The position numbers were made by a program, and so were the translations under genes. Below the pieces are notes generated by a model. The model did not search any database. It was not told the origin of the DNA and worked only from the letters and a program-made list of their open reading frames with translations. From the sequence record PZ809289.1: DNA of 64,000 nucleotides. One strand, given 5' to 3'. Positions 1 through 64,000 of the stretch are shown here, in pieces; position 1 is the stretch's first letter, and each line of letters starts with the position of its first letter. Source of the DNA: a phage.

Positions 1-412
1 CGCCAGCAGCGATAGGGTCTTTACCATAAACTGCACGAAGGGCAAATACCTGGCCGGTAGGGTTATTCAGAGGCTGAACACCACAAATATCAAAAGCAAT
101 CAGATGAGGAATAGCACGACGAACCATACCCATTACTGCCGGCCCAATCTGAGTTACAGCACCAGAAGTCTGGCCAGCTGCGATATTGGTAGCATCATAA
201 CCGTGGTCACCACCAATTTCAGCTTCGGTCAGGAAAGAACCAAATGCTTCAGAGATTTTTTCATCACGATATTCCGGAGCAGTCAGGATGTCTTGTTCCT
301 GGTTTTCGAAAATTTTGGCGATGATAGCTTGTTTAGAAGCACCCACGATTTCAGGAAGGGCTTCGTTTTCCAGCAGAGCGGACCATTTTTGAACTAATGC
401 ATTCTTTTTCAT
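1..412 (-). CDS. 23: Major capsid protein gp23, N-terminal part; gene continues past window start
   Basis: Reverse translation from 412 gives MKKNALVQKWSALLENEALPEIVGASKQAIIAKIFENQ...GGDHGYDATNIAAGQTSGAVTQIGPAVMGMVRRAIP, recognisably T4 gp23 N-terminus; synteny with 22/21. Confidence 0.9.
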   Translation of the reverse strand, partial: MKKNALVQKWSALLENEALPEIVGASKQAIIAKIFENQEQDILTAPEYRDEKISEAFGSFLTEAEIGGDHGYDATNIAAGQTSGAVTQIGPAVMGMVRRAIPHLIAFDICGVQPLNNPTGQVFALRAVYGKDPIAAG

Positions 413-433
413 GTGTTGTATAACCTTATTAAA

Positions 434-1249
434 TTAAGAAATTCGTGATGCTGCGATTGCAGACAGGTCCGCGAAGGACAGGGTAGGCTTAGCGCCTTTT
501 TCTTCAACTGCTTCTGAAATGTAATTCAGTGCCGCAGCATCGTCTACATTTTTATTTATAGCGGCTTCGGTGATTGGGTTTCCAACGTCAGACTGACCTT
601 TAACCATTTCAACAATAGCGCCAATTTTTTTACCGAATGCATCGGAATAATCCATGCCTTCTACCAGAGAACTGACTTTTTCTTTTTGAGATTCGGTCAG
701 GTCTTTAGTTGCTTCCGTAACAGCAACTTCACGCTGTACGTAATTAATATACGCATCGCGCATACCAACTTCTTCGAACAGACGAGCGGTTTCATCTTTC
801 TGCTCTTGGAGCTCTTCTTCCATTTCAGCAACAACATCTACTGCTTCTTCTGGAACAACCACATTGTGTTCAACAAACAGTTCTTTCATACCCATCAACA
901 TGGATTCGAACAGTTCGGCTTTAATACCTTTATCAACAGCCAGCTGGTTTTCAGCCATCCATTCTTTAGCAACGTGGTCAAGGAAACGACCGGCAGCTTC
1001 TTGGATTTTCTTATCGGCTTTTTCTTCAGCTTCTTCTTTATTTTTCTCGACTTCTTCTTCCGCTTTTTCAGCGATTTTAGCGATGTGAGATTCAGCCAGT
1101 TTCACGGCGTGTTGCTTGACGGTAGCTTCGAATACAGTGCCGAAAGTTTCTTTTGCTTCCGGAGAAATATTAACTGATTCGAAAATACTGTCAAGAGCAA
1201 CGGAAGCATCAATATTCTGTGCTTCGGCGATCAGTTGTTCTTTAAGCAT
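434..1249 (-). CDS. 22: Prohead core scaffold protein gp22
   Basis: ORF-track protein MLKEQLIAEAQNIDASVALDSIFESVNISPEAKETFG... near-identical to remembered T4 gp22; acidic coiled coil. Confidence 0.9.
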   Translation of the reverse strand: MLKEQLIAEAQNIDASVALDSIFESVNISPEAKETFGTVFEATVKQHAVKLAESHIAKIAEKAEEEVEKNKEEAEEKADKKIQEAAGRFLDHVAKEWMAENQLAVDKGIKAELFESMLMGMKELFVEHNVVVPEEAVDVVAEMEEELQEQKDETARLFEEVGMRDAYINYVQREVAVTEATKDLTESQKEKVSSLVEGMDYSDAFGKKIGAIVEMVKGQSDVGNPITEAAINKNVDDAAALNYISEAVEEKGAKPTLSFADLSAIAASRIS

Positions 1250-1276
1250 TTTGTAGTCCTGTTGTTTAGATAATAA

Positions 1277-1284
1277 TATTTATA
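1277..1284 (-). promoter_or_regulatory. T4-type late promoter TATAAATA upstream of gene 22
   Basis: tatttata on plus strand, ~30 bp upstream of start at 1249. Confidence 0.6.
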
Positions 1285-1915
1285 ACGCTTTTTTCATGGC
1301 CTCTGCGAGAGCCATAAAGGCGTCATCGGCACTGGTATCGGTTTCTACCGTTTGTGATTCTGTAATTTGCTTCGGAGTTACATAAGCATCAGGAGCAGAT
1401 GGTCCCCATACTGCATCAACACCGACGGTTAATTTATAACCTTCGTTTACACGCTTATATCCTTTATTGGTTTCAGTTAAAGAACCAAGACCGCGAGAAC
1501 TAACACCAGGAACCCAGCCAGCTCGGATATTTGCAGCTAGTTTATCACCCGGGCCATGGTCACCTTCGATGATACGTGCACGTCCATAAACATCATTACC
1601 TTTCCACCACATATCTTCAATAATGATAGCAGCTTGCATAGGGTCAACGTTAGCACGAGGTGGGTGGTTTAATTCTCCTAAAGCTTGTTTAGTAGCAACC
1701 TGTTCTGCCATATAATCGGCAACGGCTTTTTCCAAAATAGGTTTTGGGTAAAGGCGTTTATTACGGTTAACTACCTCTGCTTGCATGAAAATGCCTTCTA
1801 TATAAAGGCCGGGAGCAAGCCCAGAATTTTTTCCATCATGAGATTCCAACATAGGAACCCCATCGATAATTTCACCTGGTTGTCCCCAATGTTCGATGAG
1901 CAATTCAGGTTTCAT
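1280..1915 (-). CDS. 21: Prohead protease gp21
   Basis: 211 aa; ...GELNHPPRANVDPMQAAIIIEDMWWKGNDVYGRARIIEGDHGPGDKLAANIRAGW... matches T4 gp21. Confidence 0.9.
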   Translation of the reverse strand: MKPELLIEHWGQPGEIIDGVPMLESHDGKNSGLAPGLYIEGIFMQAEVVNRNKRLYPKPILEKAVADYMAEQVATKQALGELNHPPRANVDPMQAAIIIEDMWWKGNDVYGRARIIEGDHGPGDKLAANIRAGWVPGVSSRGLGSLTETNKGYKRVNEGYKLTVGVDAVWGPSAPDAYVTPKQITESQTVETDTSADDAFMALAEAMKKAL

Positions 1916-2343
1916 TAGTTAAGTCCAAAAGCTTTACGTTTAGAACGGGCTTTCTTACGCTTACGTTCGGCACGTACTTGAGTAGACGGATTAGCACGTT
2001 TGGTTTTAGATGCTTTACGAGCAATCTGACGGCGTTTTGCTTTAGATAAACCTGTCGTTTGGAACGCATTACGTTGACGGGTTTTAATATCTTTAGTACG
2101 AGTAAGCTCACCTTTAGAGGAAACGTGTTTAACGATAAATTCGTTAAGAGCCATTGATTCATTTAAAGAACCAAGAGCGATAGCACATTCGATATCGCCT
2201 TCAGCAATCATGTTCTCTACAAGATTATTTATATCGCTTTTCTCGAGCGCTTCAGAAAGAGCAGCAAAACGTCCCTGTGCTTCTGGAATTTTGGCCTCTA
2301 CGCTTTCTAGAGTTAATTCGTAATCATCAGGGATAAGGAACAT
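1915..2343 (-). CDS. 68: Prohead core protein gp68
   Basis: 142 aa, basic C-terminus; position between 21 and 67 as in T4. Confidence 0.7.
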
Positions 2344-2588
2344 TATTCGTCGTCCTCGTCATCATCCGCATCGTCAGATTCTTTTTTGTCTTTCTTATCT
2401 GCTTTATCGGATTTTTCGTCGTCTTCGTCATCTTCGTCAGCTTCTTCGCCTTCAATCATAACGGAGCGAGCAATTTCTGCTTTACGGGCTTCAATCAAAG
2501 CGGTTACTCGAGATTCGATAAGCGGGGCTGCTGCTTTACGAACTGCTACGAGGTCGTTTGATTTAATAGCTTCGATTAAATCTTCCAT
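2343..2588 (-). CDS. 67: Prohead core protein gp67
   Basis: 81 aa with poly-acidic C-terminal tail; position between 68 and 20 as in T4. Confidence 0.7.
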
Positions 2589-4162
2589 TAGAAATCCTCT
2601 TCTTCTTCATCTGGGTTTTGGAAACGAGCCTCTTTAGACTCTTCTTCAATTTGCTTAGCTTCTTGATTAATTTCTTCGTCGGTCATTTGGAGGAAATCTT
2701 TCATAGCCGTTTGATGTGAAATATACTTACCAATAAATGGTTCAGCCATCGTTAGCATATTGATTCTGCGTTCCATGATTTCAGCATCTTTCATTTCACT
2801 GAAATAGCTATCACGGTTAAACGTAACTTTAATATTATTTATTTCCTTTTCCCACTCATCTTCTGTAATAATCTTTTTAAGAATGAGGTTTGTTTTTAAC
2901 GGGTCTAGGAAAATTTCTTCAAATTTGTTTTGTAGTTGACGAATCCATTTAGAGAATTTTAATTCGTCACGAGTGATTGCTGTACCGGCATCAAACATAA
3001 CACCAGAATTAGACTCGCTAGGGATACGTGATTCAGGAACACGCAACGCACGGTAAAGTGCTGTGCGGAAATAAAGAACGTCATCCATATCACTCATACC
3101 AGTAGCACCTGGCATTGTATCAACTTCTGTTACCGCTTTACCATCACGACGTTGCAACCAATAGTCTTCAGTCATGGACATATTGTGTTGTTGGTTTTTA
3201 ATTTTACCTGTCGAAGCATCATACACCACACGGTTTTTCATCGTGTTCATGATATGTTGCATTTGTGCTGCAGCCTTACGTGAAGGCATATTACCTGTAT
3301 CGATATAAAACACACGACGGTCAGGAGCACGTGTAATACGGTAGATGACCATTGCGTCTTCCATCAATTTAAGCTGGTTTGCAGGCTTAATAGCACGTTG
3401 CAAATAGCCAATGATGTTTTTACCACAACAATCTAATAATCCAGAATGAGCATAAACCACTGCAGCACGAGGAATTTTAACTTTAGTCCCGGCTGAATAA
3501 ATGCGTCCATCAGCGCAATAACTTTCATGGCCTGTATCATAAACGAAAAACTCGCGATATCCGTCTACAACTTTAACGCCATCTTCCATACGTGTAACGA
3601 TTTCACGAATATATTGGACCTGGCGTGGGTCTAAGCGACGAAGCTCTTGTACGCCATCTTTCATTTTTTTAGGGTTTATAATTTTATGAAAGAAAATTCT
3701 TGAGTCTACATACCAGCGTTGGAAATGGTCAGTACCTTTACGTTGGAAATTTAAAAGGTTTAAAACTTCACTGAATTCGGCCAAGATTTTATCTTTAATT
3801 GCTTGACTAAATTCTGTCCCGTCTAAATTCAATGCAACTACTTCTTTATCATCCTCATAGACAATAGCGTCAGACACAATTTCCTGTACGGCGTTGTCGA
3901 CTTCATAGTTGTTCATTAAATTACGGTAGGTATCAATAAGTTCCCTGGTATTTTTAACTTCAGGCTCATTACTACCAAACATCTGTTGCATAAGAGCATT
4001 ATAAGGAATATTTTGCTCTTGTGTCTCAATTTCGCGAGCGCCATCATCAAGCTTAGGTGCGGTGACAGACTCTAAATTGTTATTAATTTGTTGTTTATAT
4101 TCTTTTTCGTCTTCATTAGCCCATGGCTTAAGAAAACTTAATATTGTATTAAAGTTTGCCAT
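2588..4162 (-). CDS. 20: Portal vertex protein gp20
   Basis: 524 aa, same length as T4 gp20; synteny. Confidence 0.9.
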
Positions 4163-4210
4163 TAGAGTCTCCGATGAATGGGATAAGGAGCCGAAGCTCC
4201 TTGATAATTC

Positions 4211-4218
4211 TATTTATA
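4211..4218 (-). promoter_or_regulatory. Late promoter TATAAATA upstream of gene 20
   Basis: tatttata on plus strand. Confidence 0.6.
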
Positions 4219-4219
4219 C

Positions 4220-4711
4220 TCATTCCCACCAATCGATAGCGAACGTAGATTCGAAAGTTTCTACCTCGTTGTTGCTGTCCCAATCCATCTGGACTTCACC
4301 AACGTTAGTAGGCCATAAGCCGTAAATTGTAACTTCTTTGGTCACAGTCTTGCCGTCACGATGGAACTGGCGAACTACTGCTTGTTTCTTATATTCTGCA
4401 GGTGCTGCACCGGTAATTTCATTGGTCATACCGTGACAGAGATTCTGCCAATCGACAATTGCTTGACGGGTGTCATGTGCATCATCGTTATAAATGGTAA
4501 TGGTCCAATCATCAAACGTACGGTCACCGGCTACGTTAATTTTACGGTTCATGTAGCCAACCGGTACTTTTTCTACAATGCCTGCCGGCATAGGTGCTGC
4601 TTTACATTTAAAGCTAAAGTTTTTACCCAGAAATGGAATTTCCACTTCGAAAAGGTTAGGGCGTGCAAAGTCACCTGACTCAAACGCACGAGTGATATCT
4701 GTCAACTCCAT
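4220..4711 (-). CDS. 19: Tail tube protein gp19
   Basis: 163 aa, same length as T4 gp19; synteny. Confidence 0.9.
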   Translation of the reverse strand: MELTDITRAFESGDFARPNLFEVEIPFLGKNFSFKCKAAPMPAGIVEKVPVGYMNRKINVAGDRTFDDWTITIYNDDAHDTRQAIVDWQNLCHGMTNEITGAAPAEYKKQAVVRQFHRDGKTVTKEVTIYGLWPTNVGEVQMDWDSNNEVETFESTFAIDWWE

Positions 4712-4763
4712 GGGATGCCTCTTAAGTCAGTTCCTGGACACACCAGGAACGTTCTGATTAATT

Positions 4764-4771
4764 TATTTATA
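4764..4771 (-). promoter_or_regulatory. Late promoter TATAAATA upstream of gene 19
   Basis: tatttata on plus strand. Confidence 0.6.
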
Positions 4772-4848
4772 ACAGTTGATAAATCATATTCCTAAAGAAT
4801 AATCAATCCCAGGCGCAATTCTACGTGATGTACGCTGTAACCAAACTC

Positions 4849-4880
4849 ATGGTATAATGGTTTTAGGTTCTTTATATTAC
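4849..4880 (+). promoter_or_regulatory. Extended -10 promoter-like element on plus strand inside late-gene cluster
   Basis: ATGGTATAATGGTTTTAGGTTCTTTA; would read antisense through the HNH gene. Confidence 0.3.
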
Positions 4881-4918
4881 AGCCTGGGATAATAGATTAT
4901 ACTAATAATATAATTTAT

Positions 4919-5575
4919 TTAGGATAGTAAGTCCCATAAGTCTATTGAACTAGACTTACTTTTAGCTCTATTGGATTCCCAAGTGATTATTTCTAAATTT
5001 GATAATTGTCCAATTATCTCTGCTGGGATATGGTTATAGAACCCATAAGCTACTGAAACCTTATGGTCTAATTGGTAAGCACCTTCAACTCCACATAACC
5101 CTATTTTATCTGCATTTTCCCAAGCCATCCATTCATCTTTACAAGCATAAGTAACAGCTCTAACCTTTGCTGCGTAGGCAAAGTACTCTGATTTATTAGG
5201 GTTCCATCTTGGATGGTTTTCACCTTGCATATGAGGTAGAGTTTTACCTTTATTAGCTTTACCGTGGGTGTTACCTATAAGAGCTTCGTGACGCCTACAA
5301 GGATAACATACATCGGTATTTCTAGCAATCCTTTGTTTGAATTCTGTGCCACATTTATCGCAGATACATTGAACTTCTTTATTAGAACCATCCTTTAAAT
5401 CAGAAACTTTTGCTCGAATAGTTTGGCACTTATGCCCATGCTTCGGTGCTCCTAGAGGTTCCAACTCATACCCTAAGTCTAAGAAATAACTGTAATTGTT
5501 AGTATTTATTTTTACATCAACAAATTTAGTAATAATCACTTTAGAAATCCTTGCGCGTATTGTGTATACGCGCAT
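4919..5575 (-). CDS. Free-standing HNH-family homing endonuclease (mob-like) inserted between genes 19 and 18
   Basis: 218 aa; N-terminal Cys cluster (CICDKCGTEF...CYPCRRH) and C-terminal HNH/HNN-like motif (QLDHKVS...SNLEIITWESNRAKS); absent at this position in T4. Confidence 0.7.
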   Translation of the reverse strand: MRVYTIRARISKVIITKFVDVKINTNNYSYFLDLGYELEPLGAPKHGHKCQTIRAKVSDLKDGSNKEVQCICDKCGTEFKQRIARNTDVCYPCRRHEALIGNTHGKANKGKTLPHMQGENHPRWNPNKSEYFAYAAKVRAVTYACKDEWMAWENADKIGLCGVEGAYQLDHKVSVAYGFYNHIPAEIIGQLSNLEIITWESNRAKSKSSSIDLWDLLS

Positions 5576-5603
5576 TATACCATAAAGCTTAGAGCAAGTA
5601 AAC

Positions 5604-7586
5604 TTAAACTAGTGGTCCAATCAACTCGTCAAAATCTGCACCGGTAGAAGTAGCTACGAAATTAAGAGTGATATAATTTATCGATCTCGCCGGTTTGATG
5701 TATATATTAGCAATAAACTCGTTACGGTCGATAACCGCAGGGGTGTTCACTGTAGTATCACAAACCACACGTCCTTCATAAATCCCACCAAGTGCCTTAA
5801 TACCATCTAAGTACTGAGAAACTTCCATACGGAAGCTTGAACGAGTGAAGTTGTCGTTCAATTCAAACAGTTTATATTTAGAGGCATCACCGATATTTTT
5901 CTTAAGCATGTTGAACAGACGGCGAACGTTAATATGGTCCATCGGAGATGGAACTTTAGTTGCAGTCTTATCACCAAACAATACGAAACCATCGCCACCA
6001 GCAAAACCAACAACTGGGTTAATAGCTTCTTGGTACATGCGGTCACGTTGAGCTTGACGTGGTTCAATTGCCAATTTCAGAACGTTAAGAATCTGGCCAC
6101 GGTTATAACCTGCCGGGGACATCCAAGGCTGAGAAACATCATCTGTACGCGCACACAAACCAGCCATATCAGCGGCCAGAGGCACCCAACGGTTTACGTC
6201 ATTATATTTGTCATACTGATATTTATAGTTACCATCAATAGCAGCATAAGTGGTGCTAATGTTCATGTTGTTGGTATCGAAAGTACCTGCACCGGTACGC
6301 CAGTCGATAAGATTATCTACTGCACGAGTCAATGGAACGTTAACCAACAGTCCTTTAGGAGGAGAAATAAATGCCAAGCAATCCTGACGTTCATCAGCAA
6401 TACTAACAACGTGTTTCTGGACGGTAGAAGCAACTTCATCACCTTCACCGGCAACGGCACCAGCAATCAAAAGGTTAATATGGAGTGCTTCACGGTCGGC
6501 AAACAAATCCCAACCCTGCATCAAATCACTCGCAGTAACCTGATCGTTAGCAGATACACCACCCATAAGATTAATGATACCACTGAAGCCTTTAGGCCAG
6601 TTCAAAGAGGTAGCAAAAATATAGTTAGAAGTACCTTTAGCGAAATAGTCGTCAAGATAAATGTTATTACCGTAAACGTCTTTTTCACCTTCTTTGGTAG
6701 AAAGTACGACAGATTCTACGATAGCGCCATCACGACGAACAATAATTGCGTATTGGTCATCTGTTTGCGGGCCGTAGTTAAATACTGCCTTGGCAATAGA
6801 AGCACGGGTACCACCGCCAGGATAAATATCCAGCATTTTAGAAGAACCGACATCATAAGCTGCTTTAGAAACAATTTCTACTTCTAAGGTGCTGCCAATT
6901 TCACCAGGATAAAGAGCGACCACGCCAGGCATACCAAACTGTTTAAGAGACGCTTGGAATTCTAGGGAAGTAATAGCTTCTTCACTGTTCTCTGCTTCGG
7001 TCAAAAGAATACCGGAATCGGTTACGATTTTACCAACGGTAATAGTACCAGAAACACCTGAAGAGGCAGAAGTTACTTCAGCAGTCCATGCCGGGCCGAG
7101 GTTCGGATACTGGTTTAAAGAACGTGCATAAGCAATAATTTTTGCTGATGGGATAAACACGGAAAGAATTTTACCATCCGTATCTACAGAAGTCACACGA
7201 CCTTCAGATTCAACAACAGTCTGGTTATATTTGATATTAATTTTATCGCCTACCGCATAGTTAGAACCTGCAGTAGTAATAGTGGTTTGGACGTTACCCG
7301 CTACCGGAGACGCGTTTTTAGCGAATTCACGGTTAACAACACGAACAGTACGAAGGTCGTTACCATACTGGAGGAAGTTCATACCCGACATGAAGTAATC
7401 AGCAACTTCGTTATTAGGACCTCCAAATAAGTCGACCAGTTCAACTTCATTAGTAATCTGAGTTACCTGGAAAGCAGGGCCCCACTGGAATTTACCAACC
7501 AGCGCTGCACGACCCGTTGCGTTACGAACGACAGTACTCTGTACGGACGTTTCTTTGAGCTCAATGCCCGGTGATAATAAAGACAT
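5604..7586 (-). CDS. 18: Tail sheath protein gp18
   Basis: 660 aa; MSLLSPGIELKETSVQSTVV...RDGAIVESVVLSTK...NFVATSTGADFDEL matches T4 gp18. Confidence 0.9.
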   Translation of the reverse strand: MSLLSPGIELKETSVQSTVVRNATGRAALVGKFQWGPAFQVTQITNEVELVDLFGGPNNEVADYFMSGMNFLQYGNDLRTVRVVNREFAKNASPVAGNVQTTITTAGSNYAVGDKINIKYNQTVVESEGRVTSVDTDGKILSVFIPSAKIIAYARSLNQYPNLGPAWTAEVTSASSGVSGTITVGKIVTDSGILLTEAENSEEAITSLEFQASLKQFGMPGVVALYPGEIGSTLEVEIVSKAAYDVGSSKMLDIYPGGGTRASIAKAVFNYGPQTDDQYAIIVRRDGAIVESVVLSTKEGEKDVYGNNIYLDDYFAKGTSNYIFATSLNWPKGFSGIINLMGGVSANDQVTASDLMQGWDLFADREALHINLLIAGAVAGEGDEVASTVQKHVVSIADERQDCLAFISPPKGLLVNVPLTRAVDNLIDWRTGAGTFDTNNMNISTTYAAIDGNYKYQYDKYNDVNRWVPLAADMAGLCARTDDVSQPWMSPAGYNRGQILNVLKLAIEPRQAQRDRMYQEAINPVVGFAGGDGFVLFGDKTATKVPSPMDHINVRRLFNMLKKNIGDASKYKLFELNDNFTRSSFRMEVSQYLDGIKALGGIYEGRVVCDTTVNTPAVIDRNEFIANIYIKPARSINYITLNFVATSTGADFDELIGPLV

Positions 7587-7615
7587 TTTGAATCCTCTTG
7601 GTTATGCTTTATTGT

Positions 7616-9925
<2,310 letters not shown>

Positions 9926-9929
<4 letters not shown>

Positions 9930-10795
9930 GGGTTTCTCCTTGGTGCTGGAGGCGCTGGCTCGACAGGCACTGGAATATCTTGTGAATATGTTTGAATGGA
10001 CTTACCGTCCCATTCTTTTTCTTCTACACCTCTAGGAACCACTTCGCTATCAACCGATTCGAAATTACCTTCAGGAGCGAGTTCCTTTGAGTTGGCAAAG
10101 AAATCAAGATAAATGGTTTTAATTTCGCCTTCCATTTCCTTCACAGGAGGATATAACCAACCATTAACCTCAAACATCATAGACCACTCTAAGCGACGTC
10201 TAGAAGTGGTATCACCTTCTAATTGTTCATCCATTGCTATAGATTGGAACACAATACGGATATCACGGTCAAATTTAATTTCGTTTGTATAGAGTTCAGT
10301 GATAGTTGTATTGAAGTGAGGTTGGAAATAAGGCATAATCTGTTCTACAATTTGGAACATATCATCTTGGGTTCTAGTGTAAATACCCAGTTCGAAAATC
10401 ATTTTAACCGGAGTAGGAGAATATTGGCTGACACGCTTACGTGGGTCGCCATTCTCAAATTGAATTTGTGTTCTGTTTTGAAGGGCTGTTTTATATTGTG
10501 AGTTGTAAAGCATATCAACCATTTGGAGGTTCATACGCGGAAGAACTGTTTCCACTTTAGCTTTTTGTTCGGCCCGTTCTTTAGCTGTCATATTAGGATT
10601 TGGAATATTCTGTACTGCCGTCCATTTACCTAAGTTAGCCATAAATCTTTCTTTAGAAGCATATGTAATAGGAACCTTAATAAATTTAAGTCCTGTATCT
10701 TCTCTTTGACGTGCTACTTGAACATGGGAAAATAAATCACCCATCAAAACAATATAGCGACGTAGCGAACTATTATACCAATGTCCAAACATCAA
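9926..10795 (-). CDS. 15: Tail sheath stabiliser/terminator gp15
   Basis: 289 aa; position between 16 and 14. Confidence 0.8.
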
Positions 10796-10831
10796 ACCTC
10801 CTAAAATGGCGCACCATGCGCCATGTATTAT

Positions 10832-11605
10832 TTAATCATCTAAAAAAGCATCATCAAATGCTGTAGGAGGAGCATCCTCTCCTCGTCCATTAATTACAAC
10901 ATAAGGATGTACGAATTCCGCCGCTTCAGCATTAATCTCATTGACCTCTTCATATTGAATGTCGGAGATATCAGCCAATCCGTCGATATTCTTAACAGGC
11001 ATTAAATCAAGCTCACTAAACTCAGGGATATTAATACCTTCATTTCTCTGTAATTCAGGGCGAAGTTCTTCACCATTGTAAATGAACTTGGTAGCGGTGA
11101 TGCGCCGCTGGACGTTAGCTCCTACTTGATAGAATGGGTCGTAAGGTTGTACCCAGTTAATTTCGAATAGGCTGTTGTCCATTGGGAAATAAATCAAATC
11201 ACCTGAAACAGGTTCAGTGCCATTGCATTGATGTTTAAAAAGGTTAGGGTTAATTGTGATTGTTACTTCATCATTAACCATCATACCGAACTTACTGAAA
11301 TAAGTATTGTCACCGGAATAACCTTCAAAGGAATCCAAATAACCTGCAAATTTCCAGGCTTTAGTAAATTTGTTCTGAAGGTCTTCGCCAAATAGCTGGT
11401 CTGGATTAACGTATTCACGTGGTATATAATAAAGCTCAATACCACGCATTTGAATAGACTCAGCAACTAAAGCATCAGCCAATGTTTGGGTATTCTCATG
11501 CTTGTAGAAGTTGACGAACAGATTCATTATTTCAGTTTCGTTCGTGTTAGCATAGCCAGTATTATTTTCCAGCTTGGCAAATAAACTCGAATCGAAAGTA
11601 GCCAT
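10832..11605 (-). CDS. 14: Neck protein gp14
   Basis: 257 aa; synteny. Confidence 0.8.
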
Positions 11606-11607
11606 AA

Positions 11608-12543
11608 TTATCCAATTAAAATAGGTGTCGGTGGGTCGAGTAAATCTAATTCTTCGCGAAGGCGTTCTTTTTCTAAACGAGCTTCTTCAATCAATCGAAT
11701 ACCATCTACAGTGGTTCCACCCGCAAGTTGCATGCCTTGGTGTTTGGCCAAAATATTACCATTGACTTCTTTAACCAATGCCGTCGCATAATCTTTGACC
11801 CAACGGTTATTATATGAACCATCTTGCAAACCAAGGTCTTCACCTGCCCTCATACCTGAAATACGACGAGCCGGGTTATCCCAAATAGCTCCGGGGCTCC
11901 ATTCATTTTCGTCGCACCCACCAGAGGCATATCCATATCCTGCGGTATTTCCTACCATAGAATCGACCCCATTAAAAGAGCGAGTATAAACTTCAATTAC
12001 AATAAAATCGCCTTTAACAAAGTTACCCATTACCTTCAACTGTTCAGTGGCATCGTTATACCAATAATCAGGCAATGGAACCAAAAGGTCCTGCATCATA
12101 GAACGATATTGCATTAATTGTGTAAAATACCCGAGGTCAGCACCAAAGGCATTAGGCCCAAAGCTGTTACAAGAAGTTCCAAGACCGCCGTTAATACCAG
12201 CTAGGCCTAATACAAAATCAGTAAACCATGGATAAGTCGCTTGGCCATCCATAGATGTTAAAGAACCTACATTAGTTCTTAAAATTTGTGTTACTGCAAA
12301 TATATTACGGCCTTTAAGGTCAAATACGCCGTTACGGAATTTTTCTTCGTCATCATGGCCTATATAAAAAGCCTGATAACCTTTGTTATAGCCGTTATAA
12401 TGATACTCACCGTAGAGCTCCAGGGCGCGCTGGATGCAATCGTATACTTGGTCTGTAGTTACTTCAATATTCGTAATCGGTGCACCCAGGCGGCGCAGGA
12501 TTGCGTCCTTGAGTTGCTTAGGGTTATATGATTCACTTGCCAT
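11608..12543 (-). CDS. 13: Neck protein gp13
   Basis: 311 aa; synteny. Confidence 0.8.
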
Positions 12544-12564
12544 GGTTTATTCCTCTAATAACCG

Positions 12565-12572
12565 TATTTATA
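12565..12572 (-). promoter_or_regulatory. Late promoter TATAAATA upstream of gene 13
   Basis: tatttata on plus strand. Confidence 0.55.
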
Positions 12573-12574
12573 GC

Positions 12575-12597
12575 AAAAAAGGGCCGAAGCCCTTTTA
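12575..12597. terminator. Bidirectional hairpin terminator between wac and gene 13
   Basis: A6-GGGCCGAAGCCC-T4. Confidence 0.5.
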
Positions 12598-14187
12598 TTA
12601 TGGTGCTGGGTTTAAAGTCACAAAATCTGACAATAGCACCCACGCATTATCAACAAGAACATATGGAAGTCCATCAGCAACTGGAGCCACTGGTGGACGT
12701 TTAGCAAGTTCAGTTTCTAATGCAGTGATTTTATCTTCTGCTGTAGTAACTCTAGAAGTTAAAGCTGCCACATTACCATCGGTAACAACTAAATCAGCTT
12801 TAACGGTCCCTATTTCAGTAGAAACGTTAGGAACTTCGGTCCACGTAGCATTACGACGAGCATAAAGCTTACCATCGGAAGGGGCATCATTCAACTTACC
12901 TAACATCTGGGTTTCTAAAGAAGTAACCGCGTTAATAAGACCACGTTCTTCTACAGTAGTACCGTTAGGGTTTGTCCCGTCAACCTTATTGGTGAGTTTA
13001 AGTAAAGTACCCTTAATACCGGATTGGTTATTTCCAATTTCTACTTGAATATCCTGGATAGATGAAGTAGATTGGTTTGCTTGGATAATAACGTCATTTA
13101 AACGCTTATTAATGGTCCCAGCTGCCGGAGATACTTCACTACCTAAACGGCGGTTGATATCAGTAACTTGGAAACGTAAGCCATCACTTGAACTAACACC
13201 CACTATGGTTTTAAGGTCATTTACATCAGTACGAAGACCGCTTAAACGTCCATTAATAGAAGTAGGAGTTGATTCAGAACCTATTTGGGTTTCAATTGAT
13301 GTTACACGAGGTTTTAAATCAACGTTGACTGAATTTTCTAGGGTAAGAGTTTTGCTTTCTAAAGTAGTTACTCGGTCCTTTATAGGCATACCGGAGAAAT
13401 CAATATTAGTCTTAATTTCGTCGATAGATGTATTGAAATTAATTGCAGCCGTTTCTAATACAGAAATTCGGGTATAAGCCTGTTGTTTACCTACCGTATC
13501 GGAATGGGGCCCGAGTTCAGCACGAATTTCATTTAATTTAATACCTAGTTGCCCGACGTCAGAATCTTCATAATTCCTTTCAAGGGTATCAATGCGAAGA
13601 CGATGGTCGACCAATTGAGTGGTATTATCAATGATGCGACGTTTCATACCGGTGGCTTCGCTGGTTTCACCAGGAGGCAACGGATTGCCATTTATATCCT
13701 GGTTTTCATAATGACCTATTTCGGTTTTAAGAAGAACAATATTTTCACGTACAGTTAAATATGGGCCATCTTGTAAAGGGTCATGGTAACCAACGTCTTC
13801 TTTTAGGTGGTCTAAATTTATGGTTAAATTGTTTAGCCCAGTAGTGGTTTCGCCTTCTACTCTCTTAAGCTCTACGATATCAACACGGTTTTTCTCAATT
13901 TGTTGGATGACGGAAATATCCGTAGCCATTTCTAAGGCATCATTGATATTATTAACGTTTTCTACCAGTTCGTTAACTTTATCTGCGGTTTTCAAATCAT
14001 TCGCATCAAGAGCTTCAACGTTTTTCTGAACTCCTAAAGCAGCAGCGTTCAAATTACCTTCATTGCCGTATTTTGTTTTTGCTGCAGACATACAATCACC
14101 CTCGCGTATCCATTGGATACGCTTTTGAGGAGCATCAGGTACGCCGTCAACAAATGGTAACTCACTAAGTTCCAATTTGTTAATCAT
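12598..14187 (-). CDS. wac: Fibritin (whisker) Wac
   Basis: 529 aa; N-terminal ELPFVDGVPDAPQKRIQWI and C-terminal foldon-like ...YVLVDNAWVLLSDF resemble T4 Wac. Confidence 0.85.
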   Translation of the reverse strand: MINKLELSELPFVDGVPDAPQKRIQWIREGDCMSAAKTKYGNEGNLNAAALGVQKNVEALDANDLKTADKVNELVENVNNINDALEMATDISVIQQIEKNRVDIVELKRVEGETTTGLNNLTINLDHLKEDVGYHDPLQDGPYLTVRENIVLLKTEIGHYENQDINGNPLPPGETSEATGMKRRIIDNTTQLVDHRLRIDTLERNYEDSDVGQLGIKLNEIRAELGPHSDTVGKQQAYTRISVLETAAINFNTSIDEIKTNIDFSGMPIKDRVTTLESKTLTLENSVNVDLKPRVTSIETQIGSESTPTSINGRLSGLRTDVNDLKTIVGVSSSDGLRFQVTDINRRLGSEVSPAAGTINKRLNDVIIQANQSTSSIQDIQVEIGNNQSGIKGTLLKLTNKVDGTNPNGTTVEERGLINAVTSLETQMLGKLNDAPSDGKLYARRNATWTEVPNVSTEIGTVKADLVVTDGNVAALTSRVTTAEDKITALETELAKRPPVAPVADGLPYVLVDNAWVLLSDFVTLNPAP

Positions 14188-14196
14188 TTTTTACCC

Positions 14197-15723
14197 TTAT
14201 TCTACTTTAATAATAAAAAGAACGGACATTGTCCATGGACGTGTTTCGTTGGCAATAAGACCTTCACTATTCAATGTGGTATGTCCATCACGGTTCCAAG
14301 GATCGGTGGTCTCAAAACCTTCGTTGGTATAATAACTACGGTTATCCCAGTCAAGGCCTTTACGAGTACCAACATATCCGGAGTTAGCGGTGTTACCAAA
14401 AGCGCCATAGTTATCATGTTCACCAAAACCACCAGCATGTTTATGATAACGTAATGCTTGGGCTTGAACGGAAGATTGCGGGAAAGAACCAACACCATTA
14501 CCTAAACGGGCTTTACCTTTACCGTCTTCTCCTCGGTTACCGGCAATATGCGGGTTAACTTCGCCTTCAGAATATCCACCGACCATGTTAGCGCCACGAG
14601 GATATAATCCACGGAAATCTGGAATAGCACCCCACCATCCCCAACGCCCACCAACAGCATTTAAATATGCACCACCAGTGTAAGTCCCACCTACACAAGC
14701 ACGCCATTTACCAGGTATATTACCTTCATTGCCACCCCACATGCAAATAGTACCCACCGGAACGCTATCTGATAATTGGTCATGGGTAACAACATCAACA
14801 CCATTACGACGTAATGCTCCATTAACGTTTAAAGTACCCCATATTTCGCCGCCTGAAGTAGAAATAACGTTAGCATTATAAGCCAGCGCCGTATTACCAT
14901 CGCCTTGGCCTACAGTAGTAGATAAACGAACCAACCCAATACGTCCAGTATTACCTGTACGAGCTAACAAAGAAGCCGGTGTAACTGCGGCGGTATGGTC
15001 GGTACCATTAGATACCATATCCCAACCTGCGAGTTTAATAATACCGCTTCGTTCTTCGGTGGAAGTTAATGTGGCTAATCCTGCCGGAGAAATAGCGATA
15101 CCTACCGAAAGACTTCCATTACCAACCTCTGCATTGGTCGCTAAACGAACTAAACCTTCATTTGTAGTCGTTGCTGTAGAATAAACCGGTAACGCGGCCG
15201 TCGCTGCACCAATTGCCTGAGATACTTTAAGTGGGGTCATTGCTGTGGTATCATCGGTACCAGCTAATGCGGCAGGTGTAGTTGAAATCTTGATAACGCC
15301 TGTAGCGTTCTCTGTTGATAAACGGTTCTCAAATGTATAATCCATTACCGCTTTCAAAGAGGTTGCTACGATTGCAGCCTGGGGCTCTGTGCCTGCTATA
15401 GCTTCAGCGTTAGTAGCATAACGGGTGATACCTACATAAGTTTCTGTTGCCTGAGTAGGAATATCTAAACGGGCTTTTAAAGTTGCTGGAGTCACCGCAC
15501 TATAAGCATCCAATCCATCCATTACTTCTTGTGTGGTTGCAAGACGAATAATACCTTGGGATGTTTCTGTGGCTGAAGGAACATTACCTGTGACGCCGAT
15601 TAATGAAATAGTGGCCAATGCTTCTTGAACATTAGTAATATCAGGCGGGAAATTCGACCCAGTAGGGTCGAATGATTTGAATTCCGATTTATCACTAATG
15701 TGTTTTAGTGTGTTTGTTGACAT
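14197..15723 (-). CDS. 12: Short tail fibre gp12
   Basis: 508 aa; N-terminus ...FDPTGSNFPPDITNVQ and C-terminus YHKHAGGFGEHDNYGAFGN...GTRKGLDWDNRSY...GNETRPW match T4 gp12. Confidence 0.9.
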   Translation of the reverse strand: MSTNTLKHISDKSEFKSFDPTGSNFPPDITNVQEALATISLIGVTGNVPSATETSQGIIRLATTQEVMDGLDAYSAVTPATLKARLDIPTQATETYVGITRYATNAEAIAGTEPQAAIVATSLKAVMDYTFENRLSTENATGVIKISTTPAALAGTDDTTAMTPLKVSQAIGAATAALPVYSTATTTNEGLVRLATNAEVGNGSLSVGIAISPAGLATLTSTEERSGIIKLAGWDMVSNGTDHTAAVTPASLLARTGNTGRIGLVRLSTTVGQGDGNTALAYNANVISTSGGEIWGTLNVNGALRRNGVDVVTHDQLSDSVPVGTICMWGGNEGNIPGKWRACVGGTYTGGAYLNAVGGRWGWWGAIPDFRGLYPRGANMVGGYSEGEVNPHIAGNRGEDGKGKARLGNGVGSFPQSSVQAQALRYHKHAGGFGEHDNYGAFGNTANSGYVGTRKGLDWDNRSYYTNEGFETTDPWNRDGHTTLNSEGLIANETRPWTMSVLFIIKVE

Positions 15724-16388
15724 TAATATAATCTCTTATAGTAATATAAAGGAATCGTGCCGTTAACTGTACCACCTGCTAACGATTGGGTAGAGTTACC
15801 TAAGTATTCCCACTTACCGTATCCAGCCCTTGGCTGTTGGACTATAGTATGGGAAATTGTACAACCCGATTGTTTATATGGTGAAAAAATATGATTCTGA
15901 TAGTCATTGTATTTAATATTCAAGGTAGATTGGTCTAAGGCATCAATAGCAGTTTCGGCTAAAATATAGCTATTAGCAATAGCGTCTAAAAACACATCAT
16001 TTACTTTAGATGCAACCAATACAGATGAATCGCCAACTAAGACCTCTACAGGAAGTCCGAACACTTTAATAATAACCGGGTCGCCAAGTTCACCGCCTGA
16101 AGAAATAGAACCGGTAAATGTAATTTTATCAGATTGCTGGATAAATCCAGGTGCTCTGTTTTCTGTGGTAATAATAACAGAGTTCACAGGAAGCTCTGTT
16201 CTAAATGCAATATCATCTATTGCACTTTGGACTGTAGGAAAATAAACACCCTTCTGGGTTTGGTTTGCAGAAGGCCCACCGATAGGACGTTGGTCAGCGA
16301 CAGCAGTAGGCTTGTCACTAGTGTAAGATAATTCCAAATAATCGGCTAAGCGGGATTTTAACCCGCTTTTCATTTCAGTTAAAGTCAT
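15723..16388 (-). CDS. 11: Baseplate wedge protein gp11
   Basis: 221 aa; synteny. Confidence 0.8.
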   Translation of the reverse strand: MTLTEMKSGLKSRLADYLELSYTSDKPTAVADQRPIGGPSANQTQKGVYFPTVQSAIDDIAFRTELPVNSVIITTENRAPGFIQQSDKITFTGSISSGGELGDPVIIKVFGLPVEVLVGDSSVLVASKVNDVFLDAIANSYILAETAIDALDQSTLNIKYNDYQNHIFSPYKQSGCTISHTIVQQPRAGYGKWEYLGNSTQSLAGGTVNGTIPLYYYKRLY

Positions 16389-18199
16389 TATGCAATCCTC
16401 ATCCAGCGATGAACAGTTAAGTATGGTGGTAGAGTATTAACCGGGATAGGAGTGGTTCCTTGAGCCTTATTAATACTGGCTTTATCTTCACGATATTTTG
16501 TATAAGCCGGTCCTTGTGAATCAGGGTCAACTAAACACCCACCTACAAAAATAGGGCCATCGTTATCAGCAATAAGGACTTTATCATCGGTATTAAGTTC
16601 AGGGATATTCTCATATTTCAAATTAGCCACATGAGCGCCACCAGTACCGCCAGCAGTTGACTGTGGAATACCGGCAGAATCCAGATCGTTGTTATTTGCA
16701 TTAAACAAAGAACTAGCGTCAGGAGACCAACCTACCAAGAACACATCAGATAAACGCTTCCATGAACCAAAGCCCATATAAGTTTTAGGGTTATTAGGGT
16801 TCACCGTATTCTCATAGATGGTTCCTATTGGATAAACCAAATCAAAAAACGTTGCTGCTGTATCTATTGTAATATTGGACGCGGCGACCGGTTCAACGTT
16901 AGGTGCAAAAGGATTATCTACATCAGTAATACGAACCTGCCCTGTTATATCAATCGATGGGCCTTTAGAAATATAGATGTTGTTGGTATAATCCAAAATC
17001 TCATCAATTTCCATGGTAGTACCGATATCATTATTGTACCAAATTACTGTAAGAATATCGCCATGTTCAAAGTTACGTCCAAATTCGATGGATTCAATCT
17101 TGTCTTCAGGAGTCAAATTAAAAATATAGTCTGATTTAGATTGGGTCCATTGACCACCAGCATTAAAACACTCGGTAGCAGTACGACCATCAGCACCTTC
17201 ACAATAAAACGAAGGAAGTCCTGCCGTACCAGCTTGATGAAGTAATGTGCTATTCAGCATAACTTGGCAAGCATTTGGGTTGATAGGACTATTAACAGAA
17301 ATATTCAAATCTGCGGCCGATATAACATGCGAAGTATTCAAATCAGCCACGAAAGAAGAACCAGGAACAGAAACGTTTTTAGTCAATTCTGAACTTTGGA
17401 TTGTTATATCACGGCGGTTATAAGAACTGCGCCATTGAGCAAGCCCGTCATTATATGATTTGATAATAACAGTATCACCTGCTTCACAAGGATATTTTAA
17501 ACGGATGTCTTTACCATTCAAGGCAACCAATTCACCTGGTTGAGCACCCGGAGAACCGAACTCTGCAGTAGCCGCATCAAAAATATCATCAATACCGTAG
17601 AACAAATTGTTACCACGTTGCGAAACGCTTAAACTTGCTACGTTATAAGAAAGCCCTGGGAAAATGTCTAGAAAGTCTGTTTGACCTTCAGTGGCAATAA
17701 ACTGCTTAGTTGCTACAGTAGCGAGGTCGTTATTTGGAATACGGTTTACTTGCTTATTTTCAACGTATTCCCATCGTCCTGGGGCACAATAAACTAATTC
17801 AAGGTCCGAGAAGTTGCGAGCAATTTCTACTTGAGTAGCTGAACCCTTAATGGTATCACCCGTGGCAGGGATTAGGGTTACAGGGTTAGCTTGCCATGAG
17901 GAATACACATCACGTACACGGATAACAAAGTTATATTCTTCAGGAGAGCCTTTAGGAAGCTGAACGTTAATACGCCCACCTTGAGTATTAAGGGTATAGC
18001 TATGACCCATTACAGCGTTCAACAAAGCACCATCTGCAGTAGAATGCTGTTTCCAAGCGCCTGCTGCATGAGGGTTGTTGCCATCACCTAATTGGTAATA
18101 AAGCTCATTGAAGTTGTTATTAATTTTAAGACCACCTGCACGCAGGTAATCACCGGACCCGTCATCAACAGCGGAACCTACTTTTAAGTCTTGTTTCAT
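16388..18199 (-). CDS. 10: Baseplate wedge protein gp10
   Basis: 603 aa; synteny. Confidence 0.8.
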   Translation of the reverse strand: MKQDLKVGSAVDDGSGDYLRAGGLKINNNFNELYYQLGDGNNPHAAGAWKQHSTADGALLNAVMGHSYTLNTQGGRINVQLPKGSPEEYNFVIRVRDVYSSWQANPVTLIPATGDTIKGSATQVEIARNFSDLELVYCAPGRWEYVENKQVNRIPNNDLATVATKQFIATEGQTDFLDIFPGLSYNVASLSVSQRGNNLFYGIDDIFDAATAEFGSPGAQPGELVALNGKDIRLKYPCEAGDTVIIKSYNDGLAQWRSSYNRRDITIQSSELTKNVSVPGSSFVADLNTSHVISAADLNISVNSPINPNACQVMLNSTLLHQAGTAGLPSFYCEGADGRTATECFNAGGQWTQSKSDYIFNLTPEDKIESIEFGRNFEHGDILTVIWYNNDIGTTMEIDEILDYTNNIYISKGPSIDITGQVRITDVDNPFAPNVEPVAASNITIDTAATFFDLVYPIGTIYENTVNPNNPKTYMGFGSWKRLSDVFLVGWSPDASSLFNANNNDLDSAGIPQSTAGGTGGAHVANLKYENIPELNTDDKVLIADNDGPIFVGGCLVDPDSQGPAYTKYREDKASINKAQGTTPIPVNTLPPYLTVHRWMRIA

Positions 18200-19059
18200 T
18201 ATACTGGAACTCCAATAGTTTGGGTTTCTACGACCTTAATTGCAAGCCTCATAGGATTGACAGAAGAAGCGGTCGCGATAATATAGTTTGATGTATCGAA
18301 TTTAAAATCTAGGGAATAAATTTCGTCATCATCTGAAGTTTGCCCACGTTTAATAACAGCGTATTCGGTGGAATAAATCTTTTTAGCTTGGTTGTCGATA
18401 AATACAAGATATTCTGAAGCTTTGTAAATGGTTTCGTTGGCATTCACTGCCGTAACTAAAAGTTTGACCAATGAATACTGGCCGGAATAAACCACCGGAA
18501 TATCACGAGCGACAGAAGATATATTATATGTCTTATTTAATGGAACTCGTTTATCACCAAACATACTTTCAATTGAATAATCCCATACTGCAACGCCGTT
18601 TGTATCTGATACACACCATAAAAGAACTCGTGTATAAGGTGTTACGATACGCAAAGTCGAAGTTGAATGGCTTGCAAAAGTATCCAATATACGGATTTCA
18701 AGATAATTAGTGGAAGAAATACTCCCGTTAGAGTTGATAATCTCGATTCCTTCACCGACTGCACCTTTTACAGTGGTTAATACGATAGAACCGGTAGAAG
18801 CATCGATATCCACCAAAGAGCCTAAATCTACTGAGCTTGCTTGGTCCATATCACCAAATTTTTGATAATAACCTGTAGCGTGTAATTTCTGACCGGTTAA
18901 TTCACCAGTTAAAGCAGTTTTGCGTTGGTCGCCGAAAGTATTATATATGTTGTTTAAGTCAGTGTTCAGTTTAACACCGCCATCATAAAGAATGTCGCCG
19001 GTGCTGGCATTACCAATTTCACCGACGTCAATTAGTTCTTTACCAGTTTGCTTAATCAT
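18199..19059 (-). CDS. 9: Baseplate wedge protein gp9 (long tail fibre socket)
   Basis: 286 aa; synteny. Confidence 0.8.
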   Translation of the reverse strand: MIKQTGKELIDVGEIGNASTGDILYDGGVKLNTDLNNIYNTFGDQRKTALTGELTGQKLHATGYYQKFGDMDQASSVDLGSLVDIDASTGSIVLTTVKGAVGEGIEIINSNGSISSTNYLEIRILDTFASHSTSTLRIVTPYTRVLLWCVSDTNGVAVWDYSIESMFGDKRVPLNKTYNISSVARDIPVVYSGQYSLVKLLVTAVNANETIYKASEYLVFIDNQAKKIYSTEYAVIKRGQTSDDDEIYSLDFKFDTSNYIIATASSVNPMRLAIKVVETQTIGVPV

Positions 19060-19120
19060 AGGTATGCCTCATTATTGATATACTGTATTTATTAAACCCG
19101 AAAGGGCCTTGCGGCCCTTA

Positions 19121-20125
19121 TTAGAATTCGAAGATAATGTTAATTTCTTCTGTTTGGTCCATGGAACGAATAACCGGAGGACGGTTTTCCATATAAATCA
19201 TTTCACCTGAATGGCGGGAGAGGTCTATAACATCATAGTACTCTTTTTCGGCTTTAATGATCGGATCGGATGGGTGAGCTTTAGCTTCTAATGGATTAGA
19301 GATTATCGAAAGCTGTCTAAATCCTTTGTTACCAGGAAGACTAAATTCAGGGAAGTAAACTGAATCTAAGAATGCTTTAAAACGAATGGTATTGCCTTTA
19401 ATACGATAAATCAATCCATAATCGTCTTGCTGCCAAGTAAGGTTATTCTCGTATCCCCAACGTTCCGGGTCTTCGGCAATTTCTTCTGGCCATGGAACCA
19501 CGATATATTCATTAGTGCAACGGTTAATACTTACATCAGGTGGAATCTCATACAAATATTCCCAGAGATACCCATCACCCGTATCAACCATACCTTCCGT
19601 ATCACCTTGACCTGCTGGAGCTTTAACCGACTGTACATTTGAGGTCCATTTACCACCAAGTTTAATACACTCAGTTTTATTATCAAGGGACAAAATAGAA
19701 CATGTACCTGATTCTGGGATATCTACACAACGATAAACCATCCACCCGGCACCGACATCAGTACGGTTTTGCGGCTGGCTGTTCGCCACTACAATTTCAC
19801 CAATCTGGAAAGTAAACGGATTAGGATAAGAGGTATCGCCCCAGTCTTTGCGCGGGACAACACAATCCAACATGCTCTTATAAACCTTAACGCATCCCAT
19901 CATGTTTGTCCAGACGTCTTCTACGCCTTCAGAATCATCTACAGGATATGGCGGGGCAAAACCTGGGTCGTTTTCGTTATCGGCCCATGGTCGGGCCCTT
20001 CCGAAAGATACATACATGGTGTTCTGGTCTTCACCATCACCTATTGTTCTGTAAAAGTTGTACATTTTTTCCGTTCTAAATTTTGAAGTAACAATAGAAC
20101 GATAAACTACTGTAGAATTAATCAT
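19121..20125 (-). CDS. 8: Baseplate wedge protein gp8
   Basis: 334 aa, same as T4 gp8; synteny. Confidence 0.8.
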   Translation of the reverse strand: MINSTVVYRSIVTSKFRTEKMYNFYRTIGDGEDQNTMYVSFGRARPWADNENDPGFAPPYPVDDSEGVEDVWTNMMGCVKVYKSMLDCVVPRKDWGDTSYPNPFTFQIGEIVVANSQPQNRTDVGAGWMVYRCVDIPESGTCSILSLDNKTECIKLGGKWTSNVQSVKAPAGQGDTEGMVDTGDGYLWEYLYEIPPDVSINRCTNEYIVVPWPEEIAEDPERWGYENNLTWQQDDYGLIYRIKGNTIRFKAFLDSVYFPEFSLPGNKGFRQLSIISNPLEAKAHPSDPIIKAEKEYYDVIDLSRHSGEMIYMENRPPVIRSMDQTEEINIIFEF

Positions 20126-23100
20126 TAATTTTTACCTGAGTTGGAACTTTAGGGTCTCTAGGATTTCCAATATCGTCTTTAAGACGCTTATCAACCAGTG
20201 CACGCCAATTGGCAAAGGTCACAGCACTTTGGTCAAACAATGGACTATGCTTTTTAATACGTTCGTGTGGTAATTGACCTTGGAATACAGAGAAATCATT
20301 TTCCGCATCATAATCTGCAGGGATATCAAACGGTTCTCCTGCTTTAGGTCCAACGTTATAAACCGGAAGTCCTGTTCTAGGGTCTCGTTCTATATTACCA
20401 TCAAAACCTATTACAGCAACTCTATCATACCATTCAGATGGCAAACCTGAGTCCCATTTGTAGTTCTTAAGGATATTAATAATAGTTTCTGTATGTTTTA
20501 GCGTTAAACCTACGTTAACGAACATAGAAAGCAAAGTTATACCTACAAAGCCGAAACCTACTGGATGAACAAATCTCAAAACATCGTTGCGATAACGAGA
20601 AGTAGGGAGATTAGACTTAATGGTCATCACATAATAAGAACGGTTACGGTTGATATAGTCGATATTGTTACTCAAAAGCTCTTTACCACGTACGCCCTGA
20701 ACAATCATACCCTTGAACGAAGTACGTTCAGATTTAATTTCCTGTCCGACTATAAAACGACCTAAAAGATTATGAATGGTTAAACGCCATTGCAGTTTAC
20801 CATCTTTGTAATTTCGTTCTATATAAGTAACATTACTACGACCTGTAGGAGTATAAATCGTTTGGCCTACGATATCTTCACTGATATTATCAGATTCTAC
20901 GATGATATCATATTCGATAGAGTTCTTGGACTCGATATCAATTTCTACATCTTCATTGTAAAGCAATTTAAACAGGAATTTATATGAAGCTTCGGTACCT
21001 TTTGTAGACCAAAAATCGGTTTGGCGCGCCTGGAAAAAACGAACTACTTCGTCGCGTTTTTCTTTCGACAAATAGATATTACGCTTATAGATTTCCGACC
21101 ACAAATATTCCCATGAATCTTCTTCACGTGGGTATTGGTTACGAATAAGATTCAACAAATTATTATAGTGTGTACCTGAGCCATCACTAATAAATTGGAG
21201 ATAGTATTCACAGAATTTTTCAAAGTTGCTATCTTGAAGCAAATAACTATCTGGAATCATTTTAACCAGTAAAGGCTGGAGGTCCGGGTCTTGCTCACCA
21301 ACTTCCTCTTTAGGTTTCCACGGGATTTCATGTTCTTGGTTTTGCAATTCAGCCGTAAACATAATTTCTTTAGGCTTCCAAATAACACGGACTTCATCGC
21401 GTACACGATAGTCGAATTCAAAATATCCAACCAATTCACCTGTAGATTTGTGAATCATCATTCCAGAAGAATATTTCTTAAAGCCGTTGAACTCTATATT
21501 AGGAGATGTGACTTTACAAAAACCTTTACTCCAAATCTCATGAACAATACGTTCAGGTGAAGAACCACTGTTCAGGTCGATAATTTTCTGGTATAAAGCA
21601 TCGTTATAAACAACCATCGCATGGTCACCGGTGGTAATCCATGAACGGGTTCCATCGCGTCGAGACCAACTAAAGAATGGTTCGGCATAATAAGCCATAC
21701 GCCCAGGTTTAAATTCTTTGAAATCGGATTTAGAGTTAGACCTAAAACTCATCATCAAATAATGTTTATCGTGAATCCATTGTTCATCTTTAACATATTT
21801 AACGGCGTAGGTGACAATTTCAGGGTATTCCAAAGGAAGCTCAGAATCAACCTCTACTTCATATCTAAAGTTGCTTGAACTGAAAAATAATTCCTCTCCA
21901 TCAGTAGACATGCTGGTATATCCATGCTCTATACGACGACGTTCTTCTTCAGTGTTTCCAAATACACGGGTCCATGTATCAGTTGAAGTGTCTAACCAAT
22001 AAACACCTTTGGATTCAGAATCAACCACATTGGATTCGACCGTAGGGTCCATTTTTTCTTCTTTAACTTCACCTGTAATTAAAGCAAATGTATGGCCTTG
22101 GATAGAATCTAATTTATAACAAACAGCTTTAGGGTTCCCTGTGATAGTCGAATATCCGCTTTCAAATATCTTCTCTCCATAAGTCGGAGAACTAGGGTCG
22201 GTGTCTATAGGGGCCTCAGATGTTTTTGCTTTATAAACTCTGTCTCTACCTGCAACATAAATGAAATCATCAGAAGCGCATATAGCTTCAGCAATAGTGG
22301 AAATAGGCAAAGGAAGTTTTGCATATGACCCAAATATCTCGATTTCAAATGGAAGGTCGATATCACTACCTATTTTAGCAAATGTTATATCTTGGGAGCT
22401 AAAACGGACATCATCAGCAGACCAACGAATATCACTTGATTTACGTCCGTAAAATATTTGGTCATAACCTAGAACATACGTAGTAGTTTCAGTTTGGTAA
22501 TGTGCCGTACGTGAAACAGGGTTACCTACTCGGTCATTAAACAAACGGATATAATGCCAGTTCTGCCCTTTATCATTAGAAACCTTAGCGGTACTTTGGA
22601 ATCTTTCTAAAAGGTAAAGTACACCACCAAGTTCCATTAAAATAGAACGTTTAGGGTCTTTACAAACCGCTTGGATGCTTCCTTGGATTTCATGGAAACG
22701 GTCGGCTTTTAAAACATAATTTGATATAGATGACAAATGCGAATACGCTGGCGTAAAGTTAAAATCTTCCGTCATTAAGGAAGCCATAATGGCATCGGTA
22801 TTAAAGTTCACATAATTCTGATTATTTTTTGTGAATTTTTCTTCAATAAATTTATTAGACAAAGTGAATTCGCGCATATGCTCAAATGTATATGCGTTGG
22901 TAGAGAAAGTTTCAAATTCTTCAGTGTAAACCCATTCGGACTGCTCAAACCCCTGGGCGGCCACCGCAACTCGCATTTTATAAAATGAATTAGGAGAAAT
23001 GAATGCCTCTTCAAACCATTCGTTATTAGGGGTGTAACCTAAATTTCTCCAAAATAATCTATCGTCGGGAATTTCTACACCCGCATCCTTCGTTTGGGCC

Positions 23101-23213
23101 AGTTCTACGAAATAATAGAAGTTGGCGCCTACGTCATCCCAAAGAATGCTCACATGGTTAGCCGAGAGTTTATCAATTCTCAGACTAGTAACATAAGGCG
23201 CTTGTACAGACAT
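20118..23213 (-). CDS. 7: Baseplate wedge initiator gp7
   Basis: 1031 aa; synteny. Confidence 0.8.
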   Translation of the reverse strand: MSVQAPYVTSLRIDKLSANHVSILWDDVGANFYYFVELAQTKDAGVEIPDDRLFWRNLGYTPNNEWFEEAFISPNSFYKMRVAVAAQGFEQSEWVYTEEFETFSTNAYTFEHMREFTLSNKFIEEKFTKNNQNYVNFNTDAIMASLMTEDFNFTPAYSHLSSISNYVLKADRFHEIQGSIQAVCKDPKRSILMELGGVLYLLERFQSTAKVSNDKGQNWHYIRLFNDRVGNPVSRTAHYQTETTTYVLGYDQIFYGRKSSDIRWSADDVRFSSQDITFAKIGSDIDLPFEIEIFGSYAKLPLPISTIAEAICASDDFIYVAGRDRVYKAKTSEAPIDTDPSSPTYGEKIFESGYSTITGNPKAVCYKLDSIQGHTFALITGEVKEEKMDPTVESNVVDSESKGVYWLDTSTDTWTRVFGNTEEERRRIEHGYTSMSTDGEELFFSSSNFRYEVEVDSELPLEYPEIVTYAVKYVKDEQWIHDKHYLMMSFRSNSKSDFKEFKPGRMAYYAEPFFSWSRRDGTRSWITTGDHAMVVYNDALYQKIIDLNSGSSPERIVHEIWSKGFCKVTSPNIEFNGFKKYSSGMMIHKSTGELVGYFEFDYRVRDEVRVIWKPKEIMFTAELQNQEHEIPWKPKEEVGEQDPDLQPLLVKMIPDSYLLQDSNFEKFCEYYLQFISDGSGTHYNNLLNLIRNQYPREEDSWEYLWSEIYKRNIYLSKEKRDEVVRFFQARQTDFWSTKGTEASYKFLFKLLYNEDVEIDIESKNSIEYDIIVESDNISEDIVGQTIYTPTGRSNVTYIERNYKDGKLQWRLTIHNLLGRFIVGQEIKSERTSFKGMIVQGVRGKELLSNNIDYINRNRSYYVMTIKSNLPTSRYRNDVLRFVHPVGFGFVGITLLSMFVNVGLTLKHTETIINILKNYKWDSGLPSEWYDRVAVIGFDGNIERDPRTGLPVYNVGPKAGEPFDIPADYDAENDFSVFQGQLPHERIKKHSPLFDQSAVTFANWRALVDKRLKDDIGNPRDPKVPTQVKIND

Positions 23214-23240
23214 TAAATCTCCTTAAACCTCCGAAGAGGT

Positions 23241-25199
23241 TTATATTGTAATTGGTTCCAACTCTATAGTTGTGTACTGAGGACGAAGGTCATCTTCAAA
23301 TACGATTAAAGAACCGTCTTTGGTAAAGATGTTGTCTTGGTCTGGCCCTGCATAAAGTTCAATAGACTGGACTTCAAAACGGTCGGAAGTAAGGCCTATT
23401 GCGGCAATATCCCAGAAAATAAAATCTGAGTAATAATCAATTTCGCCAATAACATAGTAGACTGATTGGTCTGCAGGCGCTGCCATTTTATCAAAGTCAT
23501 CTCCGGTGTAAGGTTGGATGTATTGGTTTTCAATTACATCGCCAGGTCGGAAAGGACCTATAACCATTTTACCATCGCCTCGTTCGTCTTTATCTGTGGC
23601 AACAATACGTACGTTGTAAGATTTAACAACATCAGATACGTTTGTTGGGACGAACTCAAATTCACTAGAAGTTACAGAACGGTTGGTGTATTGATTATAG
23701 TATTTAATACCTGCTTCAGGTGTTTTGAAGAAGTTTAATACCTCGCGAACCATTGTTACCGTAGCCGAAGAGCCAAGGATACTGTGGTCTGCATTATCAA
23801 TATAAGTCAGCATTTTAGACTTGGCAAATCCGTGGTTGAATATTTCAACTTCGTTAATATAATAACGGTCTATTTGGGAAAGGATTTGGGCCGTTAACCA
23901 TTGTTCGGATTCCTGTAATTTGTTCAGTGCATATGAAACCTTAATTTTATGCTTCAAGAACAAGTAGTCAGGAGAAATAACCGAAGGGGTAATAGGTGCC
24001 AAGTTAAATTCTGAAAGATAATTTTGGATATCTTCGCGTTGAACCGCAGTCAAATACAATCCTGATTTAGGTTTAATGGTAACAAAGGCATAACCTGGTT
24101 TATTTGGGTCTGTAAAGGTTTGTACTGCTTGTACAATAGAACCAAATCGCTCCGAAACGAATGTATCGTAATCTGTACCAGTTACAGCACGCATCTGGGC
24201 TTCACGTTTAACTACAGCCAATTCACGAATACGTTCAATATCTTCAGGGTCACCACCACCATCAGCACCTACATAATCCGGGTTTTCATCGTAGTTTTCT
24301 GTAATTTTTTCAACTGTAATATACGCCAAAGAATCCGCATAACTAAAGTCCACCGCCCCGTTAGCAACTTCACCGTCTGTACGAAGGTATTCTATAACAA
24401 TGGTGGCATCTTTAACAGGTTTTAAACCGCCAATATAATTAGCTTCTAATACCCCACCTGCAACTGATTTTTCAGCAACACCTTCACCAAAGAAGAATTC
24501 AGTATTACCATCTACGGTTTCACGCATATAGTAAATTGTTGATGTACTACCAGCATGAACCATGGATTTATTAGTCCAGTTAGTCCATTCTGCGCCATCG
24601 ACATAAAGTTTAACTTCCTGTCTATCAATATCCGGGTCACGAATAAGAATAGGGGTTTTAGGGTCATACTTAAGTTCGGTACGAATAATACGGCCTTGTG
24701 CTAAAGATACGATAGGAAGATATTGGTTATTAACATCACGTACGGCAATAACGTTTTCCGTGGTAACAAAAGCGTATGGGTCCGCTGAAGTATCACGGGC
24801 ATAGGCCAAGAATTTAGTACCACGCGGGATACGAATATTCTTTTCATTCAGGGCTTGGGTACAGGTCAACATGATACTTGTTTTGGCTGCTGATTTAGAA
24901 CTTGGCAAATAGCCGTTATCCTGTGCAGCCTGGACGACGGAGGAACGCAAGTTAGCAGTACCGATGAAAGATTCATATACCGCGGTATTAGCAAACTGCT
25001 GCATATACAGGGTGTTGTAAGCTAACATGTCAATCAGGATATTCATTCGCGAACCAACGAAATCGTAATCCTTAAATTCGTCCTGGCTAGAAAGCCAATC
25101 GATAATATTCTTTTTAATCTCTTCAAACGTAGCTCCCACAAATACTTTTGGGATAGCGTTAACGGTTCTTGTTAATTGGTAATTCGTAGGAGTAGCCAT
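23241..25199 (-). CDS. 6: Baseplate wedge protein gp6
   Basis: 652 aa; synteny. Confidence 0.8.
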   Translation of the reverse strand: MATPTNYQLTRTVNAIPKVFVGATFEEIKKNIIDWLSSQDEFKDYDFVGSRMNILIDMLAYNTLYMQQFANTAVYESFIGTANLRSSVVQAAQDNGYLPSSKSAAKTSIMLTCTQALNEKNIRIPRGTKFLAYARDTSADPYAFVTTENVIAVRDVNNQYLPIVSLAQGRIIRTELKYDPKTPILIRDPDIDRQEVKLYVDGAEWTNWTNKSMVHAGSTSTIYYMRETVDGNTEFFFGEGVAEKSVAGGVLEANYIGGLKPVKDATIVIEYLRTDGEVANGAVDFSYADSLAYITVEKITENYDENPDYVGADGGGDPEDIERIRELAVVKREAQMRAVTGTDYDTFVSERFGSIVQAVQTFTDPNKPGYAFVTIKPKSGLYLTAVQREDIQNYLSEFNLAPITPSVISPDYLFLKHKIKVSYALNKLQESEQWLTAQILSQIDRYYINEVEIFNHGFAKSKMLTYIDNADHSILGSSATVTMVREVLNFFKTPEAGIKYYNQYTNRSVTSSEFEFVPTNVSDVVKSYNVRIVATDKDERGDGKMVIGPFRPGDVIENQYIQPYTGDDFDKMAAPADQSVYYVIGEIDYYSDFIFWDIAAIGLTSDRFEVQSIELYAGPDQDNIFTKDGSLIVFEDDLRPQYTTIELEPITI

Positions 25200-25207
25200 T
25201 TTAATTC

Positions 25208-25501
25208 CTATTTTATGAATACTTTAGATGAGGCTTGTGCGACTGTATCTCCGCACGAAATAGGGTCTGCCATCTGGACAGCCTTTTTGCCTGTAACATA
25301 CACCTTTGATGTTCTAGGTTGGGTTACCCCACCATGGGTTTCATATGGTTTTTTAATTTCTGTGTGTTCTGTAATAGGGTCCCCGTCAACTAACACAGGA
25401 ATACCACCTGTAAATACTTTACCTTGAGTGGCATTTATTACTGTAGGAGGCCACGCTTCATGACCTGCTGTTACGCATTGGTTATAACTTAAGCCTGACA
25501 T
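25208..25501 (-). CDS. 5.4: gp5.4-like PAAR-type spike tip protein
   Basis: 97 aa, same length as T4 gp5.4; position downstream of gene 5. Confidence 0.75.
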
Positions 25502-26023
25502 TTATGGCCTCGCATATACGTATTCTCTTAATTGGTCTCCCCAGCGACTCCAATTACCCACTATAACCTTGGTATAAACCTTAGTAAGGGTTTTTCTTAC
25601 AGGAGCCGGAGGTGGATCGGTTTCTGCGCCAGCTCTAGAGTTACTACCGCCTGAGTTCCCTGTATCACCTCCTGACGTCTCTTCCTGAAAGTCATAGATT
25701 AATGTGACTGTGTAAGAAAACGTCTTCTGGAGATTACTAGGAGCTTTCCAGAGGTATAATTGAGTGTTACTGTCGGCCGGTAGGTCTTTCCATGAACCGG
25801 CTGTTTTAAATCCATCGTTTAATCTATATTTCAAGGCATCTTCAGAGAATCCAAATACAGATTCGTAAGTTCCATATAAATGAGCTCCATCAACAATAAT
25901 GCCTTCTGTAGGCTCATATTCTGTTATATTTATTTCAACTAATGTTTCGTTTGTTTCTAATTGAGCAGTAAACGTAACATCGATTGAGGCTCCTTCCATG
26001 GAGTCTCCTAAATCTGTGCTCAT
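25502..26023 (-). CDS. 5.1: gp5.1-like conserved hypothetical protein
   Basis: ORF runs to 26083 but would overlap gene 5 stop; internal Met at 26023 is a more likely start. Confidence 0.5.
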   Translation of the reverse strand: MSTDLGDSMEGASIDVTFTAQLETNETLVEINITEYEPTEGIIVDGAHLYGTYESVFGFSEDALKYRLNDGFKTAGSWKDLPADSNTQLYLWKAPSNLQKTFSYTVTLIYDFQEETSGGDTGNSGGSNSRAGAETDPPPAPVRKTLTKVYTKVIVGNWSRWGDQLREYVYARP

Positions 26024-26033
26024 AGGTAAAATA

Positions 26034-27776
26034 TTAGCCAATGTCAATCCTCGAACCATCAATAGTATATTGACCAGATGCAATAGAACTCATTGAAGCC
26101 ATAGTCTCGGACCACGCACCTGCACAAGTCCAAGAAACGGTACCGTTTACTGTCCAATTTAAATTACCATTGGTCGTACGAGTTTCATTACCTTCAACTA
26201 AGGTAGTTGCATCACCCTTAACAGTAACATCAGCATTTCCTTCAACAATAACAGTAACATTACCTTTAACACGAAGGGTGCCATTACCTTCTACAGTTTT
26301 CTCTTCATTACCGCGAATATGGATGGTTTCGTTTCCATCAGTCTGACGACGCACGTTTGCCATATTATAATAGGTTTCATCTCCACCAACGTTGACTTTA
26401 TTATTACCACCAACATAAGTATTTGAATCGCCTTGGGTCATATAATAACCATCGGCTACCGTCTTAGAAGTTTTACGTCCATCAGGAGCAACTTCTTCAT
26501 AACTACCGGTAGGATGGATTAAACGATATCGTTCTTGCCCTGGGGTGTTATCAAATTCTTGGATATGCCCGCCTTCAGTTTGCATGGTTTGGACATATGG
26601 ATATTCGCCTTTATAACTAGAATCAGGTTCTTTAAAAAGAATCCTTGTGTCTTCTGGGGCCCACGGGTCAGCAGGGTCTGAATTTGTAGGGGCCACAAAG
26701 GTTTGAATCATTCTATACGAACGGCCATTAAATGACCTTTCTTTAGGGGCCATAATACCATATGATTCCATGTTACCTGTGAGGATAATCATTGACACCC
26801 TTGATGCGCGACCTTTAGTTTGGTTAAACCATACTGAATTACGAGCTTCCTCAAATGCCTTTTTATAATCGCCTATTAGCATTGCACTAAGCATTCCACG
26901 GAATTTAGCCAATCCACCTAATCCCATTTGGAAAGCCATGTTTTCAAGAGCCATTTGTCTTGAACGGTTTTCTTTATTGTAAACAGGACCTACAACACTA
27001 TGCCGACCTATATCGTTTTGGACTTTTTTAAGGTCTTCTTGGAATAATTTAGAAGCCTCATCCATTGATATTGCACCAGGGTTACCTTTAACTTCTCGTC
27101 CTACCTGATTAGATAATATTTTGTTTATTCGATTCATATCTCTAATAGGTTGTGGTGTGATAAGGTGGCCTATACCTATAGTAGGATAACCTTCGGTATC
27201 CCAATATACCTTCAGTCTAAGCCCTTCATCACGATGAAGCATGTTTTCTATTGTGAAATTAGGATTATCATCAGGCTTGACTTGGCTCAAATCCAAACCG
27301 TCTGGGTTAATACCTACATCGGTGTTTGCATCTTGTATTACGTTAGAAGTGGCATCGTATCCAACTTCACCACCTCGGTTTAGTGCTGCAGCATCATTAC
27401 CCAAATAAAGTGGGTATTGACCTGTCGGGTCACTAAAACCTTCATTAGGATTGGCCTTTTGTCTTGAAGCGGAACCATATGTACCGAGGACAAGCCCGTT
27501 TAATTTCCACTTATCAAGAAAGTGCCCATAAACCTGAGTACCTGGAACCATACCAGTCATAGCGGTTTGGATACCAGAAACAGAGGCAGAAGATGTAGGC
27601 ATTAATACGGACATCCACGGTAAATCCTCTGTACGAAGGCCTTTTACAGGACCTTGGACCTTTTCGTAAGGATGCAGGCCCCAGACACGAACTCGAACGC
27701 GTCCTTGTTGGAGTGGGTCCATACGGTCTTCAACCACCCCTACGAACCAACTGACATTATCAGACATGTTAATCAT
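26034..27776 (-). CDS. 5: Baseplate hub and tail lysozyme gp5
   Basis: 580 aa; N-terminal OB-fold region and central lysozyme-like region (ENMLHRDEGLRLKVYWDTEGYPTIGIGH) as in T4 gp5. Confidence 0.9.
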   Translation of the reverse strand: MINMSDNVSWFVGVVEDRMDPLQQGRVRVRVWGLHPYEKVQGPVKGLRTEDLPWMSVLMPTSSASVSGIQTAMTGMVPGTQVYGHFLDKWKLNGLVLGTYGSASRQKANPNEGFSDPTGQYPLYLGNDAAALNRGGEVGYDATSNVIQDANTDVGINPDGLDLSQVKPDDNPNFTIENMLHRDEGLRLKVYWDTEGYPTIGIGHLITPQPIRDMNRINKILSNQVGREVKGNPGAISMDEASKLFQEDLKKVQNDIGRHSVVGPVYNKENRSRQMALENMAFQMGLGGLAKFRGMLSAMLIGDYKKAFEEARNSVWFNQTKGRASRVSMIILTGNMESYGIMAPKERSFNGRSYRMIQTFVAPTNSDPADPWAPEDTRILFKEPDSSYKGEYPYVQTMQTEGGHIQEFDNTPGQERYRLIHPTGSYEEVAPDGRKTSKTVADGYYMTQGDSNTYVGGNNKVNVGGDETYYNMANVRRQTDGNETIHIRGNEEKTVEGNGTLRVKGNVTVIVEGNADVTVKGDATTLVEGNETRTTNGNLNWTVNGTVSWTCAGAWSETMASMSSIASGQYTIDGSRIDIG

Positions 27777-28375
27777 AGCGCTTTTTCCATTTCTCTAATT
27801 AAAGCGGAAACAAAGGACTCGATGTCATTAGGGTCTATAATCTTTATTTCGCGCTTATATTCATTTTTACGAATGGCGTCCTCGTAAATATCTACTGCAG
27901 CCAAAGGACCTTCATATTGAGGATAACGTTTTTCTGTATCACCTTTATCGTACCAAGTATAAGGATTTTCCGGAGTATTTACTAGATTCCAGAATTTCTC
28001 ACCCTTTTCATTGACATGATAAAGGACTTGGTTTCCGCCTGCAGTAGCATAACGTTGAATAGCTGCTTGATACGCAGATTCTTGGCCTGTAATCCAGCCG
28101 TAATAAGGGTCATAGATATTGTTACACATTAAAAGGACCCAATATAATTGCACGTTACCATAAAGTTGATGGGCTAATTCTTCTGGACGAGGGGCCCCAC
28201 TGATATAATATGTTTTAAGTGTATAATTTTTAGCCACTTTATCAAAATATTCTTTATAGTTTCTAAATATATCAGTCATCGGTACGCTCAGTACATCGGC
28301 ATCAGTTAATGAGCCGGAATCTGGCTTGACTGTTTTTGATTCGTAATTTATAGGATCGAAAAATGAGAAGAGCAT
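27773..28375 (-). CDS. 53: Baseplate wedge protein gp53
   Basis: 200 aa; synteny; divergent late promoters between 53 and 4. Confidence 0.8.
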   Translation of the reverse strand: MLFSFFDPINYESKTVKPDSGSLTDADVLSVPMTDIFRNYKEYFDKVAKNYTLKTYYISGAPRPEELAHQLYGNVQLYWVLLMCNNIYDPYYGWITGQESAYQAAIQRYATAGGNQVLYHVNEKGEKFWNLVNTPENPYTWYDKGDTEKRYPQYEGPLAAVDIYEDAIRKNEYKREIKIIDPNDIESFVSALIREMEKAL

Positions 28376-28387
28376 AGTGCCTCCGAG

Positions 28388-28395
28388 TATAAATA
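28388..28395 (+). promoter_or_regulatory. Late promoter TATAAATA upstream of gene 4
   Basis: tataaata 26 bp upstream of ATG. Confidence 0.6.
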
Positions 28396-28402
28396 ATATT
28401 AA

Positions 28403-28410
28403 TATTTATA
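28403..28410 (-). promoter_or_regulatory. Late promoter TATAAATA upstream of gene 53
   Basis: Divergent pair with gene 4 promoter. Confidence 0.6.
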
Positions 28411-28420
28411 AGGAGGCACT

Positions 28421-28870
28421 ATGGCCTACTCAGGGAAATTTAAACCTACAAACTTACAAAAATATAAAGGTGATTGGAAGAAAATCCAATATCGTTCCTC
28501 TTGGGAAGCATGGCTTATGCGTTGGCTTGACAACCATCCTAATGTCGTCCAGTGGAACTCGGAAGAGGTTGTGATTCCATATTTTAGTAACGCTGATGGA
28601 AAGAAACGTCGGTATTTTATGGACTTCTGGGTGAAGTTCGACAATGGTCAACAATTCTTTTTCGAAGTCAAACCTTTTAAAGAGACCCATCCTCCAGCGG
28701 CGCCTGCTAAAATGACTACAGCTGCTAAAAAGAGATATATCAACGAACATTATACATGGAGTGTAAATAAAGATAAATGGAAAGCTGCTAAAGCTACAGC
28801 AGATAAAATGGGAATTAATTTCAGATTGATTACCGAAAACTCACTGAAAAAATTAGGATGGAAAGGATGA
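28421..28870 (+). CDS. 4: Head completion protein gp4
   Basis: 149 aa; [18 protein letters not shown]...[10 protein letters not shown]...[13 protein letters not shown] matches T4 gp4. Confidence 0.85.
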
Positions 28871-29694
28871 GTATATTTTCTTACATCAACGAGGCTACTG
28901 AAACTACAAAAGGTTCCAAGCCTACTCGTTCAGAACAACAATGGATAACTTTAGGCGTTGAATATGCCAACGCTAAGGCTAAAGGTGTTTCGGCTAAGAA
29001 ATTCGCTGAAGATAAAGGCATCAAGTATTCTAGCTTTACATCTGCGATGTCTCGATACTCGAGTCGAATTAAAACTGCTGTACAGGTTGAAAAACTTCAG
29101 AAGAAACCTGGCAATAAATTAACCAAAGCCGAACGTCAATTAATTTTGGTGAATAGTTTTAGAAAGAGTATTCGCGATAAGATTGCTAACGAAGGCGCTG
29201 CCGTAAACAATAAATCAGCTAAATGGTTTACAGAAACATTAAAGAAAGGAATTCGTGGACACCAGGTATCTAAACCGTCTCCTGGTAAGCTTTATGCTTA
29301 TATCTATGATGCCAAACATAAGGATACCCTACCATACTGGGACAAATATCCTTTAATAATTTATCTTGGGTTAGGTAAGCATAATTTAATGTACGGACTG
29401 AACTTACACTATATTCCACCTAAAGCACGTCAGCAATTTCTGGAAGAATTGCTGAAGCAATACGCGAGTACGCCTACCATTACGAACTCGACTAAATTAA
29501 AAATCGATTGGAGTAAGGTAAAAGGATTCGCTGGCGCCGACGTGATGATTAAGGCTTATATCCCTGGAAATATTAAGGGACCTTTAGTAGAGATAAAACC
29601 GTCTGATTGGGCTAATGTAATAGGATTACCACTTCAACAATTTGTATCTAAAGGCAAGCGTTATTCAGCTCAGAAAGTATGGAAGAATTCATAA
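28858..29694 (+). CDS. 2: DNA end protector protein gp2
   Basis: 278 aa; synteny 4-2-3. Confidence 0.8.
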
Positions 29695-29776
29695 TCTATT
29701 ATCCCAGCCAGTTATTGAATGGAACAGACCTAGGACCATTATACACTGGCTAGGACTTAAGCAATATAGGAACCCT

Positions 29777-30367
29777 ATGAACGGTTTATTTAACCAAACT
29801 AACACTACTAACTTTATCTTAGAGGTTAGTGACGCAGGAATGACGCAGGCATTCAAATTGAACGTGCAAGATGTAACACTACCTGGTATCCATATTCCGG
29901 TCTCAGACGTCCCAGGATCGACCCAGGGTATACATCGTGCTAAGCTGCCAGGTTCTACTGTAGAATTCGACCCATTGATTGTGAACTTTCTTGTGGACCG
30001 TGAATTGAAGTCATGGCTTGACGTTTATAAGTGGATGTTGTCATTAAACAACTATGTAACCCATGATTCAGAAGCCTGGCATCCTAAAGGTCAACCGGAA
30101 GCTATCACCCTCCACATCCTTGATAACAACAAACAGAAAATCGTAATGAGCATTCATTACTACGGTGGTTGGCCATCCGACCTCTCGGAAATCCAGTACT
30201 CTTATAAAGAGGATTCTGACCCGGCGATTATCGCCACAGCAACATTCAACTTCAAATCGTTTGCTGTAGAAATAGATGGTACAATAGTTACAGGTCGTCC
30301 ACAAATTGATTCGTATGCCGAACAACGAGTGGCTCGTATGTCTATGCATCCATCTATGAGAAAATAA
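29777..30367 (+). CDS. 3: Tail completion and sheath stabiliser gp3
   Basis: ORF track begins at 29642 overlapping gene 2; ATG at 29777 (MNGLFNQT...) chosen. Confidence 0.7.
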   Translation: MNGLFNQTNTTNFILEVSDAGMTQAFKLNVQDVTLPGIHIPVSDVPGSTQGIHRAKLPGSTVEFDPLIVNFLVDRELKSWLDVYKWMLSLNNYVTHDSEAWHPKGQPEAITLHILDNNKQKIVMSIHYYGGWPSDLSEIQYSYKEDSDPAIIATATFNFKSFAVEIDGTIVTGRPQIDSYAEQRVARMSMHPSMRK

Positions 30368-31120
30368 TGAAACTAATATCAATTGTAGGAATCAAACGTA
30401 GCGGTAAGGATACCGTTGCTAACTATGTAATCGAAAATATGGATTCGGTAAAATTTCAGCTCGCAGGTCCTATTAAAAAGTATCTGGCTGAAGCCTATGA
30501 ATACATCTCTGATGACCCTGTATTCGACCGTAGTTACATGCCTAAACTAGATTTTAACTGTTTTGAAGGTATCGGTTACGACCGTGAAGAAATCATTCCT
30601 TTAAAACCATATGATGTGATTGATATCTTTGAAAATGCTATTGTCAAACTGAATAATATCCTTCCTATTCCAGGAATGGACGTTCGTACCGCATATCATT
30701 ATGGTCTTACCCCAGTCCAGTATCTGTCTGAAGAAACAAAAGACCAACTGTTTGAAGTAATAAATAAAAATAACAATTGGTCAGTACGTCGTCTCATGCA
30801 GACCCTTGGGACTGATATTATTGTTAACCAATTTGATAAGATGTATTGGGTTAAGTTGTTCGCTTTAGACTATTTTGATAAAATATACTCTGATGCGAAA
30901 TACTATGTCGTACCTGATGTTCGTCAAACACACGAAATTGATTCGCTCAGAGCGATGGGTGCTACGATTATTCATGTAGTTCGCGCTGAAACCGGTCAAG
31001 TACAAGACTCGCACATCACTGAAGCGGGTCTACCAATTTTACCTGGTGACGTTGTTGTTGAAAATAACGGCACTCTTTCTGAACTATACACCACTATTGA
31101 TAAATTATTAGGAAATAAAA

Positions 31121-31128
<8 letters not shown>
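30367..31128 (+). CDS. 1: Deoxynucleoside monophosphate kinase gp1
   Basis: 253 aa; P-loop GIKRSGKDT; WSVRRLMQTLGTDIIVNQFDKMYWVKLFALDYFD matches T4 gp1. Confidence 0.9.
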
Positions 31129-31821
<693 letters not shown>

Positions 31822-31832
31822 TTTAAAAAGTT

Positions 31833-31861
31833 GTTTACAAGGTCTATAGGCATGATACTAT
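31833..31861 (+). promoter_or_regulatory. Early promoter cassette (GTTTAC, 17 bp, TACTAT)
   Basis: IR AGGTCTATAG/CTATAGACCT; conserved TACTATAGACCTATCAA. Confidence 0.6.
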
Positions 31862-31898
31862 AGACCTATCAAAACAAACTAACCAAACGGAAATCAAA

Positions 31899-32123
31899 AT
31901 GAAAACTTATCAAGAATTTATCACCGAAGCTAAAAGACATGAAGATGAACTGCCAATTGTTACAAAAACCTTTGATGGCACACTGGCCGATTTTAAAAAA
32001 GTCCCTAGTGATAAGCTTGCTAAATTGACTGGCTCTATCAATGAAAAAGGTGGCAAGGTCACGTTTTCTGCTGGCGGCATAGCCAATCTTAAAAAACTTT
32101 TGAAAGCCGCTGGCGCTGAATAA
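31899..32123 (+). CDS. Internal-protein-like, capsid-targeting leader MKTYQEFITE
   Basis: N-terminal MKTYQEFITEA matches the T4 internal-protein capsid targeting sequence; early promoter upstream. Confidence 0.6.
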   Translation: MKTYQEFITEAKRHEDELPIVTKTFDGTLADFKKVPSDKLAKLTGSINEKGGKVTFSAGGIANLKKLLKAAGAE

Positions 32124-32124
32124 A

Positions 32125-32397
32125 ATGAAATCATACCAAGAATTTATCGCTGAATCTATTCTTAATGAGGAAGTAAAAATTAACAAATCTGTTAAGACTA
32201 TGATTGATGATATAAATCATCTCTATAACATCGATTTGACTAATCACGTAACTTTAGGCAATAAGCGAAACTTTTTTGTTTTTGATACTTCAGAACTCGA
32301 CCAGAATCAAATTAACAATATTGAACGTTTTGCTAATGAAAAAGGGTTGCGTCACGAAACAGCTGGTTATAAAAAGTATGCAATTTATCTAAAATAA
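32125..32397 (+). CDS. Internal-protein-like, leader MKSYQEFIAE
   Basis: CTS-like N-terminus. Confidence 0.55.
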   Translation: MKSYQEFIAESILNEEVKINKSVKTMIDDINHLYNIDLTNHVTLGNKRNFFVFDTSELDQNQINNIERFANEKGLRHETAGYKKYAIYLK

Positions 32398-32399
32398 TT

Positions 32400-32428
32400 G
32401 TTTACAAGGTCTATAGGTGTGATACTAT
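32400..32428 (+). promoter_or_regulatory. Early promoter cassette
   Basis: Same architecture as 31833. Confidence 0.6.
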
Positions 32429-32464
32429 AGACCTATCAAAACAAATGAGTGATTGGAGAATAAA

Positions 32465-32650
32465 ATGAAACGTTGTGAATTAATTAGAAATGTTACTGCA
32501 CTGGTCGCCGTTACTGCTTTTGGCTTTAGTATGTTTGCAGGATTCATGCTCGATATGCTTTCAACTTCCGAGAATATAATCTCTTTAGTAGTGGCATTTT
32601 TAATTGGTTCAATCTCTTTTGTTATGGATAAAATCTCTAAAGGTGAATAA
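32465..32650 (+). CDS. Small membrane protein
   Basis: Two hydrophobic segments; ATG 32465 with conserved leader GGAGAATAAAATG. Confidence 0.45.
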   Translation: MKRCELIRNVTALVAVTAFGFSMFAGFMLDMLSTSENIISLVVAFLIGSISFVMDKISKGE

Positions 32651-33057
32651 TGAACGTTGAATATTATGTATATGCGGATTATGAAAATAACCCGTCTAAA
32701 GATGAAGATAACCGTTTAGGTGTAGATGCTTTTGAATCCCCTTCTGCAGCTTGGCAATGGGTTGAAAGTACTGATATCCCTTATCGTTATATTGAAGTGG
32801 TAGACCAAGCAGGAAACAAGTATCCTAAGGAAGCATATGTTCCTTCTGGTAAAGTAAATTTCCTTCTGTTCGCAGGTGACAACTATTACCCACGTGGCGG
32901 CTATACCGATTTAATCGCTAAAGCATTTTCTGAAGACGAACTACGTGATATTATTAACGAAAATGAGAAAAAGCCTCGTTACGGTTCTAATCGTTTTGAC
33001 TGTGACTGGTGGCAGATTGTTAATGCTAATACCCATACTATTGTAGACGAGGGTTAA
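32650..33057 (+). CDS. Hypothetical protein
   Basis: 135 aa ORF, start overlaps upstream stop. Confidence 0.5.
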   Translation: MNVEYYVYADYENNPSKDEDNRLGVDAFESPSAAWQWVESTDIPYRYIEVVDQAGNKYPKEAYVPSGKVNFLLFAGDNYYPRGGYTDLIAKAFSEDELRDIINENEKKPRYGSNRFDCDWWQIVNANTHTIVDEG

Positions 33058-33348
33058 ATGCTATACGTTAAGGTTACTAATCCAGAGAATGGCTATAATT
33101 CAGACCAGGTTGCAGCAGAGCTACTGATTCGCAACTTTGGCAAAGGTGCTGTGCTTGATGTTCAACAGGTTAACATAGGTCGTAGTTCAAGCGATGTTAA
33201 ACTCAAAGTTAACAGCCATCGTTATAATTCTGTTAACTTTACTTTTTATACCGCAACTGAAAACGGATTGGTCGAATATGACATCTTTAAAAATCCTTTG
33301 AAGATTGCTTCTATTAAACTTGATTACATTAATATGTGGCCACAATGA
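33058..33348 (+). CDS. Hypothetical protein
   Basis: 96 aa ORF. Confidence 0.45.
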   Translation: MLYVKVTNPENGYNSDQVAAELLIRNFGKGAVLDVQQVNIGRSSSDVKLKVNSHRYNSVNFTFYTATENGLVEYDIFKNPLKIASIKLDYINMWPQ

Positions 33349-33521
33349 ATCAAATTTGACCAGACTATTCCTAAAAATAGTAATATGCTTTAAGAGTAAT
33401 GTGTTATTATTACTCTAACATTATTAAGTAACCCTCTATTACCAAAGGTTCTTCCCTCAAAGAACCTTTCATAATAGACAAGGTCTATTAATCAAACTTA
33501 CTTTACTTAATTTTATTTGAG

Positions 33522-33794
33522 GTGTTTATGTTAGTATTAAAATTAGCTTTTTACGACCCAGAAACCAAGACAACAACTACCAAACGTTGTTCTATTTCAT
33601 ATGAATGTCAATTTGGCGAAGTTGAGACTGATGGCGAGCCCTTTATGGCAATTGCCGATAGCACATTCGCTAAACCAAAAATAATTCCACTAGTTAACGC
33701 TGCGGCTTATCTGGTTGCTCCTGAAGAAATGACTTATCATACAATTCAGCACATGGCTAAAGATGATAATGCTCCTGCTGGATTTGTAGTTTGA
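33522..33794 (+). CDS. Hypothetical protein
   Basis: 90 aa ORF ending just before tRNA. Confidence 0.4.
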   Translation: MFMLVLKLAFYDPETKTTTTKRCSISYECQFGEVETDGEPFMAIADSTFAKPKIIPLVNAAAYLVAPEEMTYHTIQHMAKDDNAPAGFVV

Positions 33795-33799
33795 TTTAA

Positions 33800-33870
33800 G
33801 GCCCTGTAGCTGGACGGTCGAGCGAGCGACTCATAATCGCTGGATGGTGGTTCGATTCCACCCAGGGCCA
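33800..33870 (+). tRNA. tRNA with CAU anticodon (Met/Ile2-type)
   Basis: Hand-folded cloverleaf: acceptor GGCCCTG/CAGGGCC, anticodon stem AGCGA/TCGCT with loop CTCATAA, T-arm GGTGG-TTCGATT-CCACC. Confidence 0.65.
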
Positions 33871-33911
33871 TATTTTGAGAACATAAATACTCTTAGAAAT
33901 AGGAGATATTT

Positions 33912-34577
33912 ATGTTCCATTACACTTATAAAATAACAAACAAAATTAATAATAAAATCTATATAGGTGTCCATTCAACCGAAAATTTGAATGATGCATA
34001 TTTTGGTTCCGGTAAACTCTTGAAAAGGGCCCAGGCCAAATACGGTATAGAAAATTTCTCTAAAGAAATATTAGAGTTCTTTGACGATAAAATCTCTATG
34101 TTTGAGTCAGAAAAGAATATTGTGACTGAAGAGTTTTTAAAGCGCCCCGATGTTTATAATTTGAAATTAGGCGGTGAAGGTGGTTGGGACCATTTAAACA
34201 CCGAAGAATATTTAGATAAAAAGAAAGAAGCTTCCTTAAAAGGAGTTGCTGCTTTTAAAACCAGATTTGAGAACGACCCAGACCTTAAAGAAAAATATCG
34301 TAAAATGGGTTCAGAAAGGTTTAAACAACTTTGGGATAATCCTAAGTATAGAGAGAAATTTTCAAATACTAAATCTTTCTTGGGTAAGACCCATTCAGAT
34401 GAAACCAAAAATAAAATTAAAGAATCTCACGCCAGAAATAAACACCAACAAGGTGAAAATAATTCCGGATATGGAAAAATGTGGATTCATTCTTTAGAAG
34501 AAAAAGTTTCTAAACGTATTAACAAAACGGATATTATTCCTGAAGGTTGGAATAAAGGCCGTAAAATAAAATTTTGA
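33912..34577 (+). CDS. segB: GIY-YIG homing endonuclease, segB-like
   Basis: 221 aa; GIY-YIG motif (KIYIGVHS...YFGSG); between two tRNA genes as T4 segB. Confidence 0.7.
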   Translation: MFHYTYKITNKINNKIYIGVHSTENLNDAYFGSGKLLKRAQAKYGIENFSKEILEFFDDKISMFESEKNIVTEEFLKRPDVYNLKLGGEGGWDHLNTEEYLDKKKEASLKGVAAFKTRFENDPDLKEKYRKMGSERFKQLWDNPKYREKFSNTKSFLGKTHSDETKNKIKESHARNKHQQGENNSGYGKMWIHSLEEKVSKRINKTDIIPEGWNKGRKIKF

Positions 34578-34582
34578 ATTAC

Positions 34583-34657
34583 GTCCCGCTGGTGTAATGG
34601 ATAGCATACGATCCTTCTAAGTTTGCGGTCCTGGTTCGATCCCAGGGCGGGATACCA
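34583..34657 (+). tRNA. tRNA-Arg (anticodon UCU)
   Basis: Acceptor GTCCCGC/GCGGGAT + A + CCA, T-arm CCTGG-TTCGATC-CCAGG, anticodon loop CTTCTAA. Confidence 0.7.
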
Positions 34658-34659
34658 AA

Positions 34660-35000
34660 TGAAGACTATTATATAGTCAAGCCGTCGTATGAAGACTGAT
34701 TACCAGCATTCACCGGCGCAACAAACAAGAAACCGGGTCGCTACCGGTAAGTCGTCGGACTGATGTTCCCTGAGTAAGGACTGGCATTAACAAATCTTTA
34801 CGATCTGTTAACGTCCCCTTACATCACAGCAGAAACGGCGCACCGAATTATCGATTCGAGGAAATATCTTTGCCGTAAGCCGAGTAGCGTTTTTGACGGA
34901 ACGTTCGGATATGGTCGAGATATGGCCTTTTAAAAATATTGAGTGGCGTCAACTACTTAATAACCGGGTTCGAATCCCGGCGTTTCGTACAAACACTTGC
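34660..35000 (+). ncRNA. Possible tRNA-associated stable RNA region (T4 rnaC/rnaD-like)
   Basis: No ORF; T-arm-like CCGGGTTCGAATCCCGG at ~34966; by analogy with T4 species RNAs downstream of tRNA-Arg. Confidence 0.25.
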
Positions 35001-35039
35001 CTAGCAGGTGGAACCCCGACAAGGTTACCCTAGGTTAAA

Positions 35040-35067
35040 GGCCCTTCCGAAAGGTTGGGCCTTTTTT
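35040..35067 (+). terminator. Rho-independent terminator, repeat copy 1
   Basis: GGCCCTTCCGAAAGGTTGGGCC + T6. Confidence 0.6.
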
Positions 35068-35068
35068 G

Positions 35069-35076
35069 TATAAATA
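35069..35076 (+). promoter_or_regulatory. Late promoter TATAAATA upstream of 35104 membrane-protein gene
   Basis: tataaata immediately after terminator. Confidence 0.5.
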
Positions 35077-35103
35077 TGTAGTTAAACTAACCTAGGAAAT
35101 AAT

Positions 35104-35658
35104 ATGAAACTTTTAAAATATTTGAGTTGGGTACTGTTGGTTCCTCTAGATTTTATCTCTATGGTTCTGGCTGTTATCCTTGCACCATTTGTGGTTCCTT
35201 TCCACAATAAAAAGACCGGTAAATTGCCTTATGGCTTTGATTGGATGATGACATACGATAATCCAATTGACGGTGACAAAGGTCATATTAAACGTTGGGC
35301 TAAAATCAGGAAAATGCCAGGTGGTGTTTATCTCCAGAGAGTAGCCTGGTTATGGCGAAATAAAGCTTATAACTTTGCTTATCATAAACTTGGACGCGAT
35401 TGTAGTTCGGAATTCCATTATCGTGGTAATCCTGACGTAGAATCAGGTTCTCCTGATAAAGCTCATCATGGGTGGCTATGGATGTGGAATGACGACGCCT
35501 GGGGTGTATTTGCTTCAGTTCCTTATCTTAAGGTTGGTGGAATCACATTTTACCTTCGAGTGTACTGTGGCTGGAAGCTTAAAAGTCTTTTGTCTCGTAA
35601 AATCCCTAAGGCTATGTTAGCCTTCCACATAAACCCATTCCGGTTCTACAAGAACTGA
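35104..35658 (+). CDS. Membrane protein, late-promoter driven
   Basis: 184 aa, N-terminal TM segment, Trp/basic-rich; TATAAATA 27 bp upstream; flanked by identical terminator hairpins. Confidence 0.5.
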   Translation: MKLLKYLSWVLLVPLDFISMVLAVILAPFVVPFHNKKTGKLPYGFDWMMTYDNPIDGDKGHIKRWAKIRKMPGGVYLQRVAWLWRNKAYNFAYHKLGRDCSSEFHYRGNPDVESGSPDKAHHGWLWMWNDDAWGVFASVPYLKVGGITFYLRVYCGWKLKSLLSRKIPKAMLAFHINPFRFYKN

Positions 35659-35663
35659 TTCTA

Positions 35664-35692
35664 GGCCCTTCCGAAAGGTTGGGCCTTTTTTT
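35664..35692 (+). terminator. Rho-independent terminator, repeat copy 2
   Basis: Identical hairpin + T7. Confidence 0.6.
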
Positions 35693-35716
35693 GTTTCTAA
35701 AAGGTTTAAAAAAGAT

Positions 35717-35745
35717 GTTTACTCTTTCGTAGAACATGATACTAT
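35717..35745 (+). promoter_or_regulatory. Early promoter cassette
   Basis: GTTTAC, 17 bp, TACTATAGACCTATCAA. Confidence 0.55.
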
Positions 35746-35780
35746 AGACCTATCAAAACAACAGAGTGAAGGAGAGTAAA

Positions 35781-36044
35781 ATGGATAATTATGGTGAAGT
35801 GTTTAATTTCTTTATGAAATGCGTTCCTGAAGAATTTGGTGCTACTGTTAACGATATTAAAGTTATCGGCCCTGAACACCCGGTGTATGAAACCTATGCA
35901 GTAATGGGTAATGAAGATGGACAGTGGTATACAATTAAAGTTGTGATTAATATGTTCTCAGCTGAAGGTTACGCCAAATCGTCTACCAAAGTTTACCATG
36001 GTAATGATTTTGATGCAGAAAATTATTTCAATAATATGAAATAA
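35781..36044 (+). CDS. Hypothetical protein
   Basis: ATG 35781 after SD GGAGAG; early promoter upstream. Confidence 0.5.
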   Translation: MDNYGEVFNFFMKCVPEEFGATVNDIKVIGPEHPVYETYAVMGNEDGQWYTIKVVINMFSAEGYAKSSTKVYHGNDFDAENYFNNMK

Positions 36045-36047
36045 AAC

Positions 36048-36076
36048 GTTTACATGGGCTCATGATTAAGATATTA
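36048..36076 (+). promoter_or_regulatory. Early promoter-like cassette
   Basis: GTTTAC, 17 bp, ATATTA; IR TGGGCTCAT/ATGAGCCCA. Confidence 0.4.
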
Positions 36077-36102
36077 TGAGCCCATAATTTGAGGAGAACA
36101 TA

Positions 36103-36501
36103 ATGAATATCGAAGATAAAGAAATGCAAGAGTTGTATAATTCATTAACACCTGAACAACAAAAATATGCCAAAGAACTAGAGAAAGCTCTTACTTTCAA
36201 CTTGGCAAAAACTGATTGGGCCGCTATGTATGAAGAAAAAACTAGATTAGAACTTGAAGCCGTCGAAAGAAATGAATGGATTGTCGAAACCAAGATTTCT
36301 GATGGTGGTTGCTCTGTTGAGGTGTCAGCTGTAGTTAAAGGTACTCATGGTGAAAAATCATGGGGCTGGCATAATGAAGCAAACAAACATATTGTTCTCT
36401 CAACGTCAAAAACTTATGGCCAAAGGGCTCCTGTATCCAAAGCTATTATTAAGCAAGCTCAATGGGAAGCCAATGAAATTTGCCTCGCAAAAATGAAATA
36501 A
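36103..36501 (+). CDS. Hypothetical protein
   Basis: 132 aa ORF; early promoter upstream. Confidence 0.5.
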   Translation: MNIEDKEMQELYNSLTPEQQKYAKELEKALTFNLAKTDWAAMYEEKTRLELEAVERNEWIVETKISDGGCSVEVSAVVKGTHGEKSWGWHNEANKHIVLSTSKTYGQRAPVSKAIIKQAQWEANEICLAKMK

Positions 36502-36504
36502 AAT

Positions 36505-36534
36505 GTTTACAAACCTCAGAGGACAGGGTATAAT
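36505..36534 (+). promoter_or_regulatory. Early promoter cassette
   Basis: GTTTAC, 18 bp, TATAAT; IR GAGGACA/TGTCCTC. Confidence 0.5.
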
Positions 36535-36577
36535 GTCCTCATGGATTACAAAACGTTAACCAACTGAAGGAAATACT

Positions 36578-37171
36578 ATGAACACTTTAAAGAAAATCGT
36601 TGAATTCATCCGTTCTAAACTGGGTACTGCAATGGCTCAGAACCTGTCAATCGAAGACCAGTATACTAAAGCTGCTTCTACCCTGATTGATAAAATCACT
36701 GAACTCCAGACTGCTCATGTTAAGTCTGTGAATGAAGAAAAACGTATTCGTGCGTTGGCTAATGAAAAAGACCAACTGGCTGCTTCTAAAGAACGTGAAA
36801 TTCGTAAACTGATTGCCGAAGGCGCTGATGTCCAGGTACATGCTAAACTTGGCCTCCTTTATCGTCGTACAGCTACTCAGCTTCGTAAGAAAGCTGATGA
36901 TTATATCGAAATGCGTAATGAAATTAAACTGAAGGTTAAGGAACTTGATGACTCTCGTCAGGAACTGGCTGTTAAGCTCGAGTACATCCGTGAAACTCGT
37001 AATATGGCTGCCCTTGGTATTGCTACTGCCGATGATGTTGTTGAAATCGCTGCACTGACTAAGATTGATATTGAAGACACCCTACTGCGTGTAGAAACGT
37101 TTAAAGGCCCGCAAGTTGGAATGGATACGACTTCTGCCGATATCGACGACTACATTAATTCACTTAAGTAA
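36578..37171 (+). CDS. Coiled-coil protein (weak PspA/IM30-like pattern)
   Basis: 197 aa, charged heptad-rich sequence; similarity to PspA is impressionistic. Confidence 0.45.
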
Positions 37172-37219
37172 TGTTATTGGGAGACTTCGGTCTCCCTATT
37201 TGGAGGAGAGGAGAATATT

Positions 37220-37756
37220 ATGAGTTTATATGATAACCTTATATCAAATATTGATTGGTTTAAAAATAGTGGTCTTTCCCATGAAACCAATGCAGTTCTT
37301 TATAGAATTCGCCAAGACCTAGGCTATTCAAACGATTTCTTAAGCAGAACATCTAGCCGTGGCGATACTACCAAATTACCTTTTATTTTTGCTTTAGCTG
37401 AAGACCTTTCTTTTGAAGATGCTTTGGAAATTATTGACGTAAATCTGGCTATTCAACGAGTGGAATTCGCTGGACTACGTTATTCAGTATATTCTTTAAA
37501 CGAGAGCGCTGATTGTGTGCTTCTTAATATGGCAGACGATGATTACCATTTAGTATGCTATGTAGCTTTAGAAAATGGTGATGTATTTGGAATGGTTGAC
37601 CGTCGCCCATCTTACTCTGATATTAAAAATTACGATAAAGATGAGCTTATTATTTTGGCTAATGAGTACACATTAGAAAGTCGTAAACAACAACGTAAGC
37701 TTAATCGTTTTATTGCTGAATGTCGCGAATACGCTAAAGAGGTTCAAAATGCATAA
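37220..37756 (+). CDS. Hypothetical protein
   Basis: 178 aa ORF. Confidence 0.5.
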   Translation: MSLYDNLISNIDWFKNSGLSHETNAVLYRIRQDLGYSNDFLSRTSSRGDTTKLPFIFALAEDLSFEDALEIIDVNLAIQRVEFAGLRYSVYSLNESADCVLLNMADDDYHLVCYVALENGDVFGMVDRRPSYSDIKNYDKDELIILANEYTLESRKQQRKLNRFIAECREYAKEVQNA

Positions 37757-38102
37757 GCCTAGTAAAACCGACCCTGGTTACGCATTAGCAGATTACGATA
37801 TCTCTATTTCATTATTCCTCGGCATTGCTACTAGTATGACTGCAGGGATAATTGGATTTCTTGTCGGTGGGATTATTAATGGTATGCCTCGCCATCCGTT
37901 TGAAGATATGAGCCTCGCGTGGATTTGGGTTCCGGCTTTAATAGGATTTTTTATCCCATGGGTCTTTGATATTGCCCAAACTAATAAAATAAACAAGCCA
38001 CGTAAAAAGAGATATGCTTTAGCTATGGCTAATTATAATGAGTATGTAAAACAAACTAAACGTAATGACCTTGAAACCTTTATTAAGGAATGTAAATCAT
38101 GA
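37749..38102 (+). CDS. Membrane protein with C-terminal ...FIKECKS tail
   Basis: ATG 37749; hydrophobic segments; shares C-terminal motif with 41973..42566. Confidence 0.5.
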   Translation: MHKPSKTDPGYALADYDISISLFLGIATSMTAGIIGFLVGGIINGMPRHPFEDMSLAWIWVPALIGFFIPWVFDIAQTNKINKPRKKRYALAMANYNEYVKQTKRNDLETFIKECKS

Positions 38103-38389
38103 ATAAAATTGAAATTGAAATCCCGGAACACAATGACGAGAAATCTGCAGAAAAGGCTATCTATGCTCTTCTGAATAAAGTGAATACCATCGAACATGAA
38201 TGTGAAGCTATTGCCGATAAGTATGGTATCCAATTCGGTACTGGTGATTATGGTTCAGGCCGTACATATTATCCTGTCGGTTATGAATGCTCCCAGTGGT
38301 TTAAAGATGAAATTGAAAACAACGGTGGTGAAGTTGAAAATGGCGTCGTTACAGTTGGTGCTTGGATCTCCTCTTCGGCAATGTGCTAA
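38099..38389 (+). CDS. Small protein, paralogue A of C-terminal-Cys family
   Basis: 96 aa; ends WISSSAMC. Confidence 0.55.
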   Translation: MNKIEIEIPEHNDEKSAEKAIYALLNKVNTIEHECEAIADKYGIQFGTGDYGSGRTYYPVGYECSQWFKDEIENNGGEVENGVVTVGAWISSSAMC

Positions 38390-38398
38390 GGAAATTTT

Positions 38399-38680
38399 AT
38401 GATGAATGATTACCATAAAAATAAAGAGCTGGCTGACGCAGTAAATGATATCCACAAAGCTATTCGTCGTGCTGAGGAAATTGCTGACAAATATGAGACT
38501 CATTTTAATATATACCCTGCTCGCGGTATGGGCGGTGACTATTATTCTCCTGGCGCCTTGAAAGCCGACCTTGCCCACTGGGAAGAATACGGTGAAGCTC
38601 AGTACGCTATTGTAAACCAACATGATTACACTACCAGCCTAGAAAATGGTGGTTGGGTGTCCTCTTCTTCTGAATGTTAA
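38399..38680 (+). CDS. Small protein, paralogue B of C-terminal-Cys family
   Basis: 93 aa; ends WVSSSSEC. Confidence 0.55.
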   Translation: MMNDYHKNKELADAVNDIHKAIRRAEEIADKYETHFNIYPARGMGGDYYSPGALKADLAHWEEYGEAQYAIVNQHDYTTSLENGGWVSSSSEC

Positions 38681-38689
38681 GGAAATAAA

Positions 38690-38902
38690 ATGACTATTGA
38701 TGAAATTGAAAACCAAATCCGTGAATTAGTACGTAAAGGCCAGTCTGTGGCTGACGAAACGGGTGAAGAGTTCCGTGTTTCTGGTCGTGGAGAATACATT
38801 TCTCCAAAGAACCCGGAATATGATGATTACGAATGGGTCCGTGATGACTACGGTATTCCGGAAGGTGAAGGTTTCTGGTTTACATCCTCTATGTCTTGCT
38901 AA
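38690..38902 (+). CDS. Small protein, paralogue C of C-terminal-Cys family
   Basis: 70 aa; ends WFTSSMSC. Confidence 0.55.
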   Translation: MTIDEIENQIRELVRKGQSVADETGEEFRVSGRGEYISPKNPEYDDYEWVRDDYGIPEGEGFWFTSSMSC

Positions 38903-38913
38903 GGTGATAAAAA

Positions 38914-39138
38914 ATGTCTGATATTAATGAATTAGAAAAAGCTGCACTTGAACTGGCTGCACTGTATAAGAAAGTAAAAGATATGGCTTCTGCTCAAAGT
39001 TTTGGTGTTGAGCTCGACGATTATGACGGTGAAGTTCGTCTCGAAGATTGGCTGAATAGCTCGTGTTATGGCGAAGAAGCTGGTCGCACCTTCGTTGCTC
39101 GGGCCGATGGTAAAATCTGGTATCCGAGCTCATGCTAA
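38914..39138 (+). CDS. Small protein, paralogue D of C-terminal-Cys family
   Basis: 74 aa; ends WYPSSC. Confidence 0.55.
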   Translation: MSDINELEKAALELAALYKKVKDMASAQSFGVELDDYDGEVRLEDWLNSSCYGEEAGRTFVARADGKIWYPSSC

Positions 39139-39359
39139 AATTAAAGAAAAGATACATTCGTAAAATAAATGGTCTTCGCGATTATGCCAAAGGTTGGCCG
39201 TTAAGTATTATTATGGCTGATAGACACCCGCGTTATAATACTGAGATGACTTATTACAAAAAGTACGATTCATATTGTCGGTCTAAAGCAGGTCGTTTAG
39301 ATGGTTCTTATGAAGACTATTTCGGTAAAAAACCTACTCGTATTTCGTTAGGAAAATAA
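39132..39359 (+). CDS. Small basic hypothetical protein
   Basis: 75 aa ORF. Confidence 0.4.
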   Translation: MLKLKKRYIRKINGLRDYAKGWPLSIIMADRHPRYNTEMTYYKKYDSYCRSKAGRLDGSYEDYFGKKPTRISLGK

Positions 39360-39368
39360 TTTAACCAC

Positions 39369-39719
39369 ATGGATGTGGTAGGAGGACTTATGCATAAAGA
39401 TTCAGTATTCAAATATCTTTTGAAAACAAATAAAGAATTCTATATGAATGGACAGGCCTTCTTGTTCGTTCGTGGTAAACGTGAGATGTTTTACAAATGC
39501 GACCTCTCAATGCACCATCATATGTATCACACCCGCGGTGAGCCTATACTGGGGTTCTCTGGTGACGAGACTAGACACATAGCTATGTACTACGACCATT
39601 TTAAGCTCAATGATTGTGGTGACAACGCTTTGGTCTGGAACCCGTCTTGGCGTCGTTGGGATACAGTAGACAATGATAAATTATTTTTAGAATATTGCAG
39701 AAGTGATGTACAACTCTAG
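39369..39719 (+). CDS. Hypothetical protein
   Basis: 116 aa ORF. Confidence 0.45.
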   Translation: MDVVGGLMHKDSVFKYLLKTNKEFYMNGQAFLFVRGKREMFYKCDLSMHHHMYHTRGEPILGFSGDETRHIAMYYDHFKLNDCGDNALVWNPSWRRWDTVDNDKLFLEYCRSDVQL

Positions 39720-39762
39720 AAAATCATGTTACTATTACCCTACACAAACATGAGGAGAACAT

Positions 39763-40002
39763 ATGTGGTATTACGCTCCGATGTCCGATAAGTCTAATGA
39801 ACCGGTACGCATTACTCGCGCCAAGTTTAAAAAGATTTATGGCTTCTCTTATAAGAAGTCTGATTACGGTGTTCGTTTTGAAGATGCCCACTGTATCAAT
39901 GACCCTTATGCTGAAGAAATCTCTAATGAGATAATTCCTATCATTAAGAATAATTCTGATGATATGTGGGAATTGCATAACGATTACGTCGCTGAAATTT
40001 AA
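39763..40002 (+). CDS. Hypothetical protein
   Basis: 79 aa ORF with SD. Confidence 0.45.
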   Translation: MWYYAPMSDKSNEPVRITRAKFKKIYGFSYKKSDYGVRFEDAHCINDPYAEEISNEIIPIIKNNSDDMWELHNDYVAEI

Positions 40003-40021
40003 GTTTACTGAGGAAAATATT

Positions 40022-40981
40022 ATGATGTTAGTTATTGGTTCTCGTGCACTGCACCACGCTGGTCTGATTGAAAGTAAGCATATCGAAAATTCTGATTGGG
40101 ATTTCATTGCCGACCAAGGCTCATGGAATCACTTTAAAGCACGTATGTTCGGCGCCCATGTACACGTTGACAATCCTGATGTCCAGGCTTTCAAATGTAT
40201 GCATAATGGTAAAGAAACCTATTTTGAAGCTTATATCGTTCGTGCTCTGACTAACGTACGAGAAATTACCGGTGAGCTTCAAGACGAAGATTTCACTTCA
40301 AGCTATCGTCTCCTGAAATATGCTGAAAATCATATTAAAAAGGACCGTCTTACTGGTTTCTATTGGGCCACCCCTGATATCTGTCTGGCTATCAAAACCT
40401 CTCATCGTTTCCTTAAGAATAATCCGTTCTTCTTGAAAACCATGTCCCACATCAAATACCTTCGTAATAAAGGTATCACCCTTAACGAAGAACTCCAGGA
40501 AATTATGTTGCAACGTCAAAAAGAAACGTTGAGCTATTCCCACCCTAAATTGGATGTAAACAAATCATCGTTCTTTAATGATACCATTTATACGCTGGAC
40601 CATGACTCTATTCATGAAGCAGTGGCATTGGCAGGGCGCCCTGCATATACCTTTTATATGAAGGAAGGTTCTGAAGTCATGACCTCTCGTGAGAAGTTCG
40701 AGGCTTTGCCTGAAGCTATTAAACTGGCTGGTGTATATGAAGAAACTTGTGTCCTGGCACTAGAACGTTCACAGGTTCCTAATGACTTCAATATTTCACC
40801 ATCATTAAGTTTTTATATGGCTCTTGAGAAAGTGTGTACCTCAATCACTTCAGGTTGGTTCCGCGAGTACGCCTGGGAAAACTACCAAGCTGTAGTGAAT
40901 ATGTATAAGACTTTAGGTGAAAACGACTACATTGAACGGTTTAAGCGTAACCAACATTTAATTCGTCCTTTCGAAAAATAA
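40022..40981 (+). CDS. Hypothetical protein with possible N-terminal nucleotidyltransferase-like motif
   Basis: ATG 40022 after SD GAGGAAAA; N-terminus VIGS...SDWDF loosely resembles GS...DxD; weak. Confidence 0.5.
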   Translation: MMLVIGSRALHHAGLIESKHIENSDWDFIADQGSWNHFKARMFGAHVHVDNPDVQAFKCMHNGKETYFEAYIVRALTNVREITGELQDEDFTSSYRLLKYAENHIKKDRLTGFYWATPDICLAIKTSHRFLKNNPFFLKTMSHIKYLRNKGITLNEELQEIMLQRQKETLSYSHPKLDVNKSSFFNDTIYTLDHDSIHEAVALAGRPAYTFYMKEGSEVMTSREKFEALPEAIKLAGVYEETCVLALERSQVPNDFNISPSLSFYMALEKVCTSITSGWFREYAWENYQAVVNMYKTLGENDYIERFKRNQHLIRPFEK

Positions 40982-40993
40982 TTGCACAAAACA

Positions 40994-41022
40994 GTGTACA
41001 AGGTCTATAGGTGTGATACTAT
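40994..41022 (+). promoter_or_regulatory. Early promoter cassette (-35 variant GTGTAC)
   Basis: Same body as 31833 and 32400. Confidence 0.5.
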
Positions 41023-41059
41023 AGACCTATCAAAACAACAGAGTGAAATGGAGAATAAA

Positions 41060-41272
41060 ATGAAACTTTCTAACCAAGCAATCAACATGTTAAACGAAGT
41101 TCGTGCAGCTGGTGCTAAATGCCTGATGGTTAACACTCGTGACGGTGACCTTCGTCAAGCATTTGGTGAATTGAAATCTGCTGACCTGGTTAAATGTTCA
41201 GTTGGTATTGGTAACGCACTTCGTGTATCCTTATCTCCTAAAGGTAAAATGTACTTTTTCAACAAAAAGTAA
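41060..41272 (+). CDS. Small hypothetical protein
   Basis: ATG 41060 after conserved leader GGAGAATAAAATG; early promoter upstream. Confidence 0.45.
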   Translation: MKLSNQAINMLNEVRAAGAKCLMVNTRDGDLRQAFGELKSADLVKCSVGIGNALRVSLSPKGKMYFFNKK

Positions 41273-41286
41273 GTGAGGAAAATATT

Positions 41287-41973
41287 ATGAACGGTCCGAA
41301 AACTTTTAATTCTAAAGCTCGTGCAGTAGGTGGTTTTGCAGGTCATATTTCTAATGATGATATTAAAAACGAGCCTATGTTCTTTAACTGTGATTTGAAT
41401 TTTGCTGCACAAAATGGTGGTCCTATTACTCGTAGCTTTATTACTAATCTCCCTGATGAGTGGAAAGCCGTTGAATGCGTATTTGATTCCCGTGTACACA
41501 TGTTAATGCCCGGCTGGTACCCTGCAATTCCAGGCTTCCACCATGATGATGTACCCCGTCCGGATATTCCGGTTGGTCAACACTTTATTACCGCAGGGCA
41601 ACCTGATTATGATAATCCTCGATACCATTCTGAACATATTCTTGGTCTTGTTAACGCTGATGTGTGTCCTACTCATTTTGCAACCGGAACTGCCCAGTTC
41701 AGTCAGATTCCTGAAGGCGAACTTATCTATCGCCAGTGGCATAAAGAAGTTCTGGAAAAAATTGAGTCTAATGAATTAACTAAGTGGGATGCTCCTGACC
41801 GCACGTTGCTCCAGTTTGATTGGCAGACATGGCATACAGGTTCTCGTGCAGTAAGTAACGGTTGGCGCTGGTTTGGTCGTGTGTCTCGTAATACAGACCG
41901 TGTTAAAAAGATTACAAATGAAATCCGCGTTAATGCTCAAGTATATCTGGAATTTCCTATGGAGGGCTGGTAA
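41287..41973 (+). CDS. Hypothetical protein
   Basis: 228 aa ORF. Confidence 0.5.
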   Translation: MNGPKTFNSKARAVGGFAGHISNDDIKNEPMFFNCDLNFAAQNGGPITRSFITNLPDEWKAVECVFDSRVHMLMPGWYPAIPGFHHDDVPRPDIPVGQHFITAGQPDYDNPRYHSEHILGLVNADVCPTHFATGTAQFSQIPEGELIYRQWHKEVLEKIESNELTKWDAPDRTLLQFDWQTWHTGSRAVSNGWRWFGRVSRNTDRVKKITNEIRVNAQVYLEFPMEGW

Positions 41974-42566
41974 TGGCCCTTTATGAACCTGGATGTATGG
42001 GTATTGATACAAACTTCATCCGTCGGTCGGAAAATGCCGGAATTATTATCCCAAGTGGTGAACATATGATTATTAAAAAGTCCTGGCGAAATATCGATGA
42101 CGGTGATGAAGGAATTTCAGCCAGTACAATAGATTGGTCAGGTTGTACTGCCGAAATGAAACAGCTTTTAATTGAGGAGTTCAGAATGGGTTATATCGTA
42201 AATGGTTGGCAACCGGTAAAGAAAATCACCCGCACTGACGATAAGTATATTTGTCTCCAAGATGGAAAGGCTAAGCTCATTGATACTGAATGGCTTACGT
42301 TCGGACGATATGTTGTAGCGTATTTTATTACTTTACTTCCAATGATAGTGTTGAGTTCATTTTTAATCGACGCCAATTGGAATGATGCGCTAGAACGAAC
42401 TATTATTGGTGCGGGATTAATGAACCTTTTCACCGCTGGAGCTGCTTTAAGTATTTGGTGCTTGGCTATTGAAATGCCATGGCGTTTACGTCGTCAACAA
42501 CGTCTTTACGACGAAGGTAAAAACAAACATAATTTAAATGAGTTTATTAAGGAATGCCGTAAATGA
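41973..42566 (+). CDS. Membrane protein with C-terminal ...FIKECRK tail
   Basis: 197 aa; C-terminal TM segments and same tail motif as 37749..38102. Confidence 0.5.
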   Translation: MALYEPGCMGIDTNFIRRSENAGIIIPSGEHMIIKKSWRNIDDGDEGISASTIDWSGCTAEMKQLLIEEFRMGYIVNGWQPVKKITRTDDKYICLQDGKAKLIDTEWLTFGRYVVAYFITLLPMIVLSSFLIDANWNDALERTIIGAGLMNLFTAGAALSIWCLAIEMPWRLRRQQRLYDEGKNKHNLNEFIKECRK

Positions 42567-42799
42567 GTATTGCAATTTATATTAAATCTGAGTCATGTGA
42601 TTCTTATCTGTATTCCTATGATACCGGAACGTCAGAAGAGAAAATCAAAGAAGATTTAGAAAGCGACTTGGGTATGTTCTGTCCTATTGGTGACTATATG
42701 CTTCAAGTGTCTGATAGTGAAAGTCCATCATCAGAAAATAGACTTCAAATTATTATGCAAGATATTTTTAAACAATCATGGGAACGAGACGATGAGTAA
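42563..42799 (+). CDS. Small acidic hypothetical protein
   Basis: 78 aa ORF; start overlaps upstream stop. Confidence 0.45.
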   Translation: MSIAIYIKSESCDSYLYSYDTGTSEEKIKEDLESDLGMFCPIGDYMLQVSDSESPSSENRLQIIMQDIFKQSWERDDE

Positions 42800-43241
42800 G
42801 AAAGCTAAGGAATTATCGGCAGGTATTTTGTTCATGACCGTTGATAAAGAACTGGTCATGGGTCGTGTAACAGGCTCTCGTAATCCAGAGAACATGCGTC
42901 ATAAATGGGACATTCCTAAAGGCCATGTCGAACCAGGCGAAGAGCCTATTCAAGCGGCAATGCGCGAAACCGAAGAAGAGATTGGATTCACAGCATACGA
43001 TCCTGCATTCCTGAAAGACCTAGGTGAGTTCAAATATTCAAGCAATAAGAATCTACATCTGTTCTTATATACGGTGCCTGTGGAACACGAGCAGTTCAAG
43101 GATTGCAAATGTACGGCTTACCATACGTTCCCTGATGGTCGTACTATTCCTGAATTCGATGCTTTTGCCTTGATTAAACGTCCGCAATGGGAATATGTCA
43201 TGGGCCCGTCGATGTTTAAGGTTTTAGATTCGCTCTTTTGA
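42792..43241 (+). CDS. nudE: Nudix hydrolase NudE (e.1-like)
   Basis: Nudix box GHVEPGEEPIQAAMRETEEEIG; immediately upstream of e as in T4; start ATG 42792. Confidence 0.8.
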   Translation: MSKKAKELSAGILFMTVDKELVMGRVTGSRNPENMRHKWDIPKGHVEPGEEPIQAAMRETEEEIGFTAYDPAFLKDLGEFKYSSNKNLHLFLYTVPVEHEQFKDCKCTAYHTFPDGRTIPEFDAFALIKRPQWEYVMGPSMFKVLDSLF

Positions 43242-43269
43242 TATAAATACCTCCTATACTCAGGAGGTA
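43242..43269 (+). promoter_or_regulatory. Late promoter TATAAATA plus SD-sequestering hairpin upstream of e
   Basis: tataaata followed by inverted repeat CCTCCT...AGGAGG containing the SD. Confidence 0.65.
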
Positions 43270-43271
43270 TT

Positions 43272-43766
43272 ATGGATATTTTTGATATGTTACGCCTTGA
43301 TGAAGGCTGTAAATTAGACTTATATAAGGATACTGAGGGATACTATACTATTGGTATTGGCCAATTGATTACTAAGAATCCTTCTAAAGATGTTGCTCGG
43401 GCTGAACTTGATAAGCTTATGGGCCGGGTTTGTAACGGACGTATTACTATGGCTGAAGCCGAACAACTTTTTAACAGGTCGGTTGAAAATGCTCGTAGAG
43501 CTATTCTGCGTAATCCTAAATTGAAACCTGTTTATGATGTACTGGACGAAGTTCGTCGTTGTGCTTTAATTAACATGGTATTCCAAATGGGTGAAGCAGG
43601 TGTAGCTGGGTTCACTAACTCTTTACGTATGCTCCAACAGAAACGTTGGAATGATGCGGCAGTTAACCTGGCTCAATCCCGTTGGTATAAACAAACCCCT
43701 AATCGTGCTAAGCGCGTGATTTCTACATTTAAAACAGGTACTTGGAAAGCATATGAAAACTTATAA
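43272..43766 (+). CDS. e: Endolysin (T4 lysozyme E)
   Basis: 164 aa; [32 protein letters not shown]...[22 protein letters not shown] matches T4 lysozyme. Confidence 0.95.
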
Positions 43767-44151
43767 TGAATTTATCGCAGAGAATGTAATTCCTGCATCT
43801 AAAGAACTTTTGGCAATGTTCGAATCTGAAGAGTTCACTGAAGAACTGAATGAGAATCTGACCCAGGCCACTCCTCAGGTTATTCGCGTTCGTAATGCCC
43901 TTCAGACAGGCATGCAGGCTCGCGTCTCTAAGACTATGAAGCTGGCCTTCACCACTTCTAAAAATGAAGACTACGGTGATGGTATTGCAATGAACACTGG
44001 ACAGTATTATGTTGAGTGGAATGGCGAAACCGGTACTGCTAAGATTCGCCAAACCAGAGCAGCGGGTGGTAAAATGTTGGACATTAAACTGAACGTTAAA
44101 GAGAAAGACGTCGCGGCTTTGTTCAAGAATTGGATGAAGACCTATAAATAA
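43753..44151 (+). CDS. Internal-protein-like, leader [10 protein letters not shown]
   Basis: CTS-like N-terminus; adjacent to e where T4 carries ipIII/ipII. Confidence 0.6.
44143..44150 (+). promoter_or_regulatory. Late promoter TATAAATA upstream of ipIII-like gene
   Basis: tataaata adjacent to early promoter. Confidence 0.45.
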
Positions 44152-44180
44152 GTTTACATCTCCTAGAATTGTGATAGTAT
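44152..44180 (+). promoter_or_regulatory. Early promoter cassette
   Basis: GTTTAC, 17 bp, TAGTAT. Confidence 0.45.
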
Positions 44181-44233
44181 ATCTACAGTTACTTGAACAG
44201 ACCAATTAAAATATTTTCCTTTAAGGAACCCGT

Positions 44234-44830
44234 ATGAAAACGTATAAAGAATTTATCGCCGAAGCTTCTGTAGGAAAGGTCCAAGGCATTAATAAAGATG
44301 AGTGGACTTACAAAGGAAACGGCGTTGACAACCCAGGAAACGGTTTTGACGCTAAAACAGCTCCTATTGAACGGTACTTGGCTACAAAAGCTTCCGACTT
44401 TAAAGCTTTCGCCTGGGAAGGACTTCGCTGGCGTAACGACCTAAATATTGAAGCTGATGGACTTAAATTTGCCCATATCCAAGATGTTGTTGCTAGTAAC
44501 TTGGACGCAGCTTTTGTTAAAGCTGACGGTGACCTTCGTCGCTGGAATTTAAAACTGTTCTCTAAACAGAAAGGTCCTGTATTTGTACCTAAAGCAGGTA
44601 AATGGACTATTGATAATAAATTGGCTAAAGCAGTTAACTTCGCTGGTCTTGAATTTGCCAAGCATAAATCCGCATGGAAAGGTCTTGATGCAATGACTTT
44701 CCGTAAAGAATTTGCCGATGTTATGGCTAAAGGCGGCTTTAAGGCAGAAATAGATACCTCTAAAGGTACGTTTAAAGACGCTAATATTCAGTACGCTTAC
44801 GCCGTTGCTAATGCAGCCCGTGGTAATTAA
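44234..44830 (+). CDS. Internal-protein-like, leader MKTYKEFIAE (ipIII-sized)
   Basis: 198 aa, CTS-like N-terminus, basic; late and early promoter motifs upstream. Confidence 0.6.
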   Translation: MKTYKEFIAEASVGKVQGINKDEWTYKGNGVDNPGNGFDAKTAPIERYLATKASDFKAFAWEGLRWRNDLNIEADGLKFAHIQDVVASNLDAAFVKADGDLRRWNLKLFSKQKGPVFVPKAGKWTIDNKLAKAVNFAGLEFAKHKSAWKGLDAMTFRKEFADVMAKGGFKAEIDTSKGTFKDANIQYAYAVANAARGN

Positions 44831-44854
44831 TAAAGCCGATACTTGATAAAAGTT

Positions 44855-44905
44855 GTTTACATCTCCTGTAGTCATGATACTATAGACCTATCAACTACAG
44901 GAGAT
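44855..44905 (+). promoter_or_regulatory. Early promoter cassette with flanking IR, upstream of denV
   Basis: Arms ATCTCCTGTAG/CTACAGGAGAT; second arm contains SD. Confidence 0.6.
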
Positions 44906-44910
44906 TAAAA

Positions 44911-45318
44911 ATGACTCGTATCAACCTTACCTTAGTATCTGAATTGGCTGACCAACACTTAATGGCTGAATATCGTGAATTACCACGTGTTTTCGGTGCA
45001 GTTCGTGAACGTATTGCCAAAGGGCAAGGCTTCTCTGATATCCCTAAAGACTTCCGCCTTGGTTCAGGGCACGTCAAGTTCTTTTATGACAAAATTGGTT
45101 TTTTGTTCTTGCGACAAAATGCAATAATTGAGGAACTTCTGAAGCGTGGTTACCAGATTCAAAATACCCATGTAGACGTAGCGGATATTCCATTACGGCT
45201 TATGAACGATTTCACTCCAACCGAAGCTGATATAGCTTTAAGCCAAGCTCGTCTGGATGAAAAAATTGCACAGCGTCCTACCTGGTACAAACATTATGGC
45301 AAGGCTATTTACGCTTAA
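44911..45318 (+). CDS. denV: Endonuclease V (pyrimidine dimer glycosylase) DenV
   Basis: 135 aa; [32 protein letters not shown]...[26 protein letters not shown] near-identical to T4 DenV. Confidence 0.95.
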
Positions 45319-45361
45319 TTAAATCCGTGATAGAATACTTCTATCAACTTAAGGAATAACA

Positions 45362-45661
45362 ATGAAAACTTATCAAGAATTTATCACAGAAGCCAAAGCT
45401 CCTAAAGCATTTCAAATTGGAGTTCAAGGCAATTTAGACCAAGAATATGTTGATGCTATTGTAGCAAGCCTCGGTAAACAGGGCGTACAAGTCGATTTTG
45501 TTGATTTTACCAAAGGTAATACTTTTAATATTGTTACATCTAAAGGTTCTTTAGCTAAAGTTAAAAAGGCCTTTGGCGTAGCACAAGCATATGAAATCGA
45601 CCACTCCGAATTAGAAAATAAAGGTCGCCAGAACACAATTAGAGGTTCTGGTTCTTTCTAA
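45362..45661 (+). CDS. Internal-protein-like, leader MKTYQEFITE
   Basis: CTS-like N-terminus. Confidence 0.55.
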   Translation: MKTYQEFITEAKAPKAFQIGVQGNLDQEYVDAIVASLGKQGVQVDFVDFTKGNTFNIVTSKGSLAKVKKAFGVAQAYEIDHSELENKGRQNTIRGSGSF

Positions 45662-45765
45662 TAAAGGCAAGCCGGCCCTCTCCTCATGAACGTCTAGTCC
45701 TCTGGGTGATGAACCCAAGGATGAATTATGTGCCAAGGATTAGTCCATAACTTAAAGAGTCAAAA

Positions 45766-46125
45766 ATGAAAACATATCAGCAATTTATTACTGAATCTAC
45801 CCAACGTATTAACGAAGCTATGTCGCCTGAACAGTTGGCTAAAGCTAAAGAAGGCCTGAACCCATCTGAAGTTTTTAAAGTTACAGGTAAAGACTTTGCT
45901 TCTATGGCCACTAACCAAAGCCTGGCTAAAGAACTTAAATCTAAATCTAACTTCATTCATGCTACATGGAATGGTGATTCTCTTACTTCAATAAGTGTGT
46001 ACAATAAAAAAGGTCTCCTTAAGAGTTCTTATGGCGCGGATGCCATCCGTGTTTCTAAATCAGATTGGCATAAAAACACTACTAAAGCAGAAAAACCTCA
46101 TAACCCGGCACTAGACCATCTTTAA
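45766..46125 (+). CDS. Internal-protein-like, leader MKTYQQFITE
   Basis: CTS-like N-terminus. Confidence 0.55.
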   Translation: MKTYQQFITESTQRINEAMSPEQLAKAKEGLNPSEVFKVTGKDFASMATNQSLAKELKSKSNFIHATWNGDSLTSISVYNKKGLLKSSYGADAIRVSKSDWHKNTTKAEKPHNPALDHL

Positions 46126-46133
46126 GGCTTAAT

Positions 46134-46391
46134 ATGAAAACTTACCAAGAATTTATTACAGAATCCACTTTAGTTTCTAAACGTTGGAATATGATTGTAA
46201 ACGTTAAACCTTCCGGCACTGAAGTTTCTATGGCCGACCCTAATGATGACGAACTTGAGCACGCTTTTAGCTCTAAAGAAACTGACGAGAAAGTGGTTAA
46301 GCAACTGGTTGCTGATGCAGATCAACTTCGTAAAGTAGCAGATGTTGTTAAGCTGTTTACTAAGAAAGGTTTTAAACACGAAGAACGTTAA
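46134..46391 (+). CDS. Internal-protein-like, leader MKTYQEFITE
   Basis: CTS-like N-terminus. Confidence 0.55.
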   Translation: MKTYQEFITESTLVSKRWNMIVNVKPSGTEVSMADPNDDELEHAFSSKETDEKVVKQLVADADQLRKVADVVKLFTKKGFKHEER

Positions 46392-46507
46392 TTAGCATTT
46401 TAAATGGGAGCAACCTGGACCTCACAATTCTGTGAGGGACTCCCGCCAACCTGTAATAAGGTCGAGCCCAAGTGCGGTAATGGGTAAATGCAGAAAGGGA
46501 CGAATTA

Positions 46508-47068
46508 ATGTGCCAAGGAACGGCCCTCAAAGGAAATACTATGAAATTTTTAACCCCTATTTATCTAACCTTAATGCACGCCTTCGCTGAACGCGCCATT
46601 GAACGTTTAGACTCAGACCAATATACCTGGTATGAACCTACTTCACGAATGCAAGAGTTTGGTACTCTTCGTCTTGATGGCGGTCGACAAACGGGTAAAA
46701 CAAGTGCCATTGCGCAGTTTGCTGCGGATTGGGTTTCCAAAGGTAATGATGTGATTGTTATGTCGAGTTCTTCGCATCGCTCGCGAGAAATTTGTAATAT
46801 AATAAAACAGGTTTCTAAGGCACACCCACATCTCCAAGTCGAAGGTCCCGGTTTTGTTGTCTATGATACCGTGCGCAGTTTCCTTGATGAAGACAATTTC
46901 CATAAGTATCGTGGACTATCTGTTACTCGATTATTGATTATTATCGAAGAGCCAATGCGCCTTCCAACGATGGATAAGTTCTATGAAGCTTACCAGGTAA
47001 TGATTAATAAATTTATGTGCCAAGGCGACAAGCCTTTGCCTCTGTTCTTTGTGATAGGAATGCAATGA
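46508..47068 (+). CDS. Small P-loop NTPase
   Basis: Walker A GGRQTGKTS and Walker B-like LLIIIEEP; alternative start MKFLT at 46541. Confidence 0.55.
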   Translation: MCQGTALKGNTMKFLTPIYLTLMHAFAERAIERLDSDQYTWYEPTSRMQEFGTLRLDGGRQTGKTSAIAQFAADWVSKGNDVIVMSSSSHRSREICNIIKQVSKAHPHLQVEGPGFVVYDTVRSFLDEDNFHKYRGLSVTRLLIIIEEPMRLPTMDKFYEAYQVMINKFMCQGDKPLPLFFVIGMQ

Positions 47069-47361
47069 TGACCGATGAAGAACTTTTTGAGTTCTGTTAT
47101 TTCTCACGTAAGGTCCGAAGAGAGGACCTTACTGCAAATTTCGAATATGCTTATTTCTACCCACTAGAATACGTGTTCATGACAGGGCCCTTTAAGGGCT
47201 CTCGTTTTAGATGTCATGCTCCTAGTATCCGATTAATGAAACAGGTTCCTTACTTCACTCTCGAGTTCATCTCAGGGCCTTGTAAGGGTATTATTACTCG
47301 TAGTCTCTTGACTTATGACCAAGAGATTCATATGATTTCTGACTGGAAAAAATATGTCTAA
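47065..47361 (+). CDS. Hypothetical protein with internal repeat
   Basis: Repeat LEYVFMTGPFKG / LEFISGPCKG; ATG 47065. Confidence 0.45.
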   Translation: MMTDEELFEFCYFSRKVRREDLTANFEYAYFYPLEYVFMTGPFKGSRFRCHAPSIRLMKQVPYFTLEFISGPCKGIITRSLLTYDQEIHMISDWKKYV

Positions 47362-47572
47362 ATTGACAATTGAAGGCTCTGATGAAGCTCTGAAGATGTT
47401 TGTTGACTGGTTCCATGAACAAGGCGAGCATGGCTTTATGGAATGTTGGGATGGCGGACAATGGAATGGTAAAGAAACCGTTTATCCTAGCACATATATC
47501 TCTGTTCGTGGTGGATATGATGGGATTCATTTAGTTGAATATGATATTGCATCTGATGAGGAAGTGAAATGA
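47354..47572 (+). CDS. Hypothetical protein
   Basis: 72 aa ORF. Confidence 0.45.
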   Translation: MSKLTIEGSDEALKMFVDWFHEQGEHGFMECWDGGQWNGKETVYPSTYISVRGGYDGIHLVEYDIASDEEVK

Positions 47573-47847
47573 TTGAAGATATCAAGGGTTATAAACCGCA
47601 TACCGACGATAAAATCGGTAAAGTGAATGCTATCAAAGATGCTGAAGTTCGTCTTGGGTTAATGTTTAAAGCTCTAGAAGAAGAACATGTTACCTATTAT
47701 ATGAACTTAGATACCGAAGAGGTTTCTGAACAAGAACTAGACCAGGCTCATGAACGCATTACCCAGATTCGTAATGCAATTGACCGTCTTAAAGAAGCTA
47801 GTATGTGGGCTTGTCGCTCTGTGTTCCAACCAGAAGAAAAGTACTAA
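47569..47847 (+). CDS. Hypothetical protein
   Basis: 92 aa ORF. Confidence 0.45.
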   Translation: MIEDIKGYKPHTDDKIGKVNAIKDAEVRLGLMFKALEEEHVTYYMNLDTEEVSEQELDQAHERITQIRNAIDRLKEASMWACRSVFQPEEKY

Positions 47848-47851
47848 AGCA

Positions 47852-47902
47852 GTTTACATCTCCTGTAGGTATGATACTATAAACCTATCAACTACAGGAG
47901 AT
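47852..47902 (+). promoter_or_regulatory. Early promoter cassette with flanking IR
   Basis: Near-identical to denV cassette. Confidence 0.6.
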
Positions 47903-47909
47903 TACAAAA

Positions 47910-48367
47910 TGTCAGAAATTAATTCAGAAGTATTCATCCGCCGCAACAAATTACGTCGTCAGTTCGAAACCGAATTCCGTGAACTGAATGCGTCCATCAA
48001 AAAAGCCGCCATTAAGAGCGGAGTCCCAGCCTTCTTTATTAAGTACTCTAATCACTTGTTGGACCGTGCTATCCAACGTGAAATCGACGAAAAATACGTT
48101 TTTGCTTTATTCAAGCAACTCCATAACCATGTTAAAGAAATTCATGAATTTTTAATCCAGGAACCTCTACCTGATGTAGAATCCGAAATTGTCCCTGGTA
48201 AAGTGTATCGTCCATTGCGTCTCGAAATTACCGATAAAACCTTATGGCTAGGTATGACAGTAGACCGTAAACATCCTGATAAAGGATACTCATTAAAATG
48301 TCGTATGGCATTTGTTAACTCTAAACGTTTAGAAGGTAAAACCAGCACGAAAGTAATCTATCTTTAA
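47910..48367 (+). CDS. Hypothetical protein
   Basis: ATG 47910 (MSEINSEVF...) downstream of early promoter. Confidence 0.5.
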
Positions 48368-48379
48368 TAATGAGGTCTC

Positions 48380-48919
48380 ATGAAAAAAGTATTAGCCACT
48401 TTACTATTGACAGTTAGTATGTCTGCCTATAGCGTAGAGCCTACTTTCAACAGTGAGCAACTCGACAATTTGCATTATGCATATGCTTTCGGTGAACAAT
48501 ACCAAAAGTCGGGAAAGTTCAAAGAAACCCCTAATCAAAAAGGATTAGGATATATTATGGCCGGATTACTATGGCAGGAATCATCCGCCGGAATTAATCA
48601 AGGTTTAAATAAAGATAAGCACCATGCTTATGGCATGTTCCAAAATTACTTGCCTACGTTAAGAAGTCGTGTTCAACAGGTAGGTTGGAAGATGTCTGAC
48701 AAAGAAATAATTCGTATGGTCCAAAAACGACAGAACAGTGCCTCTTGGGCCTACATTGAGCTGTCTTATTGGATTGATGTTCACAAAGGTGACCTGAGAA
48801 AAGCGATTGCTTCTTATAATGCGGGCTGGAACGTCAAAGCAGGCAGTAAATATGCTTCTGAAGTTCTAGAAAAGGCCAATTATCTAAAATCTAAAAAGAT
48901 GTTTGAGGCGGTGTATTAA
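48380..48919 (+). CDS. Secreted lytic-transglycosylase-like (SLT-domain) protein
   Basis: 179 aa; N-terminal signal peptide; motifs WQESS...YGMFQ...SYNAG resemble the SLT family. Confidence 0.55.
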   Translation: MKKVLATLLLTVSMSAYSVEPTFNSEQLDNLHYAYAFGEQYQKSGKFKETPNQKGLGYIMAGLLWQESSAGINQGLNKDKHHAYGMFQNYLPTLRSRVQQVGWKMSDKEIIRMVQKRQNSASWAYIELSYWIDVHKGDLRKAIASYNAGWNVKAGSKYASEVLEKANYLKSKKMFEAVY

Positions 48920-49276
48920 ATGATTAAGCAGATGACTATAGCGCTTATGTTGATTGCTCCGGGAGTATTAGCGTCACAAGTTGGTGATAGTAATAATTCA
49001 ATTGTCGAGTATGCTACCCGTACAGCAAAAGATTATTGTCATCCGAGCAATACTGAATGCATTATCGAATTCAGTTCAAAAATCACAGCTGCTTTTAAAG
49101 ATGGCCAGAACGACGTAGAGCATCGCCGAATGAAAGAGAAAACTCTTTCTAAAAGATACGAGCAACGTCTAAACGTTACTGAATGTATTCCATCTGATAA
49201 AAAGTACAAAGAAATGTGCGCGTCTATGGTAGACAGACTCGTTGACTCATACAACCGAGGATTAAACTCTAAATGA
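48920..49276 (+). CDS. Small secreted Cys-containing protein
   Basis: 118 aa; signal peptide MIKQMTIALMLIAPGVLAS; four Cys. Confidence 0.5.
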   Translation: MIKQMTIALMLIAPGVLASQVGDSNNSIVEYATRTAKDYCHPSNTECIIEFSSKITAAFKDGQNDVEHRRMKEKTLSKRYEQRLNVTECIPSDKKYKEMCASMVDRLVDSYNRGLNSK

Positions 49277-49740
49277 TTATTGATTATATTAAGGGCGATA
49301 TCGTCGCCCTGTTTCTTCAAGGTAATAATGTTGCACACGGGTGCAACTGTTTCCACACAATGGGTTCAGGTGTAGCTGGGCAATTGGCTAAGGCTTATCC
49401 GCCTATTCTCGCTATCGATAAAACTACTTATTTAGGCAATTTGGCAAAACTTGGCACGTTTACTCAAGCTACAGGTAATAATGGCCAAATTTGCTATAAT
49501 TTATATACCCAATACGAACCAGGCCCTAATCTTGATTATGGTGCTTTAGTAAACTGTATGATAGAATTAAATCAACAAGCAAAAGGTCTTTTGTTTAAAC
49601 CAAGAATTTATATCCCTCGCATTGGTTGTGGTATTGCTGGTGGTGATTGGGACAAGGTTTATCAATTGATTAATTTGTTTACTCCTGATATTAATTTAGT
49701 GGTGGTAGATTATGAAAGCCCATTACCCGCATCCGTTTGA
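49273..49740 (+). CDS. Macro-domain protein (ADP-ribose binding/processing)
   Basis: 155 aa; GDIV...NNVAHGCNCFHTMGSGVAGQLAKAYP and IPRIGCGIAGGDW resemble macro-domain signatures. Confidence 0.55.
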   Translation: MIIDYIKGDIVALFLQGNNVAHGCNCFHTMGSGVAGQLAKAYPPILAIDKTTYLGNLAKLGTFTQATGNNGQICYNLYTQYEPGPNLDYGALVNCMIELNQQAKGLLFKPRIYIPRIGCGIAGGDWDKVYQLINLFTPDINLVVVDYESPLPASV

Positions 49741-49924
49741 CCCTAAAAACAAAGCGGAAATTATTCGACGCTGGACCGAAACACGAGTAACTAAATGCCC
49801 TATAAAAAGTCAACACAACACCGATAAATGGTATATTGGTGAATATGTTGAATATACTTTTATAGATAAAAATAAACGTAAACAGCATGTAGAAGAATAT
49901 TGCTTAAAGGTGCAATGGTTATGA
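49712..49924 (+). CDS. Small basic hypothetical protein
   Basis: 70 aa ORF. Confidence 0.4.
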   Translation: MKAHYPHPFDPKNKAEIIRRWTETRVTKCPIKSQHNTDKWYIGEYVEYTFIDKNKRKQHVEEYCLKVQWL

Positions 49925-50106
49925 GTCTGAGTAAAGAACAGAAAGATAAATTGTTTGAGCTTATCCATGAACTTCTAGATGAGCATGCAGAAGCAAATTC
50001 TTTTTATGATGAATATGGCCCGCTATCTCCCGAACATCAGGAAGAATTTGTCAATCGATTTGATGAGAAAGAAAACGAATTAATAGCTTATGTGAATACG
50101 CTTTAA
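49900..50106 (+). CDS. Small acidic hypothetical protein
   Basis: 68 aa ORF. Confidence 0.4.
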   Translation: MLKGAMVMSLSKEQKDKLFELIHELLDEHAEANSFYDEYGPLSPEHQEEFVNRFDEKENELIAYVNTL

Positions 50107-50115
50107 GAAGGTAAT

Positions 50116-50853
50116 ATGGCAAAGGAATTCCATTATAATTACTTGACTGTAATAAAAACCCATAAGGCAAATTATTACTATGTAGGTAAACACTCCACTG
50201 ATAATCTTTCAGACGGGTATTATGGAAGTGGTACGGTAGTTAAAAATATTTGTAAAAAGCATCCTTATAAAACTCGTATATTAGAATTCTTCGAATCTGA
50301 AGAAGAGGCGTATGCCGCCGAAATTCCTTTAGTTGAAAAGGCTAAATTAAAATATGGTAAGCATTCTTTAAATTTTGCTGATGGCGGAAGAGGTAAAAAG
50401 AAAGGAACCAAATTATCTAATTTAACTAAACAGAAAATGTCTAGGTCTAGAAAAGGAGTTAAATGGAGCAAAGCCAGAATAGAAGCTTCTAAATTCACCA
50501 CTTCTAATAAAGGTTTAAACCATTATTCCAATAGAATAGGATTTAGTGATGAGCATAAAGCTAAAATAGGATTAGCCTCTAAAAAATTAAAAGGATTTAA
50601 ACATAGCGCTGAAACCATAGAAAATATGAGTAACGCCAAAAAGGGCAAAAAGAATCCCATGTACGGTAAAAAGGGCGCTATGGCAGGAAAACCTTCTCCT
50701 ATAAGAAACGAATCTTGGAAATTTTACGATGAATTAAAACTCTTATGGGAAGAATCCAATAAGCCTTCAGCATATATGTTTAAAAAGATAGCTATAAGCA
50801 AAGGTTATCCTAATTGCTCTTATAGAGGAGTTGTATTTAAATGGCAAGCTTGA
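50116..50853 (+). CDS. GIY-YIG homing endonuclease (seg-like)
   Basis: 245 aa; YYVGKHS...YYGSG GIY-YIG motif; Lys-rich C-terminal region; 3' end overlaps tk start. Confidence 0.75.
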   Translation: MAKEFHYNYLTVIKTHKANYYYVGKHSTDNLSDGYYGSGTVVKNICKKHPYKTRILEFFESEEEAYAAEIPLVEKAKLKYGKHSLNFADGGRGKKKGTKLSNLTKQKMSRSRKGVKWSKARIEASKFTTSNKGLNHYSNRIGFSDEHKAKIGLASKKLKGFKHSAETIENMSNAKKGKKNPMYGKKGAMAGKPSPIRNESWKFYDELKLLWEESNKPSAYMFKKIAISKGYPNCSYRGVVFKWQA

Positions 50854-51413
50854 TGTTTCACTATGCGGCGATGAATTCCGGGAAAACCGCTTCATTGCTA
50901 ACGGCAGCTCATAACTACAAAGAACGTGGTATGGGCGTACTCCTTTTAAAGCCTGCGATAGACAATAGAGAATCAAGCCATAGCATTTCGTCTCGTATAG
51001 GGATTAGTCAAGAGGCTAATGCCGTGACTCCGGATATGGACCTATACGAGTTCTATCGTTGGGCTGAATCTCAAAAAGATATCCACTGTGTATTTGTGGA
51101 TGAAGCACAGTTCTTAGAACCTGCACAGATAAAACAACTGGCAAAGATAGTAGACAATTATAATGTTCCGGTTATGTGCTATGGACTAAGAACTGATTTT
51201 CAGGGTAAACTGTTTCCTGGCTCTGCTGAATTACTCGCTACAGCAGATAAACTCGTTGAGTACAAAGGTGTGTGCCATTGCGGCCGTAAAGCTACTATGA
51301 CGGCTCGTATCCAGGATGGTATCGCAATTAAGGACGGCGCCCAAGTTTCTATAGGTGGCAACGATTCTTACGTGTCATTGTGCAGGAAGCACTGGATAGA
51401 AATAACGAGTTGA
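50841..51413 (+). CDS. tk: Thymidine kinase
   Basis: 190 aa; P-loop AAMNSGKTASL; C-terminal Cys pattern CHCGRKAT...VSLCRKHW; matches T4 tk. Confidence 0.9.
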   Translation: MASLMFHYAAMNSGKTASLLTAAHNYKERGMGVLLLKPAIDNRESSHSISSRIGISQEANAVTPDMDLYEFYRWAESQKDIHCVFVDEAQFLEPAQIKQLAKIVDNYNVPVMCYGLRTDFQGKLFPGSAELLATADKLVEYKGVCHCGRKATMTARIQDGIAIKDGAQVSIGGNDSYVSLCRKHWIEITS

Positions 51414-51420
51414 GGGTATT

Positions 51421-51699
51421 ATGGACCTAAATTCAAAGATTTTAATTCTAGCGTTCGCTGTGGCCATTTCTTATATTGTTCTTTCGCCTATCATGGATGA
51501 TGTGGCTTACAAAAGAGAGATAGAGGTTGTAGCAGCGACGTATAATGCTAATAATAAAGAGTGTCCTAATAAAAATGGGATGGATTTAATTAAAGCGCAT
51601 TATATGCTTTCCATTACCTCGCCTATACAGAGGAATTGGGTTGAATATAATTTTAACGACGTGTTCTATTCTTATTGTCGTAAGCTTAAAAAGCTATAA
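51421..51699 (+). CDS. Small membrane/secreted protein
   Basis: 92 aa with N-terminal hydrophobic segment. Confidence 0.45.
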   Translation: MDLNSKILILAFAVAISYIVLSPIMDDVAYKREIEVVAATYNANNKECPNKNGMDLIKAHYMLSITSPIQRNWVEYNFNDVFYSYCRKLKKL

Positions 51700-51791
51700 A
51701 TAATAATACTAACCGTAGAGCTTTAGCTTTTGGTAATCGCTATCGGTTAAGGCCGAAAGGCAAATAGTATAAAACAACAAAGGACTTTTGT

Positions 51792-52085
51792 ATGGATATT
51801 TTCCGTACAGCGGCTTGTATCCTTATGGCGGGATGTTTAAGCCCTACAGTTTCACTAGCAAATAATACCAATGATAAATTGATGGATGCATTTGCTAGTA
51901 GTGCGATGCCTGTTTATGCGCAAATGAGTAGACCCAGCGTAAAGGCCTCCGAAGACTATTGGGCCTATGTTACGGCTTCCTGGAAGATTTCAAGTTGTCG
52001 GACTATAGAAGCGTGCTCAATTGAAGGTCGGGCCATCGGAGAGCGTTATGTAAAACTAATGAAGGTGGAAGATGAAGTTCAATGA
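51792..52085 (+). CDS. rI: Lysis-inhibition regulator rI-like
   Basis: 97 aa (T4 rI is 97 aa), N-terminal signal/anchor, motif C...ACSIEGRA resembling T4 rI CxxxxECIERGA. Confidence 0.6.
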   Translation: MDIFRTAACILMAGCLSPTVSLANNTNDKLMDAFASSAMPVYAQMSRPSVKASEDYWAYVTASWKISSCRTIEACSIEGRAIGERYVKLMKVEDEVQ

Positions 52086-52455
52086 TTTCGTACCCGGTCG
52101 AGGGTCTGAAGTGGATTCTTATATTGGTTGGCTACTGGTTTCTTTAGCCTATTTTAAGTCAGCCCATTTAGAAACCAAAAGCTATGCAAGACACAAAGCG
52201 TATGACTTCTATTATGTAGAAGTTCAAGGACCGCTGGACCAATTTAGTGAGCAATATCTTGGGTTCAGTGGCAAAGAATATAAAGCATCATTACCGTCTG
52301 CTTCAGACTTGCCTAAGGACCCGGTAGATTTTCTTGACGAGCTTCTTAAAGCATCTGATAAAATCTATGACACCCTTCCTAAGGCCATCCAGTCGACTTT
52401 GGACGATATCACTGGCGTCTTTTACCAGACTAAGTATTTGCTGACGTTAGAATAA
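52072..52455 (+). CDS. Hypothetical protein
   Basis: 127 aa; followed by rho-independent terminator. Confidence 0.5.
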   Translation: MKFNDFVPGRGSEVDSYIGWLLVSLAYFKSAHLETKSYARHKAYDFYYVEVQGPLDQFSEQYLGFSGKEYKASLPSASDLPKDPVDFLDELLKASDKIYDTLPKAIQSTLDDITGVFYQTKYLLTLE

Positions 52456-52460
52456 TCAAA

Positions 52461-52486
52461 GGTCTCACTTCGGTGGGACCTTTTTT
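52461..52486 (+). terminator. Rho-independent terminator
   Basis: GGTCTCAC-TTCG-GTGGGACC + T6. Confidence 0.6.
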
Positions 52487-52495
52487 CGTTTAGGT

Positions 52496-52524
52496 GTTTA
52501 CATCCTCTAGGAACATGATACTAT
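52496..52524 (+). promoter_or_regulatory. Early promoter cassette
   Basis: GTTTAC, 17 bp, TACTATAGACCTATCAA. Confidence 0.55.
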
Positions 52525-52552
52525 AGACCTATCAACTAATGAGGAGAACAGT

Positions 52553-52789
52553 ATGAAACTTACAAGTACTACGGTTTCATTAGAATATGAAATCAACGGT
52601 CGTATCCTTGAGATTAAGATATTCGACGACCGAAGTATCTTCGCTGATTATCGAGGATACAGAATTCGTCTAGAAAAGGACGAGCTCAAGGAACCGTGGC
52701 TCCTTAAAGACACATTAAAGGGTTGTGGATGTAAACTGAATACTACTCAAGCCCAAGAATTAATTTCTACTATCAACAAATACTGGTGA
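52553..52789 (+). CDS. Hypothetical protein
   Basis: 78 aa; early promoter upstream. Confidence 0.45.
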   Translation: MKLTSTTVSLEYEINGRILEIKIFDDRSIFADYRGYRIRLEKDELKEPWLLKDTLKGCGCKLNTTQAQELISTINKYW

Positions 52790-52793
52790 TATT

Positions 52794-52976
52794 ATGTTAA
52801 CTACTGAACAGATTGAACAAATCCTTAAACTAGCTACTGCTATTGAACGTGATTCTTATGATAGTGCAGTAGAACATTGCGAAGGCTATTCATATTCCGC
52901 AATAGAGCAGTGTAAACGAGATTTGGATAACTCTAAAGCGGCATTGGTTGAGTATCTTAATGAGTTGAAAGCATAA
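52794..52976 (+). CDS. Hypothetical protein
   Basis: 60 aa ORF. Confidence 0.4.
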   Translation: MLTTEQIEQILKLATAIERDSYDSAVEHCEGYSYSAIEQCKRDLDNSKAALVEYLNELKA

Positions 52977-53097
52977 TGGCTGATGGCACAGGAACATGAA
53001 GATGATTTATTACTTAGAACCCTGGGCTTGGTCAACAATGATTATAGGCCCTATTTTAATCGGTTTATTCTTTTCATGGTTAGTGAGGAAATTGTAA

Positions 53098-53295
53098 ATG
53101 TTATACGATCCAAATGGTTGTTCTGAAGATGGTGTGATTGCCCTTTTAGCAGATGTTGAAGAATCTGACGATGACGTCTTTGTTAAAGATTGGGAAGAAA
53201 AAGGTGGAATCACGCTCCAACAAGAAAATGATATGATTTGTCTGAATGCAGACCAAGTCGAAGAGCTTTATAGTATTTTAAAACATAACCGTTGA
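53098..53295 (+). CDS. Small acidic protein
   Basis: 65 aa, Asp/Glu-rich. Confidence 0.4.
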   Translation: MLYDPNGCSEDGVIALLADVEESDDDVFVKDWEEKGGITLQQENDMICLNADQVEELYSILKHNR

Positions 53296-53305
53296 GGAAT
53301 AGAAA

Positions 53306-53866
53306 ATGATTATTGAAACAACTGAATTGTTTGGCGAACTGTCCGCTGAAGTAGTTAATAACGCAATTGAGCTTTCACAAGAAGACGATAAAATCGTACT
53401 GACTATCGCTGATATTAAACCGCTTTATGATTTAATGGTTTTAGATAGACACGATTATCTTAACGGTCGGGCTAGTGCTCCTATCGATATCAATGATGAT
53501 ATGTTTGCCTATATCTATAAAAATGAAACCGGGTTTAATCTGGAAAATGGTATTGAATGTCTGAGCATCAGCGATTCTGATAAATTCTTTGATTGTATTT
53601 TCAAACTGTTCCAGGAAGAATGCAAGCCGGAAGTTGAATGGAAAGTCCCTGGCCAAGATGCCGTGATTCGTTCTAGTGAAACCTTTGAAGGTGATGAAGA
53701 AGAACTGAATTATGATACTGAATTAACCGTGTATCAACATCAGGGCCGTGATTTGTTATCCTTGACCCAAAGACACGATGGTGAAAGTGAAGTGGTATTT
53801 ACTAAAGACGAACTAAAAGTTTTAGTCTCTTATCTGAACTCTGTTATCCCAACTATGAACTCTTAA
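53306..53866 (+). CDS. Acidic protein
   Basis: 186 aa, strongly Asp/Glu-rich. Confidence 0.5.
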   Translation: MIIETTELFGELSAEVVNNAIELSQEDDKIVLTIADIKPLYDLMVLDRHDYLNGRASAPIDINDDMFAYIYKNETGFNLENGIECLSISDSDKFFDCIFKLFQEECKPEVEWKVPGQDAVIRSSETFEGDEEELNYDTELTVYQHQGRDLLSLTQRHDGESEVVFTKDELKVLVSYLNSVIPTMNS

Positions 53867-53876
53867 GGAAAATATT

Positions 53877-54329
53877 ATGATTATCAATGCAAACTCTTGG
53901 CACGCTAAACTTCATGACCGTTTTTATGACAGTCATTCTCGACCGCACTCTTTATGTGCTTACTTCTGGAAAATGGTTTGGGCTTGTTTTGCTTGTGCTG
54001 TTGTTGCAGGTAGTACGCTTTTTGGATTAACTGTTGCAGGTGTTGGTGTATTAGAGCATTTCTTTGTATTAAGTACCCCTGTTCTGTTGAGTCTAGGGTT
54101 TGTTTTAGGATTGGTTGCAATAGCTCTTATTATTGCGCTATCCATTGGTTTGGCATTAGGTGTGATGAATTTACACGCATGGTATGATGCACGTAGAGAA
54201 GAAAAGGAATGGCAACGTATTCAAGCTGAGCGTGAAGGCCGAGAAACTAAAGAAAATATCGTTATTCAATACATTAAAGCTCGTAAATCTAAGGTCTGTC
54301 CGGTAATCCACTTCGAGGACAAAGAATGA
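53877..54329 (+). CDS. Membrane protein
   Basis: 150 aa with about three hydrophobic helices; stop overlaps next start (ATGA). Confidence 0.5.
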   Translation: MIINANSWHAKLHDRFYDSHSRPHSLCAYFWKMVWACFACAVVAGSTLFGLTVAGVGVLEHFFVLSTPVLLSLGFVLGLVAIALIIALSIGLALGVMNLHAWYDARREEKEWQRIQAEREGRETKENIVIQYIKARKSKVCPVIHFEDKE

Positions 54330-55336
54330 GAACAGTTATGAAAGGCTACTTCGGTAGCCACCTTTATGGAACAAGTACTCCGGAATCTGACGTCGATTTT
54401 AAAGAAATCTTTGTTCCACATCCGCGTGATATTCTGTTAGGTACGGCTATGAACCATACCAACCTGAATACGAATAACACTGCTTCCAAAAACACTAAAG
54501 ATGATGTTGACCATGAGCTTTACAGCCTGAAATATTTCTTTAAACTAGCGGCTGAAGGCGAAACCGTTGCTCTGGACATGATTCATACTCCACCTGAACT
54601 GGTGGTTAAATCTGATTTACCTGATGTATGGAAATTTATCCAAGACAATCGTTCTCGGTTCTATACGACTAACATGAAAGCCTATTTAGGGTACGTCCGT
54701 AAGCAAGCTTCTAAATATGGTGTTAAGGGTTCTCGACTAGCTGCACTGCGTGGTGTACTGGCTATTGTTAACCAGATTCCTGAACAGTGGGTCGATTATC
54801 AAGAAGATGGTTCGACTAAACAACGTCGTACTAAGGTAGAAGATATTAAACATCGACTCCCTGAAAATGAGTTCTGTGAATGGGTATTCCATAACCATGA
54901 GAAAACAGGCCCTCAAACGTTCTATACTGTTCTAGGACGTAAGTACCAAACTACTTTGTCTTTAATCGAGCTCAAGCAATCTCTGAATAAGCTTGATGCT
55001 GAATATGGCGAACGTGCTCGTAAGGCTGAAGCTAATGAAGGTATTGACTGGAAAGCTCTGAGCCATGCTTATCGGGCTGGATATCAATTGTTGGAAATCT
55101 ACCAAACAGGCGACCTGGTATTCCCATTGCGCGAAGCCTCTATCATTAAGCTGATTAAGGCCGGTGAACTTCCATTTAAAGAGGTCCAAGAACTTCTTGA
55201 AGACACTGTTGATTTAGTCGAAGTACTGGCTATCCAGGCTCATAAGAACGGTATGCCTGCTAAGGTAGATATGAAGTTCTGGGACAAGTTTGTTGAAGAG
55301 GTATACCTTGACAACCACAACTCTTATTATCGATAA
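54326..55336 (+). CDS. Nucleotidyltransferase-fold protein (Pol-beta superfamily)
   Basis: 336 aa; N-terminal GSHLYGTSTPESDVDF fits hG[GS]x9-13Dh[DE] with a later acidic residue (VALDMIH). Confidence 0.55.
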   Translation: MRTVMKGYFGSHLYGTSTPESDVDFKEIFVPHPRDILLGTAMNHTNLNTNNTASKNTKDDVDHELYSLKYFFKLAAEGETVALDMIHTPPELVVKSDLPDVWKFIQDNRSRFYTTNMKAYLGYVRKQASKYGVKGSRLAALRGVLAIVNQIPEQWVDYQEDGSTKQRRTKVEDIKHRLPENEFCEWVFHNHEKTGPQTFYTVLGRKYQTTLSLIELKQSLNKLDAEYGERARKAEANEGIDWKALSHAYRAGYQLLEIYQTGDLVFPLREASIIKLIKAGELPFKEVQELLEDTVDLVEVLAIQAHKNGMPAKVDMKFWDKFVEEVYLDNHNSYYR

Positions 55337-55343
55337 CGAAGAA

Positions 55344-55532
55344 ATGAAGGTCTTTTTATCATATGGAAGACCCCATAAAACCCGACGTTGGTATCTTGAA
55401 GCTGTCTGTAAAGAAACCGGACGTCGAGTCAATATCAAGTACGTGTGCAAACCTACGCCTAAACAGACAAGACAATTTGTTAACTGGGCTATAAATGATA
55501 TACGCTTCCATAATTTTTGGAGCGCAATTTAG
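55344..55532 (+). CDS. Small basic protein
   Basis: 62 aa from ATG 55344; followed by terminator. Confidence 0.4.
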   Translation: MKVFLSYGRPHKTRRWYLEAVCKETGRRVNIKYVCKPTPKQTRQFVNWAINDIRFHNFWSAI

Positions 55533-55553
55533 GAACCTTCGGGTTCCTTTTTT
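55532..55553 (+). terminator. Rho-independent terminator
   Basis: GGAACC-TTCG-GGTTCC + T6. Confidence 0.6.
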
Positions 55554-55573
55554 GGGTTTAGTGCAAAAAAAGA

Positions 55574-55602
55574 GTTTACACCTTCGTAGAGCATGTTATT
55601 AT
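55574..55602 (+). promoter_or_regulatory. Early promoter cassette
   Basis: GTTTAC, 17 bp, TATTAT. Confidence 0.5.
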
Positions 55603-55639
55603 GGACCTATCAAATCTACTGAGTGAAATGGAGAATATA

Positions 55640-56620
55640 ATGTTAACTATCAAAATCAACAAAGGTATCTATCGCGGTAATGTAATCTCCGGTACGTTCA
55701 TGAGTTCAGGTAAAACCTGGTTCCCTAATAAAATTCATGAATCCGAAGCTCACCTCGGTGATGGTAAGGTATTTGTACAGATTGATGGTGTTGAACGTGG
55801 TGTATGGGTGTTCAAATGTGACGTTGAAATGGAAGGTGCTGAAGCTCCTGCAGTTGTTACTGAATCCGCTGAAGAAATGAAACATCGCATTAACAAACGT
55901 TTTAAAGTAATGAACATGATGACTAGTGGAATCATCGATGGTAAAATTCGTTCCCTTATCATCTCTGGTGCCGCAGGTATTGGTAAAACATATTCTTTGG
56001 ATAAAGCATTACAGAATGCCCACGAAAATGAAACTATCGAATATAAATCAATCAACGGAAAGATTAGTGGAATCGGTCTTTACGAGCAGCTTTGGAATAA
56101 CCGCGGCCCTAATAGTGTTCTTCTTATTGATGATGTTGATGTATTCTCTGATATGGATATCCTGAACCTGTTAAAAGCAGCATTGGATACTGGTGAAAAA
56201 CGTAAGGTGTGCTGGAGCACTTCAAGTTCTTATCTTGATGATAAAAATATCGATAAAGAATTTGAGTATGAAGGCACCATCGTGTTCATCACCAACGTTG
56301 ATATTGACCGTGAATTAGAGCGTGGAACTAAACTTGCTCCACACCTCCAGGCTTTAGTATCTCGTTCAGTTTACTTAGACCTCGGAGTTCACTCTAACGA
56401 AGAGATTATGGTTCGTGTTGAAGACGTTATCCTGTCCACTGATATGATGCAAAACCGTGGTCTGACTGATGCCGAGACTTACCAAGCTTTAGCATGGATG
56501 AAGGCTAATGTATCTCGTCTTCGTAACGTATCATTACGTACAGCTCTTTATCTGGCGGACTTCATTGCCACCGATAAAAATGACTGGAGCGAAATCGCTG
56601 AAGTTACACTTCTGAAATAA
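55640..56620 (+). CDS. AAA+ family ATPase
   Basis: Walker A GAAGIGKTY, Walker B VLLIDDVD; ATG 55640 after conserved leader. Confidence 0.6.
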   Translation: MLTIKINKGIYRGNVISGTFMSSGKTWFPNKIHESEAHLGDGKVFVQIDGVERGVWVFKCDVEMEGAEAPAVVTESAEEMKHRINKRFKVMNMMTSGIIDGKIRSLIISGAAGIGKTYSLDKALQNAHENETIEYKSINGKISGIGLYEQLWNNRGPNSVLLIDDVDVFSDMDILNLLKAALDTGEKRKVCWSTSSSYLDDKNIDKEFEYEGTIVFITNVDIDRELERGTKLAPHLQALVSRSVYLDLGVHSNEEIMVRVEDVILSTDMMQNRGLTDAETYQALAWMKANVSRLRNVSLRTALYLADFIATDKNDWSEIAEVTLLK

Positions 56621-56629
56621 GGGTGAATT

Positions 56630-56971
56630 ATGTTTGAACAATTTAGTTATGACCTTATAAAAGCAGAGTTGAAGTACTCTAATGCCGTGAAACAGTCCGT
56701 CGAGGACTATGATAAAGAACTTATCGATGGATATACTAATAGAGTTTATAAAACTGATTGTGAAGAAGGAGACTACAAGAGACTGCTCTTGGCCGCGAAG
56801 ACCCAGGCCTTAATAAATCTAGACCGCAAGCAGGTAAAGTTGGCAGGCGACTTCCGAGATGAACTCTGCGCCATCAGGAATGAATATCGCATTCGTATTG
56901 AACACCAACGGAAAGAGAACACCCAATCCGCCTGGTTTAGTGGTCAAGCCGGTGAAAAAAGTTTCTATTAG
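56630..56971 (+). CDS. Hypothetical protein
   Basis: 113 aa ORF. Confidence 0.45.
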   Translation: MFEQFSYDLIKAELKYSNAVKQSVEDYDKELIDGYTNRVYKTDCEEGDYKRLLLAAKTQALINLDRKQVKLAGDFRDELCAIRNEYRIRIEHQRKENTQSAWFSGQAGEKSFY

Positions 56972-56973
56972 TT

Positions 56974-57024
56974 GTTTACATCTCCAGTAGAAATGATACT
57001 ATAGACCTATCAACTACTGGAGGT
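56974..57024 (+). promoter_or_regulatory. Early promoter cassette with flanking IR
   Basis: Arms ATCTCCAGTAG/CTACTGGAGGT, compensatory relative to denV cassette. Confidence 0.6.
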
Positions 57025-57028
57025 TAAC

Positions 57029-57553
57029 ATGAACGCTAAAGATATTTTTTCACTCATCAATTATAACAATGGTAATTTCAAATCCGAAAAACAAAGCAAG
57101 TTCTTTAACGACGTTGCTTGTGGTAATGAGATTACTGTATCTGGAGGAGAGATTTACAAAAGCCGTTGGAACTGGATTGTTGTCATCGATTCAGTTGGTA
57201 TTGTAGAGCTCTATAAAAACACTAACAAAAAACGTACTCTTCACTGGAGTCGTGAAACCAATCAAGCTTATCAAGCTGAACGTAACAAACGTTTAATGCC
57301 TACCGAATCTGACCTGGCAAACGTTAAATCTGATATCGCTTATTTCGATAATCTGATTGCTGAACAACAAGCAGTTATTGATAAGTTTGACGAAATCAAA
57401 GCTTGTAAAGAGATTCCTGAATTTATGCGGGAATCAGTAAACGAACAGTACGCCCTCACTTCAGGTCGTATCGAGCAGTACAAATCACAACGAGCTGAAC
57501 GCCAAGCTCTGCTTCATAAATTTGAAGAGCGTTTAAAGACGGTTCTCGCATAA
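57029..57553 (+). CDS. Hypothetical protein
   Basis: 174 aa; early promoter upstream. Confidence 0.5.
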   Translation: MNAKDIFSLINYNNGNFKSEKQSKFFNDVACGNEITVSGGEIYKSRWNWIVVIDSVGIVELYKNTNKKRTLHWSRETNQAYQAERNKRLMPTESDLANVKSDIAYFDNLIAEQQAVIDKFDEIKACKEIPEFMRESVNEQYALTSGRIEQYKSQRAERQALLHKFEERLKTVLA

Positions 57554-57570
57554 ACGCTTTATACCAAGGA

Positions 57571-57600
57571 TGGTATAATGGTTCTAGGTTCTTAATTACT
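57571..57600 (+). promoter_or_regulatory. Extended -10 promoter-like element (TGGTATAAT)
   Basis: Near-identical copy at 4849-4880. Confidence 0.4.
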
Positions 57601-57616
57601 TACTGAGGAAATTATT

Positions 57617-58459
57617 ATGTCACAGGCAATTAATCAAATTCGTTCTGAAGTTAAAAAAGTTATTAAATTTGGTCGTATTCCACTGAATAAAGAAGTGGTT
57701 GAAAAGGTTTTGGCCATGATGTGGGAAAAGTTTGAAGTTTGTATTTCTGTAGATGAATTCACTAAAATATTTGACAAGACTAAAGGTTTGTTTACGTTAG
57801 AAGACCGAGTCATGAAATCTCTTCACAGGGCCGGTATGTTGACTCGTGCTAACGCCAGAATTATTCTTAGAAATTATAACAAAGGCTATGACCTCTATGG
57901 TCGTTTAATTCCAGCGATGTCATTTGATGAAGTTGTTAAAGACCTTCGTACTAACCAACGTCGTTTACTAGCACTGGGTGCTCGCCTTGCAAAAGGTCAA
58001 GATAAGCAAATGCCATTTAAGACTAATGGTTCAGGCGATTGGATTATCTTTAATATTGTCAACCAACCAGGTAACGAAAACGAGTATCTTACTTCAACTT
58101 TTAGTGGTTGTCAATATGACAACTGGAAATTCCATCTTCGATTGGCTTTGTCCGAACTCGAACGTAGTGGTATTCTTACCTTCGATAATGTTAATACCAG
58201 TACAGGCTGGCGTATTAAACTTGTTAAGCCAGGTAATGATGTTAAGAGTCATTCAGAAGCTCCTAAACCGGAACCTGTACCAGTGCGCAGCAATGAGAAG
58301 CACCAAGCTCAAATCGAGTATTTTAGCAATTTGCTTACTTGTCTTAATGTTACAATTCAACAACAAGATGATGAGATTTTCCGACTCTCTGGTCTGAATG
58401 CTAAAGCCAAGGCTGAACGTCAAAAATATATCGATATCCTAAATCTTCTTAAGGATTAA
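57617..58459 (+). CDS. Hypothetical protein
   Basis: 280 aa ORF. Confidence 0.5.
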   Translation: MSQAINQIRSEVKKVIKFGRIPLNKEVVEKVLAMMWEKFEVCISVDEFTKIFDKTKGLFTLEDRVMKSLHRAGMLTRANARIILRNYNKGYDLYGRLIPAMSFDEVVKDLRTNQRRLLALGARLAKGQDKQMPFKTNGSGDWIIFNIVNQPGNENEYLTSTFSGCQYDNWKFHLRLALSELERSGILTFDNVNTSTGWRIKLVKPGNDVKSHSEAPKPEPVPVRSNEKHQAQIEYFSNLLTCLNVTIQQQDDEIFRLSGLNAKAKAERQKYIDILNLLKD

Positions 58460-58461
58460 TT

Positions 58462-58677
58462 ATGGAAATTATTGGTTTTATTCTTGCTTATCTTGTGATA
58501 GGATTTATTACTGCTTTGATTGCGCATAAAACAGGCGCGTGGAACCCGGTTAAAATTGAATCAAGCTATGATGCGGTATTCATTACATTTGTATGGCCAG
58601 TATTTTGCTTTGCCTGGTTATGTATGCTAATTCTGTGGCCTATCGCTAAACTCTATGAAAAATTATTTGGACTCTGA
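58462..58677 (+). CDS. Small membrane protein
   Basis: 71 aa, two hydrophobic helices. Confidence 0.45.
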   Translation: MEIIGFILAYLVIGFITALIAHKTGAWNPVKIESSYDAVFITFVWPVFCFAWLCMLILWPIAKLYEKLFGL

Positions 58678-59548
58678 TATGAACATTAAAACACGTAAAG
58701 AATATTCCATCTATGACCATGACACGACTCGTCGTATCGCTATCGATCGGCTGGCAGACTTTGGCCATATTTGTAATGGTAATTATACTTATGGTGTAGG
58801 TCGTAAAGGGACTTATATTAGTTCTTTGAACGATTATTGCCGTTGCCCTGCTCATTTATTTGGTGCAACACTGCGAGCTAATATCAAAGACCTCTTGGCT
58901 ACCGCAGGACGTATTTCTACGGTTCCTGTCAATATCAAGAATATTAATTTTACGGCTCGTAACCTAGTCATTAATATTCTGCCTGACGGTATTCAAGTTC
59001 GTTTCCGTCCTACCTCAAAAGGTAATAAGGCCCTTCGTGAAGCATTCGAAACCTTATTCAGAGAGGCAATGACCCGTATTAAGGCAGTAGAATCATATAA
59101 AGTTACAACCGATGAATATGCTGATTGTTTTGAGCGGGCTGATGCAGTGTATTTTAATGTTAAACTAACTCGTGAATATCTTTTGTCTTATGCCCCTTAT
59201 CAATCCCAACAAAAGGACCCACAAATGGAACGTCGTATCTCTACCGCATCATATGGGCCCGTAGGCCAGTATGCAGCCTATGACAAATTCAAAACCACTG
59301 CTGTACCAAGCCCATTCAATTCCGAACCGTATCATTGGAAAATTAAACCCGAGAATTCTTTGGTGGTTACTAACCCTACGATGAAACCTATCGAGAAGTA
59401 TCATGAGGACCACCTCCAGGAATCAATCCACCGTTTAAACGGTCAGATCGAAGATGAGAAAAAGAGTATCCAAGACGTATTGATTCGCATCAAGAACATG
59501 GAACTCCAGCGTGACAAGCTCCGCGCGGCAGTATTAGCTCTAAAATAA
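58655..59548 (+). CDS. Hypothetical protein
   Basis: ORF-track coordinates; alternative start ATG 58679; coiled-coil C-terminus. Confidence 0.5.
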   Translation: MKNYLDSDMNIKTRKEYSIYDHDTTRRIAIDRLADFGHICNGNYTYGVGRKGTYISSLNDYCRCPAHLFGATLRANIKDLLATAGRISTVPVNIKNINFTARNLVINILPDGIQVRFRPTSKGNKALREAFETLFREAMTRIKAVESYKVTTDEYADCFERADAVYFNVKLTREYLLSYAPYQSQQKDPQMERRISTASYGPVGQYAAYDKFKTTAVPSPFNSEPYHWKIKPENSLVVTNPTMKPIEKYHEDHLQESIHRLNGQIEDEKKSIQDVLIRIKNMELQRDKLRAAVLALK

Positions 59549-59549
59549 T

Positions 59550-59579
59550 GTTTACATCCAAGGATGGATGGAGTATAAT
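59550..59579 (+). promoter_or_regulatory. Early promoter cassette
   Basis: GTTTAC, 18 bp, TATAAT; palindrome CATCCAAGGATGGATG in spacer. Confidence 0.5.
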
Positions 59580-59605
59580 CTTTTAAATCTACTGAGGAGA
59601 ATATC

Positions 59606-60616
59606 ATGACTCGTACTGAATACATCAATGCCTTTACTACGTATATCACTACCAACACCCCTCCGTTAACCCCATACGAGGTAATAGTTTCTAATATCAA
59701 TAAATGGGTCGACCAAATTGATGATGCATTATCGCGCTGTTTCAAAGCTGAAATCGAAAAGATTGCAGGCCGTTTGTGCATTCATGATATCATTAAAACA
59801 TTTAAAGGTTCTCGACTGCTTTCGCGCCTGGTCAATAAGGACATCCTTTCTGAGTTCGGTAAAGAGAAATATCCAGGTTCCAACCGTGTTGTTAACTACA
59901 AATGGTTTGGTGATACCATAAAAGGTTATATCAAAATTAAAGGTATGGACCCTAATAGTTTATTTCCGCAACGTTGGGTTAGCGAATTCAAGGCTAACTC
60001 TGCATTAATTCTCAAAGCGGCCTCTAAAACTATAGTTTCCGGTGATTGTCGTACTATTCACCCGATGGCTAATTGCATGATTAAAACAAATAGTTATAAA
60101 GGAAAAGCTATTATTTCTGTTATTTGGTCACCTAATAGGAAACCTAAAGATGATGTGGAAGTTGTAAAGTATCAAGATATTGCTTACGATACCTTGAATA
60201 CTATCGAACAAGCTTTAGCTCTGATGGATACCGTAGAGAAATATGAGACCCAAGAAGTTAAACACCACTTAGGCTGGAAAGGATATGAAGTCTTAGTAAC
60301 AGTCCGTGAAATCAAATGTACCGTTCCAAAAACTGATGCTGAAATTTACAAAGAAAAATGTGAGGAAATTGTGAACACTGATAAAGAGCCTGCTACATTA
60401 GAAGATTTGATTAACGACTTGAACAGCCCTATCATGGCCCCTACACCAATTACTAAATCCAAGTTACCGGAAGTCGTTGCCTTGGAAAAAGCGTATAAAG
60501 ACGCCCTTGCTATCAACAAAAAACTGGCCGGGCAATATACTGCTGCCAAGAAACTTTGGGAAGAGTCTACCAATCGTTTAGACCGTCTTGAACAAGCTCT
60601 GGAGCTGTTGAAATGA
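59606..60616 (+). CDS. Hypothetical protein
   Basis: 336 aa; coiled-coil C-terminus; early promoter upstream. Confidence 0.5.
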   Translation: MTRTEYINAFTTYITTNTPPLTPYEVIVSNINKWVDQIDDALSRCFKAEIEKIAGRLCIHDIIKTFKGSRLLSRLVNKDILSEFGKEKYPGSNRVVNYKWFGDTIKGYIKIKGMDPNSLFPQRWVSEFKANSALILKAASKTIVSGDCRTIHPMANCMIKTNSYKGKAIISVIWSPNRKPKDDVEVVKYQDIAYDTLNTIEQALALMDTVEKYETQEVKHHLGWKGYEVLVTVREIKCTVPKTDAEIYKEKCEEIVNTDKEPATLEDLINDLNSPIMAPTPITKSKLPEVVALEKAYKDALAINKKLAGQYTAAKKLWEESTNRLDRLEQALELLK

Positions 60617-60834
60617 AATACCAATTAGCTGAAGATATTGACCAAACTATTCCTGATTGGAATGCCATTATTAAAATTGTCGAACGTCGTGAAAAAGCTT
60701 CTAAGAACGTTCCGAACTGTCCGGAATGTGGAACTGAACAGGTTCAATTGGTCCATTGGCAGACTAGTAATCTTCGTTACAAATGCCGCCATTGTAAACA
60801 TAAATTTGAGCGAGAAGAAAATGGCAAAGCGTAA
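60613..60834 (+). CDS. Zinc-ribbon protein
   Basis: 73 aa; CPECG...CRHCKHKF. Confidence 0.5.
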
Positions 60835-60839
60835 AGAAT

Positions 60840-61057
60840 ATGTAGAGGCTGCCGATAAGGCAGTCCGCGAACTTACTCTAGCTTATTATAAAGAGCACGG
60901 TAAATTTCCGGACAGTTATTCAGTATTGAAATCTGCTTTAACTCGCTCGTATAATAATATACTATCTGATGTGTATAATTTAAAATATGAGCACATGGAA
61001 AAATATGGAACAGAACTTGACCGTTCTGAAGCATTCAAACAAATATTAGGAATTTAA
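60840..61057 (+). CDS. Hypothetical protein
   Basis: 72 aa from ATG 60840. Confidence 0.4.
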
Positions 61058-61058
61058 A

Positions 61059-61322
61059 ATGTTTAAAGTTTATGGTTATGATTCAAATATTCACCGTTGT
61101 GTTTTCTGTGATAATGCCAAACGACTGCTTGATGTTAAGAAACAACCTTACGAATTCATTAACGTGATGCCGGAAAAAGGTGTATTTGATGATGAGAAGA
61201 TTGCTCAACTCCTGGCTGCGCTTGGTCGCGAATCTCAAATCGGTTTGACCATGCCGCAAGTATTTGCTCCGGACGGAACTTCTATTGGTGGCTTTGACCA
61301 ACTGCGAGCGTATTTCAAATGA
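61059..61322 (+). CDS. nrdC: Glutaredoxin/thioredoxin NrdC
   Basis: 87 aa; MFKVYGYDSNIHRCVFCDNAKRLL... CxxC active site; matches T4 nrdC. Confidence 0.85.
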   Translation: MFKVYGYDSNIHRCVFCDNAKRLLDVKKQPYEFINVMPEKGVFDDEKIAQLLAALGRESQIGLTMPQVFAPDGTSIGGFDQLRAYFK

Positions 61323-61480
61323 TTGAATTAATGTTGGTTGTTTTGTATCTTATCATCGGTATTGGTTATGCTAAGACCCTAGCTAAATTAGATGATTCAG
61401 GTGACTTTTGTTGGTGGTTGACGTCTATGATTTGTTGGCCTTTATTTCTGGTTGGTGCTTCATTCTGGAACTTCAAATGA
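61319..61480 (+). CDS. Small membrane protein (53 aa, below ORF-track cut-off)
   Basis: ATGATTGAATTA start; hydrophobic MIELMLVVLYLIIGIGYAK... Confidence 0.35.
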   Translation: MIELMLVVLYLIIGIGYAKTLAKLDDSGDFCWWLTSMICWPLFLVGASFWNFK

Positions 61481-61785
61481 TTGAATTAAACGAACAAACC
61501 ATTTTTCTAGGTGATGGTACCGAAGATGACCTGGAATATAAACTATACGAATATATGGTTTGGTTGGCTAAAGCAGAAGGTATAGACTTTGCTGTAGCCC
61601 ATCCATATGGCGAGAACACTGTTGTAATCGGCGGCACCGCTTACGAAGTCCAATGGCAATACGTTGGCCTTGAATCTGAAGAATTTGAAGAAGATGAACA
61701 CGGTGATTGGCATCCAGTCGGTCCTTGGTACTGGGAACACGGTGAACCTGATTTTGAAGTAAGTAGTTGGTGGTGTGACCGTTAA
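61477..61785 (+). CDS. Acidic hypothetical protein
   Basis: ATG 61477 (MIELNEQTIF...), same first 4 codons as preceding small gene. Confidence 0.4.
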   Translation: MIELNEQTIFLGDGTEDDLEYKLYEYMVWLAKAEGIDFAVAHPYGENTVVIGGTAYEVQWQYVGLESEEFEEDEHGDWHPVGPWYWEHGEPDFEVSSWWCDR

Positions 61786-61892
61786 GCCATGGTATGTCGC
61801 TCGGTGGGATACGATAGAACCTACCGAGCCAGAGGAACCCGTTTACAACGATTCCGAAATAGAGTATAATGAACCTTCAAACAATGATTTAA

Positions 61893-62102
61893 TTGATATG
61901 GAATATGGGTTTTACTATGAAAACTGAACTGATTTATACTGAAAAGTTAAATGGCGGTAAAGTCTGGAAACTTCTTATTAAAGGAAGTCCTACTGATCAG
62001 TTTATGGCCACTTGTGTAGGGTTATACACCCGTCCTACTAAAAAGATGATTCGTCAATTTAAACGGTTGCATCGCTCGTTTTATAGTACATTTGAAAAAT
62101 AA
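61893..62102 (+). CDS. Hypothetical protein
   Basis: 69 aa ORF. Confidence 0.4.
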   Translation: MIWNMGFTMKTELIYTEKLNGGKVWKLLIKGSPTDQFMATCVGLYTRPTKKMIRQFKRLHRSFYSTFEK

Positions 62103-62137
62103 TAAATACCCTTATCTAATAATGGTAAGGGTTTATT

Positions 62138-62611
62138 ATGTTGTTGACCGGCAAATTATACAAAGAAGAAAAACAAAAACTTTATGATGCACAATGTGGT
62201 AAGTGTTTGATTTGTAAACGTGAATTAAACCCTGATGTTCAAAGTAACCACCTTGACCACGACCATGAATTGAACGGGCCAAAAGCCGGTAAGGTTCGTG
62301 GTTTACTATGTAACCTGTGCAATGCTGCAGAAGGACAAATGAAGCATAAGTTCAACCGTTCTGGTCTTAAAGGTCAAAACGTTGACTACCTCGAATGGTT
62401 AGAGAATTTGCTGGTCTATCTGAAAGCTGATTATACTGAAAACAATATTCATCCTAATTTCGTTCCTGATAAAACCAAAGAGTTCAGCAGGTTGGGTAAG
62501 GAAGAAATGATTGCTGAAATGCTTTCACACGGAATGACTTATAATGAATCTGCCACTAAGAAACAAATGGTGGATTCATTCAAAAAACAACTGAGGAAAT
62601 CGCTTAAATGA
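62138..62611 (+). CDS. 49: Endonuclease VII (Holliday junction resolvase) gp49
   Basis: 157 aa; MLLTGKLYKEEKQKLYDAQCGKCLICKRELNPDVQSNHLDHDHELNGPKAGKVRGLLCNLCNAAEG near-identical to T4 Endo VII. Confidence 0.95.
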   Translation: MLLTGKLYKEEKQKLYDAQCGKCLICKRELNPDVQSNHLDHDHELNGPKAGKVRGLLCNLCNAAEGQMKHKFNRSGLKGQNVDYLEWLENLLVYLKADYTENNIHPNFVPDKTKEFSRLGKEEMIAEMLSHGMTYNESATKKQMVDSFKKQLRKSLK

Positions 62612-62720
62612 TTAATTTTTATGGCTACACATTTTATGCTTTAGCCGAATCTCTGAATGATGCGGTGCGTATTATGGGTGTTGAGTATCCTGCTCAATGG
62701 TTATTTGTTGTAACTAACAT

Positions 62721-62948
62721 GTGGGTTCTTTAATGAATAAATTTCGTAATGCTGTTTCTGATATCCTGGCTAATATAACATTGGTTCTGTTTATCGTATG
62801 CCTTTTAATCCTGGCTATTCCGTTTGGATTGCTGTTCATGATTATTGGTGCTCTGAGTACTGAAAAAGGTCTTGAAGGGTCCGAGTTCGACAAACGAATC
62901 CAGGCTGTTCATAGTGTTATTGCAAAAATGATGAAGGTGAAAGAATGA
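62721..62948 (+). CDS. Small membrane protein
   Basis: 75 aa, hydrophobic core. Confidence 0.4.
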   Translation: MGSLMNKFRNAVSDILANITLVLFIVCLLILAIPFGLLFMIIGALSTEKGLEGSEFDKRIQAVHSVIAKMMKVKE

Positions 62949-63241
62949 AACGTTTTGAAGAATATGTAGCTTTGAATTGGACCGCTTGGGACAAGTTTGG
63001 TGATGATTGGTACTTCCATGACTGTGACCTGAACCCTGAATTCTTTAAAGGTAAGGAAGACGACCTCAAGGACATCTATGCTCTGTCAGAGATTCATGGT
63101 ATTAAACCTACTGTCTATTTCTCTTTTGATGATACCGGGTTCCTTATCCAGATTTACGTCCCATACGGAACTAATGAAGACGAAGTTCTAAAAACTTGGG
63201 ACTACCAAGGAGTTATTTCCTGTGGACCAAAAGTTAACTAA
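62945..63241 (+). CDS. Hypothetical protein
   Basis: 98 aa ORF. Confidence 0.4.
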   Translation: MKRFEEYVALNWTAWDKFGDDWYFHDCDLNPEFFKGKEDDLKDIYALSEIHGIKPTVYFSFDDTGFLIQIYVPYGTNEDEVLKTWDYQGVISCGPKVN

Positions 63242-63539
63242 AATTGAGATTTACGGTATCCCTGAGACAGTCATGCGCTGTCCAGGGTGCATTGCTGTTC
63301 TATCGCTCCTAAATTCCCTTTCTATCCCACATACTTTCTATCCTGTGATTAATCAGACGCCGTCAGGCGCAGTATATGACAAGCCTCTTATAGTATCATT
63401 GGCCAAACGTGCAGGCTTCAAGAGCTTAGCGATACGCTATCCTGTCATATTTGTCGATAATAAGAAAATAGAAAATATTCCTGCCTTCAAATCGCTTTTG
63501 ATTGAACTTGGTTATGACCAAGATTTAATTGAAGATTAG
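63222..63539 (+). CDS. Hypothetical protein
   Basis: 105 aa ORF. Confidence 0.4.
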   Translation: MDQKLTKIEIYGIPETVMRCPGCIAVLSLLNSLSIPHTFYPVINQTPSGAVYDKPLIVSLAKRAGFKSLAIRYPVIFVDNKKIENIPAFKSLLIELGYDQDLIED

Positions 63540-63598
63540 TATTTACTTCCTCTCCTCACGTGTTATAGTCTATCCTATCAACACATGAGGAGAACATT

Positions 63599-63781
63599 AT
63601 GACTATCCAAGATAAAGAAATTAAAGCCGACCAGTATTATTCAGTAAATGGCTACCCTGTTCAAGTAACAAAGGTAACAAATCTCGATGTATGGTATCAA
63701 CCTTTGACTCACCCTGATGCTCCATTGATGGTGTGTGACCGTTCTTTATTTTGTTCAGTAGCTAAGGAAATTAAATCATGA
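63599..63781 (+). CDS. Hypothetical protein
   Basis: 60 aa ORF with SD GAGGAGAAC. Confidence 0.4.
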   Translation: MTIQDKEIKADQYYSVNGYPVQVTKVTNLDVWYQPLTHPDAPLMVCDRSLFCSVAKEIKS

Positions 63782-64000
63782 GTCTGAAATTACATTCAAT
63801 GAAAAATATCATTACCCTTAATCTGGATGATGAGCGCCTGATTTTTCTCACCGTCACTGATAAGAATATTGAAATTGCAAATGGTCCTAAGACTTATTGT
63901 TGCCCGGTGAAGAATTGGAAACATGTAACCTTTTTGACCCTGTGCGACCGTCTGAAAGATATTAAGTTAGATTTGGATGTCAAAGATGTCCAATACATTA

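Follow-up and report, generated by a model that had tools for sequence, protein, structure and literature searches.

The 64,000-nucleotide stretch of phage DNA analyzed here (sequence record PZ809289.1; hereafter the window) carries an open reading frame between the tail tube gene gp19 and the tail sheath gene gp18, and next to it a promoter-like sequence on the opposite strand. Do both belong to one mobile cassette, in which antisense RNA controls an endonuclease gene, as an earlier note on this DNA had suggested, or are they separate features that merely became neighbors? We consider it likely that two independent things meet at this junction: a cassette of the free-standing homing endonuclease type and an older, unrelated plus-strand element that was already resident there. 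The genes and the parts of the cassette are located as follows:

4220–4711, minus strand: gp19 tail tube gene, from the list of open reading frames and the tail tube annotation at the aligned position in PSD9, JS98, and WG01
4897–4905, minus strand: relic of the original gp18 end, TTA GTA TAA (Leu-Val-stop), downstream of the insert, from the JS98 alignment and the junction sequences
4906–5612, no strand: inserted segment of 707 bp, missing from JS98, WG01, IME08, MX01, and most Dhakavirus genomes
4919–5539, minus strand: gene for an HNH-like putative endonuclease, 206 amino acids from GTG; an in-frame ATG upstream (5575) would give 218
5548–5552, minus strand: Shine-Dalgarno sequence AAGGA, from sequence, 8 nt before GTG 5539; AAGGA-N8-GTG also occurs in two other alleles
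5553–5573, minus strand: stem-loop GCGCGTATACACAATACGCGC, rich in GC, immediately behind the –10 hexamer, from sequence
5574–5603, minus strand: predicted T4-type early (σ70) promoter of the cassette, GTTTACT, 17-nt spacer, TGG-TATAAT, beginning right after the gp18 stop codon
5604–5720, minus strand: gp18 3′ end with donor haplotype, putative co-conversion tract, from the WG01 comparison and a haplotype table
5604–7586, minus strand: gp18 tail sheath gene, on the same strand as the ORF and gp19

The window represents a JS98-like Dhakavirus, a T4-type phage, and is 99% identical to Shigella phage PSD9, the map of which shows gp20, gp19, the ORF, and gp18 in the same order. The endonuclease ORF that the earlier note had placed between gp19 and gp18 on their strand is indeed found at 4919–5575 (minus strand, 218 amino acids from the ATG), and the non-coding flank on its gp19 side, given there as about 200 bp, measures 207 bp. 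In T4, genes 18 and 19 are adjacent as the note stated, with a spacer of only 116 bp that holds no ORF. GTG 5539 is most likely the start codon, resulting in a protein of 206 amino acids, because the conserved block of the protein family, the PHROG match, and a well-placed Shine-Dalgarno sequence all point to it. The upstream ATG 5575 coincides in part with the –10 hexamer of the promoter predicted for this gene.

This promoter scores 10 of 12 matches plus the TG in a promoter scan and resembles plus-strand early promoters at 36529, 59574, and 61865. The order GTTTACT-17-TGGTATAAT, hairpin, AAGGA, and GTG is kept in the alleles P0003 and P0005, in which an analogous hairpin occupies the same place, and the leaders of the T6, S16, and Thanatos-2 homologs likewise contain hairpins. 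With a GC content of 35.6%, the insertion differs from gp18 and gp19 (43–44%), and its right end provides new Leu-Val-stop codons for gp18 (CTA GTT TAA, 5604–5612).

Among the Dhakavirus records, the 707-bp segment is present only in PSD9, UGJNEcP3, UGJNEcP4, QL01, and UP19, and about 45 others align across the gap. Taken together with three carriers of an IME540-type gene, these five window/UP19-type carriers reveal a presence/absence polymorphism at one site among 51 Dhakavirus records. T4 and most Dhakavirus genomes lack the gene at the 19-18 junction. The proposal of a mobile-type cassette is borne out to this extent: the ORF is optional, occurs in few Dhakavirus genomes, and adjoins a divergent gp18 tract in a near-identical background. 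Compared with the cassette-less phage WG01, the window shows a single difference in 2297 bp left of the insert, 26 differing positions out of 96 in gp18 directly beside it (5604–5699), and near-identity beyond. The genomes carrying the gene have three synonymous changes in common, located in the last three gp18 codons. Judging by this pattern, the divergent tract looks like a co-conversion tract. Since the donor-type gp18 haplotype also occurs in the cassette-less phage IME08, the tract could be due to ordinary recombination that was not driven by an endonuclease. JS98 and JS10 have been listed as being without any homing endonuclease genes (PMC2993671). The 18-19 junction is therefore a place to trace, by comparing genomes as close as WG01 and PSD9, how such a gene invades a genus that had been free of them.

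The encoded protein is a member of the uncurated family PHROG 5104, the T6 "ORF19.1" type. T6 ORF19.1, deposited in 1994, lies at the same junction, so this position of the gene is already known, and the finding as such is an ordinary one: a further optional endonuclease gene in a T4-type phage. A tblastn search retrieved homologs from 241 phage records, with T4 not among the matches. The gene directly follows the sheath gene in T6, RB5, IME540, S16, Thanatos-2, Acj61, phiM7, and five metagenomic contigs; it stands immediately behind the sheath gene in every context examined, including a non-Straboviridae phage. Such strict linkage over deep divergence could mean a functional tie to the locus instead of homing. 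Our literature searches found no paper describing ORF19.1. A family with at least 241 phage records, no curated model, and a constant place behind the sheath gene is a convenient natural system for a homing-type nuclease that tracks a conserved structural gene across genera.

The protein carries a CxxC..CxxC zinc finger plus an invariant DH...N...N motif; the residues D158-H159, N181, and N190 are identical in 32 homologs. In both AF2 models, this region maps to E155–159, E182–186, and H187–193, in agreement with the layout of an HNH (ββα-metal) domain: a catalytic His ending strand 1, a structural Asn, and a metal-binding Asn/His in the next helix. The N-terminal, treble-clef-like zinc finger is probably used for DNA binding, and the C-terminal domain appears to be an HNH-like (H-N-N) nuclease. 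We infer nuclease activity from motif and fold, because no curated HNH model matched at threshold, PDB profiles were uninformative, and the Foldseek matches to HNH nucleases, weak but consistent, all have E-values above 0.5. In detail, the Pfam HNH models gave nothing at threshold (one of the 32 family members touches HNH_4 at E 9.5e-4), no NCBIfam model was matched by the family, profile searches against PDB sequences returned zinc-finger matches or spurious leucine-rich repeats but no HNH domain, and a full-length Foldseek search against the PDB was uninformative. PHROG HNH families match the protein at E 0.025–0.09. The leucine-rich-repeat matches were discarded as artefacts of a short IGxLxNLxxL..N motif summed over many repeats. 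The family also contains chimeric alleles (UP19, P0021, and others), and it exchanges its zinc-finger half between alleles.

The promoter-like element lies outside the insertion, in the spacer between gp18 and gp19. The features of this spacer, the distant partner of the element, and a hairpin downstream of it are:

4730–4750, minus strand: native-spacer hairpin of 8 bp in the leader of gp19, GTTCCTGG..CCAGGAAC, from sequence, scan, and fold; also in JS98
4764–4771, minus strand: TATAAATA, a late promoter box of the T4 type ahead of gp19, from sequence; same box in the T4 and RB69 18-19 spacers
4808–4878, no strand: native Dhakavirus spacer element with the inverted repeat CCCAGGC/GCCTGGG, folding stably on both strands
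4833–4865, plus strand: middle-promoter-like site pointing against the late genes, predicted from sequence and the T4 register
4849–4874, plus strand: repeat copy 1, the 26-mer ATGGTATAATGGTTTTAGGTTCTTTA of the earlier note, from a sequence search
4937–4963, plus strand: weak AT-rich hairpin followed by a U-run, inside the 3′ end of the HNH-like gene, from fold
57555–57595, plus strand: repeat copy 2, ortholog of the T4 middle promoter PnrdC.7, upstream of the ORF 57617–58459

By analogy to T4, the box at 4764–4771 presumably functions as a late promoter. The spacer element 4808–4878 is present in all 51 Dhakavirus records and absent from T4 and RB69; its minus-strand RNA folds at –25.9 kcal/mol (z –3.4), and the plus strand reaches a z of –2.7. 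A search of Rfam at E ≤ 1 over positions 4000–6500 yielded only a chance CrcZ fragment, and neither tRNAs nor tmRNAs were detected nearby by ARAGORN. This 71-nt element closed by an inverted repeat is therefore not a known RNA gene.

The earlier note had based its cassette model in part on a repeat between the flank of the endonuclease gene and the early region. The repeat is real: the sequence at 4849–4874 recurs on the plus strand at 57570–57595, with 24 of 26 identical positions instead of the claimed 25 of 27 and a second copy that lies one base from where it had been placed. No match was obtained for the 26-mer in 100 dinucleotide shuffles, and a gapped alignment extends the similarity to approximately 4831–4900 versus 57553–57618 (score 49, compared with 15.9 ± 2.4 for the null). 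The interpretation of the repeat is not supported. Its partner at 57570 is not an early element: this copy contains a MotA box CGCTTTA (57555–57561), a 12-nt spacer, TGGTATAAT (57571–57579), and, as its predicted start, A57586. Over 57540–57586 it shares 95.7% identity with T4-type phages, and the annotation of phage fPS-90 gives it as a predicted middle promoter, in agreement with the T4 sequence and mapped start. Likewise, the copy at 4849 cannot be taken as a cassette flank and a sign of mobility, because it belongs to the native gp18-gp19 spacer of all 51 Dhakavirus records, with or without the gene; its presence is thus uninformative on this point. The element is invariant in 11 haplotypes. 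A pattern scan of IMG/VR found two copies per genome and retrieved only isolate genomes that were already known, giving no wider family.

In the copy beside the cassette, a MotA-like box CGCTGTA (4833–4839) is followed by a 13-nt spacer, TGG (4850–4852), and the –10 hexamer TATAAT (4853–4858); in register with the T4 PnrdC.7 start site 53325, transcription is predicted to begin at A4865. The T4 MotA box, (a/t)(a/t)(a/t)TGCTTtA, is located 12 ± 1 bp upstream of an excellent –10 element TATAAT that often carries TGn, and MotA reportedly tolerates deviations (PMC2988021). The –10 region agrees with this description (TGGTATAAT at 4850–4858), and CGCTGTA, 13 bp upstream of it, matches five of the seven core positions. 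It deviates from the consensus TGCTTtA in the same manner as the uvsY promoter of JS98 (TGCTGTT with N13), with which the element has the pattern GCTGT + N13 + TATAATGG in common. Both motA and asiA are annotated in JS98. General conservation of the initial transcribed region of middle promoters was rejected as an explanation for the repeat: other MotA-box sites in the window are followed by unrelated sequence, which argues that the similarity between 4849 and 57570 is specific. Literature searches found no Dhakavirus transcriptome.

Beyond the predicted start A4865, the next 61 nt have a GC content of 23%, an anatomy that would fit an R-loop origin of the oriF/oriG type as defined in PMC3016281. 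A link of the nrdC.7 copy to T4 oriC, which would have tied both paralogs to origins, was dropped, as the same review puts oriC near rI.-1 and perhaps makes it dependent on a late promoter. More speculatively, the hairpin at 4937–4963 could end part of the plus-strand transcripts some 100 nt after the predicted start. A role of its stem (4937–4958) as terminator of an sRNA of about 100 nt was rejected, because this stem has only two G-C pairs, fails a terminator scan, and consists of allele-specific coding sequence.

How do these observations bear on the explanations that compete with ours? In the earlier note's model, the plus-strand element is part of the mobile cassette and its antisense RNA controls the endonuclease gene. 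In this genome the element does face the 3′ end of the gene from a distance of 54 nt, its extended –10 region (TGGTATAAT) and its partner, the ortholog of a bona fide promoter, speak for a promoter, and an early promoter opposed by a middle promoter would make a plausible early-on, later-off switch. Nevertheless, we regard this model as highly improbable: the 707-bp insertion does not include the element, which is present and identical in gene-less Dhakavirus genomes, and the homologs of T6, S16, Thanatos-2, Acj61, and phiM7 do without such an element. Moreover, antisense regulation cannot be a general design of the cassette as far as its layout tells, since in IME540, Bp7, and vB_EcoM_005 a second allele of the gene family is inserted beyond the other side of the element, so that the promoter points away from the gene. 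A different reading of the conserved spacer holds that the selected feature is a minus-strand RNA structure, which stabilizes the late gp18 transcript at its 3′ end or attenuates it, in analogy to the stem-loops that follow gene 18 in T4 and RB69, and that the promoter likeness on the opposite strand is an inactive relic of a duplication. The stable fold of the minus-strand RNA over 4800–4890, with a 9-bp closing stem and a subsequent U-rich stretch, hairpins at the equivalent place in T4 and RB69, and the sole natural variant of the closing stem (IME341), which retains a G-U pair on the minus-strand RNA only, make this a possible explanation, if on balance not the likely one. The plus strand folds almost as well, there are too few natural variants to look for covariation, and the nrdC.7-type similarity spans exactly the functional promoter parts, correctly spaced, and runs on into transcribed sequence.

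Regarding the gene itself, the ORF could be an accessory gene moved by PeSL-type or general homologous recombination without spread by its own cleavage, its product being a nuclease for another purpose (e.g., excluding competing phages) or a DNA-binding protein. Its early promoter and stem-loop between an upstream stop codon and the Shine-Dalgarno sequence and start of an accessory ORF are the layout of a PeSL (PMC2839356), the insert-adjacent gp18 haplotype also occurs in the gene-less IME08, the chimeric alleles attest to frequent ordinary recombination, and no curated nuclease model was matched. We still think this unlikely. The mini-circle model of PeSL movement needs a second, directly oriented copy, and only a single PeSL-like unit is present: repeated excisable copies flanking the ORF were not found, and the only other TGGTATAAT nearby (4850–4858) is inverted and part of another type of promoter. 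A nuclease would fit the invariant DH..N..N motif and the HNH-type fold matches, and a fixed site next to a conserved gene combined with patchy presence is the usual signature of T4-type free-standing homing endonucleases such as MobE and SegB.

Based on these considerations, we favor a model in which a homing-type cassette and a resident element are unrelated neighbors. The anatomy, polymorphism, homology, and conservation were observed; nuclease activity, target site, homing, and promoter activity are inferred. The 707-bp cassette is inserted within the last codons of gp18 and brings a replacement Leu-Val-stop together with a predicted early promoter, a stem-loop, a Shine-Dalgarno sequence, and a GTG-initiated protein of 206 amino acids. 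In a mixed infection, this early-made protein would cut an allele that lacks the cassette, close to the conserved gp18 3′ end, and T4-type recombination repair would copy in the cassette plus about 100 bp of the donor gp18 end. Such cutting and repair would explain both the patchy distribution and the divergent tract beside the insert. The element at 4833–4865, fixed in the gp18-gp19 spacer throughout Dhakavirus, would predate the insertion. It is a paralog of the PnrdC.7-orthologous middle promoter and also resembles the Mosigvirus uvsY promoter and leader, and it faces the direction of early and middle transcription, against the late genes. If active, it would start near A4865 and read antisense into gp18 in most Dhakavirus genomes, and into the endonuclease gene only in this cassette-bearing lineage. 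That this invariant anti-late promoter is active, serving as an extra R-loop origin of the oriF/oriG type in the virion gene cluster or as a source of antisense RNA that lowers sheath expression before late times and, in cassette-bearing phages, that of the endonuclease gene, seems distinctly doubtful to us; if it were so, the cassette would have landed beside a functional regulatory or replication element. The resident promoter copy is a small question in T4-type transcription and replication and no discovery yet.

Several known systems resemble parts of this locus. T6 ORF19.1 belongs to the same protein family (43% identity; 58% to the RB5 type) and has the same position between 18 and 19, strand, GTG start, and hairpin between the gp18 stop and the Shine-Dalgarno sequence. 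The T6 gene has this hairpin without a promoter of its own and would be read through from gp18, whereas the allele of the window has a predicted T4-type early promoter. Like mobE (PMC2790892) and segB (PMC2330249) of T4-type phages, the ORF is a small intergenic gene by a conserved gene, with patchy presence, an apparent promoter of its own, and a divergent flank consistent with co-conversion. In contrast to the free-standing HNH genes of T4, it shows no detectable sequence relation to T4 proteins, and its H-N-N motif lacks the usual zinc-binding cysteines of HNH domains. The leader recalls the PeSLs of Arbiol et al. (2010; PMC2839356), in that a strong σ70-type early promoter is joined to a 21-nt stem-loop ahead of a non-essential ORF. 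PeSLs were defined in the hyperplastic regions of RB49 and phi1, usually with stems of G/C tracts and a copy at either end of the ORF (PMC2839356), whereas the window has one unit inside a conserved virion module and no flanking direct copy.

The plus-strand element has its closest counterparts among middle promoters, in PnrdC.7 of T4 and in the uvsY promoter (oriF). T4 PnrdC.7, which starts at 53325 (Hinton 2010, PMC2988021, Table 1), has its ortholog in the copy at 57570, and the element at 4833–4865 resembles this promoter in its box, its spacer, TGGTATAAT, and roughly 40 transcribed nucleotides. The GCTGT box of the element and the 13 nt that follow as spacer agree with the uvsY promoter of JS98, and the likeness to promoter and leader of Mosigvirus uvsY reaches to about +32, through TACAGCC-GGGA. 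Unlike PnrdC.7 and the uvsY promoters, this predicted promoter lies within a late-gene cluster and opposes it, is followed by no downstream ORF, and is absent from the corresponding locus of T4 and RB69.

Overall sequence identity places the window in the genus Dhakavirus, among the JS98-like T4-type phages: it is 99.0% identical to Shigella phage PSD9 over the region compared, and 94–98% identical to JS98, IME08, WG01 and other members of the genus. Late virion genes occupy the minus strand (434–28375), and early and middle genes follow on the plus strand from 28421; the early region includes a tRNA-Met (CAT) at 33800–33870 (+) and a tRNA-Arg (TCT) at 34583–34657 (+).

Features of the gp20–gp17 region and of the repeated plus-strand element
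2588–4162, minus strand: gp20, portal
4220–4711, minus strand: gp19, tail tube
4833–4865, plus strand: 18-19 copy of the element; CGCTGTA (4833–4839), N13, TGGTATAAT (4850–4858), GGTTTT, A4865
4919–5575, minus strand: ORF between gp19 and gp18
5573–5553, minus strand: G+C-rich stem-loop of 21 nt after the promoter, followed by AAGGA and GTG
5603–5574, minus strand: predicted early promoter; GTTTACT, 17-nt spacer, TGG-TATAAT, beginning one base past the gp18 stop
5604–7586, minus strand: gp18, tail sheath
beyond gp18, minus strand: gp17, terminase, in the order gp20, gp19, ORF, gp18, gp17
near 57570, plus strand: second copy of the element, flanked by the nrdC.8 homolog and the gene that follows it; over 47 nt it matches T4-type phages at 95.7% identity

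The ORF between gp19 and gp18 and the adjacent non-coding DNA described in the earlier note are both real, the latter measuring 207 bp on the gp19 side. In T4, the gene 18-19 spacer is 116 bp long and contains a hairpin and late promoters but no ORF. In JS98, WG01, IME08, MX01 and most other Dhakavirus members it comprises 185 bp, compared with 892 bp in the window, a difference of 707 bp. Among Dhakavirus genomes, the same segment is present only in PSD9, UGJNEcP3, UGJNEcP4 and QL01; UP19 carries a version with its middle replaced. The junction sequences place the insertion point within the final codons of gp18, whose original end, TTA GTA TAA (Leu-Val-stop), is kept at 4897–4905 on the gp19 side of the insert, and the new terminal codons, CTA GTT TAA (5604–5612), come from the insert itself. 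The G+C content of the insert is 35.6%, against 43–44% for gp18 and gp19. At the gp19-gp20 junction, some relatives harbor a second ORF of about 190 amino acids (QL01, L002 321–902; IME540, L014 2447–3028; L040 1619–2191), annotated as an HNH endonuclease in QL01, whereas the corresponding junction of the window is a spacer of just 57 bp (4163–4219). Dhakavirus tail-gene junctions seem to be recurrent landing sites for such genes.

PSD9 is assigned to the same species as WG01. Compared with WG01, the window shows one difference in 2297 bp left of the insert, 26 within the first 96 bp of gp18 directly to its right, and 0–3 per 100 bp from there up to position 6700. A mosaic patch inside gp18 (6700–7199; 54 differences in 500 bp, the gene being otherwise almost identical) is distinct from the tract adjoining the insert and unrelated to it. 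The 3′-terminal ∼117 nt of gp18 occur as two haplotypes, and every cassette-bearing genome has the one also seen in IME08, which lacks the cassette; to it these genomes add three synonymous changes within the final three codons. A WG01-like genome that acquired the cassette by recombination, along with about 100 bp of the donor's gp18, would be expected to show this pattern. The pattern also fits gene conversion initiated by an endonuclease, without proving it.

The predicted early promoter of the cassette has 10 of 12 consensus matches, with TG, and resembles the plus-strand T4-type early promoters at 36529, 59574 and 61865. The same layout of stop, TTTACA, N17, TATAAT, hairpin, AAGGA and GTG recurs in two further alleles, whose proteins are 68% and 62% identical. 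The hairpin alone is found in T6, S16 and Thanatos-2, and the IME540 and Acj61 homologs are preceded by a late promoter. In the IME540-type insert, a strong hairpin with a T-run (L014 1150–1185; GTCGCAGG..CCTGCGAC TTTTT) adjoins the late promoter driving that allele and sits a short way upstream of the resident promoter element, in terminator orientation for anti-late transcription. The upstream region of the window cassette has the same architecture as the PeSL (promoter-early stem-loop) cassettes of RB49 and phi1, in which the promoter drives an accessory ORF and the stem-loop attenuates upstream transcription (PMC2839356). Transcripts from the cassette promoter would begin within the 5′ arm of the stem, so that only RNA reading through from gp18 would form the hairpin.

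We take the gene as 4919–5539, because the conserved block of the family begins (V/M)II(S/T)K, in the 218-aa reading the PHROG 5104 match (E 2.9e-85) begins at residue 13, the PSD9 and QL01 annotations give 206 aa, the T6 record remarks “likely begin by GTG”, AAGGA lies 8 nt upstream of GTG 5539, and ATG 5575 coincides with the G-flanked end of the promoter –10 hexamer. No Pfam or NCBIfam model was reached by the ORF protein. Below threshold, 14 of 32 homologs show the treble-clef zinc-finger model DUF4379, and one shows HNH_4. Invariant across all 32 are four cysteines (CxxC...CxxC), the G and W of an HPRWNPNK motif, D158-H159, N181-L182, N190 and K193. In AlphaFold models (pLDDT 89–90), DH ends a strand, N181 begins the next and N190 lies in the helix after it, a predicted placement corresponding to the H-N-N form of the ββα-metal motif. 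It is reasonable, though unproven, to regard this protein as an HNH-like nuclease that carries a zinc finger.

The repeat reported in the earlier note is genuine: ATGGTATAATGGTTTTAGGTTCTTTA at 4849–4874 (+) recurs at 57570–57595 (+) with two mismatches, with none expected from 100 dinucleotide shuffles, and gapped alignment extends the similarity from ∼4831 to 4900 (score 49 versus a null of 15.9 ± 2.4). Its attribution to the cassette was wrong, since the element belongs to the native spacer and is present in 51 of 51 Dhakavirus records, gene-less ones included, with exactly two copies per genome. From the upstream box to about +40 it is invariant in 11 distinct haplotypes, in which 4790–4808 and the gp18 end vary. 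The T4 counterpart of the second copy reads CCGCTTTA-N12-TGGTATAAT-GGTTCT-A, the final A being position 53325, the mapped start site of the middle promoter PnrdC.7 (Table 1 of Hinton 2010, PMC2988021). The JS98 uvsY promoter shares the GCTGT box and 13-nt spacing of the 18-19 copy, whose similarity to the Mosigvirus uvsY promoter and leader extends through TACAGCC-GGGA. JS98 encodes MotA and AsiA. Other MotA-box sites in the window are followed by unrelated sequence, so the resemblance between the two copies is specific, not generic. Nothing comparable was found in the T4 and RB69 18-19 spacers. In total, six TGGTATAAT sites were found against 1.0 expected; three further exact ones lie in the late region at 10772–10780 (–), 14325–14333 (+) and 16984–16992 (+), two of them antisense inside late genes and all three without a MotA-like box or –35 match.

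The best reading of the element is a predicted middle-promoter paralog specific to Dhakavirus. Its orientation is that of all early and middle transcription, which sets it against the late genes, and it has no ORF directly behind it. On its downstream side, but about 1 kb away, begins a 317-aa ORF antisense to the gp18 interior (5934–6887, +), which is rich in Cys, Asn, Thr and Ile and by this composition looks like a shadow ORF. The element faces gp18 in most Dhakavirus genomes and the endonuclease gene only in the cassette-bearing lineage. The antisense control of the endonuclease proposed earlier would be at most an incidental consequence in that lineage.

One alternative is that the conservation reflects constraint on minus-strand RNA structure, akin to the hairpins that follow gene 18 in T4 and RB69. 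Minus-strand RNA of the native spacer (4800–4890) folds into a Y shape (–25.9 kcal/mol, z –3.4) that is closed by a 9-bp stem and precedes a U-rich stretch, but the plus strand folds nearly as well. The spacer element varies too little for a covariation test; IME341 provides the single natural variant in the closing stem, keeping a G-U pair on minus-strand RNA only. An R-loop origin of the oriF/oriG kind, that is, a middle promoter with an A+T-rich region downstream (PMC3016281), fits the anatomy only, the 61 nt downstream of the predicted start having 23% G+C.

Homologs of the cassette gene were detected by tblastn in 241 phage records, and in every examined context with an identifiable upstream gene the homolog directly follows the tail sheath gene: in IME540 (Dhakavirus, 36% identity), Salmonella phage S16, Shewanella phage Thanatos-2, Acinetobacter phage Acj61, Sinorhizobium phage phiM7 and five metagenomic contigs. 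phiM7 lies outside the Straboviridae, and its downstream gene is not a tube gene; one further contig has a tube gene downstream and an unidentified gene upstream. The second Dhakavirus allele (IME540, Bp7, vB_EcoM_005) occupies another point of the same spacer, adjoining gp19 behind a late promoter. Some 18-19 alleles are chimeric (UP19, L003 1020–1562 versus window 4919–5539; proteins P0021, P0026, P0027 and P0037): a zinc-finger half of another, shorter type can be combined with identical first codons and an identical C-terminal nuclease half, which indicates exchange of the presumed DNA-binding module. A published listing gives JS98 and JS10 without homing endonuclease genes and T6 with one “other HNH” (PMC2993671). 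The family has been in GenBank at this same junction since 1994 and, so far as is apparent, was never characterized. The earlier reading of the ORF as a mobile endonuclease-type cassette was right. Free-standing homing endonuclease genes of T4-type phages are usually recognized by a patchy distribution, by separate insertion events within a single spacer and by a constant location next to a conserved gene, and the cassette family shows all three.

Follow-up and report, generated by a model that had tools for sequence, protein, structure and literature searches.

The window, a 64,000-nucleotide stretch of sequence record PZ809289.1, comes from a Dhakavirus, a T4-type phage of the JS98/WG01 kind, and is 96% identical to WG01. 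It lies in the genome region that begins with 57B, continues with the tRNA genes, e, denV, regB and tk, and reaches nrdC, and early transcription runs along the + strand. A scan of the window for GTTTAC-N17-TACTAT found seven exact copies, all on the + strand (starts 31833, 32400, 35717, 44855, 47852, 52496 and 56974), where 0.01 were expected by chance. Tolerating one mismatch gives ten, with 40994, 44152 and 55574 added. Three promoters of the form GTTTAC-N18-TATTAT/TATAAT, at 36048, 36505 and 59550, also lie within 31833-59579. A sequence-only reading had counted at least 13 copies of the motif with the 17-bp spacer; 13 is the number of early-type promoters in this interval, not of strict-motif copies. 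The element AGACCTATCAA, with at most one mismatch, immediately follows the −10 in nine of the 13 and occurs 11 times in the window (1.4 expected). At that threshold it was not found at 36048, 36505, 44152 and 59550. The repeats are sigma-70-type early promoters of a T4-like phage. Each cassette of about 60-70 bp is sequentially composed of an AT-rich upstream region, GTTTAC, a TGn-extended −10, a conserved initial transcribed sequence, a Shine-Dalgarno (SD) sequence and ATG, a layout of the PeSL (promoter-early stem-loop) type.

Folding confines SD sequestration to four cassettes, at 44855, 47852, 56974 and 63541, the first three of which are among the 13 in-range cassettes. RNA from a cassette's own promoter was modelled as starting 7 nt after the −10, which is the T4 rule for +1. 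Across 74 + strand genes, the cost of opening the SD has a median of 3.8 kcal/mol and a 90th percentile of 9.6.

The denV cassette (44855-44913, + strand) contains a −35 element (44855-60), the 5′ arm ATCTCCTGTAG (44861-44871), the −10 (44878-83), AGACCTATCAA (44884-94), the 3′ arm CTACAGGAGAT that includes the SD (44895-44905), and ATG at 44911. Its hairpin folds at −19.7 kcal/mol, and the SD costs 18.9 kcal/mol to open in read-through RNA versus 2.6 in own-promoter RNA. A near-identical cassette is present at T4 denV. The regB cassette (47852-47911, + strand) carries the identical arm pair at 47858-47868 and 47892-47902, on either side of a −10 at 47875-80 and ahead of ATG at 47909; its SD opening costs are 13.8 and 1.7 kcal/mol, respectively. 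The nrdC.8 cassette (56974-57031, + strand) has the arms ATCTCCAGTAG (56980-56990) and CTACTGGAGGT (57014-57024) before ATG at 57029, with corresponding costs of 17.3 and 2.0 kcal/mol. Its arms differ from those of denV and regB by a paired T-A to A-U change (T/A to A/T) and one U·G wobble. In read-through RNA, the three hairpins have energies of −18 to −20 kcal/mol, and each 3′ arm holds GGAG 5-9 nt before the ATG, as the earlier reading proposed for the downstream arm. The inverted repeats it described at 44861-44905, 47858-47902 and 56980-57024 are exactly placed, and the complementarity-preserving change at 56980-57024 is borne out.

The fourth cassette lies outside 31833-59579, at 63541-63601 on the + strand. 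Its promoter is ATTTAC-N17-TATAGT, and it precedes a 60-aa ORF with ATG at 63599. The arms TCTCCTCACGTGTT (63551-64) and AACACATGAGGAGA (63580-93) form a stem with one C·A mismatch; the SD opening cost is 14.5 kcal/mol and the MFE z-score −7.1. The idea that read-through hides the SD and the gene's own transcript frees it thus agrees with folding for the three previously named cassettes (13.8-18.9 versus 1.7-2.6 kcal/mol). It fails for the family as a whole, with 3 of 13 gated: five other cassettes form hairpins off the SD, and five more form no strong hairpin.

In the first of these groups, the hairpin spans the −10 and leaves the SD untouched, as in the PeSL type. The cassettes at 31833, 32400 and 40994 share the repeat AGGTCTATAG/CTATAGACCT, in which the spacer pairs with the −10/+1 region and not with the SD. 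At 31833-31901 (+ strand), the arms occupy 31840-49 and 31858-67 (z = −7.3), the SD costs 1.7 versus 1.5 kcal/mol to open in read-through and own-promoter RNA, and a WG01/JS10 breakpoint lies at 31813-19. The trna.4 cassette (32400-32467, + strand) has arms at 32407-16 and 32425-34; WG01 has an extra Ip7 gene here, between breakpoints 32395 and 32455. The cassette at 40994-41062 (+ strand), with a GTGTAC −35, has arms at 41001-10 and 41019-28 (z = −3.7). The N18 promoter at 36048-36105 (+ strand), in the T4 e.7 position, carries ATGGGCTCAT (36054-63) and ATGAGCCCAT (36076-85; z = −5.8), and the T4 e.7 arms, ATAGGCTnAT/ATGAGCCTAT, are an A-U to G-C compensated version of this hairpin. The e.6 promoter (N18, TATAAT; 36505-36580, + strand) has a short hairpin formed by GAGGAC (36519-24) and GTCCTC (36535-40; z = −2.3). 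The shared repeat and those at 36048 and 36505 had been overlooked in the earlier reading.

The remaining five cassettes, all on the + strand, have weak repeats or none. The e.8 cassette (35717-35783; z = −0.8) has a terminator-like GGGCC-T run upstream and is a mosaic, its spacer resembling 55574 and its leader 40994. JS10 lacks the gene at 35781-36044, and the breakpoints fall at 35787 and 36092. The ipIII cassette (44152-44236; TAGTAT −10, without AGACCTATCAA; z = −0.1) forms the junction of a module permutation relative to JS10. The cassette at 52496-52555 has only a 5-bp SD pairing (TCCTC/GAGGA; z = −1.1), with SD opening costs of 2.9 in read-through versus 1.5 kcal/mol in own-promoter RNA, and lies directly 3′ of an intrinsic terminator (52458-52483). 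A second intrinsic terminator (55531-55548) directly precedes the nrdC.10 cassette (55574-55642; TATTAT −10; z = +1.1), where a WG01 breakpoint maps to 55558. The nrdC.4 promoter (59550-59608; N18, TATAAT, without AGACCTATCAA) has z = −1.2. Among in-range cassettes, a strong hairpin is present in none of the three with a canonical terminator just upstream versus eight of the ten without one. The terminator scan found none ahead of the gated cassettes.

Gene e (lysozyme) provides an internal positive control. Its late promoter TATAAATA (43242-43249) lies inside an SD-sequestering hairpin (43242-43274, + strand) with arms TACCTCC (43248-43254) and GGAGGTA (43263-43269) and ATG at 43272. The motif is present exactly as had been reported at 43242-43269, and its SD opening cost, 12.9 kcal/mol, is on the same scale as those of the cassettes. 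The T4 gene e mechanism, an experimentally established case of a promoter within an SD-sequestering hairpin, is described in PMC3014915.

Comparison among related cassettes supports the pairing. The 62 distinct arm combinations are bimodal, with either 10-11 of 11 pairs or at most 7, and include six different perfectly complementary arm pairs. Because the cassettes are related by recombination, the shuffle statistics overstate independence: covariation in the aligned cassettes, the check suggested earlier, scores 0.231 versus 0.166 for shuffled data, a value attained by 0 of 500 shuffles; among the orthologues, the observed values are attained by only 12 of 3000 spacer shuffles, and self pairing averages 13.1 versus 6.8 when promoters and leaders are cross-paired, a result attained by 0 of 10000 permutations. 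Every one of the 24 distinct denV upstream regions from T4-like phages hides the SD (median 12.5 versus 2.3 kcal/mol). Their arm sequences are unrelated, and the 3′ arm always covers the SD while the 5′ arm occurs at either of two positions, both of them upstream of the predicted +1. In T4, SD opening costs for long versus own transcripts are 17.6/2.5 kcal/mol for regB, 15.0/1.7 for modB, 11.5/0.3 for motB.2 and 11.2/2.6 for denV; the T4 regB hairpin is unrelated in sequence to that of the window. The compensated arm variants and the denV conservation over 24 lineages support selection for pairing. Gated-type stems contain 29 G·U pairs versus 6 A·C mismatches, a count inflated because MFE folding lengthens helices through G·U and never through A·C; the excess points to pairing at the RNA rather than the DNA level.

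Some variants depart from this pattern. The nrdC.8 of the JS10/JS98 type has an uncompensated G-to-T change, and its SD still costs 11.1 kcal/mol to open. In other genera, a −10-straddling hairpin takes the place of the SD hairpin at nrdC.8 (L164-166) and in some regB lineages (L065-67), and the SD is free. Conservation thus does not always attach to the SD arm, and the hairpin across the −10 may be the conserved unit, with SD involvement possibly secondary.

Taken with the folding models, some early promoters appear to lie in SD-hiding hairpins, and denV, regB, nrdC.8 and the ORF at 63599 are probably translated only from their own promoters. Among these four are the genes for a DNA-repair enzyme and an RNase. 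In such a cassette, the promoter spacer would double as the 5′ arm and the SD would form the 3′ arm. A polymerase arriving from upstream would copy both arms, and the thermodynamics predict an 11-14 bp helix that locks the SD and so leaves the gene untranslated. Transcription from the cassette's own promoter, by the T4 +1 rule, would begin between the arms and yield an unstructured leader of 20-22 nt with a free SD. T4 early promoters shut off 2-3 min post infection, and extension of early transcripts and upstream middle promoters would go on supplying read-through RNA. In T4, denV and regB are preceded by the middle promoters PipIII and Pvs.7, and regulation of regB is described as tight. Together with early shut-off and the lack of a preceding terminator, this makes read-through into the gated cassettes plausible. 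The expected outcome would be a short immediate-early burst of the gated enzymes. Expression would also be independent of upstream neighbours, which would suit modules shuffled between genomes. More speculatively, hairpins across the −10, or canonical terminators just upstream, might give the other cassettes equal insulation at the transcript level. In vivo, the helix might yield to protein S1 or to ribosomes completing the upstream gene. The gating explanation as a whole is favoured with moderate confidence.

Alternatively, all the hairpins could be PeSL stem-loops that attenuate or terminate upstream transcription or protect upstream mRNA 3′ ends, with SD overlap an incidental result of short leaders. 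By the definition of Arbiol et al., the stem-loops lie in the −35/−10 interval or overlap the −10, and one of them cut lacZ expression as much as rrnB T1. Strong hairpins clear of the SD at five window cassettes and many T4 promoters fit this view, as do the interchange of two hairpin types at nrdC.8 and regB and the distribution of strong hairpins relative to upstream terminators. However, no T-run follows any cassette hairpin, and the terminator scan picks up none of them. The denV 3′ arm fixed on the SD beside a mobile 5′ arm fits selection on SD occlusion rather than on the mere presence of a hairpin, and an SD-containing helix of −18 kcal/mol must lower initiation whatever its other roles. 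This alternative is unlikely, with a modest chance of being correct.

It is improbable that the repeats act in DNA, as cruciform or hairpin substrates, short homologies for recombination and module shuffling, or a palindromic regulator site. The arms do flank the −10 in an operator-like manner, cassette edges match points at which comparison with WG01 and JS10 shows indel, replacement or permutation breaks, and the junctions of PeSL mini-circles fall between the −10 and SD. The wholly different arm sequences among cassettes and lineages, however, leave no common protein site. G·U, available on the sense strand only, exceeds A·C roughly 5 to 1, the 3′ arm is bound up with the SD, and shared promoter homology suffices for recombination without a repeat.

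Marginally less probable still is a hairpin that shields the SD GGAG of long transcripts from the RegB endoribonuclease, or tunes RegB autoregulation, ribosome blocking not being its purpose. GGAG is present in every 3′ arm, the T4 denV SD resists RegB in vivo, and regB itself is gated, but Durand et al. ascribe the denV resistance to sequence 3′ of GGAG, and an A-rich tail grafted on denV made it cleavable in vivo. Moreover, a helix that hides GGAG from RegB also hides it from ribosomes, so protection would preserve a silent message. Least probable of all, complementarity could lack any selected function and arise from cassette duplication or gene conversion together with quasi-palindrome templated mutation, which can give paired changes without selection; the cassettes are homogenised and mosaic, as at 35717, and T4 is known for templated quasi-palindrome correction, but unrelated arms in two placements at one gene over 24 denV lineages, the bimodal pairing, and the dominance of intact pairs where inter-cassette recombination should break them (as in JS10 nrdC.8) all argue against it.

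The gated early promoters can be compared with three known systems. They share with the PeSL cassettes of T4-type phages (Arbiol et al. 2010, PMC2839356; Comeau et al. 2014, PMC4122927) a strong sigma-70-like early promoter, an AT-rich upstream region, an embedded stem-loop and a 3′-terminal SD and ATG. Both are dispersed through a hyperplastic region ahead of small, often unknown, genes, and the window's cassette edges fall at indels and permutations between close relatives, which upholds the proposed resemblance to mobile PeSL elements. The five −10-straddling hairpins fit the PeSL subclass overlapping the −10. In contrast, published stem-loops lie entirely upstream of the transcription start and are read as terminators or attenuators, with no SD arm described, whereas the window's hairpins have no following T-run and, in the gated subset, the helix crosses the start site and has the SD for a 3′ arm. 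In JS98, PeSL-like sequences are mentioned only near g43. RegB/S1 control of T4 early mRNAs (PMC1702504, PMC3014915) has common targets, the GGAG SDs of early genes, and a common aim, ending early protein synthesis, and regB is among the gated genes. RegB, however, cleaves in trans and is blocked by structure, whereas the cassette hairpin would occlude in cis, only on read-through RNA.

The closest mechanistic parallel is T4 translational gating at e, soc, 49 and I-TevI (reviewed in PMC3014915), where long transcripts carry the two arms and keep the SD hidden, and internal-promoter transcripts lack the 5′ arm and are translated. Open reviews name only these four, mobE and segB as genes gated in this way. 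Their internal promoter is late (gp55, TATAAATA) or late/middle and the effect is delayed expression, whereas the gated cassettes have an immediate-early sigma-70 promoter and the opposite predicted effect, expression confined to the first minutes. The analysis extends the gene-e-type arrangement in silico to early promoters, in a form that combines two known kinds of element, PeSL cassettes and gene-e-type gating.

The window phage is of the T4 type and belongs to the genus Dhakavirus. In sequence comparison, window positions 40000–48000 share 96% identity with Escherichia phage WG01 and 91% with JS10, and the gene order between 30 and 64 kb agrees with the annotations of JS10, WG01, and T4. 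This stretch is sequentially composed of genes 1, 57A, and 57B, the tRNA region, e.8–e.6, nudE, e, ipIII, denV, the vs genes, regB, vs, tk, rI.-1, the mobD genes, and nrdC.11 to nrdC.1. It is the classical hyperplastic early region, with the + strand in the direction of T4 early transcription.

A motif scan of the window finds seven exact copies of GTTTAC-N17-TACTAT, all of them on the + strand; chance alone would give 0.01. Allowing up to one mismatch raises the number to ten, with additional copies at 40994, 44152, and 55574. An N18 spacer combined with TATTAT or TATAAT adds three more promoters within 31833–59579, at 36048, 36505, and 59550. The sequence-only reading, which counted at least 13 copies of the strict motif in this range, is largely right: 13 holds for early-type promoters, but only seven copies carry the strict motif. 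The conserved element that it placed after the promoter, AGACCTATCAA, is found 3' of the -10 in nine of the 13 (up to one mismatch) and is missing from the other four. Copies with this element have TG ahead of a -10 of the form TAnnnT.

Every cassette copy lies on the + strand, 55–85 nt 5' of an ATG with a Shine–Dalgarno (SD) sequence, and has an A/T-rich flank upstream. As judged from sequence, the putative promoters match T4-type early (sigma-70) promoters in the -35 element, spacing, TGn-extended -10, A/T-rich UP region, and position. Solely from homology, we infer that they would be active right after infection and that their transcripts would begin 7 nt past the -10. The T4 denV cassette is almost the same as the denV cassette of the window, and a primer-extension analysis of T4 denV mRNA has been published (Durand et al.). 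Scanning the window for the MotA box of middle promoters gives three matches, with about one expected.

Each promoter was folded twice, as read-through RNA, which comes from upstream and contains both arms, and as the cassette's own transcript, with +1 set 7 nt past the -10. This spacing agrees with T4 promoter logos, in which a T is conserved at -7. The cassettes, designated by the window coordinate of the -35 start and all on the + strand, fall into three kinds. In the SD-gated kind, comprising 44855 (denV), 47852 (regB), 56974 (nrdC.8), and, outside the range, 63541 (ahead of a 60-residue ORF with its ATG at 63599), the spacer pairs with the SD over 11–14 bp. The predicted +1 lies between the arms, and the computed cost of opening the SD is 13.8–18.9 kcal/mol in read-through RNA versus 1.7–2.6 kcal/mol in own transcripts. 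The SD sequestration envisaged in the sequence-only reading is thus seen in silico for these four and does not extend to the other cassettes. Its three inverted repeats are exact as quoted, and the paired T-A to A-U change that distinguishes 56974 from the other two is confirmed, along with one U.G wobble. The three in-range SD-gated hairpins are additionally predicted to form an inner TGATA/TATCA helix.

In the second kind (31833, 32400, 40994, 36048, and 36505), the spacer pairs with the -10 end and the +1 region. These -10-straddling hairpins leave the SD untouched, and its opening costs 1.2–5.4 kcal/mol in read-through RNA. The third kind (35717, 44152, 52496, 55574, and 59550) forms no strong hairpin and has minimum free energy (MFE) z-scores of -1.2 to +1.1. 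Relative to shuffles keeping both hexamers, z is -2 or lower in 9 of 14 window cassettes; for the 33 window and T4 promoters combined, z averages -3.2 and is -3 or lower in 17. The shuffle tests and the exact-motif count against its expectation reject a chance origin of the cassettes.

Canonical terminators are located at 52458–83 and 55531–48, just 5' of cassettes 52496 and 55574, and a T-run hairpin near 35690 precedes cassette 35717. None of these three cassettes has a strong hairpin, compared with 8 of the 10 in-range cassettes without an upstream terminator. A known Rfam family is rejected for the cassettes, as the search of 30000–64000 returned only two tRNAs above the gathering score and no match at any cassette. 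Nor are the cassette hairpins intrinsic (Rho-independent) terminators: none is followed by a T-run, and the terminator scan picks up no cassette repeat. Cassette 35717 looks recombinant, with a spacer like that of 55574 (CTTTCGTAGA) and a leader like that of 40994 (AAAACAACAGAGTGAA), which would explain its lack of complementary arms.

The SD occlusion is strong relative to the background. Among 74 + strand genes in this half of the window, the SD-opening cost has a median of 3.8 and a 90th percentile of 9.6 kcal/mol. denV and nrdC.8 show the two highest costs and the 63541 cassette the fifth; regB is not in this ranking because the gene caller took an upstream start. The experimentally established hairpin of gene e costs 12.9 kcal/mol on the same scale, so that the cassette hairpins, at 13.8–18.9 kcal/mol, occlude the SD at least as much.

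The pairing was analyzed in paralogous cassettes. An IMG/VR scan with the cassette core yielded 57 loci from related phages, which together with other loci and the window provide 62 distinct 5'/3' arm combinations at fixed register. The pairing is bimodal: 10 of the 62 combinations form 10–11 of 11 pairs and all others form seven or fewer. Perfect complementarity is seen in six different arm pairs, namely ATCTCCTGTAG/CTACAGGAGAT, ATCTCCAGTAG/CTACTGGAGGT, ATCTCCATTAG/CTAATGGAGAT, TTCTCCAGTAG/CTACTGGAGAA, TTCTCCTCTAG/CTAGAGGAGAA, and TTCTCCTCATG/CATGAGGAGAA. The covariation score over all 62, unpaired types included, is 0.231 versus 0.166 in shuffles, is reached by 0 of 500 shuffles, and is lower in slid registers. 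An uncompensated variant occurs in nrdC.8 of the JS10/JS98 type, where ATT stands opposite ACT and the cost of SD opening goes down to 11.1 kcal/mol. As arms from different cassettes share no related sequence, a common protein operator is rejected.

For orthologues, the sequences upstream of denV and regB were taken from T4-like contigs. The SD is sequestered in read-through RNA in all 24 distinct denV upstream regions, at 8.6–20.2 kcal/mol (median 12.5). Own transcripts, as defined by predicted starts, lack the 5' arm in 24 of 24 lineages and have a median cost of 2.3 kcal/mol. The denV arms are unrelated in sequence across lineages, as exemplified by TTCCTCCAAG/CTTGGAGGAA, ATCTCCGTTTG/CAAACGGAGAT, AGTGTTCTC/GAGAACACT, AGTAGTCT/AGACTACT, ATGTCCTCCT/AGGAGGACAT, and GATGTCTTCC/GGAGGACATC, the last with a U.G pair. 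Two placements of the 5' arm occur, one in the spacer and the other spanning the -10 end and the six bases ahead of +1, both upstream of the predicted start.

When non-hexamer promoter positions of denV were shuffled, the observed cost was reached in 12 of 3000 cases. True promoter–leader pairs reach 13.1 versus 6.8 for cross-paired ones, a value attained by 0 of 10000 permutations. The stems contain 29 G.U pairs versus 6 A.C mismatches, an excess that fits pairing in sense-strand RNA, not DNA. RNAalifold on MAFFT upstream alignments finds 11 pairs, 3 of them compensated, in one set and no structure in the other. Alignment by sequence puts arms of differing sequence and position in the wrong place, and per-sequence SD-opening energies were used instead. 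The denV region itself (44860–45320) is a mosaic. The cassette and the first ~100 nt are 93–100% identical to T4 and JS98-type phages, 45008–45260 shares 37–60% with these phages and up to 93% with another lineage (L078–80), and the 3' end is again JS98-like.

In the 70 kb of T4 surveyed (1–50 kb and 56–76 kb), 25 early promoter–gene pairs are predicted, four of them strongly gated: regB, modB, motB.2, and denV. The SD hairpin of T4 regB differs in sequence (TTTTCCTCTTGACTG/CAGTTAAGAGGAGAA, with two G.U pairs) and costs 17.6 kcal/mol to open in read-through RNA versus 2.5 in the own transcript. The predicted early promoters of modB, encoding an ADP-ribosyltransferase (~13130 of T4 record L159), and motB.2 (~8161) likewise lie inside SD-sequestering hairpins, with costs of 15.0/1.7 and 11.5/0.3 kcal/mol; T4 denV has 11.2/2.6. 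Many other T4 promoters, including those of dmd, mobD.2, ipI, ipII, and e.7, have -10-straddling hairpins. In T4, denV and regB are preceded by the middle promoters PipIII and Pvs.7, and read-through RNA is expected at later times because T4 early promoters shut off at 2–3 min. The literature searched yielded no relevant T4 dRNA-seq or ribosome-profiling work and no account of a denV hairpin. Existing T4 genetics and assays are applicable, as T4 regB, denV, modB, and motB.2 share the architecture.

For a defined subset of cassettes, the in silico analysis supports the gating mechanism well; its function is a prediction. SD gating is not common to every cassette. In another genus (L164–166), the nrdC.8 hairpin straddles the -10 and the SD is free (1.2–1.4 kcal/mol). 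Some regB loci (L065–67) have a -10-straddling hairpin only, and others (L068, L076–77) have a weaker SD helix nested around such a hairpin (4.5–6.4 kcal/mol). Since both types occur at nrdC.8 and at regB, they are interchangeable at one locus. This interchangeability leaves room for a rival reading, drawn from the mobile promoter/stem-loop (PeSL) elements, that the cassette hairpins are generic read-through attenuators. It also suggests a common purpose, which may be insulation of the module from upstream expression.

SD gating may reflect a general cis rule in T4-type phages, "translate only what you started yourself", with the early promoter placed in an SD-locking hairpin for the dosage-sensitive DenV, RegB, ModB, MotB.2, and NrdC.8; we hold this tentatively, at somewhat below even chances. 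If so, synthesis would be limited to the immediate-early burst and would end automatically once early promoters shut down. Promoter–gene modules would be independent of genomic context, helping them survive PeSL-mediated shuffling. Hairpins that straddle the -10, and terminators located upstream, would then provide the same insulation by other means. A working gate would be a built-in timer that silences a gene after its early promoter stops, despite ongoing upstream transcription. According to reviews, how early protein synthesis declines and how early promoters shut off is incompletely understood, and regB needs tight regulation. The compact design suggests context-independent synthetic expression cassettes. 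Even if the gate fails, the analysis documents that roughly one in two T4-type early promoters carries a non-random hairpin.

The feature is best classed as a combination of gene-e-type gating with the PeSL cassette, both already known. In PeSL elements, an early promoter and an AT-rich region are accompanied by a stem-loop, for which five positions are described, each of them 5' of the start (Arbiol et al., PMC2839356; Comeau et al., PMC4122927). The stem-loop was interpreted as a terminator or attenuator, and the elements were tied to indels and mini-circles. The window cassettes similarly combine an early promoter, a stable stem-loop, and an SD/ATG at the 3' end. A position 5' of the start is true of the five -10-straddling hairpins, whereas the four SD-gated cassettes have the 3' arm at about +5 to +17. 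A true gate would give PeSL stem-loops, so far seen solely as terminators, a second, translational meaning. At denV loci of 345–380 kb phage contigs (L104–L107), a terminator-like hairpin with the -35 inside (GGTTGACttcgGTCAGCCCttttt) is followed by TATAAT, ~40–70 nt before the ATG. This arrangement looks like the KVP40/nt-1-type PeSL, another way of joining terminator and promoter.

The proposed resemblance to mobile elements extends to the cassette edges, which coincide with indel or module-exchange breakpoints relative to WG01 and JS10. WG01 has an extra ORF at 31813–19 and an extra Ip7 gene between 32391–95 and 32455, an e.8-like gene between 35787 and 36092 is lost in JS10, and a replacement ends at 55558. 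Breakpoints at 44151–64 and 44844–55 are junctions of a two-module permutation. Compared with JS10 (L001, 15348–16477), region 43751–44855 has a 132-residue ORF module (43753–44151) and the ipIII module (44234–44830) in reversed order, and the junctions coincide with the 44152 and 44855 cassettes. Separately, a 245-residue ORF with a NUMOD3 motif (50116–50853), probably a homing endonuclease, lies just 5' of tk and represents a clean insertion of 725 bp compared with WG01 and JS10. In the late-gene half, at ~5540–5603 on the minus strand, an early-type GTTTAC-N18-TATAAT promoter is immediately followed by a perfect hairpin, GCGCGTAT-ACACA-ATACGCGC.

SD-sequestering hairpins with an internal promoter are reviewed only for e, soc, 49, and I-TevI, plus mobE and segB (PMC3014915). 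A 221-residue GIY-YIG/NUMOD3 homing endonuclease like T4 SegB, absent from WG01, is encoded at 33912–34577 between tRNA genes (33800–33870 and 34583–34654). Its start is preceded by CATAAATA, with an SD opening of 10.6 kcal/mol, and it may be another promoter-in-hairpin case. Early-promoter reviews speak only of "additional regions of consensus", and no description of spacer pairing with the SD was found in the literature searched, older subscription papers lying outside it. The RegB work takes denV RNA as unstructured because a short transcript was used (Durand et al.).

The motif of gene e is present exactly as first described, ahead of the 164-codon lysozyme gene. As in gene e, the SD of denV, regB, nrdC.8, and the 63599 ORF lies in a stable helix in upstream-initiated RNA, and the internal promoter is placed so that own transcripts, from predicted starts, lack the 5' arm. 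However, the internal promoter of gene e is a late one (TATAAATA, gp55) that delays expression, whereas the cassettes carry early GTTTAC/TGnTAnnnT promoters; TATAAATA is present only at gene e (43242) and not at the cassettes. The predicted outcome is the opposite of that in gene e, with expression held to the immediate-early burst.

Follow-up and report, generated by a model that had tools for sequence, protein, structure and literature searches.

Seven genes with a T4-type capsid targeting leader in a Dhakavirus-type phage and their probable role as injected internal proteins

The biology of the internal proteins (Ips) of T4 and its relatives was reportedly already known from the work of Repoila 1994 and of Mullaney and Black 1996. 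Repoila et al. (1994) are said to have described Ip4–Ip13 in T-even relatives together with the shuffling of their cassettes, and to have proposed the leader block as a recombination site. Since 1994, T4 relatives have been known to carry many further Ip types.

In T4, the leader peptide was shown by experiment to suffice for packaging, and the tag alone also brings cargo as different as GFP and nucleases into the head; IPIII genetics assigned residues 4 (Tyr) and 7 (Phe) to targeting and residues 8 and 10 to processing, which is blocked by Asp10 in the leader (PMC9026906). All Tevenvirinae have the genes for the gp21 protease and the gp22 scaffolding core in their core gene set (PMC9026906). 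T4 Ip1, Ip2, and Ip3 are inhibitors of GmrSD type IV restriction enzymes, each of a different one, and Silas et al. [quoted passage not shown] The anti-restriction Dar proteins of P1 and the propeptide-bearing ejection proteins of the giant phages SPN3US and phiKZ are also head-internal and delivered with the DNA, and a prohead protease related to gp21 processes those of the giant phages after Glu (PMC5694885); the targeting signals of P1 and the giant phages, however, are different and much longer, with no sequence relationship to the T4-type leader.

Here, we analyzed a 64-kb stretch of phage DNA (the window) from a T4-like, Dhakavirus-type phage, which aligns in part to Dhakavirus genomes, with 92–97% identity where it does. 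No single public record covering 80% or more of the 16-kb region studied was found. The protease and scaffold genes fall outside the window. We consider it probable that seven ORFs in the window are T4-type Ip genes, exchanged as cassettes, whose products would be packaged, injected, and likely directed against host defence.

The leader and its translation

Seven ORFs (ORF1–ORF7), all on the + strand, have the N-terminus MK(T/S)Y(Q/K/N)(E/Q)FI(A/T)E and start at 31899, 32125, 43753, 44234, 45362, 45766, and 46134, respectively, just as the sequence-only reading had claimed. A degenerate back-translation of the leader found exactly seven sites across the 64 kb, compared to none in dinucleotide-preserving shuffles (n = 100), and six-frame searches with looser leader patterns revealed no further copies within the window. 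T4 IPII and IPIII carry the same 10-residue leader, MKTYQEFIAE; the earlier attribution of this leader to all three T4 proteins was right for these two, whereas IPI has a variant 19-residue leader (MKTFKEFTSTTTPVSTITE). Tyr4, Phe7, Ile8, and Glu10 were invariant in all seven copies. Each leader thus has the hydrophobic residue at position 8 and the Glu, not Asp, at position 10 of a gp21 processing site, and cleavage is predicted at the sequence level.

The conserved 30-nt block might instead be a mere DNA element at recombination junctions, heading ORFs that are either not translated from the ATG or not packaged. Such an element would fit the cassette breakpoints at or inside the leader described below, and a recombination site is what Repoila et al. 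1994 proposed (cited in PMC3012670). However, when the seven copies were compared, codon position 2 never varied and position 3 varied most, at synonymous sites; the four-fold sites of leader codons 3 and 9 carried 1.4–1.6 bits, and conservation was bounded exactly by the ATG and the Glu10 codon, with flanks of about 1.45 bits. Shine-Dalgarno-like sequences lie upstream of most copies, every copy opens an ORF of 74–198 codons, and the dN/dS values of ORF1–6 (0.03–0.49) are well below 1. The experimental sufficiency of the T4 peptide for packaging (PMC9026906) also speaks against it. The codon-position pattern, and for ORF1–6 also the dN/dS values, excludes the untranslated nucleotide element that the sequence-only reading had named as its own refutation; the leader is translated, and we judge the whole DNA-element account extremely improbable. 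That the leader is equivalent to the capsid targeting sequence (CTS) of T4 was supported at every point that a sequence can test, namely residues, loci, promoters, and families.

Two loci and their repeated promoter elements

The gene layouts 57B-ip-trna.4 and e-ip-denV-ip-vs.8 are the same as those of the two ip loci of T4, and ORF1, ORF4, and ORF5 are preceded by promoter sequences that match the ones in front of T4 ipI, ipIII, and ipII, respectively. Two of the genes lie between e and denV and three after denV. The earlier placement next to 57B and on both sides of e/denV was correct for 57B and denV, but no gene lies upstream of e.

A 47-nt PeSL-like element at 31826..31872 (+ strand), GTTTACA-AGGTCTATAG-gcatgata-CTATAGACCT, combines an early-type promoter with an embedded stem-loop and forms the left flank of the ip8-ip9 cassette; the promoter scan gave TTTACA-16-TACTAT with TG, and the same architecture is present upstream of T4 ipI. 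This element belongs to a direct-repeat family (D2) of five copies, all of which fit TTTACW-N17-TAYWAT and contain a 10-bp stem, with copies that flank ip8-ip9 and precede denV. The second copy (32393..32439, + strand, 91% identical), also found by the promoter scan, is the right flank of ip8-ip9, and the third (44848..44894, + strand) lies between ORF4 and denV. The 32393..32439 copy is placed so as to drive the trna.4-like gene. A kinship with the PeSL cassettes of T4-type phages is possible: there, the PST/T4 promoter consensus is the same TTTACW-N17-TAYWAT, and repeated early promoters combined with a stem-loop flank variable genes in a hyperplastic region (Arbiol 2010, PMC2839356; Comeau 2014, PMC4122927). 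Two differences set the present elements apart: the spacer and the −10 region of the promoter contain the 10-bp stem (AGGTCTATAG/CTATAGACCT), whereas the published PeSL, as we read it, pairs a promoter with a separate stem-loop (terminator) motif, and the leader itself is the 5ʹ junction for the promoterless cassettes ORF2, ORF6, and ORF7.

In the second locus, an exact late-promoter box TATAAATA (43242..43249, + strand) is located upstream of the lysozyme gene e, and T4 e likewise has TATAAATA upstream. A late e transcript from the 43242 box would include ORF3. Upstream of ORF4, the region 44143..44181 (+ strand) contains a late box TATAAATA (44143–44150) followed directly by an early-type promoter (GTTTACA...TGATAGTAT), which is the layout upstream of T4 ipIII. 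ORF5–ORF7 are preceded by an early-type promoter, TTTACG-17-TAGAAT with TG (45308..45336, + strand), that overlaps the end of denV and resembles the region upstream of T4 ipII. Perfect late-promoter boxes were present upstream of ORF3 and ORF4 only, and ORF1–2 and ORF5–7 had early-type promoters only, as do T4 ipI and ipII.

Seven unrelated cargoes

Four of the ORFs (ORF1, 2, 4, and 5) belong to families annotated as internal head or virion proteins, of Ip8, Ip9, IpIII, and Ip7 type, respectively. ORF1 (31899..32123, + strand) encodes an Ip8-type precursor of 74 aa (predicted mature protein 64 aa, pI 9.6) in phrog_8765, 'internal virion protein' (E 8e-27), and VR5 has a counterpart that carries the annotation ip8, 'similar to Ip8 of RB15'. 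ORF2 (32125..32397, + strand), which starts 1 nt past the ORF1 stop codon, encodes an Ip9-type precursor of 90 aa (predicted mature protein 80 aa, pI 6.8) in phrog_7673, 'internal head protein' (E 5e-56), with counterparts annotated ip9 in VR5, IME08, and WG01. VR5 has a tandem ip8-ip9 beside 57B, the same arrangement as in the window. ORF4 (44234..44830, + strand; 198 aa, predicted mature protein 188 aa, pI 9.5) is the IpIII (Ip3) orthologue, with a mature part 87% identical to that of T4 IPIII; it falls in phrog_5341 (E 4e-115) and is annotated ipIII in JS10. ORF5 (45362..45661, + strand; 99 aa, predicted mature protein 89 aa, pI 9.0) is an Ip7-type internal head protein precursor in phrog_2667, 'internal head protein' (E 7e-43), 47–55% identical to members located in the 57B locus of BF15, and WG01 has a member of this type in its 57B locus, annotated as the product of the Ip7 gene. 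ORF1, ORF2, and ORF5 thereby correspond to Ip8, Ip9, and an Ip7 type in the polymorphic ip set of T-even relatives (RB15, VR5/VR7, IME08, WG01).

The other three are leader-bearing proteins of unnamed families. The ATG of ORF3 (43753..44151, + strand; 132 aa, predicted mature protein 122 aa, pI 8.8) lies inside the last codons of e, which stops at 43766. ORF3 belongs to phrog_15461, 'unknown function' (E 8e-92); copies with the leader, 91–99% identical, occur in ABTNLsp5, JS10, and ClarkeMM3, it is also present in WG01, and its annotation is hypothetical in these four phages and in ABTNLS3. ORF6 (45766..46125, + strand) encodes 119 aa with a possible second cleavage site after INE17. ORF7 (46134..46391, + strand; 85 aa, predicted mature protein 75 aa, pI 6.1) is from a rare family; a distant homologue of ORF7 retains the leader, is unchanged in length and genomic position, and gives a confident fold, which supports ORF7 as a coding gene.

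The lengths of 74–198 aa that had been given for the mature sequences are those of the precursors, and mature proteins would be 64–188 aa after losing 10 residues. The accompanying claim that the mature sequences are unrelated was upheld by BLASTP, with no cross-hits among the seven mature parts at E < 1e-3, and by hhalign between the family profiles of the seven cargo domains, with a probability of at most 14%. BLASTP and profile comparison found no IPI or IPII orthologue in the window, and six cargo domains bear no relation to any of the T4 IPs. The structure searches gave no link to IPI* or any known inhibitor, and the fold searches with ORF6 and ORF7 returned no informative neighbour. The cargo of ORF1–6 is under purifying selection, with dN/dS of 0.11–0.19 for ORF1, 0.04–0.09 for ORF2, 0.03 for ORF3, and 0.06–0.30 for ORF5.

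Like the classical T4 IPs, five of the mature proteins are basic (pI 8.8–9.6), and T4 DNA has some 1000 IP molecules embedded in it (PMC3012670). These facts, together with fold and sequence searches that gave no link to a known inhibitor, would suit packaged but generic head components that neutralise DNA charge or help packing and ejection, with no specific anti-defence role. We regard this as rather unlikely: it leaves unexplained the seven unrelated folds, the presence/absence polymorphism between near-identical phages, and the strong purifying selection on each cassette; it fits poorly with ORF2 (6.8) and ORF7 (6.1), which are not basic, unlike the classical T4 IPs; and all three T4 IPs have specific GmrSD targets (PMC12373910).

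Cassette exchange and proposed function

The presence, absence, and order of the cassettes vary among JS10, LQ5, ABTNLsp5, ABTNLS3, and WG01. LQ5 lacks precisely the ORF3 cassette (breakpoints 43745 and 44151), and homology with LQ5 and ABTNLS3 continues through the ORF5 leader to 45391 and restarts at 45749, just before the ORF6 leader. The order of ORF3 and IpIII is swapped in JS10, and that of ORF5 and ORF6 in ABTNLsp5. The breakpoints between relatives coincide with the leader and also, loosely, with the repeated promoter elements (near 44151 and 44848 in the case of the 47-nt elements). Since the breakpoints fall at or inside the leader, the 30-nt block behaves as a recombination site.

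Escherichia phage WG01 (RefSeq NC_031928, Dhakavirus wg01) has six of the seven window families, with identical ORF3, ORF4, ORF6, and ORF7 proteins; it is without the ORF5 that follows denV in the window, and has three families that the window lacks (a 69 aa protein, a 102 aa Ip7 located in the 57B locus, and a 154 aa protein after the tRNAs). Salmonella phage ABTNLsp5 has seven leader genes, six of them in window families, in a partly different order. Leader gene counts were nine in WG01, seven in ABTNLsp5, and six in BF15, with 4 to 9 in sequenced phages of the same genus, and each of the seven cargo proteins is 99–100% identical in amino acid sequence in at least one public phage. The seven-gene set is therefore ordinary for the group, as a sequenced relative has nine. 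The sequence-only reading had described a larger and different set than that of T4; this is true of the numbers (seven genes against three, with six non-T4 cargoes), but the implied novelty was overstated, given relatives that carry 4–9.

In our preferred reading, that of T4-type Ip genes, the 10-residue CTS would bind the precursor to the prohead scaffolding core, as in T4, and the gp21 prohead protease would then cut after Glu10 and possibly again after LNE15 in ORF2 and INE17 in ORF6. The mature protein would remain in the head with the DNA and be ejected into the next host before any phage gene expression. Each cargo would most likely be a dedicated inhibitor of one host defence nuclease variant, and the six other than ORF4 would be non-orthologous cassettes of the same kind. 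The set may have been built by cassette exchange between related phages, in which the 30-nt leader and the repeated promoter/stem-loop elements would provide the short homologies for insertion, deletion, and reordering. We infer packaging, cleavage, and ejection of these seven proteins from the T4 parallels, and their anti-defence function is likewise a probable one. Searches of the available literature found no virion proteomics, cleavage data, or phenotype for the seven, and no Dhakavirus proteome. Several points count against this reading: ORF2 and ORF7 differ from the classical T4 IPs in not being basic, although the T4 tag accepts very different cargoes (PMC9026906); ORF1–2 and ORF5–7 have early-type promoters only, a trait shared with T4 ipI and ipII; the structure searches gave no link to an inhibitor; and the DNA modification reported for Dhakaviruses, described below, may mean other host nucleases than in T4.

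ORF4 alone is orthologous to a protein with a demonstrated GmrSD target (T4 Ip3), and the other six have no similarity to Ip1, Ip2, or Ip3. Some of these six might be injected effectors that act on something other than GmrSD, either other defence systems or host takeover. The diversity of the cargo is extreme: the collected leader proteins, about 185 unique ones, include 57 unrelated mature families. A GNAT acetyltransferase domain scoring above the Pfam cut-off follows this leader in T4-like contigs from the environment, and the T4 head also contains a packaged enzyme, the ADP-ribosyltransferase Alt (PMC9026906). Dhakaviruses are reported to have a cytosine arabinosylation cluster, not T4-type glucosyl-hmC (PMC13326640), and as they thus probably modify their DNA differently, the host nucleases that matter may not be those mapped for T4. 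However, GmrSD variants are what all three Ips of known target inhibit, the same is predicted for the rest (PMC12373910), and enzyme-like domains are absent from all seven window proteins. We consider a non-GmrSD target for some of the six to be a plausible, though less than even, prospect.

Compared with the named ip set, ORF3, ORF6, and ORF7 bear the leader without an Ip name, being labelled "hypothetical protein" in all annotated public records examined, and one of them may match an Ip described in Repoila 1994. These three proteins are what the finding yields: unnamed candidate injected effectors.

Seven leader genes at the two ip loci

The sequence-only reading had proposed seven ORFs headed by MK(T/S)Y(Q/K/N)(E/Q)FI(A/T)E, the T4 capsid targeting sequence (hereafter the leader or tag, the remainder being the cargo). 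ORF listing and direct reading found all of them on the + strand, each at the proposed start: ORF1 (31899–32123, 74 aa), ORF2 (32125–32397, 90 aa), ORF3 (43753–44151, 132 aa), ORF4 (44234–44830, 198 aa), ORF5 (45362–45661, 99 aa), ORF6 (45766–46125, 119 aa), and ORF7 (46134–46391, 85 aa). Searched as degenerate DNA, the leader pattern had these seven matches and no others, 100 dinucleotide-preserving shuffles gave no match, and looser six-frame searches revealed no eighth copy in the 64-kb window. The gene order was 1, 57A, 57B, ORF1, ORF2, trna.4, the tRNAs, nudE, e, ORF3, ORF4, denV, ORF5, ORF6, ORF7, and vs.8; T4 has the same order, with ipI and ipIII-ipII at the places of these leader genes. 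At the tRNA site (33800–34657), only two tRNA genes (Met-CAT and Arg-TCT) were observed, compared with eight in T4 and three in the related phage JS10, and a SegB-like GIY-YIG homing-endonuclease-like ORF (33912–34577) lay between them.

Early-type promoters (TTTACA/G, 16–17 nt, TA(C/G)(T/A)AT, with an upstream TG) were located upstream of ORF1, ORF4, and ORF5, where the upstream sequences of T4 ipI, ipIII, and ipII were recognizably the same. Perfect late boxes, TATAAATA, preceded e and ORF4, and the one before e would serve ORF3 too. ORF2, ORF6, and ORF7 followed closely behind the preceding gene and lacked separate promoters. The ATG of ORF3 was located inside the last five codons of e (43753–43766): the e gene ends GCA TAT GAA AAC TTA TAA, which in the other frame reads ATG AAA ACT TAT AA, the start of ORF3. 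The lysozyme C-terminus is AYENL here and AYKNL in T4, so the ATG was created by the K-to-E change, and the same bases encode both the leader and the conserved lysozyme C-terminus. The G+C-rich spacers after ORF5 and ORF7 were considered as structured RNAs and rejected, because Rfam gave no match beyond the two tRNAs and their folding energies equaled those of shuffles (z about 0).

Leader genes were counted by one rule throughout on fetched GenBank loci, giving three in T4 (with a variant leader in IPI), four in JS10, five in LQ5 and in Klebsiella phage Clarke_MM3, six in BF15 (Tequatrovirus) and in ABTNLS3, seven in ABTNLsp5, and nine in WG01. The set is thus expanded relative to T4, as had been claimed, but it is not unusual, as ABTNLsp5 has as many and WG01 more. 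With a single 32-nt leader as the query, blastn hit 2416 places in 1041 phage records; the IMG/VR pattern scan returned fragmentary stretches, so the counts refer to the GenBank loci. Some phages carry leader genes beyond the two classical ip loci, none of which was present in the window: a 54-aa acidic low-complexity gene between genes 41 and 61 in the Tequatrovirus VEc74 (locus L006, 20001–20165), a 154-aa gene after the tRNA genes in the Dhakaviruses ABTNLsp5 (L003, 7538–8002) and WG01 (L118, 4403–4867), and a 69-aa gene overlapping the end of 57B in WG01 (L118, 1250–1459).

The leader as peptide and as recombination junction

Among the seven leader copies, second codon positions were invariant and third positions were the most variable, with codons 3 and 9 almost saturated at their four-fold sites. 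Conservation extended from the ATG to the Glu10 codon, and the 30 nt on each side were essentially unconserved. The mature parts of ORF1–6 showed dN/dS values of 0.03–0.49 against homologues in other phages. For ORF7, no nucleotide variants occurred among the phage copies compared; its homologue P0003, from an independent T4-like contig, was 50% identical and kept the leader, length, and genomic position, and the ORF7 alignment yielded a confident AlphaFold model (pLDDT 92). Taken together, these results indicate that the leader is a translated peptide under selection. Tyr4, Phe7, Ile8, and Glu10 were invariant in all seven leaders. In T4 IPIII, amber-suppression genetics assigned residues 4 and 7 to capsid targeting and residues 8 and 10 to processing, with Asp10 blocking cleavage (PMC9026906).

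The alternative that the leader is a mere DNA element at recombination junctions, conserved as nucleotides and not translated, was upheld in its first half, as homology did break at the leader in comparisons with five relatives, but the codon pattern, and for ORF1–6 also the dN/dS values, exclude an untranslated element. In LQ5 and ABTNLS3, homology ran through denV up to 45391, the final base of the ORF5 leader, and restarted at 45749, 17 nt ahead of the ORF6 leader, indicating that in these phages denV is followed by a leader and the ORF6 cargo. The stretch 43746–44150, corresponding to ORF3, was exactly missing in LQ5. The order of IpIII and ORF3 was reversed in JS10, and ORF6 preceded ORF5 in ABTNLsp5, unlike in the window. 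The junction role is therefore additional to the translated tag and does not replace it.

A 47-nt promoter/stem-loop element occurred in five copies, 77–100% identical, at 31826, 32393, 35710, 40987, and 44848; a 10-bp stem, AGGTCTATAG...CTATAGACCT, lies within the element, and TATCAAAACAA comes after it. The element resembles PeSL, the mobile promoter and stem-loop cassettes of T4-type phages, and matched the promoter consensus reported for them in the T4/PST pair (PMC4122927). Copies bracketed the ORF1–ORF2 pair and were spread through the hyperplastic region, two of the five lying away from ip genes. The region was 92–97% identical, in pieces, to the Dhakavirus genomes JS10, WG01, QL01, LQ5, and ABTNLsp5, and no single public record covered 80% of it, indicating a mosaic.

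Two further arrangements were observed in the same region. Identical copies of a 29-nt terminator-like hairpin with a T-run, AGGCCCTTCCGAAAGGTTGGGCCTTTTTT, at 35039–35067 and 35663–35691 bracketed a 184-aa ORF (35104–35658), which suggests a self-contained inserted module. Four tandem small ORFs at 38099–39138 (96, 93, 70, and 74 aa) ended in the motif W(I/V/F)(S/T)SS..C or YPSSC and look like a paralogous family; their counterparts in JS10 and WG01 were hypothetical proteins.

Identity of the cargo domains

ORF4 was the IpIII orthologue, with 87% identity to T4. ORF1 and ORF2 corresponded to the ip8-ip9 pair as annotated in VR5 ("similar to Ip8 of RB15"; Ip9), IME08, and WG01. ORF5 belonged to family phrog_2667, "internal head protein", and the WG01 member of this type, at the 57B locus, was annotated as the Ip7 gene product. 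ORF3 and ORF6 fell into phrog_15461 and phrog_3966, both of "unknown function"; ORF7 had no match in Pfam, NCBIfam, or PHROG, and Pfam and NCBIfam scans gave no significant family for any of the seven ORFs. Together with the leader residues, loci, and upstream sequences, the families led us to judge the reading of these genes as T4-type internal proteins correct. In nearly all annotated public records examined, ORF3, ORF6, and ORF7 were labeled "hypothetical protein" (one listed ORF6 homologue carried the label "endonuclease repair enzyme", and no annotation was given in a few records), so public annotation misses three of the seven, about 40%, of the internal proteins in the window.

The mature sequences, proposed to be mutually unrelated, proved so by both BLAST and profile-profile comparison, and neither method related T4 IPI or IPII to the seven cargo domains. 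When the seven cargo families and T4 IPI and IPII were compared by hhalign with 57 collected cargo families, no relationship was detected (top probability 14%). PDB sequence searches with ORF3–6 gave nothing credible, a BFVD structure search with ORF7 matched only its own WG01 copy, and no solved or predicted structural neighbor indicating function was found for any cargo. ORF7 occurred in seven phage records, identical in all, and in two clusters only among 1.84 billion representative proteins, with the leader in both; it may be an orphan alpha/beta fold with two known sequence clusters.

Records with ORF6 numbered 90, and in about 77 of these, Mosigviruses among them, identity was roughly 32%. 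A single-sequence search of a 5.8-billion-protein set returned only ORF6 itself; going beyond it took a profile that covered the distant Mosigvirus-type homologue as well. This homologue kept the leader and lacked residues 11–17 (STQRINE), which were disordered in the ORF6 model and had an I-x-E motif at their end. It is therefore plausible that a second cleavage takes place after these residues, in parallel with the 19-residue propeptide of T4 IPI.

Putative injected effectors in Dhakavirus and beyond

T4 internal proteins attach to the scaffolding core through the tag, lose this tag to the prohead protease gp21, and are ejected along with the DNA. Each of Ip1, Ip2, and Ip3 inhibits a single GmrSD type IV restriction enzyme, without cross-protection (PMC9026906; PMC12373910). 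By orthology, ORF4 would be an injected, target-specific anti-defense protein, and by analogy the same may hold for ORF1, ORF2, ORF3, ORF5, ORF6, and ORF7. No Dhakavirus virion proteome was found in the literature searched. A cytosine arabinosylation cluster has been reported in Dhakaviruses (PMC13326640), so the host enzymes to be evaded may differ from those faced by T4.

Outside cultivated phages, the nearly unchanged leader headed ORFs of 100–480 aa in many uncultivated viral contigs, some of which also carried T4-type baseplate, RNA ligase, scaffold, or PstS genes. The unique leader proteins collected here, a small sample, clustered into 57 mutually unrelated cargo families. One type joined a leader beginning MKTYKQFITES to a 110-aa domain that scored above the Pfam cut-off for Acetyltransf_7 (GNAT; 29.2 bits vs. 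27), in IMG/VR contigs L016 (from 10313, − strand), L020 (8979, −), L063 (4179, +), L037, L041, L047, and L069. Their neighbors included genes for a gp6-like baseplate wedge protein (L063, L047) and for an RNA ligase resembling gp63 (L041), and these contigs thus appear to be distant T4-like myoviruses tagging an enzyme for packaging. PHROG scans of the leader-gene neighbors in L016 and L074 were uninformative.

Contigs L021, L023, L032, L074, L085, L102, and others carried clusters of two to five leader genes with cargo of up to 482 aa, that of L021 having leucine-rich-repeat-like repeats. Two environmental cargo families looked ADP-ribosyltransferase-like by eye, with Pfam scores short of significance. 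Downstream of the ip cluster in L117, a T4-like contig with an ORF7 homologue, a 69-aa gene (7464–7673) had a weak precomputed Pfam match to Acb2_Tad1_hairpin, an anti-CBASS/anti-Thoeris sponge family, which hints that further anti-defense genes adjoin the ip locus there.

We tentatively propose, as a combined reading that we consider rather unlikely, that the unnamed products of ORF3, ORF6, and ORF7 act as injected effectors, with targets perhaps beyond the GmrSD enzymes mapped in T4, and that the same tag loads enzymes in distant environmental T4-like myoviruses. The targets could be nucleases that read the different, probably arabinosylated cytosine of Dhakavirus, or unrelated defense systems; in the environmental phages, the near-unchanged 10-residue tag may serve to package enzymes for injection, a GNAT acetyltransferase being one example.

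The locus is of a typical, already understood kind, and what it adds is modest. Three of its leader-bearing cargo families, including a very rare one, have gone unrecognized as internal proteins in public annotation, and its combination of cassettes occurs in no single public record. Internal proteins as a group gain members here, with the view of their mode of action unchanged. The leader is a sequence-only marker of proteins that a T4-like phage delivers before expressing any gene of its own, and all three leader proteins with known function disarm restriction enzymes (PMC12373910). As such a marker, it yields from the window a ranked shortlist of first-strike anti-defense candidates, namely Ip8, Ip9, the Ip7-type protein, and the three unnamed families. 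This list bears on host range in Dhakavirus, a genus sequenced mostly from poultry, duck, and sewage sources.

Follow-up and report, generated by a model that had tools for sequence, protein, structure and literature searches.

A C-terminal tail common to membrane and soluble proteins of the e gene cluster of T-even phages, a candidate docking helix

Two predicted membrane proteins encoded in one phage locus have different bodies and nearly the same last residues, which raises the question of what this common ending is, how far it extends and what keeps it. The window analysed here is the whole 64,000-nucleotide stretch of sequence record PZ809289.1, which is 93-98% identical to genomes of Dhakavirus, a T-even phage. 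An earlier note, made from the letters alone, had described the two open reading frames, here ORF A and ORF B (Table 1), and had read their common part as a membrane-anchoring module shuffled onto different N-terminal domains.

Table 1. Features of the e.6-to-nudE region (positions are those of the window)
Feature	Position	Strand	Description
Early-promoter-like site	36506..36534	+	TTTACA, 17-nt spacer, TATAAT; 11/12 matches; consensus scan only; just upstream of e.6
e.6 homologue	36578..37171	+	First gene of chain; end possibly a degenerate tail (aromatic-I-x-x-L-K)
178-aa soluble protein, e.5 position	37220..37756	+	Tail FIAECREYAKEVQNA / LNRFIAECREYAKEVQNA; motif 37709-37726; phrog_8788
ORF A	37749..38102	+	117 aa; assigned as T4 e.3 orthologue; two-helix membrane hairpin, long basic cytoplasmic helix, tail (predicted)
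ORF A TM-like segments	37812-37868 + 37911-37967	+	Hydropathy
ORF A tail motif FIKECK	38079-38096	+	Tail NDLETFIKECKS, then stop
14-nt exact direct repeat TTTATTAAGGAATG	38079..38092; second copy 42543-42556	+	Codes F-I-K-E-C(2 nt) in both tails
Accessory block between e.3 and e.2	38099..41972	+	11 ORFs, 3.9 kb; absent from T4 and T6
Four-paralogue array	38099-39138	+	Inside accessory block
116-aa soluble protein	39369..39719	+	Inside accessory block; tail LFLEYCRSDVQL / end KLFLEYCRSDVQL; motif 39684-39701
DUF7277/DUF7275 protein	40022-40981	+	Inside accessory block; Pfam DUF7277 E=2e-27, DUF7275 E=2e-77
228-aa protein	41287-41973	+	Inside accessory block
ORF B	41973..42566	+	197 aa; assigned as T4/T6 e.2 orthologue; soluble N-terminal domain, two-helix hairpin, basic flank, tail (predicted)
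ORF B hairpin helices	~42312-42368 + 42414-42470	+	Hydropathy
ORF B tail motif FIKECR	42543-42560	+	Tail HNLNEFIKECRK, then stop
78-aa acidic ORF	42563..42799	+	Overlaps ORF B stop (ATGA), precedes nudE; phrog_2900

Both ORFs have the build that had been described for them, with two hydrophobic helices, a basic flank and the tail. Kyte-Doolittle hydropathy in 19-residue windows places the hydrophobic segments of ORF A at aa 22-40 and 55-73, with a 14-residue loop between them and 11 K/R per 44 residues in the C-terminal flank, and those of ORF B at about aa 114-132 and 148-166, with a 15-residue acidic loop and a flank of 9 K/R per 31 residues. AlphaFold2 (AF2) models each protein as a helical hairpin (ORF A, pLDDT 82, helices 18-44 and 57-116; ORF B, low confidence at pLDDT 58, helices 105-131 and 139-196), in which helix 2 runs through the basic patch into the tail, leaving the tail as the free end of a long helix without an intramolecular partner. 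Each stop codon overlaps the start of the next gene as ATGA (38099-38102 and 42563-42566), again as noted before.

Comparison with the T4 e.x genes, which the earlier note had recommended, places the two ORFs in e.3 and e.2 by PHROG, tblastn and record annotations. By sequence similarity and gene order, ORF A is the Dhakavirus orthologue of T4 e.3: it matches phrog_2330 (e.3) over aa 1-117 (E=1e-43), aligns in tblastn with e.3 of VR7 (47% identity) and, over its full length, with that of T6 (23% identity, E=5e-5), and lies directly 3' of the gene in the e.5 position, with overlapping stop and start, inside the e.6-...-nudE-e chain. The window lacks e.4, and the soluble e.5-position ORF overlaps the ORF A start by 8 nt. 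A profile search of 1.84 billion representatives returned only eight proteins with E up to 0.001, and the seven of these inspected were all e.3-type phage proteins or fragments thereof.

ORF B is identified on like grounds as the Dhakavirus orthologue of T4/T6 e.2. It matches phrog_2203 (e.2) over aa 32-197 (E=1.7e-69), its counterpart is labelled e.2 in the Bp7 record, it lies upstream of nudE and e, and it combines a W-x-N-[IL]-D-D...D-W-x-x-C domain, a two-helix hairpin and a C-terminal F-I-x-E-C-R. Homology to the PHROG and to T6 starts at Met32 (42066), and the 31 residues before it form an N-terminal extension specific to Dhaka/Gaprivervirus-type phages. An e.2 alignment (26-49% identity) contains 19 invariant columns, among them W7, D11, D12, G16, D23, W24, C27, F160, I161, C164 and R165; the F, I, C and R of the tail account for four of the 19. 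The Pfam labels are precomputed, PF26896 for e.2 (through annotation of ORF B relatives) and PF26873 for e.4. The window ORFs thus resemble e.3, e.2 and the paralogue e.4 of T4/T6 (‘conserved hypothetical predicted membrane proteins’) in sequence, length, hairpin, tail and chain position; they differ in the ORF B extension, in a protein identity to T6 of only ~23% (e.3) and ~45% (e.2), and in the 3.9-kb block that separates the two genes. Judged by hydropathy and charge, e.3 and e.2 are very probably inner-membrane proteins, which bears out the envelope association proposed earlier.

The arrangement of the two genes at opposite ends of an accessory block, to which the earlier note had given weight, is not a matter of design. 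In T6 and T4, e.5-e.4-e.3-e.2-nudE-e are contiguous and overlapping, and because e.3 adjoins and overlaps e.2 there, the block between ORF A and ORF B amounts to an insertion or deletion that separates neighbouring genes. Gapriver-, Mosig- and Kanagawavirus have it too, as does phage Ursula, and tblastn against T4 gave no match for any of its ORFs. The ORF at 40022, once suggested to be nucleotidyltransferase-like, receives only the two DUF assignments from Pfam; it yielded no PDB sequence match below E=0.03, no NCBIfam match and no T4 homologue, and nothing speaks for such an enzyme. The extra 78-aa ORF between e.2 and nudE also occurs in Mosig- and Gaprivervirus. At the head of the chain, the promoter-like site is likely the start of the e.6-to-e transcription unit, and no late-promoter motif TATAAATA was found on the + strand between 35077 and 43241.

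The common tail is real and non-random, as had been claimed, and is carried more widely in the window than had been claimed. Its signature is hydrophobic(-3)-x-x-F(0)-[IVL](+1)-x-x-C(+4)-[RK](+5). Of the 141 ORFs in the window that reach 60 aa, 4 have the search pattern F[IVL]xxC[RK] within their last 22 residues, against a mean of 0.08 carriers (maximum 2) in 1000 residue shuffles of these ORFs. All four lie within 5.3 kb on the + strand; in addition to ORF A (L-E-T-F-I-K-E-C-K) and ORF B (L-N-E-F-I-K-E-C-R), they are the 178-aa and 116-aa proteins, which show no hydrophobic segment by hydropathy. BLASTP similarity of the 178-aa protein to T4-type e.5 is confined to the tail, and tblastn against T4 gave no match for it. 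The 116-aa protein keeps the motif though no downstream gene overlaps it, and its position equivalents in Kanagawavirus, Ursula and Jiaodavirus end in SFIQMCRGNQNVS, LFIMQCRMRKTS and LFIAKCRAK.

What ORF A and ORF B have in common is short. BLASTP aligns them over 18 residues (7 identities, E=0.006), and hhalign of the e.2 profile against the e.3/e.4 profile covers 18 columns only (probability 86.8%, E=4e-6). Once the tails were removed, BLASTP across families returned nothing significant, with marginal matches between hydrophobic segments (E 0.007-0.8), so the bodies are otherwise unrelated, as proposed; nor do the membrane hairpins of the e.2 and e.3 families align. The supported shared element is therefore a tail of ~18 residues and not a membrane-anchoring module, and since it also ends soluble proteins without a hydrophobic segment, it cannot be an anchoring device. 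Domain shuffling is possible but gains no support, tandem duplication with fast divergence of the bodies fitting equally well.

For comparison across genomes, the tail set was defined as Hydrophobic(-3)-x-x-[FW]-[IVL]-x-x-[C/V/I/S/M]-[RK] within about 22 residues of the C-terminus, in a gene of the e.6-to-nudE chain; the four window ORFs belong to it. Four to six genes of the e.6-to-e.2 cluster carry the tail across the Tevenvirinae genera sampled (3-4 in Gaprivervirus): e.5, e.4, e.3 and e.2 in T6, five ORFs in Mosigvirus HX01, four in Kanagawavirus, and five each in Jiaodavirus and Citrobacter phage Ursula, counting F-to-W and C-to-M variants. In the T4 genome (168.9 kb), the strict motif near the C-terminus occurs only in e.3 and e.5; the tail of e.4 shows S-R-C, and that of e.2 is preserved in full downstream of two frameshifts. 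A scan of all T4 ORFs found no tail near the C-terminus outside the e cluster and one internal chance match, in 30.3. Position -3, which is absent from the search pattern, has a hydrophobic residue in 84% of 62 non-identical tails. There is variation within the motif, as the Cys at +4 is replaced by V, I, M or S in e.4-type and some other tails, and Glu at +3 occurs in 53% of the 62 and is absent from Kanagawa-, Jiaoda- and Ursula-type tails. The e.6 ending EYINSLK, EYLASLK or EYLESLK is kept in all genera sampled, and membership of e.6 in the tail set is suggested.

The codons of 87 distinct tails indicate what has been conserved. F is encoded by TTT (76) or TTC (11), C by TGT (36) or TGC (36), R by AGA (25), CGT (24), CGA (10), AGG (10), CGC (8) or CGG (1), and the I/V position by seven different codons. 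The free use of synonymous codons for F, I/V, C and R shows that the peptide is what selection acts on, and selection at this level keeps the tail. Constraint on the nucleotides certainly accounts for some of the conservation (K-E, AAGGAA), since tails adjoin the next start codon in most genes; the AAGGAA in the 14-nt repeat is also the Shine-Dalgarno (SD) site of the overlapping downstream gene. In 37 of the 87 tails, the x-x codons contain an SD sequence (AAGGAA, GAGGAA, AAGGAG or AAAGGA) 5-10 nt upstream of the next ATG; the remaining tails have the SD in the R/+1 codons or beyond them, have a weak one, or showed no downstream start within 80 nt. No more than the middle K-E pair can be put down to the SD of the next gene. 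The objection foreseen in the earlier note, a few similar residues arising from a nucleotide junction, thus holds by half: the similar stretch is short and an exact 14-nt repeat forms part of it, but the codons show that the peptide is conserved and not the DNA.

On balance, we lean towards the tail being an e-cluster-wide C-terminal amphipathic docking helix on the fast-evolving, unrelated bodies of e.3, e.2 and their neighbours; both the docking function and a common partner are inferred. It is the positive-inside rule that would place both ends of e.3 and e.2 in the cytoplasm. Transmembrane helix 2 would then continue as a basic cytoplasmic helix of 30-45 residues, ending in the two-turn amphipathic signature. 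As a tag of the translationally chained e.6/e.5-to-e.2 early cluster, borne by soluble and membrane-hairpin bodies, the tail helix may gather these quickly diverging early proteins on the cytoplasmic side of the inner membrane, where they would meet a single common partner or one another. Its middle residues (often K-E, AAG GAA) at the same time provide the ribosome-binding site for the overlapping gene that follows. Pfam-A, NCBIfam and PDB searches gave no match hinting at function, and the literature searched held nothing on the function of e.2-e.5. Imm, Sp, rI and Ac are small early inner-membrane proteins of T4, non-essential in the laboratory. By analogy, their kind of role (exclusion, lysis timing, interplay with envelope or defence) is one that e.2, e.3 and e.4 could have; no sequence or motif similarity to them was found, and none carries the tail in the whole-T4 scan.

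Other explanations account for parts of this picture. The tail could be a by-product of the downstream gene's translation-initiation region, a T4-type site of A/U-rich stretch, SD and spacer read in the same frame, as almost all tail genes overlap or abut the next gene, SDs fall in the x-x codons as counted above, and ORF A and ORF B have the 14-nt repeat in common. For F, I, C and R, this is largely refuted by the use of all synonymous codons, including both Arg families. Furthermore, FVSDCR, FITECR, FIAECR, FVDQCR and FLEYCR keep the peptide with the SD elsewhere or with no overlapping gene, the motif without exception shares the reading frame of the upstream gene, and where an intergenic gap precedes a gene, the canonical site is another one, TGAGGAAAATATTATGA; we consider this origin decidedly improbable. 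Common descent by tandem duplication could explain the tail without any shared partner, e.2-e.5 and their neighbours having arisen serially from one gene and the tail persisting as a relic without a common function. The genes are contiguous and co-oriented, the e.3 and e.4 families align end to end with a common N-terminal M-x-K-P-(S/T)-L, and natural e.3/e.4 chimeras and internal deletion variants occur (P0039, P0041). A neutral relic, however, would be expected to erode no more slowly than the bodies, which have diverged beyond detection, whereas F, I/V, C and R are nearly invariant over seven genus-level lineages with free synonymous change; moreover, it is difficult to see how a single ancestor could have given rise both to membrane hairpins and to soluble proteins of 92-234 aa. 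A relic is thus unlikely.

Recombination offers a further account, in which the tail DNA serves as a linker, a short gene-end junction for swapping or inserting cassettes by mini-homology recombination. The conserved leader of internal-protein genes has been proposed as a similar recombination cassette. The cluster is an indel hot spot, with the 3.9-kb block present or absent between e.3 and e.2 and bracketed by the 14-nt repeat, and chimeric e.3/e.4 ORFs exist. Promoter-early stem-loops are, like the tail, short conserved elements at gene boundaries in plastic regions of T4-type genomes with insertion, deletion and replacement of accessory genes, but they are non-coding intergenic DNA, whereas the tail is coding and in frame, its peptide conserved with free synonymous change. 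As mobile regulatory cassettes, such stem-loops have been proposed to bring about the shuffling of modules in these genomes (PMC2839356). A DNA linker needs neither a fixed reading frame nor amino-acid conservation, cross-family nucleotide identity of tails within one genome is at most 14 nt and tracks codon bias and SD, and the product of recombination between the window's two repeats would lack e.2 and not show the T4 arrangement, all of which makes a linker very unlikely. Equally unlikely is that the tail represents, at the C-terminus, the capsid-targeting sequence (CTS) known from T-even internal proteins; it would then bind the prohead core and could be cut by the prohead protease gp21 after I-x-E where +3 is Glu. 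The CTS of IPI, IPII, IPIII and their variable relatives is likewise a short constant terminal peptide on hypervariable bodies, and its genes flank the cluster in the same hyperplastic neighbourhood. In these loci, it reads M-K-T-[YF]-x-E-F-[IL]-x-E (26 variants); hhalign pairs TYqEFIxE with xLxxFIkEC in register (E=9e-4), and CTS residues 4, 7, 8 and 10 correspond to tail positions -3, 0, +1 and +3. A review assigns residues 4 and 7 to targeting and 8 and 10 to processing, and reports that gp21 processes the C-termini of Alt and of gp21 itself (PMC9026906). The hhalign probability, however, is only 23%, and the common pattern, hydrophobic-x-x-F-[IL]-x-E, has low information content; any homology is putative. 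The CTS sits at the N-terminus, begins with M-K-T, never lacks Glu where it is cleaved and has a late role, in prohead assembly. The tail, at the C-terminus, is without Glu(+3) in about half of cases and best conserved at C(+4)-R(+5), which have no CTS counterpart; it belongs to genes that look early, with no late-promoter motif within the cluster. By location, M-K-T start and invariant Glu, the tail does not fit the CTS, only the core pattern matching. Additionally, membrane hairpin proteins cannot be packaged, and to our knowledge, e.x proteins are not among the reported virion proteins.

Returning to the docking helix, its more far-reaching version is tentative: the e-cluster tail may be an undescribed Tevenvirinae address tag, an L-x-x-F-I-x-E-C-R helix sending soluble and membrane early proteins to one partner and, in its boldest form, functionally related to the CTS. 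If this boldest form were true, packaged and injected proteins would include a second class, tagged at the C-terminus and made up of the soluble proteins of the e cluster, and at the membrane-bound prohead the hairpin proteins would serve as decoys or as tethers that can be cleaved.

ORF A and ORF B, two plus-strand genes of the e cluster, are ordinary members of known, uncharacterised T-even families, corresponding by tblastn and record annotations to T4-type e.3 (phrog_2330) and e.2 (phrog_2203), respectively. An earlier note had credited both proteins with two hydrophobic helices, a basic flank and a common ending, and hydropathy, sequence and AlphaFold2 models agree: hydrophobic segments occupy aa 22-40 and 55-73 of ORF A, with 11 K/R in the C-terminal flank, and approximately aa 114-132 and 148-166 of ORF B, with 9 K/R in its flank. 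Both are modelled as helical hairpins whose second helix runs unbroken up to the shared ending, hereafter the tail (pLDDT 82 for ORF A and 58 for ORF B, the N-terminal domain of the latter being of low confidence). The overlapping downstream gene described after each ORF is likewise there, with an ATGA stop/start overlap at both. Pfam-A, NCBIfam and PDB sequence searches with ORF A, ORF B and the neighbouring 178-aa, 116-aa and 228-aa ORFs gave nothing informative, and Foldseek comparison of the ORF A model with BFVD returned only its own family and, weakly, uncharacterised hairpin proteins from other phages of the T4 type. The e.3 family is very small: its profile found 8 matches among 1.84 billion representative proteins, and the 7 inspected were all e.3-type phage proteins or fragments, with no relatives outside the family and the tail ending every full-length one.

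The similarity between the two proteins is confined to this tail. BLASTP aligns 18 residues of ORF A and ORF B (E=0.006), and profile-profile comparison of the e.2 alignment with the e.3/e.4 alignment (86.8% probability, E=4e-6) covers only 18 tail columns. The proposal of a common tail on unrelated bodies is thus upheld, whereas that of a shared membrane-anchoring module is not. Once the tail was removed, BLASTP between the tail-bearing families (T4-type e.5, the Dhakavirus e.5-position protein, the Kanagawavirus 234-aa protein, e.4, e.3, e.2, the 116/92-aa family and the HX01 101-aa protein) gave no significant similarity except between e.3 and e.4, which are probably paralogues since they align end to end and have M-x-K-P-(S/T)-L in common.

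The tail extends beyond these two genes. Searching all six frames of the window for F[IVL]xxC[RK] gave 5 matches, of which 4 lie at the C-terminal ends of plus-strand genes within 5.3 kb and the fifth near the start of an unrelated plus-strand ORF (4361-4678); residue shuffling of the 141 window ORFs of at least 60 aa yielded a mean of 0.08 tail-bearing ORFs (maximum 2 in 1000 trials). Two of the four carriers, the 178-aa and 116-aa ORFs, have no hydrophobic segment. In T6, tails end or nearly end e.5 (EKFVKECREY...), e.4 (MKFVKESRC...), e.3 (KEFVSDCRKIK) and e.2 (NNFITECRKLK). Mosigvirus HX01 has 5 carriers, Kanagawavirus 4 and Gaprivervirus 3-4, while Jiaodavirus KpV477 and phage Ursula have 5 each, including F-to-W and C-to-M variants; none was found upstream of nudE in RB16 (Pseudotevenvirus) and a Slopekvirus. 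Across the whole T4 genome the strict motif occurs near the C-terminus of e.3 and e.5 only; 30.3 has a single internal match, by chance. Proteins of the e.6 family all close with (E/D)-Y-[IL]-x-S-L-K, possibly a degenerate tail. A tail-only profile run against 5.8 billion proteins returned just 6 proteins, each a fragment or a chimera from e.2, e.3 and e.4; for so short a motif, selection of candidates by word index is too restrictive.

The T4 reference (NC_000866) annotates e.2 (67490-67960) as 102 aa; compared with T6, 1 nt is deleted and, about 75 nt further on, 1 nt is inserted, with a stop in the short out-of-frame stretch, after which the tail NNFITECRKLK is in frame again. Either a genuine lesion or an error of early sequencing may lie behind this frameshift pair. 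Additionally, a 60-aa ORF of Escherichia phage OLB35 (P0039) joins the start and middle of e.3 to the end of e.4, and a 69-aa ORF (P0041) is e.4 minus its hydrophobic region; both keep the tail, and their sequences are evidence of recombination and deletion among paralogues.

Could the tail be a by-product of constraint on the nucleotides? Its two variable middle positions are mostly K-E, encoded AAG GAA, and in 37 of 87 distinct tails these codons form the T4-type Shine-Dalgarno sequence of the overlapping downstream gene. Dual coding explains why K-E is preferred and why ORF A and ORF B share the 14-nt exact repeat TTTATTAAGGAATG, but constraint on the nucleotides does not account for F, I/V, C and R, the key residues, all four of which are kept with free synonymous codons. 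Phenylalanine is encoded by TTT (76) or TTC (11), cysteine by TGT and TGC (36 each), arginine by AGA (25), CGT (24), CGA (10), AGG (10), CGC (8) and CGG (1), and the I/V/L position by 7 different codons. In the remaining tails the Shine-Dalgarno sequence is weak or is placed in the R/+1 codons or downstream of them, or no start was found within 80 nt; the 116-aa ORF, for example, keeps the motif with the next gene beginning 44 nt past its stop. Free codon use and a Shine-Dalgarno sequence often placed elsewhere show that at F, I/V, C and R it is the peptide that is under selection. Numbered from the phenylalanine (0), position -3 is hydrophobic in 84% of 62 non-identical tails, although it lay outside the search pattern, and +4 is C in 76%, otherwise V, S, I or M. 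On a two-turn helix, positions -3, 0, +1 and +4 all lie on one face, and a basic residue comes next.

The locus (bases 37200-43800) is 93-98% identical to Dhakavirus genomes (among them vB_EcoM-E33, WG01, QL01, MX01 and Bp7), with the plus-strand order e.6, 178-aa ORF, ORF A, 11 accessory ORFs, ORF B, 78-aa ORF, nudE, e (lysozyme) and an internal-protein-like ORF. In T6, e.5, e.4, e.3, e.2, nudE and e form one uninterrupted series of overlapping genes, and T4 has the same order. As e.3 and e.2 are direct neighbours in Tequatrovirus, the 3.9-kb accessory block sits between two neighbouring genes, and its bracketing by ORF A and ORF B, to which the earlier note had drawn attention, carries no special significance. 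No T4 counterparts of the accessory ORFs were found; the block also occurs in Gapriver-, Mosig- and Kanagawavirus and in Citrobacter phage Ursula. The late-promoter motif TATAAATA is absent from the plus strand between 35077 and 43241 and occurs at 43242, upstream of e. An Rfam scan of 36000-44000 gave no matches. Upstream of the cluster, in the placement of segB in T4, a 221-aa ORF (33912-34577) has a C-terminus (…GWNKGRKIKF) like that of the T4-type SegB GIY-YIG homing endonuclease.

Features of the e-cluster locus in the window
Feature	Position	Strand	Length	Remarks
Early-promoter-like site	36506-36534			strong; directly upstream of e.6
Variant of TGAGGAAAATATTATGA	36565-36581			before e.6; variants 82-88% identical
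Variant of TGAGGAAAATATTATGA	37207-37223			before 178-aa ORF
178-aa ORF	37220-37756	+	178 aa	tail carrier; ending FIAECREYAKEVQNA
ORF A	37749-38102	+	117 aa	tail carrier; ending NDLETFIKECKS
Four tandem paralogues	38099-39138		96, 93, 70, 74 aa	21-31% identity; phrog_899
116-aa ORF	39369-39719	+	116 aa	tail carrier; ending LFLEYCRSDVQL
Translation-initiation region TGAGGAAAATATTATGA	40009-40025		17 nt	before 319-aa ORF; identical to 41274-41290
319-aa ORF	40022-40981		319 aa	DUF7277 (aa 2-101), DUF7275 (aa 120-305); strong matches
Translation-initiation region TGAGGAAAATATTATGA	41274-41290		17 nt	before 228-aa ORF
228-aa ORF	41287-41973		228 aa	phrog_1843; contains PGFHHDDVP
ORF B	41973-42566	+	197 aa	tail carrier; ending HNLNEFIKECRK
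132-aa ORF	43753-44151		132 aa	overlaps lysozyme gene end; N-terminus is the capsid-targeting sequence of internal proteins

Within the block, all four tandem paralogues end W-x-(S/T/P)-S-S-x-x-C with the cysteine as final residue, a second conserved C-terminal ending of the e cluster, distinct from the tail; their copy number varies in VR7, HX01, IME523 and Ursula. The 319-aa ORF is conserved in the same four phages and has no T4 homologue. DUF7275 and DUF7277 are its sole matches in Pfam-A, NCBIfam and PDB sequence searches, leaving no evidence for the nucleotidyltransferase likeness once suggested. An in-frame ATG also lies upstream at 39959, but 40022 is the likelier start, judging by homologues and the canonical initiation region. 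The Ursula counterpart of the 228-aa ORF is annotated as a 2OG-Fe(II) oxygenase (phrog_81), a label with no supporting Pfam, NCBIfam or PDB sequence match.

We infer that the tail is a shared docking or assembly helix. On the cytoplasmic side of the inner membrane, it would recruit e-cluster proteins to one another or to a partner that they have in common. This reading is suggested because no other part of these proteins is so constrained, their bodies having diverged beyond recognition, and because the tail is carried by soluble and membrane proteins alike, is confined to one translationally chained early cluster and, in the models, forms the exposed tip of a long helix. If the tail were a neutral leftover of duplication, its better conservation than that of the bodies would go unexplained. 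Its DNA might instead act as a recombination linker, and the cluster is clearly a hot spot of indels and chimeras, but the DNA identity is short and at the level of codon bias, so this is not supported. Recombination between the two 14-nt repeats was rejected as the origin of the T4 arrangement, as the event would delete e.2. A metal-binding or catalytic cysteine was discarded since +4 tolerates V, I, S and M, as was a C-terminal degron read via its free carboxylate, the motif lying 0-15 residues from the end.

Kinship with the capsid-targeting sequence (CTS) of T-even internal proteins, whose genes flank the e cluster, is improbable. The CTS in these genomes reads M-K-T-[YF]-x-E-F-[IL]-x-E, and its hhalign match to the tail is in register but weak (probability 23%, E=9e-4). 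CTS residues 4 and 7 serve targeting and 8 and 10 gp21 processing (T4 head assembly review, PMC9026906); these functional residues fall at tail positions -3, 0, +1 and +3. However, Glu occupies +3 in only about half of the tails, nothing in the CTS corresponds to C-R, the tail sits at the C-terminus, membrane hairpin proteins are unpackageable and no late promoter was seen in the cluster. A CTS-like N-terminus also occurs outside the internal-protein loci, in the 54-aa T4 gp61.1 (NC_000866, ORF start 19130, minus strand), which begins MKTFKEFIKEDM. Like the e cluster, internal proteins set a constant targeting peptide on variable bodies, and the internal protein IPI* counters the host GmrSD restriction system; this likeness in design makes a conflict-driven role of e-cluster proteins worth testing.

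Literature searches turned up no account of what e.2-e.5 do and none of the tail, which as far as we found is an undescribed cluster-wide, peptide-selected C-terminal signature. Were the tail inert, the bracketing would be a mere indel between neighbouring paralogues, and the accessory block would have no special boundary elements. About half of T4 genes are still without function, and e.2-e.8 form one blank area of this best-studied phage. The tail signature offers a practical route into these orphan genes: a single tail peptide, used as a handle, could in one step reveal the partner shared by four to six orphan proteins.
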